From the IMG/VR virus record IMGVR_UViG_3300014206_000007, positions 96,001-160,000 of that record: a stretch of DNA of 64,000 nt; one strand, 5' to 3'. Source of the DNA: a virus. Taxonomy: Duplodnaviria; Caudoviricetes. The number at the start of each line of letters is the position of its first letter. The stretch's first letter is position 1. Positions 1 to 64,000 of the stretch are shown one piece after another. Made by a program: the position numbers and the translations under genes. The notes under the pieces are model-generated. The model saw only the letters and a program-made list of their open reading frames with translations, ran no database searches and had not been told where the DNA came from.

Positions 1-81
1 CTAACTTCCAATTCAATATATAAATGGTCACCCATATCAATGGGTTCTTTTTCTATTATATATTGAGTTTCCTGATTGTAA

Positions 82-1164
82 TTAGGCAATGGCCCATATT
101 TCTTCAATTTTTCCATATGATTTGGCATATTCACTTACCACCCTTCTCGCTTCTTTTATACTAACTTTAGATTTTATATTTTTATCATAAAAATTATAAC
201 TATCACTATGTTTTATCCATCCCCAATATGATATAATTGCACAGGCATCTTCATATGATAAGAATGTTTTTTTACTAATTTTACTCATTCTTCTTTTTAT
301 TCTTAAGGCCGTTTTCTTTCTTAATGTTGTCCTATCATAATAAAACTTGAAACCAAGGAAATCAATTGGTCTATCTTTTACTTTAAATAATTGCCAATTA
401 TTCTTTAATTTCAAATCTTTAGATATTAAATATTTTTCTATTAAGTCCTTTGCTTTATGTAATTTCTTTTTATTACTATCTAATAATACTATATCATCTA
501 TATATCTGATATAATATTTAATTTGTATTTCTTCTTTTATATAATGATCTAACTCCTCTAAGAAGAAATTTGCAAACCATTGACTGGTATAATTCCCGAT
601 AGGTAAGCCTGAATCACTACTATCGATAATTATATCAATCAACCATAAGCAATCATTATCTTTTATTTTATCACGAAACGAGCTTTTTAATAATTCCTTA
701 TTTATTGATGGAAAATACTTACGTATATCTAATTTTAGACAATATTTTGTTCCCTTATAATCATTATGTAACCATTTTTCAATACTTCTCTTTCCTAAAT
801 CAATACCTCTTTCTGGTATACTTCCACAGTTATATTCATACATCCCTCGCATCATGATTGGTTCAATTTGTAACATTAATGCCCAGTGCATAATTTGATC
901 TGGATAAAATTGTGGTTTATATATAGTTCTTTCTTTACCACTACTACCATCAAGTATTGTCTTGATTTTATATGGAGATGGAATGTATTCTTTATTTTTT
1001 AATAATGTTTGAATTTCTCTTGCATAATAATCAATATTATTTAAAATTTTCATTACATACTTTTTATGTCTCTTTCCTAAGGATGCTTTTAATATAGCAT
1101 TTTTAATATTGTCAATATCACAGATATTTTCATAAATATATCCTACCCGTTTCACATTCATCAT
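82..1164 (-). CDS. DGR reverse transcriptase
   Basis: 360 aa; LKLDIRKYFPSI, GLPIGNYTSQ (DGR-type GxxxSQ), YIRYIDD catalytic motif, IDFLGF; lies directly downstream of the TR. Confidence 0.95.
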   Translation of the reverse strand: MMNVKRVGYIYENICDIDNIKNAILKASLGKRHKKYVMKILNNIDYYAREIQTLLKNKEYIPSPYKIKTILDGSSGKERTIYKPQFYPDQIMHWALMLQIEPIMMRGMYEYNCGSIPERGIDLGKRSIEKWLHNDYKGTKYCLKLDIRKYFPSINKELLKSSFRDKIKDNDCLWLIDIIIDSSDSGLPIGNYTSQWFANFFLEELDHYIKEEIQIKYYIRYIDDIVLLDSNKKKLHKAKDLIEKYLISKDLKLKNNWQLFKVKDRPIDFLGFKFYYDRTTLRKKTALRIKRRMSKISKKTFLSYEDACAIISYWGWIKHSDSYNFYDKNIKSKVSIKEARRVVSEYAKSYGKIEEIWAIA

Positions 1165-1290
1165 TCTTTCTTATTGTTTTATTGCTAACCTCATAGTGTT
1201 TCGAAAATTAACCTACTAAACCATGCTCTTTTCGGTCTAATTTTTAGCTAGAGCTAAGGAAGATAAAGTACAACAAAATTTGCAATATAT

Positions 1291-1399
1291 AAGAAGACGG
1301 CCCCCGATATTCACATTCGTGTTCGAGGAAGAATTATTCAGATTCCAATAGAAAAGCCCCGCATTCGAGCCATTATTCCAATTCCCACCCACATGGGCA
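1291..1399 (-). repeat. DGR template repeat (TR)
   Basis: 109-bp near-copy of 1509-1617; all 10 mismatches are at T on the + strand (A on the coding strand); rich in AAT codons. Confidence 0.95.
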
Positions 1400-1426
1400 C
1401 CGCGTACCTTAAATCCCTATATTATT

Positions 1427-1439
1427 TATTAATTTTGTT
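1427..1439 (-). promoter_or_regulatory. Putative late-type promoter (AACA-N7-TA variant) for the TR-RT transcript
   Basis: One-base spacing variant of the AACA-N6-TA motif found upstream of many genes here. Confidence 0.4.
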
Positions 1440-1457
1440 TATATAAAAATAATAAAT

Positions 1458-1485
1458 TGTGGAAGGAGAGGTTTCTCCTTCCACA
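1458..1485 (-). other. DGR hairpin/cruciform downstream of VR
   Basis: TGTGGAAGGAGA-GGTT-TCTCCTTCCACA, perfect 12-bp stem with 4-nt loop, 8 bp past the target stop codon. Confidence 0.85.
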
Positions 1486-1493
1486 CCATCCTC

Positions 1494-3194
1494 TCAAAGA
1501 GCCTTTTTAAGAAGACGGCCCCCGACATACACATTCGTGTTCGAGGAAGAAATATTCAGATTCCAATAGAAAAGCCCCGCATCCGAGCCATCACACCAAG
1601 GCCCACCCACACGGGCAATTCTCTGACCAAGTGATTGATAGTAATTATCACTATAGTATGTACTAGCTGACCCTCCCACTTCTACTGGAAATTGAATATA
1701 GGGAATATTTGGATCAAATCCCAATTTCTTCACATATCCATCAATATTAGAATTCATATATCCAACCTGTTTGTATGGAGCAGTAAATATATTACTAGCA
1801 TAGTTTCTAGCATCTTCACAAACCCATGCCTGATTATCATTGATATTTACTCCATCTACAAATTGCCATATGTCTCCAAATAATGATTCAATTTCGTGCC
1901 AAACAAATGGATGTTTGCCACTAGTTTTCGAATTAATAGACCCTACAGAAGAAACTATATTATTAGAAAAACCATTCTTATATCCTGTATTATATAAAAT
2001 ATTCCCAGCTGTAATATTAACTACAGGACCATCGAATACAATTGCCTTATTTTCTACATCATATACTTGTATATCAGTAATATTTCTACCATAAAATATT
2101 TGATTTCCACCTAATGATGTACCAACTGAGATAGCTTGCCCTATTTCATAATTATTAGCAACTGAGTTAGATACAATAATTCTATTTGTATCAATTTCTG
2201 TAATAATTGCTATATGTGAGGCACTATATTGTCCGGATGTATAACCAGCAACTATACTTTGACTATGCAAGGTAGCTTGCTCAATAACAAATAATGTTTG
2301 TAATAAATCCCATGTATGAATATCTAACTGTTGATATTCATTTCCATTATTTTTTGCATAGGTTCTAAAATTTACTATAGTTTTATTAATTAATGGATAT
2401 TTACCGGGTTTACTTTCTAGTTTAGTGCCATCATCACTAAGAGATGCCTTATGTTTACCTACATCGATATAATCTAATTCCTTATTATTTACAAAATCCC
2501 AAAAACACCAAGGTAGATATGATCCATCAAATTTTTTTCTTGATATTTTTCTCGAAAATAATTCAGTTGTATCTGATTTTTTAATATACATTTTTGGAAT
2601 TCTAATAAATACATTACCATATTTATCAGTAACTTCTCTGAAATCTTTAAAGATGCCAGATATATCCATACTATTATCAACAATTTCACTATTAATACCA
2701 ACATTTACAATAGCCCCAATGGATCGATCAGTCCTAGTTAATACTGGATTAGATGTCTTATCCCACTGCACACCATATATATATGAATCAGTTAATGTTG
2801 CAGAATATAATGCGCTTACCTTATTTACTAAATCTTTGATTTTTTCATTTGTGGTATAAGTTGCCTCAGCAGTAAATTTATCAGATGATAATGCATTTGT
2901 AGACAATACAATTGCACCACCTCCATATTCAATAGTAAAACCAGTAGTAATTGCAATCCCATTTTTCTTTATAATTGGAGCGGGATTTTCTACCCAATTT
3001 CTTTTACCTAATGGCGCTTGGAATATTCTATATCTATTAGTAGGTGAGATATATACTTCAGATAATTGAATATTTGGATCTGTCATAGTTGTTAAATTAA
3101 ATCCATCCTCTATCTTTCCTAGAGATTCTTGCATCCCAGATATATGTGGTGAAATAACCTTAGATGTTTGTGGATCTTGCCAATTTGTTTTCAT
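1494..3194 (-). CDS. DGR target protein; probable tail fibre/receptor-binding protein with C-terminal CLec (FGE-like) fold
   Basis: VR at C-terminus; FGDIWQFVDG and RVGGxW...GGRL motifs; late promoter at 3245-3256. Confidence 0.85.
   Translation of the reverse strand: MKTNWQDPQTSKVISPHISGMQESLGKIEDGFNLTTMTDPNIQLSEVYISPTNRYRIFQAPLGKRNWVENPAPIIKKNGIAITTGFTIEYGGGAIVLSTNALSSDKFTAEATYTTNEKIKDLVNKVSALYSATLTDSYIYGVQWDKTSNPVLTRTDRSIGAIVNVGINSEIVDNSMDISGIFKDFREVTDKYGNVFIRIPKMYIKKSDTTELFSRKISRKKFDGSYLPWCFWDFVNNKELDYIDVGKHKASLSDDGTKLESKPGKYPLINKTIVNFRTYAKNNGNEYQQLDIHTWDLLQTLFVIEQATLHSQSIVAGYTSGQYSASHIAIITEIDTNRIIVSNSVANNYEIGQAISVGTSLGGNQIFYGRNITDIQVYDVENKAIVFDGPVVNITAGNILYNTGYKNGFSNNIVSSVGSINSKTSGKHPFVWHEIESLFGDIWQFVDGVNINDNQAWVCEDARNYASNIFTAPYKQVGYMNSNIDGYVKKLGFDPNIPYIQFPVEVGGSASTYYSDNYYQSLGQRIARVGGPWCDGSDAGLFYWNLNISSSNTNVYVGGRLLKKAL
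1509..1617 (-). repeat. DGR variable repeat (VR)
   Basis: Encodes the C-terminal RVGGPWCDGSDAGLFYWNLNISSSNTNVYVGGRL of the target; GC-rich stretch followed by divergence from TR (IMH vs IMH*). Confidence 0.95.
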
Positions 3195-3284
3195 ATTTAT
3201 CCCTTCTTTCTTATTATTGAATATATTATATGATATTTATAAATTATTTATTTGTTTTAATAGTATTTTTATGAAGGAAACTAT

Positions 3285-3482
3285 CTATTGAAAATATGGA
3301 GAATGACAACAACCTAGTCTATTATTATAATTTCGATAATAATCTACACTTTTAATTGTACAGGTATCATATAAATCTCCCATAGGAGATTCGACTCCAT
3401 AAAATTCTTTTATGTTTTTATTGTTATACTCTAATAATTTCATTCTATTAGTACTTAATAAGTCATTAATTAAATTATCCAT
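3285..3482 (-). CDS. Hypothetical protein
   Basis: 65-aa ORF with AAGGA RBS and late motif at 3516-3527. Confidence 0.5.
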   Translation of the reverse strand: MDNLINDLLSTNRMKLLEYNNKNIKEFYGVESPMGDLYDTCTIKSVDYYRNYNNRLGCCHSPYFQ

Positions 3483-3542
3483 AGTATTATTTTCCTTTCT
3501 TATTCTTTAATATATTAAAAAAGTGTTTTTAATATTATATCT

Positions 3543-3827
3543 TTATAATATATATAATAATAAAGCTAAATAATGAATAATTTGATCTTGCGTATAACTA
3601 ATTATTTTGTATCTTGATTTAAGTGAATCGATTACTATATGTATACAAAATATGTATAGTAGAATAGTATTTATTCCAAATAATATTGCAAAAGGAATAC
3701 AATATGTTACACAATGCACAAATAAATGATACCAATTCTCTCCTTTAGTAGTAGCAATAAATTCAGTTGAAAGAATATAATCGCCAATTATATGGCACAT
3801 AATTAATATTACTATTTTTTCTATCAT
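3543..3827 (-). CDS. DUF3307-like small membrane protein
   Basis: H-x-x-GDY, H, H-x-x-ID, DQ-x-x-H pattern; hydrophobic. Confidence 0.7.
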   Translation of the reverse strand: MIEKIVILIMCHIIGDYILSTEFIATTKGENWYHLFVHCVTYCIPFAILFGINTILLYIFCIHIVIDSLKSRYKIISYTQDQIIHYLALLLYIL

Positions 3828-3896
3828 TTATATTCATCTCCTTTATATATTTTAAAGTCATTATAGAATAAAATCTATAATGACTTTAATTTTTAT

Positions 3897-4820
3897 TTAT
3901 ACATATTTAATATAGTTAGATGATACATATGCTACGCCACTTCCATACACTATCTTAGCCCAACCATTAGATACCGAAATTACATATACTGTAGTATTCT
4001 TTGTAAATACACTTAAGGATTTATATCCTGCTCCAGGTCCACTTCTAACGTTTAATCCCCATGCAGTAACTATAGCTTTCCTCTGAGGAGTTTTATTTTC
4101 AGTAGTTAAATTCTTTTTAGTATAAACCATAAATGCTGTACCAATAGCTCTTTCTGAACCACCAGATGGTTTATTTACAATTGCATTATTAACTATCATT
4201 TCAGATGACCCACCACCATCTAAATTAGCAGCAGTAACACATCCTAAACTCTTCATTAATTCTGCAGATTGATATATAGTAATTCCAGCATTAGTTAAAC
4301 TTCTACCATCAGCTACTACCCATACAATAGTATCATCAGCTTTTTGTCCTATTAGGGTTCTTGGGTTTTTAGTTGTTGGATGACCAAATACTTTCTTTAA
4401 TGTTTCTATTGAGAAAGTATAGTTTATTTCACCATCAACTATTAATGTCCAAGGAATACCAATAGCAAAATTAGCATCAGTTTGATATTTAACGTGTCTT
4501 GATTGTGGAGCTTGGATTTCAAAACTCATTTTATTATTTTTCCAGAATATTAAAGTTGGATAATAATACATTGAGCTATTGTAATAAAGTCCTTCATCTA
4601 CATATGAGCCAATAAATTCAGATGAACCTCCCATATCAAAGAATCCACCATTTATTTTAGCTAATACATATTCATCATTTTTAGGTTCTCCATTAATCTT
4701 GGATAGTCGTTCCAATTTCTTATAAGCACCAACTGTTACATCTAGTCTAAATTCCTTAGGGTCAAACTCAAATACATGAATGTCAGAACTATATCTTCTT
4801 ATTTTCTTATAACTATACAT
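3897..4820 (-). CDS. Phosphodiester glycosidase (NAGPA-like) with C-terminal SH3b cell-wall-binding domain
   Basis: INGGFF, NPRTLIG, VADGR, NLDGGGSS; C-terminal LNVRSGPG...GWAKI...YVSS. Confidence 0.85.
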   Translation of the reverse strand: MYSYKKIRRYSSDIHVFEFDPKEFRLDVTVGAYKKLERLSKINGEPKNDEYVLAKINGGFFDMGGSSEFIGSYVDEGLYYNSSMYYYPTLIFWKNNKMSFEIQAPQSRHVKYQTDANFAIGIPWTLIVDGEINYTFSIETLKKVFGHPTTKNPRTLIGQKADDTIVWVVADGRSLTNAGITIYQSAELMKSLGCVTAANLDGGGSSEMIVNNAIVNKPSGGSERAIGTAFMVYTKKNLTTENKTPQRKAIVTAWGLNVRSGPGAGYKSLSVFTKNTTVYVISVSNGWAKIVYGSGVAYVSSNYIKYV

Positions 4821-4825
4821 ATTAT

Positions 4826-5140
4826 TTAGTCCCCTTTCTTATTATCAGGATTAAAATATCTAATAAATTTATTATTTTTTCCTACATTAACTTCATCTTC
4901 CATTTTAAGTTCATGTATTCTCTTTATGATATTTTCCGCAAGTTCTTTTTCATCTTCCTTTTTAACATAGTTAAAGAATTTAATTGCTTCTAGAACGTGT
5001 TCTTTATCATTTAATGGATATTTCCTTTGTGATGGTAAACCAAAGTCTTCATCTTTTAAAACATTTCTTTCGGCAGTGGTCATCTTTTCGGTTACTATCA
5101 TTAGACTTTCGCAAGTAGTTATTAGTTTATCTAGTTCCAT
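4826..5140 (-). CDS. Small virion-associated protein (DUF6582-like)
   Basis: ERNxLKDEDFGLPxxRKYPLxDxxHV motif; N-terminal TCES; overlaps the stop of the upstream gene. Confidence 0.6.
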   Translation of the reverse strand: MELDKLITTCESLMIVTEKMTTAERNVLKDEDFGLPSQRKYPLNDKEHVLEAIKFFNYVKKEDEKELAENIIKRIHELKMEDEVNVGKNNKFIRYFNPDNKKGD

Positions 5141-8100
5141 TTACTTCATCTCCTTTATTAATTTTATTTAGATTACTAAATGCAACTTTCCAATCATATT
5201 TATAGAAATCATCGCCTTCATCTATTTTAATAACATCCTTCAAATATACAAAGTCATTGGGTCTATATAAACTTGGTGATTTATCTATAATTTTTCCAGA
5301 TGATAAAATATCAGCTACAAATCGACTACAGAAATATTTCTTCCGATTTTCATTTGGAAGTTGTACATAATTTAATAGTAATCCTTTTACATCATATCTT
5401 AATTTATTTTCATTCTTAATGAAGAAGTCTAATCTAGATTTCATATTATCTAAGTCTTGTTTAGTCACATAGATTACATATACTGAATAATATGCCTTAA
5501 ATTTAGTAAAGAATCTATCTTTAGGACTATTCGTTACAAAACCAGTTTTTGTCATATCTAAATCTTTTCTTCCAAATGAATATAATGGATTCAATTTAAC
5601 AGAAAATGATATACATGCATGTGAAAACTTATCCTTAGTAACTGCTTTAATTGCATTTGCTAATGCTGTACCACTATGCATTAATACAATAAATATTGGA
5701 AACTTTTTATCATCATCAATTGAAGATTCTAATACAATATCATTAGATTTATCATAATACTCATTTAAAAATTCTACTATGTTTGAATAGAAAGGTAATT
5801 CCTTTGATTCTGAATTAATAGTATATATTTCATCCGATTCGATAGGTAATATACTTTCTAAAGTATTAAAAATACCATCTACTGATTTTTTTATAATATT
5901 CTCATGTAATCTTTTTTTAGAATCTTCTATCATTTCATTATTAATTTTTATACAATCAATTTGCTTAACATTTTTATTTCTTTCAAAAATAATTATTGGT
6001 CTATATGTCCATTCTGCAGCATCGTTATCATCTATTGTAGCATTATATCCATATTCTTTAAGCTCTTTAAAAAATATTTCTCTGTTATATTCAGAATTTA
6101 TTAAAGATGATATAAAAGATATATAACTTTCGTTGCTCATTTTTGTTATGTGTCTATTTTTCCACTCATTCATAAATTTTTCACTATTATTTCTATATTT
6201 TAATGCGGAAATATCTTTCACGACCTTATTAATATCTACTTTTTCCATAACTTTTAGGAAAATATCAAATCGTTCTTTATATGACGGAATTATAATGTCG
6301 TTTGTAACTTCTAAAATTACTTTATATCCTCTATTTCCCCATTCAATTAAATATTTATCATTATCCTCTTTTGTTTTAGATACATAGATATGGCGATTAT
6401 TATTATTTTCATTTCGAGTTAAAGTAAGCCTTTGCAAATGTGCCCCTTTTTGTATTTTAATTTTATCTAATGAATTTTTATTCATTATAAATTCTTCTTG
6501 CGCTATAGATAGCATTTTATTAGTTACTATATCATTCGATTCGATAAATATTGCACTTTCCATTGCCTCAGCAATTCCATCTATTAAATTTTCTTCTTTG
6601 ATTGCACTATCAAACATATCTTGTGACCAGTTTAATATATCAACCATTCTGGTTGCTAAGTTTTTCTTTTCTCCAGTATCAAGAGTTACTAGATATATAT
6701 CCACTTTTGATGATTGACCAATTCTATGAATTCTATCACATGCTTGATCAAAGTCTGTAGATCTCCATGGTGGACCAAAGAAAAACATTTTATTTGCATC
6801 TACTAATGTTACACCAGTACTCATAGTTTGAGAAGTTGCAACTAATACTTGAACCTCATCATCTTCTTTAAATTGAGTAAGGGTATCTGTACGATTAGTT
6901 TTCACATTACCGGTAATTAATAAAGTTTTAATTCCCTGCTCATTTAAATCTTTAGCAATAAATTCTACAACCTTTTCAAATTGAGAAAAGATTATAACTT
7001 TCTTATTATTATTCTCTATCATATCTATTATTTCGTCTTTATTTTCATTATATAATCGAATGAACATTTCTGAACGTCTAGGATGAATTACTTTTCCTAT
7101 AGCTAAGCCCATTGCAGACCTATCCATATGAATAAATTCTTTCTCTAATCTATCCACTCGTTTAAAATCATTAGCATTATTTATATTAGGTTTTACATAA
7201 GTTGGCACAAAGGATTTCATAAATGCCATATCTAATTCATGTAGATATGTTTGAGCATCAGTATTTATATTCTTTTTAACCCACTTAATATATTTTGCAG
7301 TATCAGATTCACTTGCTCTGGAATATTTGTTAATAAAATTAATATATTCCTGTTGTAAATCCATATTACTCTTCATTTTTTCCTCATATATTCCATAGAA
7401 GAGTGTTATTATTTCTTCTTTACAGTTTGATACTGTATACTTTTCTGAATCAGATAATTTAAAACTTAGCTGATGAATTTCTTTATCTGGTAATGATAGT
7501 TCACTCTTCGTTTTTCTATACATAACCATACCAAATCTCTTCTGTACAATTTCCATTGCTGCAGTGCTACTAATATTAAAGCATTTAGTATAGATTTCGG
7601 CAGCTTCTATTGTAAATAATGGGTCAATCATTAATAATGCTGGTACAATTTCATTTGGAATTGCCTTAATAGGAGTACCTGACATAATTAAATTATCATC
7701 ACTATTTATTTTCCTAACAAGGTCAAGCAATTCTCCAACACGTTGACCATTGATATTTCTAAAATTATGAGATTCGTCTAATATAAACATTGATTTCTTC
7801 TCATCTGTAATATATGGATACATCTTGGATATTGATTCGTTGTTAGTAATAATAAATCTTGCTTTTGATATTTCTCTTGGATTATTATCACAAATTACAA
7901 CTTCTTGTCTCCATAATTCATCATTATTCATATATTTATTATAGTATTCTTTAATTTCTAAAGCCCAGTTATCTTTTAGTGTATTAGGGCATACAATATA
8001 TATTCTTTTAGCATCTAAGCATTCAGCTAACCCAATAGCAGTTAAGGTCTTTCCTAATCCCTGCTCAAATGCATTTATATATCCTCTTAGATTTAATTTA

Positions 8101-10172
8101 GATTTTAATGCTGGATATATTTCAATAAATTCTTTCTGATATGGCAATAATTCTTTTCTATCAATTCTTTTTAAATTCTTTAAACTCAATGCACTTATAT
8201 CTGAAGTATCAGATTTTGATATCCATGTTAAATTATAAATTTTTTGAGCAATCGTTTTATATGCATAGATATTATAATCTTCATACAAAGAATCAAATAG
8301 TATAATTGCCTCTAGAGCAAAGAATATTGGGATAGTCAAGCTTTCTATTCTCATTCTTCCACGAGGAATTTGTTTTTTCTTAAACTTTTTATAATCATAT
8401 GAATTATAATTAAGAATAAAGAGTTTAGTTAAAGCAACTTCTCCATATTTCTCATTAATCATATTGATTAAACGCCTAATGTTAATATGCTGAATTTGAA
8501 TATATTGCTTATTTTTAATTAATGAAACAGTATCAATTTTACTTGAAATTGCACTTCCTAATGCATTTTTAGAAACAAATAATCTGCTCTTCCATGAACT
8601 TATTAATGATTCTTTTGAAGTATTGATACTATTAAATATATCAAATATTGATTCTTGTACTATAGTATCAGTATATGATGTTAAATTACAATTATTTATA
8701 AAAGATTCAACTACATAACTAGATTCCGATTCAGTTGCAATTGACTTTTTAAAATCATTATATTTTTTCTCATTGTCTATATACCAAGCAATTAATTGAG
8801 GAAATTCATTTTTCAATTCAGATTTCCAATCAATTTTTCCGTTAGGAGTGTCTCTTTTAAACCTTTGAAGAACCGATGTTTTTACAGAAGTCCCCATTAA
8901 TATTATAGGCATTTCTTTAATTTTGCTTAGTTCAACCAGTGAAAATATTTGTACTCCCTCTATAATAAACTTTTTATTTTTATGAGAATTACAATATTCA
9001 AGAACGAAATCGAAAAATTTAGTAAATTCAGAATAAAATTCTTCTCTAGAAAATTCCTTTACCGTTTTATCTCGTAAATCTTTTCTTTTTTCTAATAGAT
9101 ATATTTTAAATACTTCTCCTGCTTTAGCAAGTGATTTATCTAGATAAGCATTACTATGCTCAAATATATCCAACTCTATTACTTCTGCTTTATACTCTGA
9201 TGCTAATGATTTGGAAATTGTCGATTTACCAGAACCAGATAGCCCCGTAATAAATAATATGTTAGACTCACCAGATGTAAATTTATCAAAATTTATATAT
9301 AAATTTTTATTGTTAAAGAGATAGCTCTCTTCTACTATTTCATCATCCAATTCCTCTATCTCAACTAATGACTCTAATGCGGCATTATTGGCATCGTTTT
9401 TATTACTATCATTTGTGGCAAACTGCTCTTTTAATTCAAGAAGTTTTTCAAAGAAAGCGGAATAATCTTTATCTACTACCTTTACATAATTAATAGTAGG
9501 TATTTTTTCCATTACTTTATCTTTATCTTCTTCTTTCACTCTATCAATTGCTTGAATTTTATAGTGCTGATTTGTATGACTTTTCACTTCAATTTCTAAA
9601 TTCAATGATGGAATATAAAAATCTGGAATATAGAATCTTTCTCCTTCATTTTCTTTATCATTAGGATTCACGTAGTCATAGTAGTAAGTATGAGGTGATG
9701 GAGCCATTATATCTCCACTATTAAACTGTAGCATTGTATCTAACATCATTAAAAATTCTTTTTCATAACTTCCTACATAGCTAACCATTCCATCATCTTT
9801 AAATTTATATTGCCCAGATATTTTTCTAGAGCTAACCATTTTTCTCTGCATATCTGGATTATCCAATAAATGGACTTTTCCATATTTATTTATCATACGA
9901 TTTTTAAATACTTCTCTATATTTTTCTTTACACTTAGGGTTATCACAAAACCTTTCGTATTTCTGAGTAGCTTCATTCCATTTTGTAGCTCTACCGTCTA
10001 CAATACATTTTCCTTCAGTTTTCTTAGTTTGTAAAAAATAAAAATATCTAGAATGTGTATATCCCTCTGGCATTTCATTCGGATGAAATTTATCCATATG
10101 GGATGACCATCCACTAAATGTTGATAGATTCTTTTTACATATTGGACATTTATATGATTTAACTTTTTGCAT
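5127..10172 (-). CDS. Polyvalent protein: C2H2 finger + PD-(D/E)XK nuclease, P-loop kinase, SNF2 helicase, ART-like domain, permuted papain-like (YiiX/YebB) peptidase
   Basis: CPIC...H...H; PDFY...EVK; GLSGSGKST; EQGLGKT, DESH, SGTP, QACDRIHRIGQ; LQR...YVS...GYNATIDD; FSHACIS...YFCSRFVA. Confidence 0.8.
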   Translation of the reverse strand: MQKVKSYKCPICKKNLSTFSGWSSHMDKFHPNEMPEGYTHSRYFYFLQTKKTEGKCIVDGRATKWNEATQKYERFCDNPKCKEKYREVFKNRMINKYGKVHLLDNPDMQRKMVSSRKISGQYKFKDDGMVSYVGSYEKEFLMMLDTMLQFNSGDIMAPSPHTYYYDYVNPNDKENEGERFYIPDFYIPSLNLEIEVKSHTNQHYKIQAIDRVKEEDKDKVMEKIPTINYVKVVDKDYSAFFEKLLELKEQFATNDSNKNDANNAALESLVEIEELDDEIVEESYLFNNKNLYINFDKFTSGESNILFITGLSGSGKSTISKSLASEYKAEVIELDIFEHSNAYLDKSLAKAGEVFKIYLLEKRKDLRDKTVKEFSREEFYSEFTKFFDFVLEYCNSHKNKKFIIEGVQIFSLVELSKIKEMPIILMGTSVKTSVLQRFKRDTPNGKIDWKSELKNEFPQLIAWYIDNEKKYNDFKKSIATESESSYVVESFINNCNLTSYTDTIVQESIFDIFNSINTSKESLISSWKSRLFVSKNALGSAISSKIDTVSLIKNKQYIQIQHINIRRLINMINEKYGEVALTKLFILNYNSYDYKKFKKKQIPRGRMRIESLTIPIFFALEAIILFDSLYEDYNIYAYKTIAQKIYNLTWISKSDTSDISALSLKNLKRIDRKELLPYQKEFIEIYPALKSKLNLRGYINAFEQGLGKTLTAIGLAECLDAKRIYIVCPNTLKDNWALEIKEYYNKYMNNDELWRQEVVICDNNPREISKARFIITNNESISKMYPYITDEKKSMFILDESHNFRNINGQRVGELLDLVRKINSDDNLIMSGTPIKAIPNEIVPALLMIDPLFTIEAAEIYTKCFNISSTAAMEIVQKRFGMVMYRKTKSELSLPDKEIHQLSFKLSDSEKYTVSNCKEEIITLFYGIYEEKMKSNMDLQQEYINFINKYSRASESDTAKYIKWVKKNINTDAQTYLHELDMAFMKSFVPTYVKPNINNANDFKRVDRLEKEFIHMDRSAMGLAIGKVIHPRRSEMFIRLYNENKDEIIDMIENNNKKVIIFSQFEKVVEFIAKDLNEQGIKTLLITGNVKTNRTDTLTQFKEDDEVQVLVATSQTMSTGVTLVDANKMFFFGPPWRSTDFDQACDRIHRIGQSSKVDIYLVTLDTGEKKNLATRMVDILNWSQDMFDSAIKEENLIDGIAEAMESAIFIESNDIVTNKMLSIAQEEFIMNKNSLDKIKIQKGAHLQRLTLTRNENNNNRHIYVSKTKEDNDKYLIEWGNRGYKVILEVTNDIIIPSYKERFDIFLKVMEKVDINKVVKDISALKYRNNSEKFMNEWKNRHITKMSNESYISFISSLINSEYNREIFFKELKEYGYNATIDDNDAAEWTYRPIIIFERNKNVKQIDCIKINNEMIEDSKKRLHENIIKKSVDGIFNTLESILPIESDEIYTINSESKELPFYSNIVEFLNEYYDKSNDIVLESSIDDDKKFPIFIVLMHSGTALANAIKAVTKDKFSHACISFSVKLNPLYSFGRKDLDMTKTGFVTNSPKDRFFTKFKAYYSVYVIYVTKQDLDNMKSRLDFFIKNENKLRYDVKGLLLNYVQLPNENRKKYFCSRFVADILSSGKIIDKSPSLYRPNDFVYLKDVIKIDEGDDFYKYDWKVAFSNLNKINKGDEVNGTR

Positions 10173-10202
10173 AATAAATAGTCACCAACTTTCTTGTTAA
10201 TT

Positions 10203-10270
10203 TATATGAATGTTTTTGCGCACTTTTTTGTTTACGAATATAAGATAATAACATTATCAACACAAATTTA
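10203..10270. promoter_or_regulatory. Divergent pair of late promoters (AACA-N6-TA): 10203-10214 (-) and 10259-10270 (+)
   Basis: Exact motif on each strand upstream of the two divergent genes. Confidence 0.65.
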
Positions 10271-10295
10271 ATATAATAAATAATATTTAGAAAGG

Positions 10296-11189
10296 ATGAT
10301 AAATATGAATATTGAAAAAGTTGAATATGTTTCTATATTCGATACATATACACAACATGAAAATGAATTAAATAAAATATATAATATGGATTACGCTATG
10401 GAAGCGGCTGAAGATAATTCAATAAATAAAGATAAAAATATATCACCTGATAGTATAGACGAAACTTTATCTACAAAAATATCAAATTTAATAGAAAAGA
10501 TATCGGAGTTTATCGAGAATTTAATAATGTCGCTTAAGAATAAATTCAGACAGTTAATGGTAACTGATAAAGGATTTGCTAAAGAACTAACTACTATGCA
10601 ACGTGATAGAAAACCTTTAAATGCAGTTAAAGTTATTAACTATCAATATATACCAGAGTTATTAACTGCTCAATATGGTAAAATAAAAACAGTTTCAACT
10701 AGACTAGTATCTAAGGCAAATGGAAGTGTAACAAATGATCCAAATAGTCCATTGTTATTAGATAATGGTGAATTTGAAATAATGCTTTTAAAGGAAATTG
10801 GATTTACTGAAGGAAAAACTTTTAAAGAATATTTAGATTATATTAAAAGAACTTTCCGAGGAGAAAAAAAAGAAGTCACTATTTTAAAATCTCAAATTCC
10901 AGTATATAAGAAAAATGTTGATGGATATAAAGAGTTATATACAACATTAAATACTGACCTTGTAGATTTAAAAAGTGATATATCTAATTTAAAGAATAAG
11001 ACTAAATTATCATTAAGAAATAAAAATTCTGAGGAAATAGATAAGAAAAAAATTATTATGCAAATTAGAAATCTTAGTAATTTATATAACTTTTTCCTTA
11101 GCTATATCAATCTTTACCACGAATTATCAGTTGAGCTTATGCTGAGTTCGAGGATAATATTACGAAAAATGTATCAAATGCAGAGATGA
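10296..11189 (+). CDS. Probable internal head protein
   Basis: AMEA motif followed by amphipathic helix KISEFIENLIMSLK, as in phiKZ-type internal proteins; late promoter. Confidence 0.55.
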   Translation: MINMNIEKVEYVSIFDTYTQHENELNKIYNMDYAMEAAEDNSINKDKNISPDSIDETLSTKISNLIEKISEFIENLIMSLKNKFRQLMVTDKGFAKELTTMQRDRKPLNAVKVINYQYIPELLTAQYGKIKTVSTRLVSKANGSVTNDPNSPLLLDNGEFEIMLLKEIGFTEGKTFKEYLDYIKRTFRGEKKEVTILKSQIPVYKKNVDGYKELYTTLNTDLVDLKSDISNLKNKTKLSLRNKNSEEIDKKKIIMQIRNLSNLYNFFLSYINLYHELSVELMLSSRIILRKMYQMQR

Positions 11190-11301
11190 TTATAAACAAT
11201 ATCGTAAGTATGAAAATACTTCCAACCCTACTTGTTGGTTACCTGTTTCTCTCCATGTTTTTCATTTTTGTATTTCTCCTTGATCAGTACGCTAAAGAAA
11301 T

Positions 11302-11339
11302 GATAAAAGTATATACTATTCAGAGTATATACTTTTATC
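11302..11339. terminator. Bidirectional intrinsic terminator
   Basis: 16-bp stem, 6-nt loop, between convergent genes. Confidence 0.7.
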
Positions 11340-11354
11340 GCCCTTTTTTTGCTA

Positions 11355-11636
11355 TTATTGAGTCATAACTTCCATTATACGATTCGGCTCAATATGAGCT
11401 TCTTTACAAATAATACAACACCCTTCATTAACTACACATTCTAATCCAGTTAAATTAACCTTTAAACATACTTTTCCATAAGTGAATTGAGGGCTTTCAG
11501 TAAACCAAGTCCAATACATCCTTTTGATTTTAGGGTTGGGGTGTTGATATGCATATTTAATAGGATCAAATCCTTTTTTTAAAATCTTTTTATATCGTGT
11601 TAATTTTGTCGAATGATATCCTATCAATTCTTTCAT
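11355..11636 (-). CDS. Small putative ADP-ribosyltransferase-fold protein
   Basis: GYHST...KILKKGF, WFT, C-terminal HIEPNRI resemble minimal H-clade ART/KptA-like patterns. Confidence 0.45.
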   Translation of the reverse strand: MKELIGYHSTKLTRYKKILKKGFDPIKYAYQHPNPKIKRMYWTWFTESPQFTYGKVCLKVNLTGLECVVNEGCCIICKEAHIEPNRIMEVMTQ

Positions 11637-11652
11637 AGAATCACCTTTTTTT

Positions 11653-14166
11653 TTATTTCTTTTTATAAATTTTCCTTTCTATTGGTTCATCATGTGTTTC
11701 AACAAAATCTTCTTCTGTATTTTCATCTTCGTCATCAATTTCGGTATCTTCCTCAAATACTTGAGTATTCTTACCCTTAGTAGTGCGAATCAACATTTCT
11801 TTTATATCAGTGCTTATATCCATTTCTTTTATATGTTGAAGATTAAATACATAGTCCCATGCAATATCCTGTCTTTCTCCCTCGTATGTTTCAATTAATG
11901 TTACAGATGATAAATACTTATTATACTCATTAAATAAAGTAACATACATTAGTTTATTCAATGGTGTATCATAAATTATATACTTATCAATGTATAATGG
12001 TGCAATAGCATCAATTAAAACGTCTTCAGTCTTATCACATTCACGGACAAATTTAATTTTTAATCCAATTGCTTTTAGTTTAGCATTTAAAATATCAGCA
12101 TTTGCATTAATAAAATTATCTTTAATATCAAGTTGCTTTAATTCAAGTGGATTGCCATCAGTTTCTAATATTCTATCTAATGATTTTCTTCCTAATGTAG
12201 AAGATCTCATAAAGATATTCCATTCTGCCAATGTAGTACCACTTATAGAACTCATTAGATTATATATTTCGGATAATCTAATTGGCGATCTTGCATATGA
12301 TGAACGATTAGTTTTCTTTGCAATATCTTTAGTTGGTAGATTAGCACGATTAACTCTAAATGTACTTCTTGCTGAGAAGTTTTTATTACTATTCTGCTTT
12401 AGAATTATCATGTATTTATCTCCAACTATTCCATCTTTTATAATTCTTCGTTTCGTTGTACCAAATATATTGATGTATAATGGTAATGGTTTAATGAAAC
12501 TAAATTCATCATATAAAGTAGCAATCGTTTCATAACGAATCATTGCATCTGGTGGCTTTACAATATAAAAACCATTCGTTTCAATATCTCGAATGAAGTC
12601 TTTTTTACCTTTTGGATCTAATAAATTTATGTTAATACCTTTTTTATTTACTACCTTATCAAGGGAATGATAATAATTTTTATAGAAATCACATTCATCT
12701 TTATTAACTATTTCAAGAAATCTAAATATTATATCTAGTTTATCTTGATCATTATCTAAAGTACAAATTCTCTTTCTTAATTCTTCCCCTACAAAATTTA
12801 ATTCAACTTCAACTAATTGTCCAGTGTTTAGTCTACGAATTGAACCACTCATATTTAGTATTATATCTACTGGAAAATCATCAGTGTATGGCATCTTATC
12901 ATCATCGACGATGGCAATGCTCTTAGATAATTTATCCCTTTCTTCTTCAGTGGACTCCTTGCCCATCATTCCTAATATATTATTATAAACTTCAGTTTGT
13001 ACTGGTTCAGTTATTCTAGAGATAACACCTTTATCTCCATAACGTCCAGCAATTTTTGAACCTGGGGCAAGTTCTATTAATGATTTTACCTTAAAAATTA
13101 TAAGCATATTACTAAATTCTTTATCTTTATTTTTCCATTTGTATTCAGAGTCATTAAAGTGCATATGCTTTGATCTAAAATATGTCACATTATTTGTAAA
13201 TTTAGACCCTGATTCTTTTATATCAGTTGCCCATTGATATATTTTATTTGAATATTCGCAGATATCATCATAATAAAGTTTAAGCTGATGATAAAATATG
13301 TTATCTGGGAATGGTTCAGATTTGTTATAATATATATCAATATCATAAATCTCACTATCGTGAGTAACAAAGAAATCCGTATCAGTACTATTTATTTCTT
13401 TCATATACTGAGGTTGAAAATCATATAATAAATGGTTCTTATTTATTCTTCTAGTAGCACATAATGTACTATTAATAACTCTTTCACCAACATTTGGAAA
13501 TGCTTGATATTTATCATCATTACCATATAAATTTAACGGAATATCGTTATCGTTTATAGGAACTACGACTTCATCAACTTCTGATGATATAACTTGATTG
13601 GCCCACCCTTTTCTAATTACGACAGCATCTTCAAGGGTATCATTACTAGTACTATAATACACTTTGGCATTTTTACCATAACGATAATTCATATGCTCAT
13701 CATACGAGGTTGATTTATACAATATTTCATCCTTAATAGTATCTCCAACAGATAGAGCATCCATTCTTTCAGTATTATATAAATAACCAAATTTCTCAGT
13801 AAGGTTTTCAGCAACCTTTTTCTCTATTATATCATAAGTATCAGTCATCTTATTATATAATATTAATGTGTAGATAGTTTTATTATTACTAAATTTATAT
13901 ATAATATCCTCAACAGTCCACGTTCCCGTCAACTTTTTATATGCGGTATTATATTTTCCTATAATGTTTTCAAATCCAGTTTGGACTCTAGGAATATCGG
14001 GATTCAATAATGTCAAGACCTGCTTTAAGTTTGATGTAAACATATATCCTCTTGAACTATCACAGTCAAGTGGATATCCAAGTAAAGTAGGACCAAACAT
14101 TTTATACATCTGATCTCCGTATTCATCATCCATTTTAATTAATGCATCTTTTAAATTTACAGACAT
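11653..14166 (-). CDS. Non-virion RNA polymerase beta subunit, C-terminal part
   Basis: DSSRGYMFTSNLKQ (cf. DANRALMGSNMQRQ), EDAVVI, GSKIAGRYGDKGVIS, VDIILN, FSARS; split-subunit architecture as in phiKZ/AR9. Confidence 0.9.
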   Translation of the reverse strand: MSVNLKDALIKMDDEYGDQMYKMFGPTLLGYPLDCDSSRGYMFTSNLKQVLTLLNPDIPRVQTGFENIIGKYNTAYKKLTGTWTVEDIIYKFSNNKTIYTLILYNKMTDTYDIIEKKVAENLTEKFGYLYNTERMDALSVGDTIKDEILYKSTSYDEHMNYRYGKNAKVYYSTSNDTLEDAVVIRKGWANQVISSEVDEVVVPINDNDIPLNLYGNDDKYQAFPNVGERVINSTLCATRRINKNHLLYDFQPQYMKEINSTDTDFFVTHDSEIYDIDIYYNKSEPFPDNIFYHQLKLYYDDICEYSNKIYQWATDIKESGSKFTNNVTYFRSKHMHFNDSEYKWKNKDKEFSNMLIIFKVKSLIELAPGSKIAGRYGDKGVISRITEPVQTEVYNNILGMMGKESTEEERDKLSKSIAIVDDDKMPYTDDFPVDIILNMSGSIRRLNTGQLVEVELNFVGEELRKRICTLDNDQDKLDIIFRFLEIVNKDECDFYKNYYHSLDKVVNKKGININLLDPKGKKDFIRDIETNGFYIVKPPDAMIRYETIATLYDEFSFIKPLPLYINIFGTTKRRIIKDGIVGDKYMIILKQNSNKNFSARSTFRVNRANLPTKDIAKKTNRSSYARSPIRLSEIYNLMSSISGTTLAEWNIFMRSSTLGRKSLDRILETDGNPLELKQLDIKDNFINANADILNAKLKAIGLKIKFVRECDKTEDVLIDAIAPLYIDKYIIYDTPLNKLMYVTLFNEYNKYLSSVTLIETYEGERQDIAWDYVFNLQHIKEMDISTDIKEMLIRTTKGKNTQVFEEDTEIDDEDENTEEDFVETHDEPIERKIYKKK

Positions 14167-14169
14167 TTA

Positions 14170-14634
14170 CTAATAACCCCCTAAATTGTTATTGATTATT
14201 AATTCTTTTCGTACTCTCATAAGGATTTTACCTAGCTTATTTTCTCCTTTTCCATTGCATATTCCCCAATATGTATCACCCCAGTCATTTCCTTCTTCTA
14301 TTTTCATTGGATAAGTACTTATTAAGAAATCTCGCATATGAGGATTTCTGGTAAATTTATCTTTTACTATTTGATACATAATATCATCCTTTACACTACT
14401 CCAATCTGGACGTATGTCCACTGCTTTTCCACGTTTCATTGCATCTACTGGAGATAATGAGGTAAATATTTTTCTATTCTTTTTGCATAATACCTTTGCT
14501 GATTGATATGCCGCTTCACTACTTTTATAACATATTCCATCGTAGTAAACCACGATGTTACGATCATAGAAATTGGAAAGTGGGGAGTACTTGCCCCTGA
14601 ACTCCCCAATTTTATAATAATATTTTTTATTCAT
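14170..14634 (-). CDS. NADAR (YbiA-like) family hydrolase
   Basis: LSNFY, SEAAYQSAK, RPDW, KF, DTYWG, GENKLGKILMRVR. Confidence 0.9.
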   Translation of the reverse strand: MNKKYYYKIGEFRGKYSPLSNFYDRNIVVYYDGICYKSSEAAYQSAKVLCKKNRKIFTSLSPVDAMKRGKAVDIRPDWSSVKDDIMYQIVKDKFTRNPHMRDFLISTYPMKIEEGNDWGDTYWGICNGKGENKLGKILMRVRKELIINNNLGGY

Positions 14635-14653
14635 AATATCGCCTTAGATAACT

Positions 14654-15859
14654 TTATTTATCCCATTCATCATCTAACATATCACCATATCTAATAGTTT
14701 CTTCTTTAGTAAGTTCTTTAGTACCTAGTAGTGCTTCAAAATAAGGTCTTAATGTTGTTAATACTCCATTTCTAAAATCGGATTCATTAATGAATTTAGT
14801 CCTAAATAATTTCCTACTAAATTTCATTGTATCTAATCCTGTTAGATATAAATATGGATTTCTTCCTTGAATGATTCCGATTGAATCGGCATATTCATAT
14901 AATGAATATATTGGATCAAATCCGATATCTTTATTAAATGCAATATCAATTGTAGAGCCAATGAAGTTTGATTTAGTTTTAGCAATTTGGACTGTTGCTT
15001 TAAATCCTTCAAATCCAACTTCTGATTTATCATACATATTGGATTTTATCATACTGATTCTAAAATAATTCTGAGAATAAAATTGAGTAGCTTTTCCTTT
15101 TGGAAGTACTTCACTTGGTCCCAGCATCAACATACCTTTTGGCGGAACTTTAAATTTATTAGTCTCAACGTTTTCTAATATATGATTGATAGTTATCATA
15201 TTAATATTATATTTCAGCATTCTATCTAAGCAGTTATTATAGAAACGTTTTAAATCCTTTGCTGCTCTTGCAGGGTCCATATTGGTTCCTAACTCATCAA
15301 CTTCAGTACTATTTGAATTGAATGATGGTAACGAATCGATAATAAATACTGTTGGAATATAAACTTTAAACGGTTTCCCATCATATGACATATCTTTTAT
15401 TTCATATTTATATTTATCTCCACCAGATTCTTTCAATTCGCAAATCTGATTAAACATATCGAGTACATCTTCTATGGTTGTATTTTGATTTTTTAAGATG
15501 ATTCGTTCATCATCCATGTTTGTGCCGGTTATTCTAATCAATCTTTGTTTTAATGCCGTTCTTTCAGCATCAATGTGAAATAATAAGCTATCTTCAAATG
15601 ATTTAACTATACTGAATCCTATTTGATCAGCTAATGTAGTCTTACCAGTACCAGTATTGCCCATTATTCCAGTAAATGATCCGCCACGTATTCCTAACAT
15701 CGGAACCATTTTACTATTTCCTTTTGCATCTCTTACTTCTTGCCAAAATCCATTGGCATAATCCAATGGTAATATACCAGTTGAATATGTTACAAATTGG
15801 TCATCTGATGTAAATAGACCAGCTTTATCTTTACCTTTTAATTCTGCTAATAATCCCAT
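14654..15859 (-). CDS. RecA/UvsX-like recombinase
   Basis: TGILPLDY, Walker A GNTGTGKTT, IDAE, Walker B IIDSL, INH. Confidence 0.85.
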   Translation of the reverse strand: MGLLAELKGKDKAGLFTSDDQFVTYSTGILPLDYANGFWQEVRDAKGNSKMVPMLGIRGGSFTGIMGNTGTGKTTLADQIGFSIVKSFEDSLLFHIDAERTALKQRLIRITGTNMDDERIILKNQNTTIEDVLDMFNQICELKESGGDKYKYEIKDMSYDGKPFKVYIPTVFIIDSLPSFNSNSTEVDELGTNMDPARAAKDLKRFYNNCLDRMLKYNINMITINHILENVETNKFKVPPKGMLMLGPSEVLPKGKATQFYSQNYFRISMIKSNMYDKSEVGFEGFKATVQIAKTKSNFIGSTIDIAFNKDIGFDPIYSLYEYADSIGIIQGRNPYLYLTGLDTMKFSRKLFRTKFINESDFRNGVLTTLRPYFEALLGTKELTKEETIRYGDMLDDEWDK

Positions 15860-15979
15860 ACTTTTTAATTTCCTCCTCTTTAATCATTATACAAATAATA
15901 TATTCTCAAAATGAATTTATATCATTTGCTATATAAATTTGTTAAATTGATAATATTTTTATAGTAAAATATATAAAAA

Positions 15980-16017
15980 AAAATATAACGATTAGGAAAT
16001 CCTAATCGTTATATTTT
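15980..16017. terminator. Intrinsic terminator
   Basis: About 17-bp inverted repeat with adjacent A-run, downstream of 16038..16958. Confidence 0.7.
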
Positions 16018-16037
16018 GAGAGAGGTGCGGCAACTCG

Positions 16038-16958
16038 TTATTTATGTTTTCTTTTTCTATCGTTTTTCCTCGTTACTCTGAAATCTTCATTGAATGTCAT
16101 CTGCTGAATCATTTCATCAAGACGGTCATTCTTAGGATCATTTACTTTAGGAGCCTGAGGTTTATTTGGTTTGCTAAAATTTTGTTTCTGCTGTTGTGTG
16201 TTTGGTTTATTTTGATATTTTGGCTTTTGTGTTTCTACGTACTTTGGCTGTTCGCTGTCTTTGGCTTCTCCGAATTTATTTTCTTTATTTATTCTGAATT
16301 GTTTGTAAAGTTGAGTGTCTCTGAACTTACTAGTGTCAATTGCCTCAACTTTATCAGAAGTAGTATTGCAGCTAAACTGGTCTTTTGTAATGTTCAAAGT
16401 CAATTTGTTTTGAACGCTACATCTGTCTTTATCTGGATCATTGTCATCGCAACGTGAATAAGCTTCGATTTCAATGTTGATGTTATCAGTGTGATACTTG
16501 TGGTCTTGGTCAAAGAGATTCATGTTTGGCTCAATTACCAAGTAAAGTATTTTTTGATATTTGTTATTGCTGAACTGAATATTGCGGCTATCTGAGGACG
16601 CAATAAGTCCCTTATAAATGCGGTATTGCTTTGAATATTCAATAGGCTTTATAATTCCATTAAACGGGAATGCTATTAAGAAGACATTATCGTCCCGTTT
16701 AGAAAAACTGTTAGCTCTAATCAAAACACTACGTTTGCCGTTTTCATTATCTCTAACAGAGATACTTTGTTTAAAGGAGGTGTATTCTTTTGATGCGCTT
16801 AATAATCTGAGAACTTGCCTTCCCCTCAGTTCATCTTTTATCTGTCTTGAAGCCTGTGGAGTCGTAAAAATGTCCAGTTGATACAATTTCTCCTGGTTTG
16901 CTGCTTCCTTTTCGGAACTTTTGAAATTAAATAATTCTTGGTTAATGATATTTAGCAT
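16038..16958 (-). CDS. Hypothetical protein with low-complexity basic C-terminal tail; paralog of 17035..17844
   Basis: Shared MLxIxNxExFxF start and PxNGI...YxxY...KxLYL block. Confidence 0.75.
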   Translation of the reverse strand: MLNIINQELFNFKSSEKEAANQEKLYQLDIFTTPQASRQIKDELRGRQVLRLLSASKEYTSFKQSISVRDNENGKRSVLIRANSFSKRDDNVFLIAFPFNGIIKPIEYSKQYRIYKGLIASSDSRNIQFSNNKYQKILYLVIEPNMNLFDQDHKYHTDNINIEIEAYSRCDDNDPDKDRCSVQNKLTLNITKDQFSCNTTSDKVEAIDTSKFRDTQLYKQFRINKENKFGEAKDSEQPKYVETQKPKYQNKPNTQQQKQNFSKPNKPQAPKVNDPKNDRLDEMIQQMTFNEDFRVTRKNDRKRKHK

Positions 16959-17034
16959 ACTTATTAATCTCCTTTATATAATTTTTTTATTAATAAACTT
17001 AATTAACTGTATGAGATATATAAATAATTATTAT

Positions 17035-17844
17035 TTATCTCAATTTTGCTGACATCATGCCACCCTTTTTTGATAAGTTTTCTGGAATATCGGATAGACA
17101 GAACATGCCCTTGCCATAGTACTCAAATAAATCTTGTCTTTCTTCAGAACCTTTACACAACACAAATGATGTTAATTTATTATAAACTATGTCTATATTA
17201 TTAATAGACTTCAATTCTGCATTATTGAATATTGTATTCAATGCGAAATGATGAGTATTTAATAATCTAATATTATTTTCCGAATCAGTAAATATGAATT
17301 CGGAGAATGAGAAATATGCATCTATATCTACTAGTAGATATAATAATTTGTCACAAAATCCATTCAGCCATTTAAATGGTCTTTGTTTCAAGACAATTAA
17401 TGATGCATTGTATAATTTATAATATTCTGATTTTTTAATCTGCCTTAAAATTCCATTGCATGGAATTGCACCAATCAGTAATATTTTTTCAGGATAGTCG
17501 TCTCTATTTTCTGTGATTTGCTCAAATATCAAAGTATGATATTTATTGTCATTTTTAAATAATGCTGTTAATCTTTCATAGTTATTATCAGTTGTATACA
17601 TGCTATGCTGTTTGAAATTGGAAGTTTGTAATTTTTCAATAATCATTTCTTCGTCCGCAGCCTTCATATAGTCAAATTCCGATTTGATAATAATAGATGC
17701 AAATGGAACTTTCCTATATTGTGGCAATTCAAAATTTTTCGGATCGGTGAATAGACTTATTAAAGTGAAATAACAGCCTTCTTCTTGATTGAAAATTGTC
17801 TCAGTTTCAAATCGAAAGAATTCGGGATTTAATATTTTCAACAT
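17035..17844 (-). CDS. Hypothetical protein; paralog of 16038..16958
   Basis: 269-aa ORF, RBS, shared motifs. Confidence 0.75.
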   Translation of the reverse strand: MLKILNPEFFRFETETIFNQEEGCYFTLISLFTDPKNFELPQYRKVPFASIIIKSEFDYMKAADEEMIIEKLQTSNFKQHSMYTTDNNYERLTALFKNDNKYHTLIFEQITENRDDYPEKILLIGAIPCNGILRQIKKSEYYKLYNASLIVLKQRPFKWLNGFCDKLLYLLVDIDAYFSFSEFIFTDSENNIRLLNTHHFALNTIFNNAELKSINNIDIVYNKLTSFVLCKGSEERQDLFEYYGKGMFCLSDIPENLSKKGGMMSAKLR

Positions 17845-17912
17845 TTTATTTCAGGTCTCCTTTCAGAAATATAAAGAGCTTACCAATAAAGTAAGCTCTT
17901 TATCAATTTTAA

Positions 17913-18911
17913 TTATTCGTCAATTTTCCCACGTTTTAATATTTCAGATATTTTATCTGAGTAACGATCAATTGTATTATTCAATTTCGGGAATACTGAA
18001 TTATTGATTGATAATAAATCGACTCTCAAATCAAATGATTTGTTAGCAAACATCTTATCTATTCTTTTAATATACAATTCCAACATCTGACTTCTTAATG
18101 CATCTGGAGCATCATTCAATTCCTGTAAAGCAAATTCAGTTAATGAATCCCAGCAATCTCTAACTGCATCAGAGTTTTTATATTTATCAATTCTATGAAC
18201 TCCTTCGAGCAATATGAAAGTTGCTGCTTCAACAACATTTTCTTTACCGAATATCTCTTTGAAGAATGGTCTCCATTTGATAATTTTGCGGTCAAACTGA
18301 TTATATGAGGATATATCTGCATATACTGAATTAAGTAAATTATTTAGATAATATCCAATTTTAAATTTATCAACGTATTTCGGTTGTGGAACGCTGTAAA
18401 AAGCAGTATAGCAAATAAATTTTGGTATATTTGTATCGCCTGCCAATCTCTTAGCATCTTTCTTGACAATCTGCTTTGCGGATCGTACTAAATCGCTGAT
18501 ATATTTATTGTATTTCTCAATAGTTTCATTGAAGTCTTTAACTTCTTTATTGTTTAAGTTGCCTTCCTTTTTCCTTCTAGCAACTTCATTAACATTTGCG
18601 GCATTACTTTCGATTGCAATATTTGCCAATGTGTAAATAAATGTAGCATGGGACCTGTTAAATTCCCCATAACCAACTTCTTCAATCATTTCATTGATTG
18701 CTTTTATAACTTTTGGCTTTGTTAATACTGCATACAGATTGTTTACCTGAGTCATTAGATTTTGTGAGGCATTTCCCTGTTGATTTGGTTGGAATAGCCA
18801 CAAAACAAATTCTTCGTCTAAGAATAAGTTTTTGAGAAATCTAACTCTCTTCTTATTCTTCATACCATCAATTTTTGATAGTGATTCTAATGCATAATCA
18901 TAATCAAACAT
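17913..18911 (-). CDS. Hypothetical alpha-helical protein
   Basis: 332-aa ORF, strong RBS, N-terminal ALES motif; both early and late-like motifs upstream. Confidence 0.75.
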   Translation of the reverse strand: MFDYDYALESLSKIDGMKNKKRVRFLKNLFLDEEFVLWLFQPNQQGNASQNLMTQVNNLYAVLTKPKVIKAINEMIEEVGYGEFNRSHATFIYTLANIAIESNAANVNEVARRKKEGNLNNKEVKDFNETIEKYNKYISDLVRSAKQIVKKDAKRLAGDTNIPKFICYTAFYSVPQPKYVDKFKIGYYLNNLLNSVYADISSYNQFDRKIIKWRPFFKEIFGKENVVEAATFILLEGVHRIDKYKNSDAVRDCWDSLTEFALQELNDAPDALRSQMLELYIKRIDKMFANKSFDLRVDLLSINNSVFPKLNNTIDRYSDKISEILKRGKIDE

Positions 18912-19050
18912 AATTTCACTTCTCCTTTTAATTTAAAATTTGATTTTTCCTCATTTTATATGATTTAATAGAAATGTTAATCCGTCTATTAAATCTTATA
19001 CTACACCAATAATATATAGTTCTATTCTTTATTCTCGAAAATTATGATAA

Positions 19051-20226
19051 TTAGTTAAAATATTTATCGAGAATGCCATTATTTATTTTTGGTTCATCCT
19101 TGTCTTTCTCAGTAATAATTTTATGAGAACGATTATTAAGAAACTCAATACTACCAACATCTGCTGTTAAATCGACCTTTTTAGTTCTTTTTAACAACTC
19201 TTCATGCTGAGCAATTTTATTTTTTGATAATGATATTCTTGAATAAGGTAAACTCATACCTGATAAAATTGTAATGAATTGGCCATAATTAGCATCCGCA
19301 ACCGAATAGTTTTCAAATATCGATAATGGAATACCTGCATACTCAGTTAATTCATTATAATTACCAGTTCTAGTTGCTTCCATCATCTCATCAGGACAGT
19401 TTACTATAACTCCAAGTTGTTTTATTATCTTATCCCTCTGAATTTGAACTGCCGGACTATTCTTAATCTTATTAATCATGTATGATTGAATACTAAATTT
19501 ATCAACTTGAGCCATAGTCATATTGTTAAGCATAAACGTAGCCATATAACCAGATTCCCAAATAATAGTTCTCATGTCATTCTCATCAATCATTCCGCTA
19601 TTAGAAGGATTTAAGTAGTCACCACGAATAATATTAATTGATTCCATAATATGCTTACCAATTTCATCATATGCAACATTATTAGGAATGTCTTCATAAT
19701 ACATTAAGTCAGCTAATAGATATGGAACATTGCATTCAGTAATTTCGGACATACATTGTATTGTATTAGCCTGAGCCATAATTGAATCCGATAATTTCGG
19801 CAATATCCCATAAAAGATAATATTTTTATTAGGATAAATATTAGTAAAAAGTTTTATTAGTTCAGGTGAAACACCAGAACCGGTTCCGCCGGAAGTTGCC
19901 GCAACTACAAATATAACATCAGAAGAATTAACCATATCAGAAAAATCACTAACACCAAATAAATCCTTACCATTTAACTTAAATAATTCCTTTGCTTTTT
20001 CTCTATTTTTTCCAGCACCCCTAGCCTCATTACCAATTATAAATGCAGGGATTTCTTCATTTATAATTGAATCAGATAAATCTTTAATACTTGAATTGAT
20101 TGCAAAAACTGGATATTTATCCGCAATTGCTTTTTCAACTATCTGATTTCCTGCATTACCAACTCCAATGATACTAATTTTCAGTTTAACATCTTTTTCT
20201 AGATAACCTTTAATAACTTCTCCCAT
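19051..20226 (-). CDS. Tubulin/FtsZ-family GTPase (PhuZ/TubZ-like)
   Basis: GVGNAGNQI, GAGKNR, SGGTGSG signature, T7-like IDENDM. Confidence 0.92.
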   Translation of the reverse strand: MGEVIKGYLEKDVKLKISIIGVGNAGNQIVEKAIADKYPVFAINSSIKDLSDSIINEEIPAFIIGNEARGAGKNREKAKELFKLNGKDLFGVSDFSDMVNSSDVIFVVAATSGGTGSGVSPELIKLFTNIYPNKNIIFYGILPKLSDSIMAQANTIQCMSEITECNVPYLLADLMYYEDIPNNVAYDEIGKHIMESINIIRGDYLNPSNSGMIDENDMRTIIWESGYMATFMLNNMTMAQVDKFSIQSYMINKIKNSPAVQIQRDKIIKQLGVIVNCPDEMMEATRTGNYNELTEYAGIPLSIFENYSVADANYGQFITILSGMSLPYSRISLSKNKIAQHEELLKRTKKVDLTADVGSIEFLNNRSHKIITEKDKDEPKINNGILDKYFN

Positions 20227-20237
20227 TTTAAAGTCTC

Positions 20238-20459
20238 CTATAGTTTAATTTTAAGTTTCTGATAATATTTTAATTTTGCCCAATTTTTATAATTATTAAG
20301 CAGATTATCAGTATTCATTCTACGATAAAAACTATTCTTTATTCTAATAAGATATTCTGTTACTAAATTATCCCAATCAATATTATCAAAATTTCTTGAA
20401 TTGAGTTGCCTAGTAAAATAATTATCGTATTTATTTAAAGAATGATAACCCATTTTCAA
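20238..20459 (-). CDS. Hypothetical protein
   Basis: 73-aa ORF in operon with tubulin, RBS. Confidence 0.55.
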   Translation of the reverse strand: MKMGYHSLNKYDNYFTRQLNSRNFDNIDWDNLVTEYLIRIKNSFYRRMNTDNLLNNYKNWAKLKYYQKLKIKL

Positions 20460-20474
20460 ATCACCCTTTCACAC

Positions 20475-20750
20475 TTAATCTAAAGATTTAGTGATCATAA
20501 TCTCTTTAGAATCAGCATCGTGATAAACATCAAAACCATCATCATGTAAATTCATTGCATCTGTAATTGTAAATTTTTGCTTTTCATCCGATGACTTGAG
20601 TATTATCTTATTAACTGCCTTTGTATCTGCATCACGATAAACTTCGAGGTCGCCTGGAAATTCTTTTTTGATTTCACCTAATATAAACTCTACCTCTTCC
20701 TCAGTTGCCTTAAAATTAATCACAACTTCATTTTCATTGCTTTTCATCAC
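20475..20750 (-). CDS. Hypothetical acidic protein
   Basis: 91-aa ORF behind early promoter 20831-20840. Confidence 0.65.
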   Translation of the reverse strand: MMKSNENEVVINFKATEEEVEFILGEIKKEFPGDLEVYRDADTKAVNKIILKSSDEKQKFTITDAMNLHDDGFDVYHDADSKEIMITKSLD

Positions 20751-20841
20751 ATTTCACCATACCTTTCAAAAGAATTTAAAGAATATAATAGCTATAAGTT
20801 AATATAGCTATTATATTCATTTTCAACTAAATAATATATCA

Positions 20842-21567
20842 TCATATTTTACTTTTTGATGATGGTAGCACATCTAATGGATACACTAGATTTGTACTTA
20901 TTCCTTGCATTAAGAAATATACGTCCAGAGTATTTAATGCTACTTTATTTTCTGGATTATTCTCAAGATCATCTAACTCAACGTATCCATCCCTTGAGAT
21001 ATTATTATACATCTGATTCTTTGCTTTCATATCATCTGCTCTAGGACCCATAAACTCTCTAAGAGCTTGATTAGCTCCCAATGCGATTAATGAATAAGTT
21101 TCAACGTCTGAATTTCGTGCGTTCTTATCTTCATTAATAACTTGGCCAGTTTTTGGATTCCTCTTATGGATATCAATTGAACCTGAGTTTTTCTTCAATA
21201 AAGTTTGTTGCATTCTTTTTTCATGAATATATCCAACTGGAACTGGTTCCGGAGTAACTATTACATTATTTGGATCTCCAGTTAAGTGTGGAATTGCTAC
21301 TCTTTCAAATAGAGGAACTTTCATATATTCAGCACACTTTTCTTCATTTTCTAATGATAATTCTCTTTCAAATTCTACAATTTCAAAATATAAGTTAGCT
21401 TTAGGATTATTAAAGAAATTATTTGCCCAAGAGTCAAATTCTTTATCATTCATTTTATTAAATTTTTCTTCATACATTTTGCTATTATCACCGGTTGGAT
21501 CTAAAATATCCATTATATTAATAAGATGCTTCATAAAAGCTTTTCGTCTTTCTGCGATTGATTTCAA
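20842..21567 (-). CDS. Virion RNA polymerase beta subunit, short C-terminal part
   Basis: VPVGYIHEKRMQQ, RNPKTGQV, ARNSDVETYSLIALGA correspond to the beta C-terminal GYMY..KL / RS..TQQP / QRFGEME region; late promoter 21590-21601. Confidence 0.8.
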   Translation of the reverse strand: MKSIAERRKAFMKHLINIMDILDPTGDNSKMYEEKFNKMNDKEFDSWANNFFNNPKANLYFEIVEFERELSLENEEKCAEYMKVPLFERVAIPHLTGDPNNVIVTPEPVPVGYIHEKRMQQTLLKKNSGSIDIHKRNPKTGQVINEDKNARNSDVETYSLIALGANQALREFMGPRADDMKAKNQMYNNISRDGYVELDDLENNPENKVALNTLDVYFLMQGISTNLVYPLDVLPSSKSKI

Positions 21568-21651
21568 CTATATCACCTCTTTCAATATTTACATCGTTGT
21601 TGAAATTGATAAATTTAATAAGGCTAAGAAATTATTCTTAGCCTTATTATC

Positions 21652-22461
21652 TTATAATAAATCTGGATCTATTTCAACTTCAACTTCTTCAAATTCTATT
21701 TTAGAATTTTCTTTTTCACTCTTATATGTAGCCGCTTCCATAGCTTGCATCATAACAGTAGACATTTTAGAACATGTGTTCATGATATCTTTAATGATAA
21801 CTGATGTTTTATGAAGCATATCATTATACATACTTTCTGCTAATGGTGTAGGCTCTTCAAGAGGACTTAATTTAAATTTAGATACTTTCTCAATAACATC
21901 ATTTGCAGTATCTTGTGCTAATTTAATAGTCGCTTCAAATTGATCAAGATCATTTTTGTTATATTTTTTATAATCTGATATTTTTGGCGAATTTAAAACA
22001 GCAGTTTCAACTTTATTTACAAGCATTTCTAAACGAGCATCAATTTCATCAAATTTAGAATATCCATCTTTTGGATCGATATCGGAATCTCCTAGTTTAT
22101 AGCTTCCATCAGAACTATTAAGTCTAATCCAATCTTTAAAATTTGTAGACTTGATTACATCGTTTACAGCACTTTTCATTGTTGCATTATAATAATTTGC
22201 TTCCCTAATTATTATTTCTGCGCCTCTTTTATTTAATAATTTACCTTCTTTATTAAAAATCTTAGCCCAAAAATTAGTTATTGCTGTCCATAGTCTTTTA
22301 AAAAAATTTATTATAGCAGTCTTTACATTATTTACTGCATTTTTTATATTGAATCCTTCTGTAGCTACAGAATCCGTAGTCGAACCTACTAAGTCTGTTA
22401 GATTAAGAAATGATTCAAAGCATCTATAACTAGATTGCATTTCTAATATATATTGATCCAT
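21652..22461 (-). CDS. Probable internal head protein
   Basis: VATEGF followed by IINFFKRLWTAITNFW helix; late promoter 22489-22500. Confidence 0.6.
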   Translation of the reverse strand: MDQYILEMQSSYRCFESFLNLTDLVGSTTDSVATEGFNIKNAVNNVKTAIINFFKRLWTAITNFWAKIFNKEGKLLNKRGAEIIIREANYYNATMKSAVNDVIKSTNFKDWIRLNSSDGSYKLGDSDIDPKDGYSKFDEIDARLEMLVNKVETAVLNSPKISDYKKYNKNDLDQFEATIKLAQDTANDVIEKVSKFKLSPLEEPTPLAESMYNDMLHKTSVIIKDIMNTCSKMSTVMMQAMEAATYKSEKENSKIEFEEVEVEIDPDLL

Positions 22462-22536
22462 AGTTTATTACCTCCTATATTTTATAATTAAAAATTTGTT
22501 GAGCTAACACAAAAAAAAAGTGTTTCCACTTCTTTT

Positions 22537-23724
22537 TTACTTATTCCAAGTTACTAAGAATATAAAGTAATAATAGATTGCTTTTCTAAACACGTTTTGA
22601 GTTGCTAATCTATTAGTTGCTCTATACGTTGCACTTCCTTTCTCAAGCCATTTATTCATTAAGTTTTTTATAGTTGCAATATTTTTATCTGAGCTATTAC
22701 CCTTCTTATATATAGATTCCATAACTCCCAAGAAAGCTAATGACTTTATGTTCTTATCCTTTGAGTTATCATCCGTCATAAATAGATAAAATATTGATTC
22801 ATAAAAACTCTTAACATCGGCAATATTTTGAGTATCGATTAATAATGTAAGAGTAGTTCTTAGTTCAGATGAGCTAACTCCTTTTAATTTGGCAATCTTA
22901 TCGATGATATCCATTCTTGGTGGAGATGCAAAGAATTTGGTAGTATATTCTTGAGCAAGCATTTCTACATCACCAGCAATCGATGAACTATCTCTTTGAC
23001 TACCATCTTCTAATGAATCATCACCTTTTAAAGTAACTTCATTATTATTGTAGTTAGTAATATATTCATTGAATATCTTATTGATGTAATTATTAAGTCT
23101 GGTTTTACATGCATCAATTATATATGATATCTCAGCATCCGATCCGCTAACTAATCTATCCCAATGTAGCAATATAGTTTGCTCAATTGAATAGAATAAT
23201 AATCCATCAATTGACCTAAATTGCTTAAGGATAAATTTATTACTTAAGTTGTCAATAGTGTAAATCATAGTTTCTTCTCTCGGAAGAAATTTCTTAAAGT
23301 ATTTTGTGTAGAGTGACCAATACATACTGTATGCCATATAATAATAGAGAATTCTTAATTTTTTATCTTCCTTATTTACTATATAGTATCTCATCATCAT
23401 TAACATTAAGATTTGAAATGGTTCAAAGTTACTTTTTGCTGTAACACTGATACCTGAATGAAGCTTTACTTTAAAACTATCTTTCTTTAACTCAACCATA
23501 TTTATATCGCATACATTAAATATAATTTTCTCATCAACTTGAGAAAATACTGGGTATTTTAATAAATATGGGCTACTCAAAATTTGCATATTCTTATCTC
23601 TATATTTTGCAATATGAGTGAATAATTCTTTTTCACCTTTTGGTAAATTTTTCTCTATTATTGAATAATACTTCTCCAATAATGTAAACTCTTTTTCAAA
23701 TTTATCAATAATTAAATCTGCCAT
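22537..23724 (-). CDS. Hypothetical protein
   Basis: 395-aa ORF abutting the upstream gene; no motif recognised. Confidence 0.75.
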   Translation of the reverse strand: MADLIIDKFEKEFTLLEKYYSIIEKNLPKGEKELFTHIAKYRDKNMQILSSPYLLKYPVFSQVDEKIIFNVCDINMVELKKDSFKVKLHSGISVTAKSNFEPFQILMLMMMRYYIVNKEDKKLRILYYYMAYSMYWSLYTKYFKKFLPREETMIYTIDNLSNKFILKQFRSIDGLLFYSIEQTILLHWDRLVSGSDAEISYIIDACKTRLNNYINKIFNEYITNYNNNEVTLKGDDSLEDGSQRDSSSIAGDVEMLAQEYTTKFFASPPRMDIIDKIAKLKGVSSSELRTTLTLLIDTQNIADVKSFYESIFYLFMTDDNSKDKNIKSLAFLGVMESIYKKGNSSDKNIATIKNLMNKWLEKGSATYRATNRLATQNVFRKAIYYYFIFLVTWNK

Positions 23725-24870
23725 CTAATACACCTCGATTAATCTATTTAGATTAGTTTCTATTATATTTCTGTTAACTGCTTCATTATTTTTCTGGTTA
23801 ACCATATCAAATATAACAACACTTGCAAATGGAATATCATCAATATTTGTACCTGCTGTATGAATAATATTTCCGTTATTATCATATTGATATTTTATAT
23901 CAGCAGATAGTTGATTATCTCCATATAGATTATATATTGACCTCAATTGCATTTTTTTATCATACGTAGCATATGTTTTGATTCCGCTACTTCTAATCGT
24001 TAAAAAATGATTATTTAAATCCAGACTATATGTGTTATCAGTCAATGGTCCTTCAACCGATTGTAATAATCCAGTCTTATCATTATATTGAAAATTATCA
24101 ATATAATCATCATTGATATTTATTTGAGTCAATTTATGTTTATTATTATACTGAAAATCAGTAATATGACGGAAATCAATTTTTTCATGATTATAGCAAT
24201 TATGATAAATTGATTTATCAGTATTCTCAAATACCAATGACATTATTTTTATAATATGGCCATTGGGATCATACACAAAATCTGTAGTATGGTAACAATC
24301 ATTAATGTTATCAATTGCTGGAGTATTTCTAGAATATAACATGTTAGTTTTATATCTCATCAAATTTCCATTTGGAAGATAGCAAAATTCGATATATCCA
24401 TGTATACTCTTATATTCAGTTAATCGTCTTTCATGATCATAATACATAAAACAATGCTGAGTCTTTTCATTTTTTTGTTTATAGGCGATATGAATAATTA
24501 TAAATGGAGAATTCTTCAATATTAGTTTCCAGTTATAATTAATGGTGATATCAAAATTATTAGAATAGATTCTCTTAATATATCCATTAATAGAATCATA
24601 TTCAAATTCAATCTTTCTATTACAATAAAAACTGCTAATTTTTGTAAGTTTATTATCATTATAGAATAATTTAATCTTATATTTATTTGGGCGGACAATT
24701 TCTATTAGATTTCCATCTTTATAAATATATTTACCAAGATGTAATCGCGCATATTCATTCATGTCAGTACTCTCAAAGAACCATTTTCTTAATGAAAAAA
24801 TATTAAAATCATCTTCATCAAAATCGGCATCCATAAAAGGTATTACTTCATTTAAGCATATTTTATTCAT
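23725..24870 (-). CDS. YD/RHS-repeat-like protein
   Basis: Repeated YDxxGxL/I units (YDHERRL, YLPNGNL, YDPNGHI, YDNNGNI); early promoter 24906-24915. Confidence 0.6.
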   Translation of the reverse strand: MNKICLNEVIPFMDADFDEDDFNIFSLRKWFFESTDMNEYARLHLGKYIYKDGNLIEIVRPNKYKIKLFYNDNKLTKISSFYCNRKIEFEYDSINGYIKRIYSNNFDITINYNWKLILKNSPFIIIHIAYKQKNEKTQHCFMYYDHERRLTEYKSIHGYIEFCYLPNGNLMRYKTNMLYSRNTPAIDNINDCYHTTDFVYDPNGHIIKIMSLVFENTDKSIYHNCYNHEKIDFRHITDFQYNNKHKLTQININDDYIDNFQYNDKTGLLQSVEGPLTDNTYSLDLNNHFLTIRSSGIKTYATYDKKMQLRSIYNLYGDNQLSADIKYQYDNNGNIIHTAGTNIDDIPFASVVIFDMVNQKNNEAVNRNIIETNLNRLIEVY

Positions 24871-24970
24871 AATTTCACTCTCCTCTTAATTTCATATATA
24901 TTAAAATAATATATATTTTAAATACTATAAAAAAATAGATATCTTAGATATCTATTTTTATATTACTAAT

Positions 24971-25054
24971 CTATTCCTCATCATATAATGATGTTTCTGC
25001 ATCGAAATCTGTGTCATCATCCGCATCCATTACTGGATAAAGTAAGTCATCCAT
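24971..25054 (-). CDS. 27-aa highly acidic peptide (below ORF-track cutoff)
   Basis: MDDLLYPVMDADDDTDFDAETSLYDEE with AGGAGGAGG RBS. Confidence 0.6.
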   Translation of the reverse strand: MDDLLYPVMDADDDTDFDAETSLYDEE

Positions 25055-25095
25055 GTTTATGCCTCCTCCTTTCTAGTTTATTCATATGGATGCTG

Positions 25096-25251
25096 TTAGT
25101 TCACTAACATATCGCAATATCCTTCATCACATCTTTCTATGGTGACTTTAATCCCAAATTCAGGAAGCTCTATTTTTTTCACATAGAAGTCATCATCATA
25201 TGTTGTAGTTGTTCTGTATTGGTCCTTTTTCTCAGGTTGTTGATTTTTCAT
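25096..25251 (-). CDS. 51-aa hypothetical protein (below cutoff)
   Basis: MKNQQPEKKD...CDMLVN fills the gap in an early operon; weak RBS. Confidence 0.45.
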   Translation of the reverse strand: MKNQQPEKKDQYRTTTTYDDDFYVKKIELPEFGIKVTIERCDEGYCDMLVN

Positions 25252-25268
25252 TGAATAATTGATTCTTC

Positions 25269-25607
25269 TCATTTCGCACCCTCCCGGTATATTTCTTGAT
25301 GAAAATATTTTTTAGTTTCAATATTGTAATGACGCAAGGTTACTTTAATATCCCCTAAATAATTTGCTGCATTTAATGCCGCCACTAGTGCGACTGTCAA
25401 GCCAGTTACATATAATTCCATATGAACTACGCCATCAATATGTTTAACTAATCTTTCAATTGAACTTCTTGCATACATCTCAAGTCCTCGTGCATCTGTT
25501 ACCTTAATCATTTCCCCAATGACTCCAGATGGAAAAATGAATTTTGAAACATCTGGGATATCGTGACGTCCTTCACATAACCCAACTTTAATAATATTAC
25601 TTTCCAT
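25269..25607 (-). CDS. Small Rossmann-like phage protein (possibly CARF-like)
   Basis: Likely start MESN at 25607 (RBS, early promoter 25651-25660); VGLCEGRH and LYVTGLTVAL motifs. Confidence 0.6.
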   Translation of the reverse strand: MESNIIKVGLCEGRHDIPDVSKFIFPSGVIGEMIKVTDARGLEMYARSSIERLVKHIDGVVHMELYVTGLTVALVAALNAANYLGDIKVTLRHYNIETKKYFHQEIYREGAK

Positions 25608-25711
25608 AAAACATCGCCCCTTTAAATTATTATTAGTCTTACTTACAATAATAATATATAACCTCAATTAGTTAAAAGACGGATAAAAAAAGAAGGACAG
25701 ATGTCCCTCTT

Positions 25712-26020
25712 TTACCAATATCTAATATTTATATTAGGATCAACTTTTTTATTAGATATAAAATACCCAATGCGATTTACAAAATGCCAATTAGAAGTAA
25801 TATAGGCATCCCCATCATCTTCGACTAATGTATAACAATATAGTCCAGGTTCTTTATCATCAAATTCATTTAATTTTTTCTTTACTGCTGGAAAATCATC
25901 CCATAAATATTTATATGGGGAATCTTCGGTACTATTCTCTTTTACCGGTATAAGAAATTCTTCATTTGTCTTAAAGAATTCATCTCTTTTTTCTTGCCAT
26001 GATTTTCTTGGCATAATCAT
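25712..26020 (-). CDS. Hypothetical protein
   Basis: 102 aa, GGAGG RBS, C-terminal HFVNRIGY. Confidence 0.7.
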   Translation of the reverse strand: MIMPRKSWQEKRDEFFKTNEEFLIPVKENSTEDSPYKYLWDDFPAVKKKLNEFDDKEPGLYCYTLVEDDGDAYITSNWHFVNRIGYFISNKKVDPNINIRYW

Positions 26021-26032
26021 ACCTCCATAGTA

Positions 26033-26176
26033 TTATTTACTTCTAATTCTCAATATCACGCTGGCAATAAGACACATCATAGCAATTGGTAATTGGCCTT
26101 TATTATAATTAGCCACATAAGCCATCACTATTGCTCCAGCTCCAAATCCTTGTAATGCGGTATACACGTTCTGCAA
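26033..26176 (-). CDS. 47-aa small membrane protein (TTG start or frameshifted ATG)
   Basis: LQNVYTALQGFGAGAIVMAYV...CLIASVILRIRSK; the RBS-proximal ATG at 26183 is one base out of frame. Confidence 0.45.
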   Translation of the reverse strand: MQNVYTALQGFGAGAIVMAYVANYNKGQLPIAMMCLIASVILRIRSK

Positions 26177-26227
26177 TTTTCATAATCCCTCCTTTAAATA
26201 AAAAGAGACTGTTTAGTCTCTTTTCGT

Positions 26228-26731
26228 TTATTTATATTTAATCCAACTTAAAATGTCAGTCTTATGAATATCTTTAAATAATAATTGAATAAAGTTATGA
26301 TTTTTTAATTTAGTGATATATTCTATATTCAATTTATCTTTTTCAGCTTCATTCTCTTCTTCACTACCATCGTTTATCAAATAATGAATATCCATCCATT
26401 TATAAAAATCAGTTTCGAGATATTCTTTTTCTGAATCAAGAATATAGCAATAATCTTTAGTAAGTCCTGGAATGATATAATCATATACCTTATCCCATTC
26501 TTTGGTTAATAAGTATTCTGTAATAGTCATGCCAAATATAGGGTAATATCCTAACCTAGAATATAACCAATCATAACTTTTATATATTGTAATATTTTCT
26601 GACGGTTTAAATAATGAATTCTTCACTATTTGAGCATTTACATCCTTCGTTTGTAATGTAATATTCATACTTTCTAAGTCATTCATTGTCATGTAATCTA
26701 ATAAATAAGTTCTTAAAAGGTCCTTTGACAT
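26228..26731 (-). CDS. Hypothetical protein
   Basis: 167-aa ORF with RBS. Confidence 0.65.
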   Translation of the reverse strand: MSKDLLRTYLLDYMTMNDLESMNITLQTKDVNAQIVKNSLFKPSENITIYKSYDWLYSRLGYYPIFGMTITEYLLTKEWDKVYDYIIPGLTKDYCYILDSEKEYLETDFYKWMDIHYLINDGSEEENEAEKDKLNIEYITKLKNHNFIQLLFKDIHKTDILSWIKYK

Positions 26732-26800
26732 AGCATCTACTCCTCTTATATTATAATTAAATAGAAGTATCTATATTTAGTAGATACTTCTATTTAATAT

Positions 26801-29296
26801 TTAGTTTATTGAATATGTTATTATATTACTTCCTACTGGAAGTGCAATCAATTTTTTACCTTTTGCCTTGCGTGATAAAGTTGGTATATCGTCGGAATTA
26901 AATTCTAATATTTCTGTACGGGTACATACGGTCACGGTTTTATTATCATTAACAGTATCTACAGCATACACACTATCATTCTCATCCATTGTTATAAGAT
27001 AAGATACATCAACTTTTCTTTTTCCTGCATGACCAAGATATTCAATCTCAGATTTTTTCATAGTTCCTTTTTCTGTAATGATTAAGATATATTTATCCGT
27101 TTTTGGTATTACAGTTAAACCAATACATTCATCTCCATCTTCTAGTTTCATACTTAATAGACCAAGAGAATCTTTTGATTGCATTACTATATCCTTTGCG
27201 GCTATAAATACAAAATTACCTTTCTTAGTATAAACCATTATATCTGAGGAATCTAATAAAATATCTGCATATATTAATTGGTCATCTTCTTTTATTTTCA
27301 TTACCTTAACATTTTTTGTAGATTTGATATTCATAACTTCTTGCATAGTGGTTCTTTTTAAATATCCTTTTTTAGTTAAAGTAACTAAATGTAAATCATC
27401 AGTTAATTTATTCTTAACAAATTCTTCAGTCCCCATTTTAATACTTGGAAATGCTGAAATTATCTGACCGTTTAATTTGGTTGTGTCATATACAGTATTT
27501 CCATATGCGGACATCTCAGTATTCTCAATATCGTATACTGGAATCGATGTAAATCTTCCAAATGAATCAAAGAATATAATTGTATCCATATTATTTATTG
27601 TAACTTTATGCATTGGATAATCTAAGTTCTTAAATGCTCCATAAGTAGTTCTATTTGGTACATCTAATAATTTCTTGATATATCCTTGCTTTGTCACAAT
27701 GATAATATGGTCAGTATTTGATACCTGCTTATCTGTATTAACACTTATTACTTGCGATTTTCTTGGAAGAGCATATTTCTTTAAATCATCTAACTCATCC
27801 AATATAATTTTATCTATTTTCTTTTCTGATTTAATCAAACTCATTGTCTTCTGTAAATCTGAGTCTAACTTATCTTTTTCTGCTTTATATCTCTCGTGAG
27901 CATCTTTAGTAAATGCCGTAATCTTCATATCAGCAATTTTCGTTGCTTGAAAACTTGACATACTATCATGCTTCATTAATGCTGGTACTACATCAGTGAG
28001 ATTATTTGTACGGATGATTTTAATTGTCTTATCGATATTTCCTTGCTCTGTTAAACGAATCAATACTTCTAATAATGATATTCTTGCCATTATTTTAGTA
28101 ATCTTTTTATTTAACAATCGTCTCTTGTATTCACGTCTTTCATCAAGCCATGCTAATACAAGGTCTTTTAAATTTAATCGGTCAATACTAAAACCTTCCA
28201 TAACAACCTTAAAGTTAACCCCTAATGGTTTTCCTAATTCAGTCAATTTAAATATTTTATCTCTAACGACATATGGATCATATGATTTATCAATAATTAC
28301 CTTATAATCGATACGAGTTCTAACATTACCATTCTTTTGAATTATTTTATCAGACCTATTTTGGATATCTTTTATTGGCAAAGTTCCTTTCTTTGTTAAT
28401 TCCACTAACCTATTATATACCGACTCCATTGATGCAAGCCATGGTATTCTAGATATAGATAATACCCATGATTTTGGTCTCTCTTCAATTTCAATTCGAG
28501 CTCTCATTCTAAGAACTCCCTTACCAGTTTCACATATTTCTTTTAATGCAACACCATCATCAATAATATCACATCCAGTTGGTAAATCTGGTACCAAATA
28601 AATATTTGGATCATCTGGATTTATTATTAGACGTTTACATAATGCGATTATATCATCAATGTTATATGGAGGAATAACAAATGAGTTACCTACTGCTATT
28701 CCCATACCACCATTAATTAATATATTTGGAAATTTAGCCGGAAGACTTAATGGTTCAGGACCATCTATTGAGGTATTTAAAATTGTTTCAACGCAATCTT
28801 CATCATAATCTTCAAAGAAGCATTCATATGCATATTTAGATATAAGTGCTTCAGTATATCTCATTGCTGCATAACTATCTGAATTTGCATCGTTTCCAAA
28901 GTTACCATGGCCATCAATTATTGGAACCTGATTTTTCCATTGTTGAGCCAAACCAACCATTGCTTTATATATAGGACCATCACCATGCGCATGATACGAT
29001 GAAGTCGCTCCTATAATTCTATTCGATTTTATACTTTTATGTCCTGGAATTCCGTTTATCATATATATTGAATATAATAAACGACGTTCAACAGGTTTGA
29101 GACTATCTGATAGTCTCAAAATCTGTCTAAAATAATTTATATTAGCTGAAAATATTTTCATTTTCTCTAGATTATAAGTTGCCATATTTTCATCTAATAT
29201 ATTAGTTTCTTCCTCAAAATCTTTATCTGATATATTTTGCCAAAGTCTTTGGCCTTCAATTAAACTATGCTTATCTTTACTCATACTCAACCTCAC
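26801..29296 (-). CDS. gyrA: Type IIA topoisomerase subunit A (GyrA/ParC-like)
   Basis: DSLKPVERR, YHAHGD, GNFG, AAMRYTE catalytic Tyr, C-terminal beta-pinwheel repeats. Confidence 0.92.
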   Translation of the reverse strand: MRLSMSKDKHSLIEGQRLWQNISDKDFEEETNILDENMATYNLEKMKIFSANINYFRQILRLSDSLKPVERRLLYSIYMINGIPGHKSIKSNRIIGATSSYHAHGDGPIYKAMVGLAQQWKNQVPIIDGHGNFGNDANSDSYAAMRYTEALISKYAYECFFEDYDEDCVETILNTSIDGPEPLSLPAKFPNILINGGMGIAVGNSFVIPPYNIDDIIALCKRLIINPDDPNIYLVPDLPTGCDIIDDGVALKEICETGKGVLRMRARIEIEERPKSWVLSISRIPWLASMESVYNRLVELTKKGTLPIKDIQNRSDKIIQKNGNVRTRIDYKVIIDKSYDPYVVRDKIFKLTELGKPLGVNFKVVMEGFSIDRLNLKDLVLAWLDERREYKRRLLNKKITKIMARISLLEVLIRLTEQGNIDKTIKIIRTNNLTDVVPALMKHDSMSSFQATKIADMKITAFTKDAHERYKAEKDKLDSDLQKTMSLIKSEKKIDKIILDELDDLKKYALPRKSQVISVNTDKQVSNTDHIIIVTKQGYIKKLLDVPNRTTYGAFKNLDYPMHKVTINNMDTIIFFDSFGRFTSIPVYDIENTEMSAYGNTVYDTTKLNGQIISAFPSIKMGTEEFVKNKLTDDLHLVTLTKKGYLKRTTMQEVMNIKSTKNVKVMKIKEDDQLIYADILLDSSDIMVYTKKGNFVFIAAKDIVMQSKDSLGLLSMKLEDGDECIGLTVIPKTDKYILIITEKGTMKKSEIEYLGHAGKRKVDVSYLITMDENDSVYAVDTVNDNKTVTVCTRTEILEFNSDDIPTLSRKAKGKKLIALPVGSNIITYSIN

Positions 29297-29319
29297 TTTT
29301 ATTTAAATAAATTCGTCTA

Positions 29320-31725
29320 TTAATTATCAATATCAGAATACGATATCTTAGTATTATCTAGTAAAGTTCTTCTCTGTTCTCGCATATTGTCACTTTTACC
29401 ATGTAATAAGTCAAACGTTTCCAATGCATGTTTAGCATCTTCGATATTCATTCTAATCAATCTACGAATTTTTGGATTTAGTGTTGTTACGAATAATACT
29501 TCAGTTGCGGCTTCACCAAGTCCTTTAAACCTCTGGTTTATTGTGATATTGAAACTATTATTCATTAATTTTAAGAACTCTCCAATTGTCATTTTATTAA
29601 ACTGGTCATTTTTATCATTCTTATTCTTGCAATATATAAAGAATGATGGATTGTCAGATAATGTTTGCATGAATCGTTGAGCCATTCTCATAAATAGTTT
29701 ATCAGTTATTAGTGATATATATCTACCCTCATATGAACCAGTTAAACTTGACTCATATATGTCATATGTTAATTCGGAAAATGCTTGTTCGATAAATTCT
29801 TTAAATTTATTTTCATCTCCCATTGATTTGAGTTTATAGTAACATACATATTCTAATATTAATGGCTCAGATGCAGATCTTTTTACCAAACTATCTAGTT
29901 CTAATAAATAATCCCCGTTTAATTCTAGCCACATTCTTAATTCCTTTTTCTTCAACATTCGAATTTGTTTATCATCATCAATTCCAACTTCAATGTTATT
30001 TGAAATCATTGTATTAAATAACTCATAATAATCTTTCTTATCAAATAACCATGGGTCACCATTATAATATTTCTTAATGGATTTTGGATCTACTATATAT
30101 AATGGAGGAATTGCTTTAAATAATTTACCCTCATCAATAATTGGTCGTAAGAATAAGAAGAAGAAGCATAATAGTAATGAAGTAATATTACTTCCATCTA
30201 CGTCTGAGTCTGTCATAATTATTATCTTATTCCATTTCAATTTATTAATATCAAAGTCAGGCCCTACACCACAACCCATAATATTTAATAAATCCATAAA
30301 TATTTTCTTAGTTTTTAATTGAGTTAAAGAAAGTCCAAATACATTATCTGAAACACCTGTAAGTGCACATACTGCTTGATAAGTATTATTTCGAGCATTA
30401 TCAATTGCACCATATGCTGAAAGTCCTTCAGTTATTACTAATTCTTTATATCCTTGATAATTTCTATCTGCAATATTTGAAAATTTTAATCCAATTTCAG
30501 AGTCATCGAGGAATGTTGAATTCTTTTTATTTTTTATTCCTTTAATCTTATGAGTTTCCATTCTTGCTTTAGCAATCATTCTTAAATACGATATGATTTT
30601 TCTTAGCATCATATTATTAGAAGAGAAATATTTATATAATGAAGAAGTTAATCCTCTTTTTCCTTGCTGAAGAACATCTGAGTTATTAACTCGTGTTTTA
30701 TGCTGTCCTTCAAATCCTGGATTAAGATGTCTACAATTAACTGCCATTATCAATCCCTTTTTACAATCTTCATAAGTTACTTCAAATTTACTTTCTGGGT
30801 CTAATTTCTTTGCTTCTCTTGAGAAGAAGTCACATATTGCTTTTTGTGCAGCTAATTCATGAGTTCCTCCCTCTGTAGTATAAATATAATTGCAATATGA
30901 ATTAACTAACATATCATCCAATGTTTTATCATATGAGAATGATACTAATAAATCAAAATCTTCACATTCATAACTAATATCAAGTGGATTAAATTCTAGT
31001 GTTGATGATAAATAATCAACATTTGCTGCTAATCCTTGATATTTATAATCTCTTTTTATAGTTTTATCATCACTGGTATTTCCATAAAATGAGATTTTAA
31101 TATCATCAGGTAATACATATGACATTCTTCGCAAATAGTCTTCGACTAAATCGGTAGTCACATTCATCTCACCCAAATATTTTTCAGATGGAATAAACTT
31201 AACACATAATCCATTCTGCGGCTTCTTTAATGATAAAACTTTTCCTTCTTTTACATCTCCTTCAATAAATTCGATATATTTATATTTATCTCCTCTATAT
31301 GAAGTTATTGACATATAGTCACTTAATGCTACTGTAACTACTAAGCCAACCCCATTTCTACCTGCTTGACCTTTCATCCAAGGCTCGGATCGTACAAATT
31401 TTGTAGATGTATGCTTTTTAGTACTTACTGATATAAGCTCTTCAAAGGGTATTCCACGACCTTCATCAGTTACTGTAAATTCACATTTTTTCTCATCAAA
31501 AGTAATATATATTTTATTTGATGGAGAATGAGGATTAACACACTCATCAAGTGCATTATTGAATATTTCTTTCCATAAATGTAAAGCTCCTTCAGTATTT
31601 GCTTTACTAATATACATCCCGATACATGTTCTTATTTGGTCAAATTCATTAGCTAATGCCATGTATGTATCGTCAGAGTATACATTGTTATTAATTACGA
31701 TTTCATTCTTACTTTTTTCTGCCAT
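29320..31725 (-). CDS. gyrB: Type IIA topoisomerase subunit B (GyrB/ParE-like)
   Basis: GMYI, EIFNNALDE, GRGIP, GRNGVG, EGGTH, TEGLSA, TDSDVDG, RFKGLGE. Confidence 0.92.
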   Translation of the reverse strand: MAEKSKNEIVINNNVYSDDTYMALANEFDQIRTCIGMYISKANTEGALHLWKEIFNNALDECVNPHSPSNKIYITFDEKKCEFTVTDEGRGIPFEELISVSTKKHTSTKFVRSEPWMKGQAGRNGVGLVVTVALSDYMSITSYRGDKYKYIEFIEGDVKEGKVLSLKKPQNGLCVKFIPSEKYLGEMNVTTDLVEDYLRRMSYVLPDDIKISFYGNTSDDKTIKRDYKYQGLAANVDYLSSTLEFNPLDISYECEDFDLLVSFSYDKTLDDMLVNSYCNYIYTTEGGTHELAAQKAICDFFSREAKKLDPESKFEVTYEDCKKGLIMAVNCRHLNPGFEGQHKTRVNNSDVLQQGKRGLTSSLYKYFSSNNMMLRKIISYLRMIAKARMETHKIKGIKNKKNSTFLDDSEIGLKFSNIADRNYQGYKELVITEGLSAYGAIDNARNNTYQAVCALTGVSDNVFGLSLTQLKTKKIFMDLLNIMGCGVGPDFDINKLKWNKIIIMTDSDVDGSNITSLLLCFFFLFLRPIIDEGKLFKAIPPLYIVDPKSIKKYYNGDPWLFDKKDYYELFNTMISNNIEVGIDDDKQIRMLKKKELRMWLELNGDYLLELDSLVKRSASEPLILEYVCYYKLKSMGDENKFKEFIEQAFSELTYDIYESSLTGSYEGRYISLITDKLFMRMAQRFMQTLSDNPSFFIYCKNKNDKNDQFNKMTIGEFLKLMNNSFNITINQRFKGLGEAATEVLFVTTLNPKIRRLIRMNIEDAKHALETFDLLHGKSDNMREQRRTLLDNTKISYSDIDN

Positions 31726-31938
31726 TATTTCATTCCTTTCTTTTAAAAATATTTTTAAAATACCCTATTTAAATTGTTATACGTATCTTTATTCTTACAT
31801 AAAAATAATATATCATTCTTTTTACAGATAAAAAAATAGAATACTTTTCGTATTCTATTCTTTATCGTTTAATTATTATATAGATATCTCTATAATACTT
31901 TTATGTTGCGATCCCGGGTTTATAATAGCTTTAAAATT

Positions 31939-32391
31939 TTATAATGAGTTAGGTCTATTCCAACCGCCTGCATATTCTCTTTCTGGTTTCTCTTCTCTGT
32001 TACCACGGTTATTTTTCTTCAATGCCGCCTGATAGAATCCAACTAATTCATTTCTCAAACGATACTGTATTTTTGCTAAACGCTCTACAGTTTTTTCATC
32101 ATCTTCTCTATTTGGATCTGATGATATTTTAATTGTGTCAATTACGCTATCGATTACATCAATTGCGTGCTGAATCTCATCTTCATCTCTTCTAATAATG
32201 CTGATTGTTTTCTGGCATTGTCTGCAGATGTATTTTGGAGCTTCTCCCGGTTCAGTTTTTATTCTTACTAAATCTACTTCTCCATTTTTCTTAGTATGAA
32301 AGCATTGTGATTTCAAGCTTTCTCTTAATTTGGTTAGGTCTCTCTCTTGTTTTGAAACCTGTTCAACTTCTTTTTTAATACTATTGCCCAT
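31939..32391 (-). CDS. Hypothetical protein with putative Zn site
   Basis: CFH...CRQC; strong RBS; early promoter 32489-32498. Confidence 0.7.
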   Translation of the reverse strand: MGNSIKKEVEQVSKQERDLTKLRESLKSQCFHTKKNGEVDLVRIKTEPGEAPKYICRQCQKTISIIRRDEDEIQHAIDVIDSVIDTIKISSDPNREDDEKTVERLAKIQYRLRNELVGFYQAALKKNNRGNREEKPEREYAGGWNRPNSL

Positions 32392-32510
32392 TATGTTTCC
32401 TCCTTAAAATTCTTATTATTCTAATTAAGAATAAAGTTCTAGTAATTATAAAATTATATACGAGAAATTATTCCTTAAATACTTAATAATAATATATTGT
32501 TATATTTTTA

Positions 32511-32801
32511 TTATTCTTCTAGAAATGTAATCTTCTTTTTATGTTGCTGTGCATATATGAGTTCATCAATTGAATCACTTCCGAAATATTTATCTACATT
32601 TATAAAATGTACTTCATCTGCCATATCAATTTTTTGCTTATGTATTTTCATTAAAAGATCTTTGTCGATTAATTCTTCATCAGTATTTTCAAAAAATATT
32701 GGCATTAAAACTAAGTTACCTTCCAATGATAGTTTCTCATAAATCTCTTGAAATTTATCCTTAAATTTAATACTTCCACATAATACAATGATTTTAAACA
32801 T
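32511..32801 (-). CDS. Small nucleoside deoxyribosyltransferase-like (DUF4406-like) protein
   Basis: VLCGSxKF, HKQKIDMADEV, YFGSDSIDELxYA. Confidence 0.6.
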   Translation of the reverse strand: MFKIIVLCGSIKFKDKFQEIYEKLSLEGNLVLMPIFFENTDEELIDKDLLMKIHKQKIDMADEVHFINVDKYFGSDSIDELIYAQQHKKKITFLEE

Positions 32802-32862
32802 ATCTCATCCTCCTTTTTTATTACTTAAATAATATATATTCAATTTATAAAGACAAAATAAA

Positions 32863-32904
32863 AATTAAAGATAAATATAAGAATTCTTATATTTATCTTT
32901 AATT
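32863..32904. repeat. Perfect 42-bp palindrome (terminator/cruciform)
   Basis: aattaaagataaatataagaa|ttcttatatttatctttaatt. Confidence 0.8.
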
Positions 32905-32908
32905 ATCA

Positions 32909-33295
32909 TTATAAAAACAACATTGGATCTGGTCCATATTTCGTAAACCCATCATTCATCATTCCTATTGATTGAAGACAGTCAGTTCTATATAAAGTGA
33001 AATATTCTATTTCTTTTTGATTACTTCTCTTTTTATTATTAACTTTAACAAAATCAACATTTCCAATAGTAATTAAACTTATATCTGTTATTTTTGGGCT
33101 AGCTTGATATCCTACGAAAATATGTTTATTATTATCAAATACTAATATAAATATATTCGATCGATATAATTCGATTATTCCATTTAATTTTTCGTTTGTC
33201 ATAGATCCATCTGTATATACTACTGTATTATAAGTAGATGTCTCATCATTATAACTCGTATTTTCATTATAATTTTTAGTAATAATTTCACTCAT
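32909..33295 (-). CDS. Hypothetical protein; tandem paralog of 33310..33603
   Basis: Shared KVNNKKRSNQKEIEYFTLY; extra N-terminal YNENTSYNDETSTYN segment. Confidence 0.75.
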   Translation of the reverse strand: MSEIITKNYNENTSYNDETSTYNTVVYTDGSMTNEKLNGIIELYRSNIFILVFDNNKHIFVGYQASPKITDISLITIGNVDFVKVNNKKRSNQKEIEYFTLYRTDCLQSIGMMNDGFTKYGPDPMLFL

Positions 33296-33309
33296 AATAG
33301 CATCTCCTT

Positions 33310-33603
33310 TTATATAAATAATAATGGATCTACACCATAATGTTCAAAGCCATCTTCCATTATTCCAATAGATTGAATACAATCAGTGAGATATAAAGTG
33401 AAGTATTCTATTTCTTTTTGATTACTTCTCTTTTTATTGTTAACCTTAATGAAGTCAGCCCCTGCAATTGTTACTAAACTAATATCTGTCATTTTGGGTG
33501 AACTATTATATCCAATCAAAATTTTCTTATTATTGTCCAATATAATTGCAAAAATGCGGCTACCATACATAGTAATCAATTCTTGTAAATCTACATTGTT
33601 CAT
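33310..33603 (-). CDS. Hypothetical protein; tandem paralog of 32909..33295
   Basis: High similarity to its neighbour. Confidence 0.75.
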   Translation of the reverse strand: MNNVDLQELITMYGSRIFAIILDNNKKILIGYNSSPKMTDISLVTIAGADFIKVNNKKRSNQKEIEYFTLYLTDCIQSIGIMEDGFEHYGVDPLLFI

Positions 33604-33624
33604 TTATAGTCTCTCCTTTTCTTT

Positions 33625-34092
33625 TTAATAGATTGCTTTGTAAATCTTATTCATCAAGTCTCTTTCAATTGCTTGATGTGCTTGAATTGCCTTTGATATA
33701 TTATCGTCCTTTGATGTCTCTTTTATGGCCTCTCCTATTGTTACTACAAGGCCACTAAGTGACTGTGAATATTTCATATTAATAGAACTAATATCAACTA
33801 ATTGGCTTAAACTCTTCTCTATTTTGCCCATATCAATTGTCTCCTCTATTTTTTCTACTTGCGTTTTTAAGTTTTCCATATCTTGCTTAATTGATTGAAT
33901 ACTTTCATCTCGCTTCTTCTCATTATTTGCCCTCTCTTCAGCGATTTTAGCATCATATTTTTTTTGGAGCTCATTATTTGCTTTATCTTCTTTCTGCCTT
34001 TTACTCGCTCTAAACGAGATAATTGCAAGAATTATTGGAGTTAGTATTTGTATAAAAGTCATAAAATAATTAAATATAAGATCAAATTTCAT
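33625..34092 (-). CDS. Membrane-anchored coiled-coil protein (possible lysis accessory)
   Basis: N-terminal TM helix then coiled coil; late promoter 34132-34143; next to the holin. Confidence 0.6.
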   Translation of the reverse strand: MKFDLIFNYFMTFIQILTPIILAIISFRASKRQKEDKANNELQKKYDAKIAEERANNEKKRDESIQSIKQDMENLKTQVEKIEETIDMGKIEKSLSQLVDISSINMKYSQSLSGLVVTIGEAIKETSKDDNISKAIQAHQAIERDLMNKIYKAIY

Positions 34093-34164
34093 ACCATAGG
34101 TAACCTCCGTTTCATATAATTATATAATCTTTATATGAATGTTCATTTTAAACTCATTTAATAT

Positions 34165-34207
34165 ATAAAAGTCAAGATAGGATTTTTCTTCCTATCTTGA
34201 CTTTTAT
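34165..34207. terminator. Intrinsic terminator after holin
   Basis: 18-bp stem, 7-nt loop. Confidence 0.7.
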
Positions 34208-34213
34208 TTTTGT

Positions 34214-34516
34214 TTATTCTTTTAGTTTTTCTGCTTGTTTAAGCAACTGATCAACATAAACAGATGCTCCGGCACATAGAACGCCTTGAGTTATTGCTAC
34301 AAATATAGCAAGGAAAATTTCTTGAGTATTTACTATGGAAGTTGTTGCAAATACATATACTGCTGCTACTACAATTCCAAGCACACCTAGTATTATTGGG
34401 ATGTATTCATCCTTTATTGATTGCAAAGCTTTAAGCCAGTTACCAATAAAATATAATACTATTGCTACTACGATTAGTTCTGGTTTTAAAAATTCGTTTA
34501 GTAAAGTAAAGTCCAT
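34214..34516 (-). CDS. Phage holin (Hol44/Clostridia type)
   Basis: KPELIVVAIVLYFIG..LK, DEYIP, AITQGVLCAG, QLLKQ; three TM helices; late promoter 34544-34555. Confidence 0.85.
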   Translation of the reverse strand: MDFTLLNEFLKPELIVVAIVLYFIGNWLKALQSIKDEYIPIILGVLGIVVAAVYVFATTSIVNTQEIFLAIFVAITQGVLCAGASVYVDQLLKQAEKLKE

Positions 34517-34563
34517 AACGTAAATTCCTCCTTTTAAAATAATTACCTTAATGTTTATTGGCT

Positions 34564-37500
34564 CTAAATTAATTCCAATGCATTTTCACTATTTACTAAT
34601 ACAGTATTTAATGAACTTTCATCAGCAATAAATTTTTCGCTAATTTTAGTAATTAATGTATTAAAGTCCTCAGTAACATCAGCAACTTGAATTGGAACGC
34701 CTCCGAGAGCTAATATTTTGCCATTTCCTTCAACAACACTATCTATCTCCATTGTCTTAACTGGAAGAGTCTTCCAAGTAACTCCATCTATCGATATTAA
34801 TAATTCATCTTGACCAATTGGTCCCATAAATCTACCATTTGCTCGAATAAAAGGCTTAGGATAACCTTGCGTTGGACACAGTTCTTCCTTCCAATTAACA
34901 CCATCGGCAGATATTAGTACTTTACCAGTATATTCAGTAAGTGCAAATAAACCATCTCCATATGCAATAGTCATGAATCCTCCGCCCTCTTTAATAAATG
35001 CCTTTGTCCATGTAATCCCATCTAATGATTTATAAACCTTACCACCATATGGCCAAGTAATATCATCCAACGAACCCTCGGCTACTGCAAGGAACATACC
35101 ATTTCCATATTTTATATCATATATATAATCATCAAGCGCTTCCTCTGTTACGCCTAATCCAGTTTCAACCCATGTTGCACCGTTATCTGTAGATGAGTAT
35201 ATATATTCACCTACTATTACAAAGACCCCAGCTGCAAATGTTGTTGCCCAAAATCTTCTTGAAGTATCTGCGAGAGATTTATCAATCCATGTTACGCAAT
35301 TATCCGTAGATATAAATATTTTTCCACTAGTTCCAGTTACAACATAAACTCCGTTTCCATATGATATATCATATAATGACCCAGCAATTGTAATTGGATG
35401 TGTTTCCCATGTAATACCATCTGCTGATAAATGCACAACTCCATTAGCTGGATATGCACTAGTAAGTATAGTAAATTTACCATTTAGAAATTTTGCTGAG
35501 GTTATATAAGCCGAAGTTTCTAACCCAACTGTTGGATATGGTGGAGTTACTATACCAATACTATCCTTTTCAATTAAATCAATAATATTTTCTGAATCGC
35601 TAATTGTATTATATATTTTACTTACTAATTCATTAGCTCCGCCGTCATTAATATAAAAATGTATTATATACAGTCCATATGAATCGACTATATTATAAAT
35701 CCCATCATGATATGTTAAAAAATATGCATCTCCATCCCTAGTTTCAAACGAATAATGTTTCCAATTGTCTCCATCGCTTGATACACTAATTACTATTTCA
35801 AGATTTTCCAAGCATGAACTCACAAGAACAAATCGCCCATCCGCATATATTGGATCTCGTGTATATAATTCTTTTTCAGTAGCCACTCGTCTTTCAGTCC
35901 ATGTAATTCCATCGGTGGATGTTATTAAATGTAAATAATAAGTATTTGTGCTGTCATTTTCTATTTTAACAATCATCCATTTTCCATTCCCATATGTCAC
36001 ACCCATCATCCATCCAGCAATTATTTCTATATCAGTGATAACAGTAATATTTGCTGTTCGATCAGTCCAAGTTACTCCATCTGGAGATGTGATAAGCGTA
36101 TCATTATTGTCACCTAGAGCTACATATAATCCATTACCATATCCGATATACCAATAATCATCAACTACAGGAGCGATGTGCAATGTCCATGTTATTCCAT
36201 CAGGAGATGTCCATATAGAAGAGGCATCAGCAACCATTACGAATTGCCCATTATCGTAAATTATATCTCTTAAACTTTCTCCAAAATAATAATTTGGAAC
36301 TTCCCATGTTTTTCCATCATCAAATGATATCATCATAAATCTATTCAGAGTAAGGAAAATTTTTATAGTTCCATTTGTAACCCAACGTTGATATGGAACA
36401 TCTACACTCATTCCATATATCCATTTATCTCCTAAATATGATGCAATAGTCAGTCCTGAGCCATAAGTTACAAAAACTCCATTACCATAAACTGGTCCTT
36501 GACGATCGGAAATAATGTAAAAATTGGTTTCGGATGTCCTTATTGTTTTTTTCCACGTAATCCCATCTGAAGATGTCAATATAACATTAGTACCACTAAT
36601 TAAAAAGATATTATTATCATAAATTATATCATATAAAACATCAGTACAACCATCTGAATCTCTAACTGTCCATGTAATTCCATCTGGAGATGATATGATT
36701 TTACCACCATCACCAATTGCCACAAATAAATTATTTGCATATATTACACTTCGTAAATAAGTCGATGTAATAGTTTGTTGACTCCATGTAATTCCATCAA
36801 TAGACCTCGATACAACATTCGAACCAACTGTCACAAATAAATTATTTTCATAAATTATATCAAATAAACTAGCTGATGTAAATGTTGCCCATGTAATACA
36901 ATCCGATGAATAATAAATTGGTTTCTCACTTGATATTGCGAAAAATATACCATTTAGAAATTTTATTTTTATAAAATCGACTGTTATTGGAGCAGTACTG
37001 TTTCGTATAGTCCATGCAACTAAATCTGGTGAAGTGAAAATACTTCCATCATCTCCGCAAACTACATATAGATTATTTCCATATACAATTCCAGTTAATT
37101 GGGTAGATGATCCAATAGTTGCTTTTAAAGTCCAATTAATTAAATCTGGAGAAGTCAGAATTCTTTTAGTACTATCTAATATTATATATAATCCATCAAC
37201 ATAAATTATTTCTTTTGGAAATACATCTAAATCATAATAATGATCACTATCGAGCATATTCCAATTAAATCCATCAGTCGATACATAGATTGACCCATAT
37301 CCAAAAATTATAAATTTTCCATTAAAATACTTAATTTTTATAAAACTATATGAACCTTCTATTGCTTTATAAGCTGTAAACCCATCTACAGTAAGCATTT
37401 GATCATATTCAATTATTTTACTGTCAGTTGTATTTTTAATTGGTAATTCAATATTATTTATATTATTTTCAGTTTCAGTTTTTGTATATAAATCAGTTAT

Positions 37501-40500
37501 TCCATATCCAGCTATAGAGGTTGGATGACCAACTACCCCACTAAAATCAACTTCAGTTGCTTCTGGGTTTTCAGAGAATTTCCTATATCCGGCTTCAATT
37601 GATAGTTTAGTATCATCAATTACTCTATACCACTCATTAACAACTGGGTCAGCCGAGTACACATGAACTGAATCACCATTTTGCACTTGAGTTTTAGTTA
37701 AAGCTAATCTAGCAGCATTTGATACTACTGTATGTACTCTATCAAATACTTCTGCAGGTAATCTAGCAATATCAATAATACCGGAAGTTACATCCGCTGT
37801 ATCTAATTGAACGTTACCATCTTTAATATGTTGATGAGTTAATGCAGCTTTAGCATTCCAGTATGTTTTAATATCCTGATTTGATGTGGATACTAATATA
37901 CTATTATACATTAATACAAGTAGCATATCATTTTCTTTTATAATTGAATAAGGAAGAGTAGCACTTGGCAATTTAGTTAATTCCCAGGTAATCCCATCTA
38001 CGGATGTTGCTAAAATTCCTGACTCTAATTCCCAATCATCACTATATGCTTCAAATACTGCATAAAATTTATCATTAAAATAAATATCATGGCCATATAA
38101 TCTTGGCCAATCAGTAAATGTTATAGGTATTGTCTGCCATGCAATAAGATCGGTTGATACCGAAATATTATTTTCTTTTATCAAAACATACTTTCCATTT
38201 CCATATGCTACGGCATTTATTAAAATTGGTGACTGCGATACTATAGTATTCCAATTAATTCCATCAACTGATGTATATGACTTATTGGTCACTGAGTCCA
38301 TAACCGTAAACATACCATTTGCAAATATCATTTCACCGATATAAGCTAGAGTAATTGCAGTTATTTTAGTCCATGTGATTTTATCAGATGAAATATACAT
38401 ATTATTATATCCACCAGCTAAATAAATTCCATTCCCATATAAAATATGTGATAAAGATTCGGGTACTCCAATATAATTTTGAGTCCACGTAATTGCATCT
38501 GTCGAAGATATTACTAGACCATTATTGCCAACTGCCACAAACATTCCATTTGCAAATATAATTTCGGCCATGCCAGTTCCTGCTCCAGTAACATGTGATG
38601 TCCATGTATGCCCATCTACTGATCGTATTATATCTTGAGGAGAGAAGACTCCAGCATATATACCATTACCATAGCAAATATCCCAAATGGTGGTTTGCCC
38701 AGCGGCAAGTGCCACTGTTTCCCATAATTCACCTGCGTTAGTTACTGAATGAACTACTGAATTAGCTTTATGAAGTTCAACATTATTGTTTAGAGCAGCT
38801 ATACCATCAGATAATCCAGTTAAGTTTAATCCATCAATTTTGCCATCAGTATAAGTTTTATTATCCGATTTCATAATATCGGTCTTTTGAGTAAGTTCAG
38901 TAGTACTCAATTTACCATTAAATGCCGTCTTTTCCTCAGCTGTTAAATGCGCCACTGTATTTATATTATGCACATTAAAAATGTCATTATAATTACTTCC
39001 AGTTACATTAAATAAATAAAACCCAGTAGCATCTTTATAAAGAAAATATATTACATTATTGATAAAAAATACTGATTCAGGAACTAACCCTGTTAATTCG
39101 AGTTCGATTATTTTTAATGTATCTAGATTATTCGATGTAAAATATCTTAATTGCCCATTAGCTGTTATATCATAAAATAATCCAGTAGTGTATTTAGTGA
39201 ATTTTTCTACTAAATTAATATCAGATAGTTGCCACACTTCCCCATCATTACTAGAAATAGTATAACCAGGATTTTCCTCAGTGTACGTAAAAAATGTATC
39301 GTTTCCAAATAATAAAAACTTCCATTTTCCTGTATATGGAAAAGTTTTTATAGACCAATCTTTTAAATTTCCTGATTTATAATAATATGAAGAACCCTCA
39401 CTATTATATCCAGTTAAATAATAATATCCTTTTGCATATATTAAATCATTAATAGCAAAATATAATATTGAGTCATTATATGATGTACTTGCTAATGTTG
39501 ATTCTTTAGTATTATATATTACACCACCCTCAGCATCAGTTGCATTATATACTATCACATTATTATTAAATGCAACTGGGTCTACATCTTCAAATATTAA
39601 ATTAAAAGTGTCAAAAACTTTAAAATCGTTAGTCTTAATTAATTTTATTGGAACTCCTGTATCATTAGCACTTATAAAAAATACCTCGTTATTAATACTT
39701 TTACTAAATATTATATTCGGCAAATCAGTTACTTCATCCCATGATAGATCTGACTCATCCAATTTATATACCTTATTACTACTTATAATAATAAGTTTGC
39801 CGTCCATATAATCCGGATTTTCTGAACTATATAAAAATTTCGAATACTCAGTAACTGGAAATGATAGATCTTGAGATAAATTCCATTGTTTTGTATTATC
39901 TGATAAATAGGTTATATTTTTACTCATCAATCTCAATGAAAATCCATCATTTCTTCTACCTAATACATAACATTTTCCCTTTCCCAATGCAATAGATGCT
40001 GTCGTTATTTCTAATTCAGTAAATATTTTAGTAGTTGTATTAATAACCGCATTAGCGACTGCATCACTACTAATCATAATAGTATCTTTATTTAATTCAC
40101 TTTTTAAATATTCCATTATATCAATTCGGCGATTATTAACATCATATACTGTTGAATCCATATAATTACTAGAATGGACCGGTACCCAATTAGTACCGTC
40201 ATATTTTACTAATAATGACTCAATATCGTCTTTCAGCCATAATGTATTTGTAGTAGGATATGGAGGAGCCGTTGCTCCTTTATAAATAGTTACACCATCA
40301 TTAAAGAAATTCCATTCTCCATCAAATAAATTGGTTGATGTATTAAAATTACGCTGATATGTATCAGAGCCAACTATTATCATTTGTACTAAATCACTAT
40401 TAATCGTTGTAACCTTTAATGTTACTGGACTAATAATCTTATTATCAATACCATTTATATAGTGGTGAACTATATAATTTCCAGGTGTAATTATTGTATT

Positions 40501-40632
40501 TAAATCGACTGGTAGTTCAGCCGTGCTATCTATAACGTCCCAACCAAATACATTTTCGCCAGGTGTCAGTGTCAATAAGATTTCAATTGCTTTATCGAAA
40601 TCTTCTTTTTTGTGTATAGAAATATAATCCAT
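34564..40632 (-). CDS. Large tail fibre/adhesin with BNR-like beta-propeller repeats
   Basis: 2022 aa; dozens of YGNGxFVAVG...SxDGITWT units in several blocks; ARLALTKTQVQNGD fibre motif; late promoter 40680-40691. Confidence 0.8.
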   Translation of the reverse strand: MDYISIHKKEDFDKAIEILLTLTPGENVFGWDVIDSTAELPVDLNTIITPGNYIVHHYINGIDNKIISPVTLKVTTINSDLVQMIIVGSDTYQRNFNTSTNLFDGEWNFFNDGVTIYKGATAPPYPTTNTLWLKDDIESLLVKYDGTNWVPVHSSNYMDSTVYDVNNRRIDIMEYLKSELNKDTIMISSDAVANAVINTTTKIFTELEITTASIALGKGKCYVLGRRNDGFSLRLMSKNITYLSDNTKQWNLSQDLSFPVTEYSKFLYSSENPDYMDGKLIIISSNKVYKLDESDLSWDEVTDLPNIIFSKSINNEVFFISANDTGVPIKLIKTNDFKVFDTFNLIFEDVDPVAFNNNVIVYNATDAEGGVIYNTKESTLASTSYNDSILYFAINDLIYAKGYYYLTGYNSEGSSYYYKSGNLKDWSIKTFPYTGKWKFLLFGNDTFFTYTEENPGYTISSNDGEVWQLSDINLVEKFTKYTTGLFYDITANGQLRYFTSNNLDTLKIIELELTGLVPESVFFINNVIYFLYKDATGFYLFNVTGSNYNDIFNVHNINTVAHLTAEEKTAFNGKLSTTELTQKTDIMKSDNKTYTDGKIDGLNLTGLSDGIAALNNNVELHKANSVVHSVTNAGELWETVALAAGQTTIWDICYGNGIYAGVFSPQDIIRSVDGHTWTSHVTGAGTGMAEIIFANGMFVAVGNNGLVISSTDAITWTQNYIGVPESLSHILYGNGIYLAGGYNNMYISSDKITWTKITAITLAYIGEMIFANGMFTVMDSVTNKSYTSVDGINWNTIVSQSPILINAVAYGNGKYVLIKENNISVSTDLIAWQTIPITFTDWPRLYGHDIYFNDKFYAVFEAYSDDWELESGILATSVDGITWELTKLPSATLPYSIIKENDMLLVLMYNSILVSTSNQDIKTYWNAKAALTHQHIKDGNVQLDTADVTSGIIDIARLPAEVFDRVHTVVSNAARLALTKTQVQNGDSVHVYSADPVVNEWYRVIDDTKLSIEAGYRKFSENPEATEVDFSGVVGHPTSIAGYGITDLYTKTETENNINNIELPIKNTTDSKIIEYDQMLTVDGFTAYKAIEGSYSFIKIKYFNGKFIIFGYGSIYVSTDGFNWNMLDSDHYYDLDVFPKEIIYVDGLYIILDSTKRILTSPDLINWTLKATIGSSTQLTGIVYGNNLYVVCGDDGSIFTSPDLVAWTIRNSTAPITVDFIKIKFLNGIFFAISSEKPIYYSSDCITWATFTSASLFDIIYENNLFVTVGSNVVSRSIDGITWSQQTITSTYLRSVIYANNLFVAIGDGGKIISSPDGITWTVRDSDGCTDVLYDIIYDNNIFLISGTNVILTSSDGITWKKTIRTSETNFYIISDRQGPVYGNGVFVTYGSGLTIASYLGDKWIYGMSVDVPYQRWVTNGTIKIFLTLNRFMMISFDDGKTWEVPNYYFGESLRDIIYDNGQFVMVADASSIWTSPDGITWTLHIAPVVDDYWYIGYGNGLYVALGDNNDTLITSPDGVTWTDRTANITVITDIEIIAGWMMGVTYGNGKWMIVKIENDSTNTYYLHLITSTDGITWTERRVATEKELYTRDPIYADGRFVLVSSCLENLEIVISVSSDGDNWKHYSFETRDGDAYFLTYHDGIYNIVDSYGLYIIHFYINDGGANELVSKIYNTISDSENIIDLIEKDSIGIVTPPYPTVGLETSAYITSAKFLNGKFTILTSAYPANGVVHLSADGITWETHPITIAGSLYDISYGNGVYVVTGTSGKIFISTDNCVTWIDKSLADTSRRFWATTFAAGVFVIVGEYIYSSTDNGATWVETGLGVTEEALDDYIYDIKYGNGMFLAVAEGSLDDITWPYGGKVYKSLDGITWTKAFIKEGGGFMTIAYGDGLFALTEYTGKVLISADGVNWKEELCPTQGYPKPFIRANGRFMGPIGQDELLISIDGVTWKTLPVKTMEIDSVVEGNGKILALGGVPIQVADVTEDFNTLITKISEKFIADESSLNTVLVNSENALELI

Positions 40633-40714
40633 ATTATATCATTTCCTCTCTTTCTTAGTTTTAACTTACATTAAAGTATTACGAGGTTGTTTTTTGATAT
40701 AAAACCGTAGAAAA

Positions 40715-40960
40715 AAATAAAAAAAAGAATCTTGAATATTGTCATAAGTAGATAAGGGTAAAACGTTGATTGATGTCTTTATCGCTCATAAATTTTTCCT
40801 ACCAAAAAGAATTTGCGATTTAAACCCAACCAAATTTTCCTAGACATTTTCAAGATTCTATAATAATAAGTATTGGAATACTTTTTATAAGGAGACTAGT
40901 CACTGCTAAGTGTAAGTCTCAGTCCAAATTACTTGTTAAACCTCATATTATTACACTAAA
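40715..40960 (-). ncRNA. Candidate structured non-coding RNA
   Basis: Early promoter at 40961-40970, no long ORF, several hairpins, long-range stem 40726-40736/40849-40859 followed by a U-run. Confidence 0.4.
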
Positions 40961-40976
40961 ATAATATATATTTATT

Positions 40977-41279
40977 TTAATTGATTATACTCCATATTAT
41001 TAGTATTATATTCGATATCGCTGATAATCTAAATAATGTTAAATATAAATTATATTGTGATTCAACAGTTTTGAATCGGTGAAGTAAATCTTCAGTTGTA
41101 CATTCATCACATGAATATACATCCATTCCCATATTATAATAATCTTTTCCAAGAATAGGAATTATAAGATTCTCTCTAAAATATTTCCTAAGATTTTCAT
41201 ACTGCATTAGGCGAATATTTTTAGTCACAATCTCCTCTTCTTCATCCTCTTCATCGAATATTACTTTTTCATTTTCCAT
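40977..41279 (-). CDS. Hypothetical protein with C-terminal TM segment
   Basis: 100 aa, overlaps the RNase H stop. Confidence 0.65.
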   Translation of the reverse strand: MENEKVIFDEEDEEEEIVTKNIRLMQYENLRKYFRENLIIPILGKDYYNMGMDVYSCDECTTEDLLHRFKTVESQYNLYLTLFRLSAISNIILIIWSIIN

Positions 41280-41772
41280 TTTTACCTCCCGATAAATGAT
41301 GCTTTGATTTCTTCTTTTTAGGATTACCTAAAAGATTCTTTACATCTACTCCTATTAGACAGGATTCTTTGGCAAGTTGGTCAACTAAATCATTATAGTA
41401 TACTCCAGAATGAGATTTGACTTTACAAAAATGAATGTCCATTTTAGTTTTATAAAAGTCATAATCTTCTTTATATTTGGTAGTATATTGATTGTTACAC
41501 TTCCATCCACCTAATGCCCATTCACTAATTCCTGTATAATCATAGTATATATTTATTTTTTTTATACTATTTTCATATGCATATTTCATTGCCTCAGTGG
41601 AAGATAATATCTCTCCACCAACATTTCGCATATTACAATATCCTGGGTCAGTTACAAATCCTGACCGTTTTTCTATCAATTCTTCATTATGAATCAAAAT
41701 AACGCCATATGCACACATATGCAGTTTCTTATTATACGATCCATCGACATACGCATCAATTTCTTCATACAT
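41269..41772 (-). CDS. rnhA: Ribonuclease HI
   Basis: YVDGSY, RNVGGEI, YYDY.GI, KVKSHSG...NDLVDQLAK. Confidence 0.92.
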   Translation of the reverse strand: MYEEIDAYVDGSYNKKLHMCAYGVILIHNEELIEKRSGFVTDPGYCNMRNVGGEILSSTEAMKYAYENSIKKINIYYDYTGISEWALGGWKCNNQYTTKYKEDYDFYKTKMDIHFCKVKSHSGVYYNDLVDQLAKESCLIGVDVKNLLGNPKKKKSKHHLSGGKNGK

Positions 41773-41791
41773 TTATATTCCTCCTTTATTT

Positions 41792-42958
41792 TTACATATA
41801 TTTAACTATAGTTATTGATTTTTTTGCTCTGGATACTGCAGTATAACTAGCCTTTCTATTTAAGTCTTTATCCCAGAAAAATTCATCTATGAATAATACA
41901 TTATCGGCTTCAGAGCCTTGTGATAGATGACTAGTGATAGCATAACCATATTCAAACTTATTAAAATTACTCATACCATATTCATTTCTTTCATTAAACT
42001 CTAGTCTGATATACTTATAGTCTAATTCAACATCTTCAAATACTTCAGTATCTAGAAAGTCTGGTCTAAAATCAATTGATAGATATCCCTTATATAAAGA
42101 ACTTTTATCAATAGATTCAACATAACCAATTAATCCGTTAGTTAGAAAGAATTGTCCAATATAATGATCTCTATTATTTTGACGACATATAAGTTTATCT
42201 CCAATAACAGGGTCTATTGATGTTCGGTGTAGAACATCTTCCCTTATCTTGCGATTTAACATCTCTCTTGTCTTATTTTTCTTGCAAATTATCATATCAT
42301 AATCAGTTAAAAGCGACTTATCGATTGAATGATAATCAATTACTCTTGATGCCCCATATGTCCCAGTTCTTATTGGTTCACCTTTTAATATCATTTGAGT
42401 AAACATTACTATTGGGTCATTTTCTTTTTGTCGCATTAATTGAGTCAATATGAAATCAGGTTTTAACATTACCGATGAGATTCCAAATACTGGTGGCAAT
42501 TGATTTATATCACCAATGAAAACTACTGGAATACCAAATGATAAAATCAAATCTTTCATCTTATCATTTACCATTGTAGCTTCATCAATAATAATCAATT
42601 TTAAATTTGGGTCTAATTTATCTTTTAATGCAAATTTTAATCTAATTTTTGGTTTTTCCGTCGAATTTGCTGGAGGATTAATTACCTCTGGATAGACATT
42701 GTATATTAAAGAATGAATAGTTGATGCTCTCAACCCCTTTCTTAATAATACTAAAACGGCTTTTCCTACATAAGCTGCAGTAATAAACTCATCTTCTTTT
42801 AATTTTAATTCATCTATAAGAGCATTTATTACTGTAGTTTTTCCAGTACCAGGGGCACCGGAATATGCAAAATATGGCTTTACTCTTTTAAAATACCATG
42901 ATTTTAATTTTTGAATCAGTATTTTTTGCTCATCGGTTAAAATTATATCTGGTTCCAA
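41792..42958 (-). CDS. Dda/RecD-like SF1B helicase
   Basis: GAPGTGKTT, TIHSL, IIDEA, GDINQLPPV, YAITSHLSQGSE, YTAVSRA. Confidence 0.9.
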   Translation of the reverse strand: MEPDIILTDEQKILIQKLKSWYFKRVKPYFAYSGAPGTGKTTVINALIDELKLKEDEFITAAYVGKAVLVLLRKGLRASTIHSLIYNVYPEVINPPANSTEKPKIRLKFALKDKLDPNLKLIIIDEATMVNDKMKDLILSFGIPVVFIGDINQLPPVFGISSVMLKPDFILTQLMRQKENDPIVMFTQMILKGEPIRTGTYGASRVIDYHSIDKSLLTDYDMIICKKNKTREMLNRKIREDVLHRTSIDPVIGDKLICRQNNRDHYIGQFFLTNGLIGYVESIDKSSLYKGYLSIDFRPDFLDTEVFEDVELDYKYIRLEFNERNEYGMSNFNKFEYGYAITSHLSQGSEADNVLFIDEFFWDKDLNRKASYTAVSRAKKSITIVKYM

Positions 42959-43070
42959 TCATATCACATCCTTACTCTATTTTATTATGCTCTTTATAAT
43001 TTAGATTTTATTATAGTAGAACCTTTTATTAATATAATAATATATAATGCAAAATGAGGTGAGGTGTTTT

Positions 43071-43454
43071 ATGAATATATTTAATCCTTCAAACATAGAA
43101 AAATGGGAACTTGGTGATACTGAAATTGGTAGAATTTGTATATCCCCAAGAGTATATGCAAATAGTAATTTACAGTTAAATATACCAAAGTTAATGCCAT
43201 TAATTCCGTTAGGAAGACCAAAAGTAACTAACATTTCTCTCTCAAATAGTTGTTATGCAAATGCTAATAATATAGCAATATCAAGAACTATTGGGACACA
43301 GAATTTTATTACTGTATCGCATCAAGCAAATAGATCATTTAGTAATGAATATTTGTCATATGGAGATACTGTATTAGTCGAGGTTCATAATAAGAACCCT
43401 GATACTATATTTTTATCTACAAAAATAGATAGTTCGTACAATTTATATGACTAG
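43071..43454 (+). CDS. Putative baseplate protein
   Basis: Start after GAGGTG; IPKLMP motif; adjacent to the gp53-like gene. Confidence 0.45.
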   Translation: MNIFNPSNIEKWELGDTEIGRICISPRVYANSNLQLNIPKLMPLIPLGRPKVTNISLSNSCYANANNIAISRTIGTQNFITVSHQANRSFSNEYLSYGDTVLVEVHNKNPDTIFLSTKIDSSYNLYD

Positions 43455-43465
43455 GAGGTTGGTCT

Positions 43466-43903
43466 ATGATGCAAATGGGAAAGGAGTACACTATTGAAGA
43501 GTTTATCAAGGAATATAACCAAGAAACTATCAATTATGGTACTCTGCACTTAAAAGAAGTATTTCAAAAAGATGATGGCAACTTAAGCATTTTAAGTTCA
43601 GAATCAGTACTAAGCAATTATGATGATGAATTAAAAAAATATGTAGTTACATTGACATTAACCGATAGCGAATTTAATAAGTTTCAATATAATCCAAAAT
43701 TTTTATCTTTTGAATTATATAATACTACTGAACTATGGTTTATGTTATTACATGCTAATGAATTATATTATTCTGGGCAATTTGATATAAACCCAATAAA
43801 GGTATATTCATCCGATATCGTCAATATAATTGATAGAATACTAAATCTAGAAAAGCAATATATTGATTTAAATAGAGAGGACGTAAGTGCTCAACTAGGA
43901 TAA
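43466..43903 (+). CDS. Baseplate wedge protein (T4 gp53-like)
   Basis: YNPKFLSFELYNTTELWFMLLHAN matches the P..L...LY....LW......N pattern. Confidence 0.65.
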   Translation: MMQMGKEYTIEEFIKEYNQETINYGTLHLKEVFQKDDGNLSILSSESVLSNYDDELKKYVVTLTLTDSEFNKFQYNPKFLSFELYNTTELWFMLLHANELYYSGQFDINPIKVYSSDIVNIIDRILNLEKQYIDLNREDVSAQLG

Positions 43904-43936
43904 AAAAAGAACTATGCACAATGCATAGTTCTTTTT
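43904..43936. terminator. Bidirectional terminator
   Basis: 15-bp stem with A/T flanks between convergent genes. Confidence 0.75.
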
Positions 43937-43946
43937 ATTTCTTATA

Positions 43947-45605
43947 TTATGCACTCTTTAATAATCCAGTCATTTCAATTGACTTTAATACTGAATTATT
44001 TCCAGTTGCATTCATTTTTGTTACTTTAGGTCTTGATACAGAGCCATCTTTTAATTCTTTTTCAGCTATTGACTCTAAATCACTTGCCAATGATATAACT
44101 GATACTGGCTTATCTTTATCGACATCAACTGCTAATCTTATATTCTTTTCATTTACGAATGGATGATTAAAATAATCCACTGATATTGGGTCTTTCTTAC
44201 CTCTAATTTTCAATCGTTTAAATGTTAAGAATAAATTATTTGTTGATTTTTGCAATTCAAGATTTATTAAACCTACCCAGTCAGATTCTTCGATTAAATC
44301 CCAACATACTCCAACCGATGATGTTCCTATGAATTGAGCAACATCTTGTTTATTATCTCTCATTGCGGCATCTATAATAGAATTCCCCTCTCTATTAATC
44401 TGCATCGCTGTTATTACTGGTATTTCAAAGAATTGTGCTAATGATTTTAATTCTTTAGAAGCATATGATATTCTAATTCTTTCCTCACCATTATTATCAT
44501 GAGTTGACTCTATTCTTTTAATATAGTCTAATAGTACACATATTACTTCTTTACCAACATCTTCCAATTCTTTTATTACTGTATAGATATATGAAGTATT
44601 AATCTCTAAATTAGCAAAGTATCTTATTTCAATATCAATACCTGTATAATCATTAAACATGAATTTTCCATTTTCTTGTAGTATCTTAACTACGTCTTCC
44701 GGAGTTTTGTCATACAATTCATCATTTACTTCACTATACATATCATACAGTCTAAGCACTGTTTCCTCTATAGAGTTTTCCATAGTTATAAATAATATCG
44801 TTTTTCTCATTCCATTTTCGAATGGTTTTATCTGCGGGTTATAAAGTCTTATCTGGTCCGCAATATTTAATAGTGTTCCAGATTTAAACTTACCCGTTCC
44901 CCCTAATATAGTATATAGTCTTCCAGATTGAAATCCGGGGGATAGTATTGCGTTTAGTTGCCTAATTCCAGTTTGTAATATGGATGATGGTCTTTTTGCT
45001 TTATCAACGATTATTCTCATTAAATCTTCGAAATTATCGTTTGAAAAGTTAAATGACCTTAATAATCCATTTCCAATTGCTGAATTTTGAATATTTACTA
45101 ATAAATTACTTAATTTTCCTTTTAATTCGTTCATAACCGCAAAATATGATACTTGATTTGGGTTATCGAGTTTTTCTAATAATTCTATAATTGCATCTTT
45201 TTCTTTAAATACGTATAAATATTGCAACCTTTCATTGATTGCTTTTGATATAAATTCTGTTTCAGATTTACTTAATTGATTAGGGGTTAAAGATACTGAT
45301 TTTAATATTTCCTCAAACCCCTGATTGTTATTTAATATGAATGAAATGATTACATTTTCATCCTTCAAATTATTTACAACTGTTGCTTCACAAAGTGATT
45401 TAACTAGTTTTACTTTATCCTGTATATCAGGACTATAATTATATGCCTCTGCATCGACATATTTCATCAATTTATTTAAATTTATTAATTGATTATTTGA
45501 AATAAATTCACATCTTATATATTTAATTAACGAATTTAACATCGCTATATCAAATTTTATATTAATAGTATCGCTATTTTCGGTACGACGTTTGACTTTC
45601 GGCAT
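43947..45605 (-). CDS. dnaB: DnaB-like replicative helicase
   Basis: LQTGI, GGTGKFKS, TMEN, LLDYI, ELKSLA, TAMQINR. Confidence 0.88.
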   Translation of the reverse strand: MPKVKRRTENSDTINIKFDIAMLNSLIKYIRCEFISNNQLINLNKLMKYVDAEAYNYSPDIQDKVKLVKSLCEATVVNNLKDENVIISFILNNNQGFEEILKSVSLTPNQLSKSETEFISKAINERLQYLYVFKEKDAIIELLEKLDNPNQVSYFAVMNELKGKLSNLLVNIQNSAIGNGLLRSFNFSNDNFEDLMRIIVDKAKRPSSILQTGIRQLNAILSPGFQSGRLYTILGGTGKFKSGTLLNIADQIRLYNPQIKPFENGMRKTILFITMENSIEETVLRLYDMYSEVNDELYDKTPEDVVKILQENGKFMFNDYTGIDIEIRYFANLEINTSYIYTVIKELEDVGKEVICVLLDYIKRIESTHDNNGEERIRISYASKELKSLAQFFEIPVITAMQINREGNSIIDAAMRDNKQDVAQFIGTSSVGVCWDLIEESDWVGLINLELQKSTNNLFLTFKRLKIRGKKDPISVDYFNHPFVNEKNIRLAVDVDKDKPVSVISLASDLESIAEKELKDGSVSRPKVTKMNATGNNSVLKSIEMTGLLKSA

Positions 45606-45693
45606 TTGTCCCCCTCCTCCAAATTATGATTGTATTTCTCCTATTTTTAATAAGTTATCCGACTGTTTTAAATCAATTTTTTTCTAGAAATAG

Positions 45694-46287
45694 TTACTGC
45701 TCTATGTTTTTATAGAGCAGTAATAAATCTGGATTAATTTCATTAATAACTGCCATAACTCTCGGAGATAATTTCTCAAAATATACACAAACGTTTGAAT
45801 CTCTTTTAATTGCTTCAAGAATCAAATCATCTGGAGGATTATTAATATATTTAATACAAGCAGGATTCTCATTGATAAGATTTTTAATATAATCATATCG
45901 AAGATCCTTAAATTCGAAATTTTGTAATAAAGATGGATCTGCACTAAATGCTTTTTCTTTAAGTCCTTCGTCCAGTATTTCCTCTGGAACATACATAATT
46001 GACTTAGGACAATTATTGGTGGCTATATATGCCATTTTTCTAGTAATTTTTATGTCAGTAAACTTTTTTCTTATGTATTTTAAATTATGCCCATCAATAC
46101 CAAGAGCAAACTCACACATCTGTTCAGATGGTGCTTTCATATGTTTAAAAATTCCAGGTTCTCTTTCGATACAAAACTTCCATACATCATCATCAATATA
46201 TTTATTTTTGAATAATAGTATAGCAGTCGGGTCATCGACTAACAAGTTTAAAACTTTGTATTTCATTGATTCATTATTCTCAATCAT
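45694..46287 (-). CDS. Helical repeat protein (DUF4116-like)
   Basis: Repeats such as CIKYINNPPDDLILEAIKRD. Confidence 0.55.
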   Translation of the reverse strand: MIENNESMKYKVLNLLVDDPTAILLFKNKYIDDDVWKFCIEREPGIFKHMKAPSEQMCEFALGIDGHNLKYIRKKFTDIKITRKMAYIATNNCPKSIMYVPEEILDEGLKEKAFSADPSLLQNFEFKDLRYDYIKNLINENPACIKYINNPPDDLILEAIKRDSNVCVYFEKLSPRVMAVINEINPDLLLLYKNIEQ

Positions 46288-46302
46288 ACATTTCCCGCCC
46301 CT

Positions 46303-46728
46303 TTATTTTAGTTTACATACTAATATCTCAATATCAGTATCACCAAACACTTTAAAAATTAAAAGTTTTACTTTATCCCAATCTAGTTTATCTAAATTAG
46401 ATGCGATTGTTGGCATTGCTATCTTATTAATACTACTTATGACACATATATCTCTCATAAATATTAGTGCTTTTTCTACACTTTGATAAGTCGGTTTATC
46501 GTAATATCTTGCTTTAGTTATTAAATTTATTATTCTTTTTACTCGAATGCATACAGGATGCTTTCGAGTTTCTATTGGATATTGTAATAATGTTTCTCTT
46601 ACATGAAAACGTGATTCTATTGAGGCAGCTATTCCTGCACCCATTGCACAATCACTACTTATACAATGGGCTATATAATATGATTGGTCCACTGTAAATA
46701 TATCTTTTTTAATTTCACTAAATTTCAC
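46303..46728 (-). CDS. Macrodomain ADP-ribosylhydrolase (Poa1p/TARG1/DarG-like)
   Basis: DIF, AHCISSDCAMGAGIA, NLITK (catalytic Lys position), IAMPTI..LDKLDW; early promoter 46768-46777. Confidence 0.88.
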   Translation of the reverse strand: MKFSEIKKDIFTVDQSYYIAHCISSDCAMGAGIAASIESRFHVRETLLQYPIETRKHPVCIRVKRIINLITKARYYDKPTYQSVEKALIFMRDICVISSINKIAMPTIASNLDKLDWDKVKLLIFKVFGDTDIEILVCKLK

Positions 46729-46844
46729 AACGTCATCTCCTATTTTCTTATTTTAATCGTCATGTAAATAATATATATCTAATTGTCGGCTCTAACTTTT
46801 TTTTATAAAATGCATAAAAAAAGAAGACAATCATTGTCTTCTTT

Positions 46845-47999
46845 TTATGTTATATATTTATTGACTACTTTTTGAATTTTATCAATTGGAATTTCCTTAT
46901 TCTTATATTCCAAAATGAATTTTTGAATTACTTCTGCTTTACTTAATGATTTATCAAAAATAAATTCATATTTATTTTTTACTTCAGTATTTCTCTTTTT
47001 CTTTTCATCTTTTTTATTTGACTTAAGCTTATTCTTAGTTACAATTTTTACAGATTTATTATTAATAAAATATTGTTTGATTGACATAATGAATGTATCA
47101 TTAATATCTTTTTCATCTGTAATATTAATTACAACACGGATCTTTTGCTTTTTGTCTTTACTAATTTCATGGTCAATATTTTTAATAAATGCAGTATAAT
47201 CTTGAATTATAGTATACATATGTGTATCGATATTATATGTTATATAATCCATCGCAAATTCATTTTTAATCTTTTTATAAAAATATTTATTTGTATCTGT
47301 ATCAATTTGAATAAATCCAAATCCTTTACTTTGCATTTCATTAAACGACCATCTATCATAACTTCCTATATAAATTAATGAATCTAATTCGGTTCCATCA
47401 TGCCAGTGCCCTGCAACCATAGGGCCTTGAATTATTTTAGACCAGAAATTGTATTCATAAATTATACTCTTCATTGAAGTTTCTTCTGATAATTGCACAA
47501 CTATATCAGGCAATACAATATCAAAACTTCCATGAAAGAATCCGATATTAGGAAACTTCAATAAATTATCGATATATTTTACCTTATAGTCTTTTGCATT
47601 AATATTTTCATCAGGACAGTATAAACACTTTAATTCAGGAAGAGTTTCTTCATAAGTATTAACATTGAATATTTTAAAGAATCCAGATTCATCTTCTAGC
47701 TCTCTAAATGATTCAAGCTGCTCATTATCATGCTCTTTTGTCCCTTTTATTACTCTGATCTTTTTAACCCCATTCTGCTTAGCAGTGGAGTATAATCTAT
47801 TCATCCATTGTATCGCACTGATTGCAGATTGACTATTGAGTGGAAGTTGCGAGTGGAAATAATCCCCTAATATAACAACTAAATCAATATTTCTATATCT
47901 TTGTAAAAATATCAAAAATAATTCTAGATTTTCATATTGTAATTGAGGTTCCATTACTCCGTAATGTACATCGGCTAAAGTAAGAATATTATATTTCAA
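46845..47999 (-). CDS. SbcD/Mre11-like metallophosphoesterase nuclease
   Basis: ADVH, LGDYF, GTKEHD, FHG, GHWH, YIGS. Confidence 0.85.
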   Translation of the reverse strand: MKYNILTLADVHYGVMEPQLQYENLELFLIFLQRYRNIDLVVILGDYFHSQLPLNSQSAISAIQWMNRLYSTAKQNGVKKIRVIKGTKEHDNEQLESFRELEDESGFFKIFNVNTYEETLPELKCLYCPDENINAKDYKVKYIDNLLKFPNIGFFHGSFDIVLPDIVVQLSEETSMKSIIYEYNFWSKIIQGPMVAGHWHDGTELDSLIYIGSYDRWSFNEMQSKGFGFIQIDTDTNKYFYKKIKNEFAMDYITYNIDTHMYTIIQDYTAFIKNIDHEISKDKKQKIRVVINITDEKDINDTFIMSIKQYFINNKSVKIVTKNKLKSNKKDEKKKRNTEVKNKYEFIFDKSLSKAEVIQKFILEYKNKEIPIDKIQKVVNKYIT

Positions 48000-48080
48000 A
48001 TGTCTACCTCCTTATATAAAATCGGAATATACGAACTTAATATAATGTAAGATCGTATATTCAATTTTAAGTTGTAATAA

Positions 48081-48461
48081 TTAAAAGCCTATTGTAATTG
48101 ATTTCTTTTCAGCTGAATTAGAGTCAAAAGCATTATCATATGTTATCTCTCTGACTAATGTTATAAAATTAGGAATATTAACCATTTCAGTCTCTGCTGA
48201 GACATATGTTATTAAAATAGCATAAGCCGATTCCTCGGAATAAATTTCTAGTATAAAATGATCAGTAAGATCAAAAAGTTTATCGTAATAATCAAAACAA
48301 TATACTTGCTTTTGTGATAATTTATCAACATCTATTATATCTTCCCAACAACAATTCTTTTTTATACATTCTTTAATTAGATCTACCCAATAACAGTTCT
48401 TTTTGATATATTCAATATCAGGCATCATTATAAGAAATTTTCTTTCAAATATAGGGTTCAT
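48081..48461 (-). CDS. Degenerate CYTH-like protein
   Basis: N-terminal ERKFLI and C-terminal P.F...REIT.D remain; the middle is short and carries a duplicated IKKNCxW motif. Confidence 0.45.
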   Translation of the reverse strand: MNPIFERKFLIMMPDIEYIKKNCYWVDLIKECIKKNCCWEDIIDVDKLSQKQVYCFDYYDKLFDLTDHFILEIYSEESAYAILITYVSAETEMVNIPNFITLVREITYDNAFDSNSAEKKSITIGF

Positions 48462-49759
48462 CGTTTCTCCTCTTTCACTTTTTTAGTAAGTGCTATAAAT
48501 GCATAATTTTGGGTTTCGTTTATTAGTTCGATATTATATCTTTTAAAAGTTTCTTCTTTAGAAATAATATTTATAGCATCAGTAAAATTCTTATCTGGAT
48601 CATAGACATATCCAAAATATTTAAGCTTGCTAAACGGATTCATTGATTTATAAATATTAATTATATTATCTTTTTTAAACTTACTCTTTAAAAATCTTGC
48701 TATTTTTCTATCTTTATTCTTTACATTGTCTGGCAATTTCGTTTTAGAAAATAGACAAAGTGTATTTAAGAATGAATAACTACTCATTACTTGCCCAATA
48801 TTTGATCGTATTATATCAAAATCATGAGCGCATTCACGATGAATACAATATTCATGATAAAAATATCTAACAATCTCTTCTGGTAAGCATGGATTTTTAT
48901 CATCTTTTTCTATTACCAGTTTAGATGTTGATACATAGTCTATTTTTAAATTGTCAATTTTATTTATTTTATAATATGCATGTATAGTTAAATTATACTT
49001 TATTGAAGGAAGTGCATCATCGATAGTATCTTTAATTTTTGATAAATATTCAATTGCAGCTTCTGCTGTCATATTGCCATCAAATTCCTCATATTCATCA
49101 TCATACTCCTCTTCTTCATCATCAAATCCGTCATATAAACTATTCTCATACACAGGTGTCTTTGTAACAAAAAATACTGAATCAAATTCAACTTTAATCA
49201 TTTGAGTTGGATTTATTTCGGCATTAAATTTTGCTTCAATTGGAAGCATTATTGCATCATATATATTATCACCACTAATAATCTGTGGGCTTGCTCCAAT
49301 TAAACTTAGATTAACCGCATATACATTATTTTCAATATAATTAGTTTCCATATTAAAATCGCCATAGATTTTATAATATTTAATTAAATATGGATATTGA
49401 ATTCCATTTATTGTGATTGGATAGAAATCAGAACTACTAATTTCATTTTTTAAATCCTGTATCGAATCTGATACAGTGACTTCGTCAATAATAGTTAATT
49501 CTATTACCATTTTATAAGTTTTTGCCTCTTCGGTTACTAGATATCCATTAATCTTAGTAATCCCTTTATTTAAAAATAATGATAAATTAAATCTCGTTTT
49601 ATCATTATATATTATTTCGTTAATAAAATCTGATGGATCAATTTTCTTATTTGGATAAACCTCGTAAATCATTTTATCAAATGTATGTCCTTGATATTTA
49701 AATATAAAATTATTATACGCAATATCAGTTATTATAGATTTTTCATTCATGATATCCAC
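48458..49759 (-). CDS. Hypothetical protein with acidic central tract
   Basis: 433-aa ORF, early promoter 49828-49837. Confidence 0.7.
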   Translation of the reverse strand: MDIMNEKSIITDIAYNNFIFKYQGHTFDKMIYEVYPNKKIDPSDFINEIIYNDKTRFNLSLFLNKGITKINGYLVTEEAKTYKMVIELTIIDEVTVSDSIQDLKNEISSSDFYPITINGIQYPYLIKYYKIYGDFNMETNYIENNVYAVNLSLIGASPQIISGDNIYDAIMLPIEAKFNAEINPTQMIKVEFDSVFFVTKTPVYENSLYDGFDDEEEEYDDEYEEFDGNMTAEAAIEYLSKIKDTIDDALPSIKYNLTIHAYYKINKIDNLKIDYVSTSKLVIEKDDKNPCLPEEIVRYFYHEYCIHRECAHDFDIIRSNIGQVMSSYSFLNTLCLFSKTKLPDNVKNKDRKIARFLKSKFKKDNIINIYKSMNPFSKLKYFGYVYDPDKNFTDAINIISKEETFKRYNIELINETQNYAFIALTKKVKEEKR

Positions 49760-49855
49760 ACTCCCCTAATAAAAATGATTGATATTTAATTATTATAAAG
49801 TTTACAATTTTTTAATATTATATAAATATAATATATAATTAAAGAGGTGAAGTAA

Positions 49856-50509
49856 TTGCATATTTATGAACTAGATGGTGAAAAGTACCCATCCGTTACA
49901 ACTATTTTAAAGATTATTTCTGGTAATCCAGAATTAATGAAGTGGGCAAATTACATGGGATTTAAAAGAAAGGATATAACAAAAGTTCTTGAAGAAAGTG
50001 CATCGTTCGGTACACTGGTACATTCTAATTTACAAGCAATTGTAGATCCAAATGCCCCAATTCCTATTAAACCAAAGGATGCATTAGAAGCATATTCATT
50101 AAATAAAATAACTAGTCATTTTAATAAATATTTTAAGGATATACATTACACTACAATTTTTAGTGAAAAGACTATAATATCACCCGAACTTGGATATGCT
50201 GGAACATTAGACTGGCTTGTTAAAATTAAAGATATGACAGTTCTACTTGATTTCAAAACTTCGAAGATGCCAAGACCAAGTATGTATCTACAATTGGGCG
50301 GATACTACAATCTGTTAAAAACTCTGGGTATTGATGCTGATATAGCAGCAATCATTATAATCAATGAAAAAGGATGTGCTTTACATCCAATATCCAAAGA
50401 TGCCATTATATATAATGGAAGACTTTTTAATTTACTATTTAATTTCTATAAAGAATGGAGTGGTGAAATAGAACCAGACTATAAACTCATACCATATTTC
50501 TTTGGTTAA
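49856..50509 (+). CDS. PD-(D/E)XK exonuclease
   Basis: YPSVTTIL, GTLVH, YAGTLD, LDFKTS, LQLGGY. Confidence 0.85.
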   Translation: MHIYELDGEKYPSVTTILKIISGNPELMKWANYMGFKRKDITKVLEESASFGTLVHSNLQAIVDPNAPIPIKPKDALEAYSLNKITSHFNKYFKDIHYTTIFSEKTIISPELGYAGTLDWLVKIKDMTVLLDFKTSKMPRPSMYLQLGGYYNLLKTLGIDADIAAIIIINEKGCALHPISKDAIIYNGRLFNLLFNFYKEWSGEIEPDYKLIPYFFG

Positions 50510-50551
50510 AAACAATGGGATAAATTAATAAATGAATTCAAATAAAATTAA

Positions 50552-51562
50552 ATGAAAGGTAGTGAATATATAATGAGAACATTTACAGAATCTGATATAT
50601 TCGAATATTTAGATAAAGGAAATGTGCTACAGAATAAGATGTTTAAGATATTATCAGGTGAATCCGATGTAATAATCTTAAATAATAAATTGGAATCTGA
50701 TATTAAATCTATGCTTAAAATTTTCAAGGAACCGATTACATTAAAAACTGTTAATGCAATTAATTCTGGTGAAATTTTATTAGTAAAATTACCAATTGAT
50801 GTAAATTTACCAGAATGCTTACCATACATTAAGCATAGAAAAGATAACAAGGAAAGAATTATAGTTAATGTAACTAAATACGTTACTGAGGTTAAGGATA
50901 GAGAAACTGGAGATGTTGATTATAGTATTGACATAAAGAAATTATATTCTCTCTGTGTTCCAGGATACTTATATCTAAAATTATTTGATAAAGCATATAC
51001 TCCTTCTCCAGATGCTATGAAAATTTCAGCAATTATGTGGGCTAGAATGTTCAATAAGGTTCTTATAAGAACTATTGGTCTTACTACTAATAAAGAAAGA
51101 TATGAAGCATTTATGTATTTTGGAATAAAATTCTTCTTAAAATACTATTTGAATGCATCAGATATGGTAGTTGAGAATATTTCTAATGGATATCTAGTTA
51201 ATGGAAAAGGATATCTCATTGATTATATGGAAAATAAGGTAAAAGATTTAAATCTAGATCCTTACAAATCATTCTCTGATTTCTGTGCTACACTTTTCAA
51301 TAATGAAGTAAGTAATATAAAAGGGGTAAAGATTAATAATCTAGAAGAAAAAATTAATCTAAGTTTCTATTTAAGAAAATTCATTGATATGTATAACATA
51401 TCAGCAACTATGGCATTATCAAGTTATCCATTCTTCATATTTACTGTATTTTCAGCATTTAATTGGGCTAACATATGCAATGACAGAGCATTTGAAGATA
51501 TCGTATATTATGACAAGAAAGATATGCCTAAGTTATTAGTAGCATTATATAAAGATTTATAA
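50552..51562 (+). CDS. Hypothetical late (probably virion) protein
   Basis: 336 aa, late promoter 50511-50522. Confidence 0.7.
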   Translation: MKGSEYIMRTFTESDIFEYLDKGNVLQNKMFKILSGESDVIILNNKLESDIKSMLKIFKEPITLKTVNAINSGEILLVKLPIDVNLPECLPYIKHRKDNKERIIVNVTKYVTEVKDRETGDVDYSIDIKKLYSLCVPGYLYLKLFDKAYTPSPDAMKISAIMWARMFNKVLIRTIGLTTNKERYEAFMYFGIKFFLKYYLNASDMVVENISNGYLVNGKGYLIDYMENKVKDLNLDPYKSFSDFCATLFNNEVSNIKGVKINNLEEKINLSFYLRKFIDMYNISATMALSSYPFFIFTVFSAFNWANICNDRAFEDIVYYDKKDMPKLLVALYKDL

Positions 51563-51619
51563 TAATAAATAAAGACTATGCATACACATAGTCTTTATTT
51601 TAATTTTTAGGAGGGATAA

Positions 51620-51838
51620 ATGGATAATAATATAATAAGCATTGATGCATTATATGAAGATAGAGATAATGAGGATTTAGATAACCTTATTGAAGAAGGT
51701 ATAATCATGACAAAAAATATGATTGATCATGTAAGGACTGCTGCATTAGATAATAATAGTGTAGAGACAAAGAGGAAATATTTAGTAAAAATAGTTGAAC
51801 TAAATGAATCCTTATTAGATATGCTTGAAAAAGAATAA
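51620..51838 (+). CDS. Hypothetical protein
   Basis: 72 aa, GGAGG RBS, flanked by hairpins. Confidence 0.65.
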   Translation: MDNNIISIDALYEDRDNEDLDNLIEEGIIMTKNMIDHVRTAALDNNSVETKRKYLVKIVELNESLLDMLEKE

Positions 51839-51941
51839 AAAATAGGAGGATATAAAAGTATCCTCCTATTTTTACCACGAATTAATACAAAAAACAATCT
51901 CATAATCAATATACATATACCGAAAGAAAGGGGTAGTTATT

Positions 51942-54845
51942 ATGACTAAAGCTCAATTATATTTTTTTAATAACTTATATAATGATAAAATAATTAATGA
52001 GTCTATATATGAATTTAAAAACATGACATATCAAAGAGCAATGGAATCGCAATTATCAATTATTAATTTTCCAGAAATATCATTTCCACTATATAAATTT
52101 AAAGTGGATGCAATTTTAAATAGTAAATATGATTTACCCATAGGATCTCGAACTCATATAATAGATAGAGATATAATGCCATATTATAATAAAAAAGCAT
52201 TTATTAATAAATATGGTTATAATAAAATAATACCCATTAATCAAATTGCTATAGATTATAAAACCTTTAATCATCGAATAATGGTTGTTCGTGGAGATAA
52301 TTTACTCATGGATGTATCATTTATTGCATTAAAATCGGGAGGTACGATTATATGTCGCCCACCTAGAATTATTGATGATCCATATCATTTAGATGATGAC
52401 TATATTGATGAAAAATATGAAAATGATTCTATTATATATAATGGAGAAATGTCTTATAATATGATTGATGATTATGATAGTATATATAATAATATACCAT
52501 TATGTGATGTACGTATTATACTTGAACCACAATCAGATTATTATTATATTAATAAACCTAAGCTTAGTTTAATATCAAATAATAGAATTCCAATAAATCA
52601 ATTTAATAAGGTAGAAATATCACGTTTAAAAAAAAATAATAGCTATTCAATGTATTATACATTTAGGGATAATTTTAAAAATTTAGCACGGACAACTGTT
52701 ACAATAGTTAATATTGATGGATCTTTATATTTTGAATTACCCCCTACATTTATAGACATACTAACAAATATTTCATCATTAATCGAAATTCATATTTTCC
52801 ATGATTATAAAAAAATAAGTGGAATATTTTATGAACCGAATAAAATTAATTCTAGTATATATTATCAACTACCTTTTATTAAAAATCCAAGCCCATTTCA
52901 AAATATACGTATTTCTTATTATAATAAAATAAGTGGCATAAAAAATATGAGCTATCCATTATCGATTACTGGAGAAGTTGCTAATAAAACATATCCAACA
53001 TTATATCCAAATATATATGATTTAACTAATGTAACATATAAAGATGAATATGGGTATTATATTGAATGGTATGAAGATTTTCAGGATAATGCAAATATAT
53101 CATTTGATAATAATCTTAAAGATTATATGGAGTATAAGGGTACTAATTATGCTTCCATGTTAGTAAATCAATTAGGCCCAAAATCATTATTAGAATATGA
53201 GCCATCTAAAACGGTTGATTATAAATTTAATGATTATATTAATGAAAAATATAATAATGATTCAATAACTTATAATGAAGATATGTATTATAATACAACA
53301 GATGATTTTGATAATATTCGCGAATATAATTTAGCAAAAATTAATGAATTATTGTCAGATAATTCCTTGCGATTTAATTTATTTTTTGAAAAATTTTATG
53401 AAATTAATAAAAAATATATTCATATTTCTACTAATGGGATTATTGAACCAGAAATAATGAGTAGAAGTATTAATAATAATTCGGACCATATATCAAATCC
53501 TTTACATTTATATAGTTTTAATGAGCCTCATACTTTTATTAAATTTACCAATTCAGTAAACTCAAATAGACCAACTCAAGTATTTATTGATGGAAAAAGA
53601 TTTATCCCGACACATATTTATACAAACATGCATATTACTTATGTATATTTACCTAAATCAAAAATTAAAAAAGGTACATCTATAATAATTGATATGGCAT
53701 TAATAAGGATGAATAATAAAAAGGAATCTTCGATTATATTCAGTAAAATTAATGAAAAATTGCCTTTCCCGAGACCATTGAATAGGGAATATGTAGAGAG
53801 TAATGATAATAATGATATTATATTCTATGATGAAGAATCATTAGAATATAATAATGGAATATCATATAATATGGTTGACGATTATAATAGCAAATACAAT
53901 AATCTATTACCAGTTAAAAAAATATCATTTGAAAAAGTTTCTAGTAAAGATTTATTATTCTATAATACATCGACATTTGAATATATTCCATCAAATATTA
54001 TAAAATTTGCAATATGTATTCATAATGATGGAATACTTAATCTAGATATTAATGATATTTTAATTGAAGATGAAAAAATATATATTCCAGCGCCAACAGA
54101 AGGATTTTTTTATGAAATAAATGCGGATAATTTACTAATATATACTGAAAATATAGATTTTATAAATATGGAAATTGGTATTACTAATACAAATAATTAT
54201 AGATATACTATACTTTCAAATGTTACCATTAATAGCGAAATAATATTAGAGGATTTTAGAGAAGATCCATCATCAAAAAGAATACGAGTTTACTATGGAG
54301 GATTTTTATTAAATCCAAACCAATATATTTATACACCTTCTAAAAAATATGGAGAGAATGCTATTATAAAATTAACAGATTTACCACTAGTTTCAAATCC
54401 AACTGTAATAGTAGAATATATTCCATATTTAGAAAAACATATAATTGGTAATTTTGATGATGCAAAATATACATCAATAGTTAAATATTCGGCGAATAAT
54501 GAAAATGATATTATTGATATATCTGATGCATTAATAGAACATGAAATGACTTATCCTATTAATATAAAAAATACAAAATTTTATCAAAATGGAAGAAGAA
54601 TACCTAGTTATAGAATAGAACAACTTCGTGCTAATAATATATTTAAAATAAATGGAATTTCAACAGATTTTTATGAAAATGATTCTATTATATATAATGG
54701 AGAAATGTCTTATAATATGATTGATGATTATGATAGTATATATAATAATATACCATTATTTAATCCAAATCAAGTAAATATTAGAATTGATACTGTTGAA
54801 AATGATACTGCGCCATATTTTTTTGAATCATATTCCATTATTTAA
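51942..54845 (+). CDS. Large probable virion structural protein with four Tyr/Asn/Asp-rich repeats
   Basis: 967 aa, late promoter 51893-51904, VFIDGKR/YQNGRR motifs. Confidence 0.65.
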   Translation: MTKAQLYFFNNLYNDKIINESIYEFKNMTYQRAMESQLSIINFPEISFPLYKFKVDAILNSKYDLPIGSRTHIIDRDIMPYYNKKAFINKYGYNKIIPINQIAIDYKTFNHRIMVVRGDNLLMDVSFIALKSGGTIICRPPRIIDDPYHLDDDYIDEKYENDSIIYNGEMSYNMIDDYDSIYNNIPLCDVRIILEPQSDYYYINKPKLSLISNNRIPINQFNKVEISRLKKNNSYSMYYTFRDNFKNLARTTVTIVNIDGSLYFELPPTFIDILTNISSLIEIHIFHDYKKISGIFYEPNKINSSIYYQLPFIKNPSPFQNIRISYYNKISGIKNMSYPLSITGEVANKTYPTLYPNIYDLTNVTYKDEYGYYIEWYEDFQDNANISFDNNLKDYMEYKGTNYASMLVNQLGPKSLLEYEPSKTVDYKFNDYINEKYNNDSITYNEDMYYNTTDDFDNIREYNLAKINELLSDNSLRFNLFFEKFYEINKKYIHISTNGIIEPEIMSRSINNNSDHISNPLHLYSFNEPHTFIKFTNSVNSNRPTQVFIDGKRFIPTHIYTNMHITYVYLPKSKIKKGTSIIIDMALIRMNNKKESSIIFSKINEKLPFPRPLNREYVESNDNNDIIFYDEESLEYNNGISYNMVDDYNSKYNNLLPVKKISFEKVSSKDLLFYNTSTFEYIPSNIIKFAICIHNDGILNLDINDILIEDEKIYIPAPTEGFFYEINADNLLIYTENIDFINMEIGITNTNNYRYTILSNVTINSEIILEDFREDPSSKRIRVYYGGFLLNPNQYIYTPSKKYGENAIIKLTDLPLVSNPTVIVEYIPYLEKHIIGNFDDAKYTSIVKYSANNENDIIDISDALIEHEMTYPINIKNTKFYQNGRRIPSYRIEQLRANNIFKINGISTDFYENDSIIYNGEMSYNMIDDYDSIYNNIPLFNPNQVNIRIDTVENDTAPYFFESYSII
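52416..52503 (+). repeat. 88-bp exact direct repeat, copy 1
   Basis: Identical to 54672-54759; encodes YENDSIIYNGEMSYNMIDDYDSIYNNIPL. Confidence 0.9.
54672..54759 (+). repeat. 88-bp exact direct repeat, copy 2
   Basis: Identical to 52416-52503. Confidence 0.9.
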
Positions 54846-54850
54846 AGGAG

Positions 54851-55837
54851 ATGAAAAAAATGAATACGATATTTTTAATTAATAGTATAATGAAAGAGGA
54901 TTCCAATTTTGTTGATTATATGAATTTAAAAAATATTATAGTCGATAATATTGATAATATTCCCGGTACTAATGATTATTTAACAAAAATAAAATATATA
55001 AATGGAATTTATTTTATTTTTGGTACTAATGGTAGAATATACCGTTCAACGGATACAAAATTATGGACTAAATGTAATGTTAATATTTTAAATGAGATAT
55101 ATGATATTATATATGCAAAAAATATATATATTATAATAGGTAGTGGAGGAAAAATTGTAACTTCTCCAGATGCTGTTTTATGGACAATGCGAATTAGTGG
55201 GGTAACTAATACATTACAAAGTATAACATTTGGAAATAATAGGTTTATCATCGTTGGTTCCCCTAAAGTTATATTAAGTTCTAATGATGGAATTACGTGG
55301 ACATCTATTACATTCCCCGAAATAAATCCAGTTAATGGAAATGTAACCACTGCAAAAATTATTTATAATGGTACTGAATTTTTATTATTTATAAGTGTAT
55401 TATTCGATGATGTGAGGATGGTATCAAATATATTCTATAGTGCCACGGGCTCAATTTATACCAAAATTAATAATTTTCCAAATAATATATTAATCTCAAA
55501 TGTTTTATGCCAAGATAATATAGTTATAGTAAGCTCCAATACTAATGTATATAAAATAATAAATAGAATATTTTATAAAATATTAACAGATGTATCTACA
55601 ATATTATCAATTAATTATTCAGAAGGACTATTTTTAGTTGGAGTAAAAAATAAAGTATCTATAATTTTTGAAAATGATTTATTACAAATTCCTGCATCAA
55701 TAAGTGATTATTATACAATACATGTTGGTTCTTCAATTAGCAATAGGGATATATATGGTGGGTTAATAGTTAATAAAAAATTAATATTATTAGATAAATC
55801 TGGGTATATTTTACGGGTTCCGATTTATTATAAATAA
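54851..55837 (+). CDS. BNR-like beta-propeller protein related to the 2022-aa fibre
   Basis: IIYAKN..IIIGSGGKIVTSPDAVLWT and FGNNRFIIVG..SSNDGITWT repeats. Confidence 0.7.
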   Translation: MKKMNTIFLINSIMKEDSNFVDYMNLKNIIVDNIDNIPGTNDYLTKIKYINGIYFIFGTNGRIYRSTDTKLWTKCNVNILNEIYDIIYAKNIYIIIGSGGKIVTSPDAVLWTMRISGVTNTLQSITFGNNRFIIVGSPKVILSSNDGITWTSITFPEINPVNGNVTTAKIIYNGTEFLLFISVLFDDVRMVSNIFYSATGSIYTKINNFPNNILISNVLCQDNIVIVSSNTNVYKIINRIFYKILTDVSTILSINYSEGLFLVGVKNKVSIIFENDLLQIPASISDYYTIHVGSSISNRDIYGGLIVNKKLILLDKSGYILRVPIYYK

Positions 55838-55839
55838 AA

Positions 55840-55875
55840 AATAAGAGTATGAGCAATTACGCTCATACTCTTATT
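55840..55875. terminator. Bidirectional terminator
   Basis: 15-bp stem, 6-nt loop, between convergent genes. Confidence 0.75.
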
Positions 55876-56629
55876 AAATTTTATAAGTATTACTTTTTAA
55901 TCCCAAGAATATATCAGTATACAAATTTTGATTATTATTTATCTTTGTCAATAAATCATTTGTATATTCAATAATCTCAGTGTTAGAAATATCAATATTA
56001 TGTGTTAGATTATTCAATCGTCCTTTTATGCCAGAAATTATTTCAGCATAAGTATAGTCAATTGGCGGATTATCAATTAATTCATATAACATCGGCTCTT
56101 TTAATTTAGCTATATAATTTCTTCTGTTATTAAGATTGAATTTTTCTTCTATGGCTCTAGCAAAATTAAAAAATTCTCTAAAATATGTAGTGAATAATTT
56201 AACTACTGAGACAGAGTTTACTAAAACTTCCTCAAAAACATACTCATTATCTTTAATAACTGGTCTAAATAATACTTTATCAGTATTCTTAACTGTAATA
56301 CTATCTTTTATTAAATGCTTAAATGTATTATATTCAGATTCATTCTTAGGTAAAATATCATCTGTTAATTTATTAATATAATCTTCACTATTTCGGCAAA
56401 GTCCATGCAATCTTTCTAAATACCCTAAGTATTTGCCATCAATATCTTGTATCAGTTCTCTAATTTTAGGTATGTTAGTTCTATACTCTTCATCAGGAAT
56501 ATTGAGAACAAAATCACCTGCTTCTAGTATTTTGATATTAAGAGTATTTACCATTTCTCTAATATCAGTAATATCATCCATTGCATTATCATAATAATGA
56601 TGTAATGGTTTATCTAAATTATTTAACAT
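55874..56629 (-). CDS. Hypothetical protein
   Basis: 251 aa, GGAGG RBS. Confidence 0.7.
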   Translation of the reverse strand: MLNNLDKPLHHYYDNAMDDITDIREMVNTLNIKILEAGDFVLNIPDEEYRTNIPKIRELIQDIDGKYLGYLERLHGLCRNSEDYINKLTDDILPKNESEYNTFKHLIKDSITVKNTDKVLFRPVIKDNEYVFEEVLVNSVSVVKLFTTYFREFFNFARAIEEKFNLNNRRNYIAKLKEPMLYELIDNPPIDYTYAEIISGIKGRLNNLTHNIDISNTEIIEYTNDLLTKINNNQNLYTDIFLGLKSNTYKI

Positions 56630-56733
56630 ATAAAAAATACCTCCTTAATTTTAGTTTATTATAATGAATAATGATTAAATATCATCTTAATCAAATTGTT
56701 TTTGATAAGGTGATATTTAATCATTTATATGTC

Positions 56734-57717
56734 TTACAATAGTTCTATTGATATGTCTTTTAATGCATCGGAATCATAATTTTCTCTGTTAGATTTTTTC
56801 AAATCTTCTTTTGCATCTTTATTATTTTTAAGAATCTTAGTTTCTATAAAATTAGAAACTGCTTCCATTTTATCTAAGAATTTCTTTTGTTTTTCAACTG
56901 CTAAACTGCCATTATCGCCAGACATTTCAATTGATGTTCTAAGGAATTCTGATGGTGCTTTTAATGACTCATTAAATTTAGTTACTGATGCATAATATAG
57001 GTATATCAATCCTCTTATTACAAATAAGAAACTGATAAGTGATAATACTACTAGTGGACCAGTAGTTAATGTTCCACCTGTTACAAAACCAAGTAAGCCG
57101 GAGCCATCCTTTTTAAACTGTGACATTAATTTAGCCCATTCACCCTTATCATAACTCTTAGTGAAGTCTTTAACATATTTTATTACAAGTAAATCTTGCT
57201 TTCGGTTTCCTCTGAATTTAAATTCAGTATTTTGTACATTTTTCAGGTAATCAACATATGTTACTATACATATATTAATCATATCAACTAATGCCATTAC
57301 TAGCAAGTTGTATGAAAGTTGAATTACTGTAATGTCGAATTTAAAACCAAATTCAAAATCACTTCTATTAGTTATTAAAATATTGTGAATTCTTTGAGCG
57401 AGCTCAAGTTCTTCGACTTTTCTATCACTGAATAGCTGTCTTAAACTATCCAAAGATTTACCAATTACATCATATCCATCATATGCGGTAACATTACCCT
57501 TACTATCTGGTATTTTACCGAAATCAATGTTTGATTTATAAATGATATCATTATATAGTTGCTGTATTAGTTTACTTTTTCCCGCAGAACTTAGGGATGC
57601 TTCTTTTACAACTTCCATATATTTTAATCTATCTCTATTAGGTTGATCGATACGTAAATCAATAAAATGATTTAATATATCGGTATTAGATTCTAATAAT
57701 ATTCTAAAATCGTTCAT
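56734..57717 (-). CDS. Probable virion protein with a hydrophobic segment
   Basis: 327 aa, LLES/VKEA motifs, in a late operon. Confidence 0.6.
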   Translation of the reverse strand: MNDFRILLESNTDILNHFIDLRIDQPNRDRLKYMEVVKEASLSSAGKSKLIQQLYNDIIYKSNIDFGKIPDSKGNVTAYDGYDVIGKSLDSLRQLFSDRKVEELELAQRIHNILITNRSDFEFGFKFDITVIQLSYNLLVMALVDMINICIVTYVDYLKNVQNTEFKFRGNRKQDLLVIKYVKDFTKSYDKGEWAKLMSQFKKDGSGLLGFVTGGTLTTGPLVVLSLISFLFVIRGLIYLYYASVTKFNESLKAPSEFLRTSIEMSGDNGSLAVEKQKKFLDKMEAVSNFIETKILKNNKDAKEDLKKSNRENYDSDALKDISIELL

Positions 57718-57733
57718 CTATTTTTCCTCCCTT

Positions 57734-59050
57734 TTAAATTCTACCCATAAGTTTCATGACTTCTTTCATGTTCGTTAAGTCAACTTCTTTATTATTAGAA
57801 GTCTTCAAAGAACTAAGAGAAACAGATGTGAACTCATTAGTACCATCTTCGTCAAATAACATAGATAATATTTTAGTCTCAGTATCATAAATCCCAAATC
57901 CTAATAAGTAATATTTACTTATCAATTTAAGGGCATTATAAACTTCTGATAAGTTAACTCCGCCCAATTCAGCAATTTGCTCTACTTCATAATTAGTAAT
58001 AATTGCTGTTGTATGAGGAAGTACTCCATTTTTGAAAAACTTAGTTACATTATTAATAGCTTTTCTTCTTTTTAATGCTTTTATCCATCTAAGAGAATCT
58101 TTAGATGTAGAAGTTGCCATTTCTTTTATTTCTGTAGCATTAAATACAAAGTCTCTTAAAAACTTATATTCGCCTTTAGTCCATTTGATAAATTTGAATA
58201 TTCCATAAGAGTCTTTAGATGCTTCAACCATATTAGCAACCATTAAATCAGATCTAATGGCTCTAATCATTGTTTTAACGCCAATTACAACATTCTGAAC
58301 TATCTGACCCTGACCCTCACCATGTAAAACGAATTGGGCATTAATCATTGTAGGTTCAAGAGCTGTAGTTTTATCATTCTTGATAACCGATGGTGCATCA
58401 ATAGGATATTTATGATCTTTATTTACTCCAGTAAATTCATGATCCCTTAAATCCTCATTGTATTTTAGGTTAACTCTTTTCATTGTGTCATATGTTTTAG
58501 TGCCCTGAATCTTTTTAACTAATTCACTTCTATCATCAGAAGCTTCTTTAGCAATTTGAATCTTTTCTTTTAGAGCAGTTTTAGTTCTCTCATAAGGTTT
58601 ATAAATATCATTAACCTTACTAGTATTTACTTGCTCTTCAATAATATCCCAGCACGCTGTTCCTAATCCAAGTGGTTGATTGGAATTGTTTAATATATTC
58701 GCTGATTCGAATACCATGTTAGTTGCAGCTTTTATATTTGCCGGAATATCTTTATTATTATGGAAGGTTGTTAAATAGGATTGTAGATTTTCATATTTAT
58801 CGAGTGGTACTGAACCTCTCAATGAAAATACGGATACTAACAATGATGCATATTGACGTTCTAATGCTTTTGCCAATATTGTTACATCATCAGTATCTAT
58901 TGATGAGCTTACTAGTAGTGGGAATTGAAATATAGAGTCTTGAGCCATTCTAGTCAAACTATTTCTCCCAGTTGAAGCTTTTATAAATTGTGCTATCTTT
59001 GTAGAATTTCGTATTACTTTAGACATATTTTGGTCTATTTTGATTTCCAT
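57734..59050 (-). CDS. Probable virion structural protein
   Basis: 438 aa, late promoter 59099-59110, VFES/AKEA motifs. Confidence 0.6.
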   Translation of the reverse strand: MEIKIDQNMSKVIRNSTKIAQFIKASTGRNSLTRMAQDSIFQFPLLVSSSIDTDDVTILAKALERQYASLLVSVFSLRGSVPLDKYENLQSYLTTFHNNKDIPANIKAATNMVFESANILNNSNQPLGLGTACWDIIEEQVNTSKVNDIYKPYERTKTALKEKIQIAKEASDDRSELVKKIQGTKTYDTMKRVNLKYNEDLRDHEFTGVNKDHKYPIDAPSVIKNDKTTALEPTMINAQFVLHGEGQGQIVQNVVIGVKTMIRAIRSDLMVANMVEASKDSYGIFKFIKWTKGEYKFLRDFVFNATEIKEMATSTSKDSLRWIKALKRRKAINNVTKFFKNGVLPHTTAIITNYEVEQIAELGGVNLSEVYNALKLISKYYLLGFGIYDTETKILSMLFDEDGTNEFTSVSLSSLKTSNNKEVDLTNMKEVMKLMGRI

Positions 59051-59177
59051 ATTAAAAATCTCCTTTCATAGAATAATATGATTAATATTACAAATATTTA
59101 TTTTAATGTTCCCGATGCATATAACCTTAATAAAAAAAAATAAAGCTCTATGAAAGCAGCTTTATTTTTGTACTCTA

Positions 59178-59735
59178 TTAATATGCAGGTGAATTCCAAA
59201 CTCTCCATAATGTCATATCATCTACATTATTATCTTTTATTCTTTCCATTCTGTCTACTTCTCTCATGTCTCTTGCAAATTTATCTAAATCGTCAGTGAG
59301 TGTACTATAATAATAATCTCCATCCTCAGTAAACGTCGGAACGATTGTATTAATTCTTTGATTAATTTTTTCTAATTCCGCGATGTCTGCCTTTGATAAC
59401 TTTCTAAAAGCTTTTTTACGACCTTTTTTGGGACCTTTGTCGAATGCTCTATTGATTTCATCAAATAAAGGAGATAATTGTTTTCTATTCTCTTTATCTG
59501 CATAATTAAGAGCTAATGCTCTATCAACGGTACTCATATTACTTTTGGTTTTCCAAGCACGTCTTTTTTCGATAAGATTGGATACTAATATATATCCAGT
59601 ATATGCTGATACTCCTACGAATACTGCGGCTTTAGCAACGTTTTCTATATTGGCTGATGCGATAACTGTTATAGCTTGTGCAGCCTTTTTTAGTATAAAG
59701 CTTCCTGCAGCCATTAAAAATGAACTTACTGTCAT
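59178..59735 (-). CDS. Early membrane-associated hypothetical protein
   Basis: Hydrophobic N-terminus; early promoter 59816-59825. Confidence 0.65.
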   Translation of the reverse strand: MTVSSFLMAAGSFILKKAAQAITVIASANIENVAKAAVFVGVSAYTGYILVSNLIEKRRAWKTKSNMSTVDRALALNYADKENRKQLSPLFDEINRAFDKGPKKGRKKAFRKLSKADIAELEKINQRINTIVPTFTEDGDYYYSTLTDDLDKFARDMREVDRMERIKDNNVDDMTLWRVWNSPAY

Positions 59736-59962
59736 TATTTTTCACCTCCATATATTAGCGCTTTTAATAGTCTTAGCAAGGTAGGATTACCAAAAATCAT
59801 ATTTTATACACCTAAATAATATATAATTAAAATTATCCATGATAAATTTTTAATTAACTTTTTGCATCAGTTTATAACCCCCAGAACAAATTTCGTAATT
59901 AAATGCATATTAAATGAATAAATAAAACTTAAAATTTATAGAAAGTTGGTGAAAAAATAGAT

Positions 59963-60928
59963 ATGGGATATCAACCAGTAAGTTATTTGTCCTATCGAAA
60001 TGGGCAAGATAACGATGAAAGAGTTCACATAGATGGAAATTTGCAACCGCCATCATTCCAAAGCATGTATCAAAATTTTGATCGCTTTTATTCAATATAT
60101 CCCGATACAGAATTGGTTGATTTAAAACAATACATTTTTTTAGTTCGACCCGAACTAAATGTTTTGTCAGAATCCAATCCAAACGTAGTTAGCGAAACAT
60201 GTTCGAAGGATAATTGGATGAAGCTAATGGCAAAAGATAATAATATAATGATGAGGCATCTTACAACTGCATTAGACCCAAATCATGATTTTATGACATT
60301 TTTAGTTGGAAGAACCGAATCATTACAGATACCAGATTATAGTCTAAAAAATTATAGTATAAGTCAACCATATACAAATTTCTTGATGCCATATGCAACA
60401 AATGCAATTGAGTCAAGAACAGGAGGAACATTTGATATTATTTTTAGAGAAGATAATAAACTTCGTGTTAATAAATTATTTTATACATGGATGTATTATA
60501 TAGATGCGGTTAATAGAGATATCTTTACACCAAAATATAAGTATATCATATATAATAAATTTGATTATGTTACTAGTGTATACCATTTTGTATGTGCCCC
60601 TGATGGGGAAACCATATTATGGTGGAGTAAGTATACAGGATGTATACCAATAAATGTACCAAATAGTAACTTGAGTTTTAATCTTAGAGGTCAAGCAGAT
60701 AATAAAATATCAGTATCATTTGCATACTTCTTACATGAAGCAATGACTCCAGATATTTTAGCGGACTTTAATCAAAATTCAAGAGCAAGCATGAATCAAT
60801 ATGTTCCGACATATGATGAATATTCACATGGTTCTGGAAACGCCTTAGTTGGGGCTCCATTTATATATAGAAAAGATTCAGAAGCATATCAATATTATCT
60901 AAGATGGAGAAGACCTAGACAATTTTAA
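59963..60928 (+). CDS. Tail tube-like/baseplate protein
   Basis: FDIIFRE...FYTWM, KYTGCIP, ISVSFAY patterns resemble the tube fold; precedes the large baseplate gene. Confidence 0.55.
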   Translation: MGYQPVSYLSYRNGQDNDERVHIDGNLQPPSFQSMYQNFDRFYSIYPDTELVDLKQYIFLVRPELNVLSESNPNVVSETCSKDNWMKLMAKDNNIMMRHLTTALDPNHDFMTFLVGRTESLQIPDYSLKNYSISQPYTNFLMPYATNAIESRTGGTFDIIFREDNKLRVNKLFYTWMYYIDAVNRDIFTPKYKYIIYNKFDYVTSVYHFVCAPDGETILWWSKYTGCIPINVPNSNLSFNLRGQADNKISVSFAYFLHEAMTPDILADFNQNSRASMNQYVPTYDEYSHGSGNALVGAPFIYRKDSEAYQYYLRWRRPRQF

Positions 60929-60956
60929 AAAATAATATAAAGGAGGTATAGTTATT

Positions 60957-63896
60957 ATGGACTATAGTAATTTATCAGAAATTAAAAAATATTGGCTTGA
61001 AGAAATTGCACCAAACTATTTTGATATGGAAAATACAAATAATTACCAAGTTGGTATATTTGGCTATATAAATGAAATAATTGGAAATACTGCTGAAGAT
61101 TCATTCAATGCTATCAATATAGCAAGAAGAGAATTCTATCCAGTAACCGCTCAATATAAGCAGTCCTTATATAAAATGGCTGCAACACAAAAAATTGATT
61201 TACCATTAACAACTCCAGCATCTTCTAAAGCAATTCTAATATTCAAAGAAGATGAAATAGTGAGTAATGGTACTTATAATAATGGAGTCTATACATGTGT
61301 AATTGATAGTAGTTTACAAATTATGGCAGGAGATATTCCATTCCTTTTGGACTATCCAATAGTTATAATTTCTAAAAGAGAAGGAAATAAGTGGATACAC
61401 ACATCTCACTATCAAATTGATATAGAAAACTCTTTAAGTAATAACCCAAACCGTTATATCATGAATAAAACAATTATCCAGAGTGGGGTAAGATATGTTT
61501 TATTATCGGTATCATTAAAGCAACTTTCACTTGAATCGATGTCTCAATTGGTAGTGAAAGATAATATAGTTAATACAGTAACAATGGATTTTAGATTTAG
61601 TGGAAATTTAGCTAACTTCGAAGTTTTTTATCGTGAAGTAACTGGCTCTACTAATGATATCCAATTAAAGAAAGTTTTAAAGGGTGGCTCAGCACCACCT
61701 AATCCATTCTGTTATTATGAAATCGTCGATCCAAATATAATAAGATTGACATTTAAGAAGAATGTATATTTCAATCCTGCATTTAATTCAGAAATTATAT
61801 TAAATGCATATACATCTCTAGGAGATGCAGGAAACTTTGAAGTATTTAAAGATGCATTAACATGTACTGCAAAATCAGAAAAATACCCTTATAATAATAA
61901 GATGATTATTACTGGTAAAATTAATGGTAGTAGTAGAGGTGGAGTTAATGCTGTCGTAGATGAAGAATTTAGAAAATTAATTACTGATGCATATAGCACC
62001 AATAATACAATTACTACATCTAATGATTTACAAATTTACTTTGATAAAGTTGCCAGAATTAATCAAGATGCACAAAAAACTAAAGTTCTTTTTAGGAAGA
62101 AACGTGATGATGCATTGGTTAGATTATATGGTGCATATATTTTATTAAAAGACACATATAATAATATTGTGCCTACAAATACCGTCGACCTTAATTTATG
62201 GAAGAATGATATAAGTCCAGCTGGTCCTGACTCATCTAATCGTATATTTATAAAACCAGGAACACTTTTTGAATATGAAACAGGAGTGTTTACTGCAAAA
62301 AAGGTAAGCGATTTAACAATAGTTGATGATTTAAATGTGTATGATGATAATAGTAGATTTATTTTCTCAAATCCATTTCTTATCGCACTCACATTAGACC
62401 CTAATGTAGTTGGTTACTACTTAAACTCAATCAATTCAATTAAACCAATTGAATATAAATATGTAAATGATAATACACTAAATCAGTTTATTGGAAGTAA
62501 TCTTAAATTCTACAGAAATGCATTGATAGGAGAAAATTTCTATAAAATTTCAATGACAATTTCGCCAGCATCAGAAATTGATCCGGCTACTATTGTAACG
62601 GTTAATTCTCCAGCAGAGGTCGCTAATGTCATTAGAGCTCCAAAAAATGGAATATTATTAAATATTCAATATGAAACTGATGGAGTTTATGCTAATTTCT
62701 TATATGACGATGCAACTACTCAGAAAATTCAAGTAAATAATATCGTTAAAAAGAATATCGTTTCTGGAGCATTTGAATATGTTACTGGATATGATATCCA
62801 AATTGAAGCATCTAAAAGATTTATACAAAATGATATCCTTGCAATAAAAAAAGATACCGATCTTGGTAGAGTAAGAATTGGGTTAGACTTTAAAAATATT
62901 TTATATGACAATCTCTATTATATTCCATTTACTATTGAGAACTATGATGCCAATTTAAATAGTTATGATATTGCGGCATATATATCAACTGACGATACCC
63001 TTACTCTCGAAGCACATTTATTAATTGAACATGGGATTATTAATAACACTGGTATAGAGAATGACAATATTACAATTCCAATGAACCAATTGGATGCTGA
63101 AATACATGTCTTCTTCAATAACTATGATACTAACTATTCCCATCAATATGACGGATTTGACTATTTTAGAAGTTATACGTTAACTAATACTTATAGCCTA
63201 GATGGTACTGAAGAAAATTATAAAGTATCATTAATTCAGCAAATTGATTTTATCCGTAGCACAATGACATTTACAGATAATCTCGAAGACCCAACTAATT
63301 TTGGAATCGTGTTAAAAGAAGTACCAGTATCTAAAGCTAACTGGTGTAAATCAATATCGAATTTTAGATATCTAATCGATAATATTTATGATAACTATCT
63401 AAAATTATCAGATACATATTACACATTAGAAAATAACTATGGTATTGACTTAAAATTCTTTAATACTTACGGTAAATCAAGATTCTTTAATGTTGGTCTT
63501 AAAAATATTACTAGTGTATTGGATAGTGTCAACTGCTCATTTAGTTTTGGAGTTTACTTGACTTCATTAACCTCACCAAATGTATTTTTAACTGAATTTA
63601 GACAATTTGTAAAAGACTATATAGAATCAATTAATTCAGTGAGTGTTTCCGGACAATCATTGTATATAATGAATCTTATTACTAGTCTGAAAATGAAGTT
63701 TTCTGAAATTGGTTATATTGAATACTATGGTCTTAATAGCTATAGCCACGAAGCACAAAAAATTGAAGGATTATCGAATGCTCAAATTGTAGCTTCGGGA
63801 ATAACTGACTATATTCCTGAATTTATTAATATACATTCAGTTCAAGAAGGCGCTGAGATGGTTCCGCAAATTAATATACTATTACTTGATTCATAA
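60957..63896 (+). CDS. Large baseplate wedge-like protein
   Basis: 979 aa; N-terminal E.YP.TA...SLY..A, YTSLG..GNF, S.GG..., ITTSNDL, as in T4 gp6/baseplate J-like proteins. Confidence 0.65.
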   Translation: MDYSNLSEIKKYWLEEIAPNYFDMENTNNYQVGIFGYINEIIGNTAEDSFNAINIARREFYPVTAQYKQSLYKMAATQKIDLPLTTPASSKAILIFKEDEIVSNGTYNNGVYTCVIDSSLQIMAGDIPFLLDYPIVIISKREGNKWIHTSHYQIDIENSLSNNPNRYIMNKTIIQSGVRYVLLSVSLKQLSLESMSQLVVKDNIVNTVTMDFRFSGNLANFEVFYREVTGSTNDIQLKKVLKGGSAPPNPFCYYEIVDPNIIRLTFKKNVYFNPAFNSEIILNAYTSLGDAGNFEVFKDALTCTAKSEKYPYNNKMIITGKINGSSRGGVNAVVDEEFRKLITDAYSTNNTITTSNDLQIYFDKVARINQDAQKTKVLFRKKRDDALVRLYGAYILLKDTYNNIVPTNTVDLNLWKNDISPAGPDSSNRIFIKPGTLFEYETGVFTAKKVSDLTIVDDLNVYDDNSRFIFSNPFLIALTLDPNVVGYYLNSINSIKPIEYKYVNDNTLNQFIGSNLKFYRNALIGENFYKISMTISPASEIDPATIVTVNSPAEVANVIRAPKNGILLNIQYETDGVYANFLYDDATTQKIQVNNIVKKNIVSGAFEYVTGYDIQIEASKRFIQNDILAIKKDTDLGRVRIGLDFKNILYDNLYYIPFTIENYDANLNSYDIAAYISTDDTLTLEAHLLIEHGIINNTGIENDNITIPMNQLDAEIHVFFNNYDTNYSHQYDGFDYFRSYTLTNTYSLDGTEENYKVSLIQQIDFIRSTMTFTDNLEDPTNFGIVLKEVPVSKANWCKSISNFRYLIDNIYDNYLKLSDTYYTLENNYGIDLKFFNTYGKSRFFNVGLKNITSVLDSVNCSFSFGVYLTSLTSPNVFLTEFRQFVKDYIESINSVSVSGQSLYIMNLITSLKMKFSEIGYIEYYGLNSYSHEAQKIEGLSNAQIVASGITDYIPEFINIHSVQEGAEMVPQINILLLDS

Positions 63897-64000
63897 AATT
63901 ATTGGAGAGATAAAATTCTCTCCAATATTTACTTTATTTATATACGAAAACAGACTAATAAAAATAAAATATTTTAATCGAAAGGTGTGAAAATTTTTAT

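Follow-up and report, generated by a model that had tools for sequence, protein, structure and literature searches.

The stretch of DNA analysed here (the window; 64,000 nt, positions 96,001-160,000 of IMGVR_UViG_3300014206_000007, Caudoviricetes) comes from an uncultured giant phage of about 220 kb (whole genome 219,918 bp), whose DNA has 28% GC and is non-coding over 7.6% of the window and 8.7% of the whole genome. By tblastn, 57 of its 224 proteins match phage AR9, and by these matches the genome is a distant relative of AR9, which together with PBS1 represents the Bacillus phages of Takahashivirus, with a non-virion RNA polymerase (nvRNAP) holoenzyme that includes gp226 (PMC5312081, PMC5449584, PMC9209446). 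Two of the polymerase-related genes lie in the window:

11653-14166, minus strand: nvRNAP beta-C, homolog of AR9 gp089 (tblastn, 33% identity, E = 1e-82)
20842-21567, minus strand: homolog of an AR9 g078 segment, annotated as virion-RNAP subunit/HD phosphohydrolase (tblastn, 42% identity, E = 4e-25)

Across the whole genome, tblastn also recovered nvRNAP betaN (E = 9e-35), beta'C (E = 2e-45) and beta'N (E = 6e-37), homologs of the virion RNAP genes g145, g189, g264 and g078, and the sigma-like gp226 (E = 4e-18), so that all four split nvRNAP subunits and the fifth are encoded. The gp226 homolog, whose presence the original prediction had envisaged, was also recognised by profile and structure: the profile of its clade matches PDB 7S01_A (AR9 gp226; E = 1e-22, residues 6-440), and an AlphaFold model has the same entry as its best PDB match (E = 2e-16, TM 0.47/0.52), followed by phiKZ gp68.

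The window contains 35 exact AACA-N6-TA sites, fewer than the 83 ± 9 of whole-window shuffles; 19 of them are in non-coding DNA (binomial p = 6e-13), and all but one of these 19 are oriented toward a same-strand downstream gene, mostly 34-62 nt ahead of its start codon. Fifteen exact upstream copies had been counted before, all of which exist, while our own gene calls place 17 sites no more than 150 nt ahead of a start:

3245-3256, minus: 62 nt before 566-aa tail protein 1494-3194 (matches phrog_5302 tail protein)
3516-3527, minus: 45 nt before 65-aa ORF 3285-3482
10203-10214, minus, caaAAACA-N6-TAA: 42 nt before 1681-aa nuclease/AAA/SNF2 protein 5127-10172
10259-10270, plus: 37 nt before 297-aa ORF 10296-11189, back-to-back with the preceding site
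15932-15943, minus: 84 nt before UvsX-like gene 14654-15859, early motif 15888-15902 in the same region
21590-21601, minus: 34 nt before the AR9 g078-segment homolog 20842-21567
22489-22500, minus: 39 nt before 269-aa ORF 21652-22461 (weak match to a phiKZ internal head protein)
24984-24995, minus: 125 nt before 381-aa ORF 23725-24870, early motif at 24899-24913
32490-32501, minus: 110 nt before 150-aa ORF 31939-32391, overlapping an early-type motif
34132-34143, minus: 51 nt before 155-aa ORF 33625-34092
34544-34555, minus: 39 nt before holin gene 34214-34516 (Phage_holin_5_2, 88.8 bits)
40680-40691, minus, aaaAAACA-N6-TAA: 59 nt before 2022-aa BNR-repeat structural protein 34564-40632
45656-45667, minus: 62 nt before DnaB-like helicase 43947-45605
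50511-50522, plus: 41 nt before 336-aa ORF 50552-51562
51893-51904, plus, aaaAAACA-N6-TAA: 49 nt before 967-aa ORF 51942-54845
59099-59110, minus: 60 nt before AR9 g214 homolog (minor virion protein) 57734-59050
63949-63960, plus: 38 nt before 528-aa ORF 63987-65573, which extends beyond the window end

The operon of the UvsX-like gene runs on into a YbiA-like gene and then nvRNAP beta-C. An earlier label of the 2022-aa ORF as a virion RNAP was wrong, the product being the BNR-repeat structural protein listed above. Five variants with an N7 spacer had also been reported, and each is present in the sequence:

1427-1439, minus: 275 nt upstream of reverse-transcriptase gene 82-1164, the weakest candidate
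18966-18978, minus, AACA-N7-TAA: 67 nt before 332-aa ORF 17913-18911
31766-31778, minus: 53 nt before GyrB 29320-31725, early motif at 31798-31812
56688-56700, minus, AACA-N7-TAA: 71 nt before 251-aa ORF 55874-56629
59885-59897, plus, AACA-N7-TAA: 78 nt before tail-tube-like AR9 g213 homolog 59963-60928

AACA-N6-TA is a real signal, specific for the N6 spacer and oriented toward genes. Genome-wide, the 16 kb of upstream intergenic DNA holds 52 sense and 12 antisense copies, and the enrichment that had been suspected upstream of genes was confirmed by a motif test: a second-order Markov model of the same DNA predicts 11.1 ± 3.2 copies (maximum 24 in 500 runs), an excess of about 5-fold. Other spacings from N2 to N10 give 4-20 copies, AACA-N6-TAA occurs 41 times against 0-13 at other spacings, and the enriched copies sit 29-67 nt ahead of starts. 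Sequences that differ from AACA or TA by one base are not comparably enriched or strand-biased, and the A at positions -11 and -10 is strictly retained. Coding DNA holds fewer copies of the motif than its synonymous-codon shuffles do, in sense (50 vs. 113 ± 10) as well as antisense orientation (14 vs. 58 ± 6); this depletion is strongest at N6 among all spacings, and AACA by itself is likewise scarce, at a ratio of about 0.73. As a positive control, AR9 was taken through the same procedure and gave 62 sense and 24 antisense N6 copies. The late promoters of AR9, 5'-AACA-N6-T(A/G)-3' (PMC5312081, PMC5449584, PMC9209446), were mapped experimentally and the phage motif is identical to them (PMC5312081); it is also conserved in relatives with GC contents of up to 42%.

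A second motif, TATATATTAT-N6-R, equals the early promoter of AR9 in sequence and N6-purine spacing; the AR9 early consensus is AAATATATATTAT-N6-G (PMC5312081). Non-coding DNA holds 38 of the 47 genome copies of TATATATTAT. Its sites in the window, of the virion-RNAP type, include:

15888-15902, minus, TATATTAT-N6-R: before the UvsX/nvRNAP beta-C operon
20824-20838, minus: before the operon 20750 to 17913, which includes a tubulin gene
31798-31812, minus: before the GyrB/GyrA operon
43030-43044, minus: before RecD-like helicase 41792-42958
46761-46775, minus: before 141-aa ORF 46303-46728, itself upstream of DnaB
49821-49835, minus: before 433-aa ORF 48458-49759, with an Mre11-like gene downstream

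The two motifs divide the genes by class. Early motifs stand before 8 of 12 homologs of replication or nvRNAP genes and before none of 15 structural or virion-RNAP homologs (Fisher p = 2e-4). Late motifs unaccompanied by an early one stand before 12 of these 15 and one of the 12 (p = 3e-4), which bears out the earlier view that late motifs stand before structural, lysis and virion-RNAP-related genes.

The original prediction also inferred a uracil-DNA genome from the motif. In such a genome, dU would replace dT and the gp226-like subunit would need template-strand uracils as in AR9, which we consider unlikely. It would agree with the consensus, including its strict AA at -11/-10, that requires uracil in AR9, where recognition is lost if the template has thymine at -11 and -10 and exclusion at -11 results from packing against the DNA backbone, not from one side chain (PMC9209446); retention of these bases counts against thymine reading. 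In a cultured-phage collection, moreover, the gp226 homolog matches only AR9/PBS1 and phiR1-37, all known dU phages. The uracil pocket itself is not conserved, as four of its six named residues are replaced: the uracil-selecting V206 of gp226 by Ala, Y210 by Q (Q/K), and R363 and K375 of betaN by K and T. The 2.1bis helix still has I207 and W208, and Ala keeps the C-beta, which in AR9 sits 3.9 Å from uracil C5 and likewise speaks against thymine reading, whereas the V206G enzyme of AR9 accepts T at -10 (PMC9209446). At the V206 position, the residues of 109 clade homologs include G (38), V (37), I (15) and P (8); judged from these homologs, it varies freely across the clade.

The nucleotide-metabolism genes argue against uracil DNA. 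A thymidylate synthase, expected to be absent, is present as an intact 295-aa ThyX (PF02511, 93 bits; genome 37075-37962), which shares 53-63% identity with FAD-dependent thymidylate synthases encoded on the chromosomes of Desulfitobacteriaceae, Halanaerobiales and other Clostridia, retains the invariant VRKRLASYLIKSGR motif of its bacterial subfamily and belongs to that housekeeping subfamily. A scan for early and late motifs found no clean one upstream of ThyX; with dU in the genome, the enzyme would have to be explained as a relic, as active solely against the host or in early infection, or by some other function. The genome further encodes a class II RNR and a protein of the thymidylate-kinase family. 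All three characterised dU phages have a Dcd-type deaminase, accompanied in phiR1-37, which has a dCTP deaminase, by a Ham1-type dTTPase (PMC12697855); the dCMP/dCTP deaminase family was not found in the phage by a search that detects it in AR9 and phiR1-37, and neither ThyA nor ThyX was found in these two known dU phages. Homologs of AR9 Ugi, Dcd and Dtm (dTMPase) were not found in the genome, with the limits that the PF06941 search also misses the dTMPase of AR9 and that Ugi-like inhibitors are small and fast-evolving while the Pfam scan covered proteins of 100-1000 aa. Among all other predicted proteins in this size range that lack an AR9 match, Pfam found no dUTPase, UDG, HD-YfbR, Ham1 or deaminase. 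The lack of a dUTPase gene in the genome would fit uracil DNA, as would two nucleoside-2-deoxyribosyltransferase-like genes (Nuc_deoxyri_tr2), which could act on the nucleotide pool and might, in principle, clear dT nucleotides from it. However, ThyA or ThyX is encoded by relatives that share the N6-specific motif, and the two complete ones among them add a dUTPase-family match (G005, ThyX and dUTPase; G004, ThyA and a dUTPase-family protein). A PhuZ-like tubulin, encoded by the phage and three relatives, including both complete ones, was not found in AR9 or phiR1-37. The uracil-DNA inference is therefore unsupported: the original prediction had itself named an encoded thymidylate synthase as evidence that would refute it, and ThyX is present and intact. 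As the phage has this enzyme and uracil-DNA enzymes were not detected, the virion DNA, as judged from the genes, most likely contains ordinary thymine.

Slightly less probable again is another C5-modified pyrimidine or a partial substitution, such as 5-hydroxymethyl-dU or hypermodified thymidine. Base modification is frequent in jumbo phages, and the two deoxyribosyltransferase-like genes and a DUF488-N3 protein (Pfam) could be read in this way, but known 5-hmdU pathways begin with a ThyA-type dUMP hydroxymethylase, which was not found in the genome, ThyX is of the housekeeping subfamily, and hypermodification families of the glycosyl, amino or kinase type did not turn up in the Pfam scans. 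That the motif, with just six specified bases in 28% GC DNA, is an AT-rich intergenic by-product or an element read by the host RNA polymerase or by a regulator is highly improbable given its spacing- and orientation-specific excess that no single-base variant shares, its identity with mapped AR9 promoters, the presence of all five cognate polymerase subunits, its partition with structural genes and its conservation in less AT-rich relatives.

We therefore favour, with a probability of roughly 0.77, AR9-type late promoters of the phage's own nvRNAP on probable thymine DNA, a reading of the motif supported by the kinship with AR9, the gp226 homolog and the split nvRNAP genes. We infer the transcription starts and the assignment of polymerases to motifs by analogy. 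The injected virion RNAP would read the early promoter, and the multisubunit nvRNAP, with four split beta/beta' subunits and the gp226-like fifth, would read AACA-N6-TA, opening the duplex around AACA (-11 to -8) and starting late transcription at the A of TA, which would leave 5'UTRs of roughly 20-55 nt. Replication and nvRNAP genes would be driven from early or early plus late motifs, and structural, lysis and virion-RNAP genes from late motifs, in a temporal programme as in AR9. The phage's ThyX would make the dTMP for an ordinary thymine template, and the promoter-binding pocket would have been remodelled at residues that exclude thymine in AR9.

Compared with AR9, the proposed thymine-DNA phage has an identical late core motif and spacing, the same split of early and late motifs between replication and structural genes, the same sets of split beta/beta' genes encoding two RNAPs, a similarly interrupted TerL and a partly common gene order, at a protein identity of just 22-43%. 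The clade consensus, (AA)AACA-N6-TAA, differs by an A-rich 5' extension and by an A after TA in 81-90% of clade sites vs. 29% in AR9. The phage further departs from AR9 in the four pocket replacements, in having ThyX, the thymidylate-kinase-family protein and the tubulin homolog without Dcd, Dtm or Ugi homologs, and in its DNA, which is probably thymine instead of uracil. The Yersinia dU-DNA jumbo phage phiR1-37 lacks a thymidylate synthase, and its gp226 homolog g245, matched across the 2.1bis helix region, retains SDQVIWRY, including the critical Val and Tyr, both of which are replaced here. The nvRNAP of phiKZ also has five subunits, with a sigma-like fifth (gp68) of related fold (8QUE_B, E = 6e-5) to which no sequence-level similarity was detected, and its late promoters differ in having TATG at the start site and no AACA element. 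phiKZ combines thymine DNA with a phage nucleus and PhuZ tubulin, and the phage described here likewise has a tubulin homolog and, probably, thymine DNA.

The assignment of this phage as a new member of the AR9-related clade is solid. Its record, of which the window covers bases 96001-160000, is a complete genome of 219,918 bp that has direct terminal repeats and a GC content of 27.9% and to which the standard genetic code is suited, and a codon-usage model called 224 genes covering 91% of it. Altogether 57 predicted proteins match Bacillus phage AR9 at 21-50% identity (tblastn against KU878088), and gene order is conserved in part. The shared proteins include structural components (major capsid protein, prohead protease, sheath, portal and terminase), the replication machinery (DNA polymerase, primase, DnaB, UvsX, gyrase, SbcCD and ligase), a virion RNA polymerase (RNAP) set homologous to AR9 g145, g189, g264 and g078, and all four split beta/beta' subunits of the non-virion RNAP (nvRNAP), which correspond to AR9 g089, g105, g154 and g270. 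A homolog of gp226, the sigma-like fifth subunit of the AR9 nvRNAP, is encoded as well.

Genes for nvRNAP subunits found by tblastn with AR9 proteins
Window 11653-14166 (genome 107653-110166): beta-C, E = 1e-82
Genome 81962-83671: beta-N
Genome 78793-80859: beta'-C
Genome 210228-211682: beta'-N
Genome 23753-25306 (-): gp226 homolog, E = 4e-18

The large terminase gene is split by an HNH insertion into two pieces (genome 46820-47788 and 49258-50571, +) with the HNH-type endonuclease gene at 47865-48878 between them, and resembles the AR9 TerL, which is interrupted by an intron and a homing endonuclease. A PPK1-type polyphosphate kinase is also encoded (genome 113-1885, +).

The late consensus of AR9, AACA-N6-TA, forms a real upstream signal in this phage, as the original prediction had claimed. 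In 16 kb of upstream intergenic DNA of the whole genome there are 52 sense copies, compared with 11.1 +/- 3.2 expected under a second-order Markov model and 12 in antisense, and their median distance to the start codon is 48 nt. The excess is restricted to the N6 spacer, with 4-20 copies at the other spacings from N2 to N10; when a TAA ending is included, the counts are 41 at N6 and 0-13 elsewhere in the same range. None of the single-base variants of the six fixed positions has a comparable excess or strand bias. The aligned sites widen the consensus to (a)aAACA-N6-TAA, with A following TA in 42 of 52. The same script applied to AR9, whose promoters were mapped experimentally, returned 62 sense and 24 antisense N6 copies with the same spacing specificity. 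Shuffling the whole window is a misleading test (35 exact sites vs 83 +/- 9 in shuffles) because the motif is avoided in the coding 92% of the window, and upstream regions are needed instead: 19 of the 35 sites fall in the non-coding 7.6% (binomial p = 6e-13), and all but one of these 19 are oriented to a same-strand downstream gene, mostly 34-62 nt before its start codon. Within genes the motif is rarer than in synonymous-codon shuffles (sense 50 vs 113, antisense 14 vs 58) and the N6 ratio is the lowest among all spacings, although this depletion is only partly motif-specific because AACA alone is also under-represented. The five predicted variants with a spacer of N7 are all present. Judged from sequence, AACA-N6-TA is very probably the AR9-type late promoter of this phage.

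Genes preceded by the late motif in the window
Tail protein that is the target of the diversity-generating element (DGR)
Holin (Pfam, 88.8 bits)
2022-aa BNR-repeat protein
g078-like, g214-like and g213-like virion proteins
UvsX and DnaB

The position of the motif ahead of structural genes speaks for putative transcripts that, as in AR9, would start at the A/G of the TA/G element and be made late, in dependence on phage protein synthesis. The label of virion RNAP, which the prediction had attached to one of the targets, holds for the g078-like gene and fails for the 2022-aa ORF, whose tblastn matches are BNR/baseplate-type proteins and which had no megablast match among cultured phages. Two late motifs are placed differently. 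One at window 23764-23775 (-) sits inside ORF 23725-24870, at its 3' end and 51 nt ahead of where the adjoining gene 22537-23724 (AR9 g052 homolog) starts, and is a candidate internal promoter like the 13 AR9 late promoters so described. An orphan copy at 11195-11206 (+) immediately follows the end of ORF 10296-11189, has no gene downstream on its own strand, and may drive a short non-coding or antisense transcript.

A second promoter class, of the virion-RNAP type, is also present upstream of genes. The commonest upstream 10-mers, ATATATTATT and TATATATTAT, occur in 31-33 upstream regions, and 38 of the 47 genomic copies of TATATATTAT lie in the non-coding 8.7% of the genome. In the alignment the sites conform to TATATATTAT-N6-R, and 44 of 47 have a purine at the start position of the AR9 early transcripts; the AR9 early consensus is AAATATATATTAT-N6-G (PMC5312081). 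The raw 8-mer in the form TATATTAT-N6-R is not enriched across the whole window (25 vs 21); only its intergenic placement and the 10-mer carry information. Among genes that have both a homolog in AR9 and an upstream region of their own, counting N6 or N7-TAA as late, the early motif precedes none of 15 structural or virion-RNAP genes vs 8 of 12 genes for replication or the nvRNAP (Fisher p = 2e-4), and a late motif without an early one precedes 12 of 15 vs 1 of 12, respectively (p = 3e-4). The two motifs are partitioned between the gene classes as in AR9, and several replication genes with both motifs can be likened to the AR9 continuously expressed class. For annotators, the two motifs directly mark out which transcription units are early and which are late in this phage and its relatives. 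An early-type motif at window 40954-40968 (-), 336 nt upstream of the 2022-aa gene, shares a 344-nt ORF-free gap with a late motif at 40680, and the gap is possibly a separate small transcription unit.

From the motif, the original prediction had inferred a possible genome of uracil DNA, which is probably wrong. The absence of thymidylate synthase to be expected of such a genome was not observed; an intact gene for ThyX is present instead.

Nucleotide-metabolism genes of the phage
Genome 37075-37962: ThyX, 295 aa (PF02511, 93 bits)
Genome 81172-82005 (-): thymidylate-kinase-family protein, adjoining the nvRNAP beta-N gene
Genome 90231-92960 (-): class II (B12) ribonucleotide reductase with ATP-cone and intein
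Genome 26171-26599 (+) and 213165-213794 (+): nucleoside-2-deoxyribosyltransferase-like proteins (PF15891, 40 and 56 bits)

ThyX is over its full length 53-63% identical to chromosomal FAD-dependent thymidylate synthases of Clostridia (Desulfitobacteriaceae, Desulforamulus, Halocella, Natronospora and others) and retains every invariant residue of its Clostridia subfamily, VRKRLASYLIKSGR included; because of this resemblance, it hints at an anaerobic member of the Bacillota as the host. The deoxyribosyltransferase-like proteins could act on the deoxynucleotide pool. Neither ThyA nor a trimeric dUTPase was found in the genome, and neither ThyX nor ThyA was found in AR9 and phiR1-37.

The three characterised phages with deoxyuridine (dU) DNA (PBS1/AR9, phiR1-37 and DSS3_VP1) each encode a dCTP deaminase of the CMP/dCMP-deaminase family and an enzyme that destroys dT nucleotides, either of the NT5C or HD-YfbR type (dTMPase) or of the Ham1 type (dTTPase) (PMC12697855). 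The deaminase expected for uracil DNA was not found here: the complete genome has no PF00383 match at E <= 0.1, the same search being positive in AR9 (76.7 bits) and phiR1-37 (69.6 bits), and AR9 g221, the dCTP deaminase, had no tblastn match. Homologs of AR9 Dcd and Dtm (g151) were likewise not found in the genome, nor were matches to PF12917 and PF01725, a search that a non-homologous analogue would escape. PF06941 was dropped as a dTMPase probe; its lack of a match in the genome carries no weight because it also misses the enzyme of AR9 itself. The uracil-DNA glycosylase inhibitor of AR9 (Ugi, g104) showed no similarity in the genome (best E = 0.56); inhibitors this small diverge beyond recognition, and the protein scans covered ORFs of 100 aa and more. 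Pfam scans of the other predicted proteins of 100-1000 aa lacking an AR9 match yielded no UDG, dimeric dUTPase, MazG or deaminase. Avoidance of palindromes, tried as an indicator of exposure to restriction, was given no weight because AR9, too, avoids some T-containing sites (GGTACC, 0 vs 18 expected). GATC is strongly avoided here (337 vs 736 expected; GGATCC 0 vs 15) and less so in AR9, which wholly lacks GGCC (0 vs 60); such differences probably reflect different host restriction systems. The genome is probably thymine DNA, judged from its gene content. With thymine DNA, the corollary that the DGR reverse transcriptase (RVT_1, 47.5 bits; window 82-1164, -), adjoining the tail protein at 1494-3194, would work in a dUTP pool lapses.

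The polymerase itself differs at the site that selects uracil in AR9. The AR9 holoenzyme reads the template strand 3'-UUGU-N6-AU-5' and loses recognition with thymine at -11 or -10; the pocket for U(-10) is formed by gp226 V206/I207 together with beta-N R363/K375, Y210 of gp226 provides the stacking surface for G(-9), the V206G enzyme accepts T at -10, and Val at 206 is kept in close homologs from dU phages (PMC9209446, PMC7598289). The gp226 homolog of this phage matches, in the cultured-phage collection, only AR9/PBS1-type Bacillus phages and Yersinia phage phiR1-37, and at least 249 relatives were found in metagenomes, many on contigs of 200-283 kb. A profile of 19 relatives matches the AR9 gp226 crystal chain 7S01_A over nearly its full length (E = 1e-22), and the AlphaFold model (mean pLDDT 75) has the same chain as its best PDB match (E = 2e-16), with phiKZ gp68 ranked third. 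The pocket helix reads ADRAIWKQKK here, SDVVIWTYLK in AR9 and SDQVIWRYLA in phiR1-37: V206 is replaced by Ala and Y210 by Gln, and I207 and W208 are kept. In beta-N, R363 is replaced by Lys and K375 by Thr, here and in two relatives. Position 206 varies freely in 109 clade homologs (G 38, V 37, I 15, P 8, others 11), and because of this variation and the replaced residues we regard the pocket as not conserved. Ala at 206 retains the C-beta, which in AR9 abuts C5 of the uracil; the genes of nucleotide metabolism point to thymine more clearly than the pocket residues do. AR9 excludes a methyl group at -11 via DNA-backbone packing (PMC9209446), and A is strictly kept at -11 and -10 in this phage. 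A changed DNA path in the remodelled pocket is one possibility for reading these positions on a thymine template, and another is that the enzyme relies more on the contacts that the N-terminal domain of gp226 makes with the non-template AACA.

Seven IMG/VR records carry a gp226-like gene, and the relatives listed here encode thymidylate synthases.

IMG/VR relatives, with the residue at gp226 position 206 and nucleotide-metabolism genes
G004: 254.6 kb, complete; G; ThyA (243 bits); dUTPase-family protein
G005: 254.9 kb, complete; P; ThyX (205 bits); dUTPase (86 bits)
G002: fragment; V; ThyA; dCMP deaminase
G006: fragment; V; ThyA; dCMP deaminase
G007: fragment; P; ThyX

ThyA and dCMP deaminase constitute the classical dTMP route. 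The residue at 206 does not track the presence of a thymidylate synthase: relatives with V or G have ThyA and those with P have ThyX. The late motif at N6 numbers 29 sense and 9 antisense copies in G005 (42% GC; at most 9 at other spacings) and 28 and 16 in G004 (at most 14), and both genomes share the TAA ending specific to the clade as well as an early motif of the TATATTAT type. The promoter system thus spans a clade encoding thymidylate synthases, and the motif alone cannot predict uracil genomes. The beta-N homolog of G005 (L019-L031, about 60800-62956) matches as two separate pieces, 62956-61496 and 61195-60800, which points to an intron, an intein or a splitting of the gene.

A PhuZ-like tubulin gene (window 19051-20226, -; PF00091, 49 bits; phrog_4733), whose operon sits behind an early-type motif at window 20824-20838, is shared with G004, G005 and G007, and no tubulin was found in AR9 or phiR1-37. 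Its presence is circumstantial evidence in agreement with the published split between thymine-DNA RNAP phages with a tubulin or nucleus and nucleus-less uracil-DNA phages (PMC7598289). If the clade does use thymine DNA, the tubulins suggest that compartmentation, and not base chemistry, may keep its polymerase away from the DNA of the host.

Most probably, the injected virion RNAP starts at TATATATTAT-N6-R and transcribes the replication genes and nvRNAP subunits, the gp226 homolog included, and the nvRNAP holoenzyme then initiates at the (AA)AACA-N6-TAA sites that lie ahead of the genes for structure, lysis and the virion RNAP, on a template of thymine DNA. With a probability of roughly 0.55, uracil dependence is a derived speciality of AR9/PBS1 and phiR1-37 and not inherent in the promoter, and the low-GC jumbo phages of this large uncultured clade read the same template-strand element on thymine DNA via a remodelled pocket. 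The clade has retained both polymerases along with the promoter and the sigma-like subunit, yet encodes thymidylate synthases and, in the two complete relatives, dUTPase-family proteins too; we found no paper on AR9-type promoters in such relatives. Its pocket variants form a natural series on which the origin of selectivity for uracil vs thymine can be tested.

The AACA-N6-TA promoter has so far been described as functional only on deoxyuridine templates, a 2026 review treats uracil as the device directing the polymerase of these phages (PMC13282480), and reviews regard uracil as the means by which jumbo phages without a nucleus prevent their polymerase from working on host DNA. If its DNA is thymine, this phage represents a new variant of the AR9 promoter-recognition system, and if the clade does read the promoter on thymine, the variants at position 206 (G, V, I, P, A), Q or K at Y210, and beta-N R363K and K375T would be natural counterparts of the engineered V206G enzyme of AR9.
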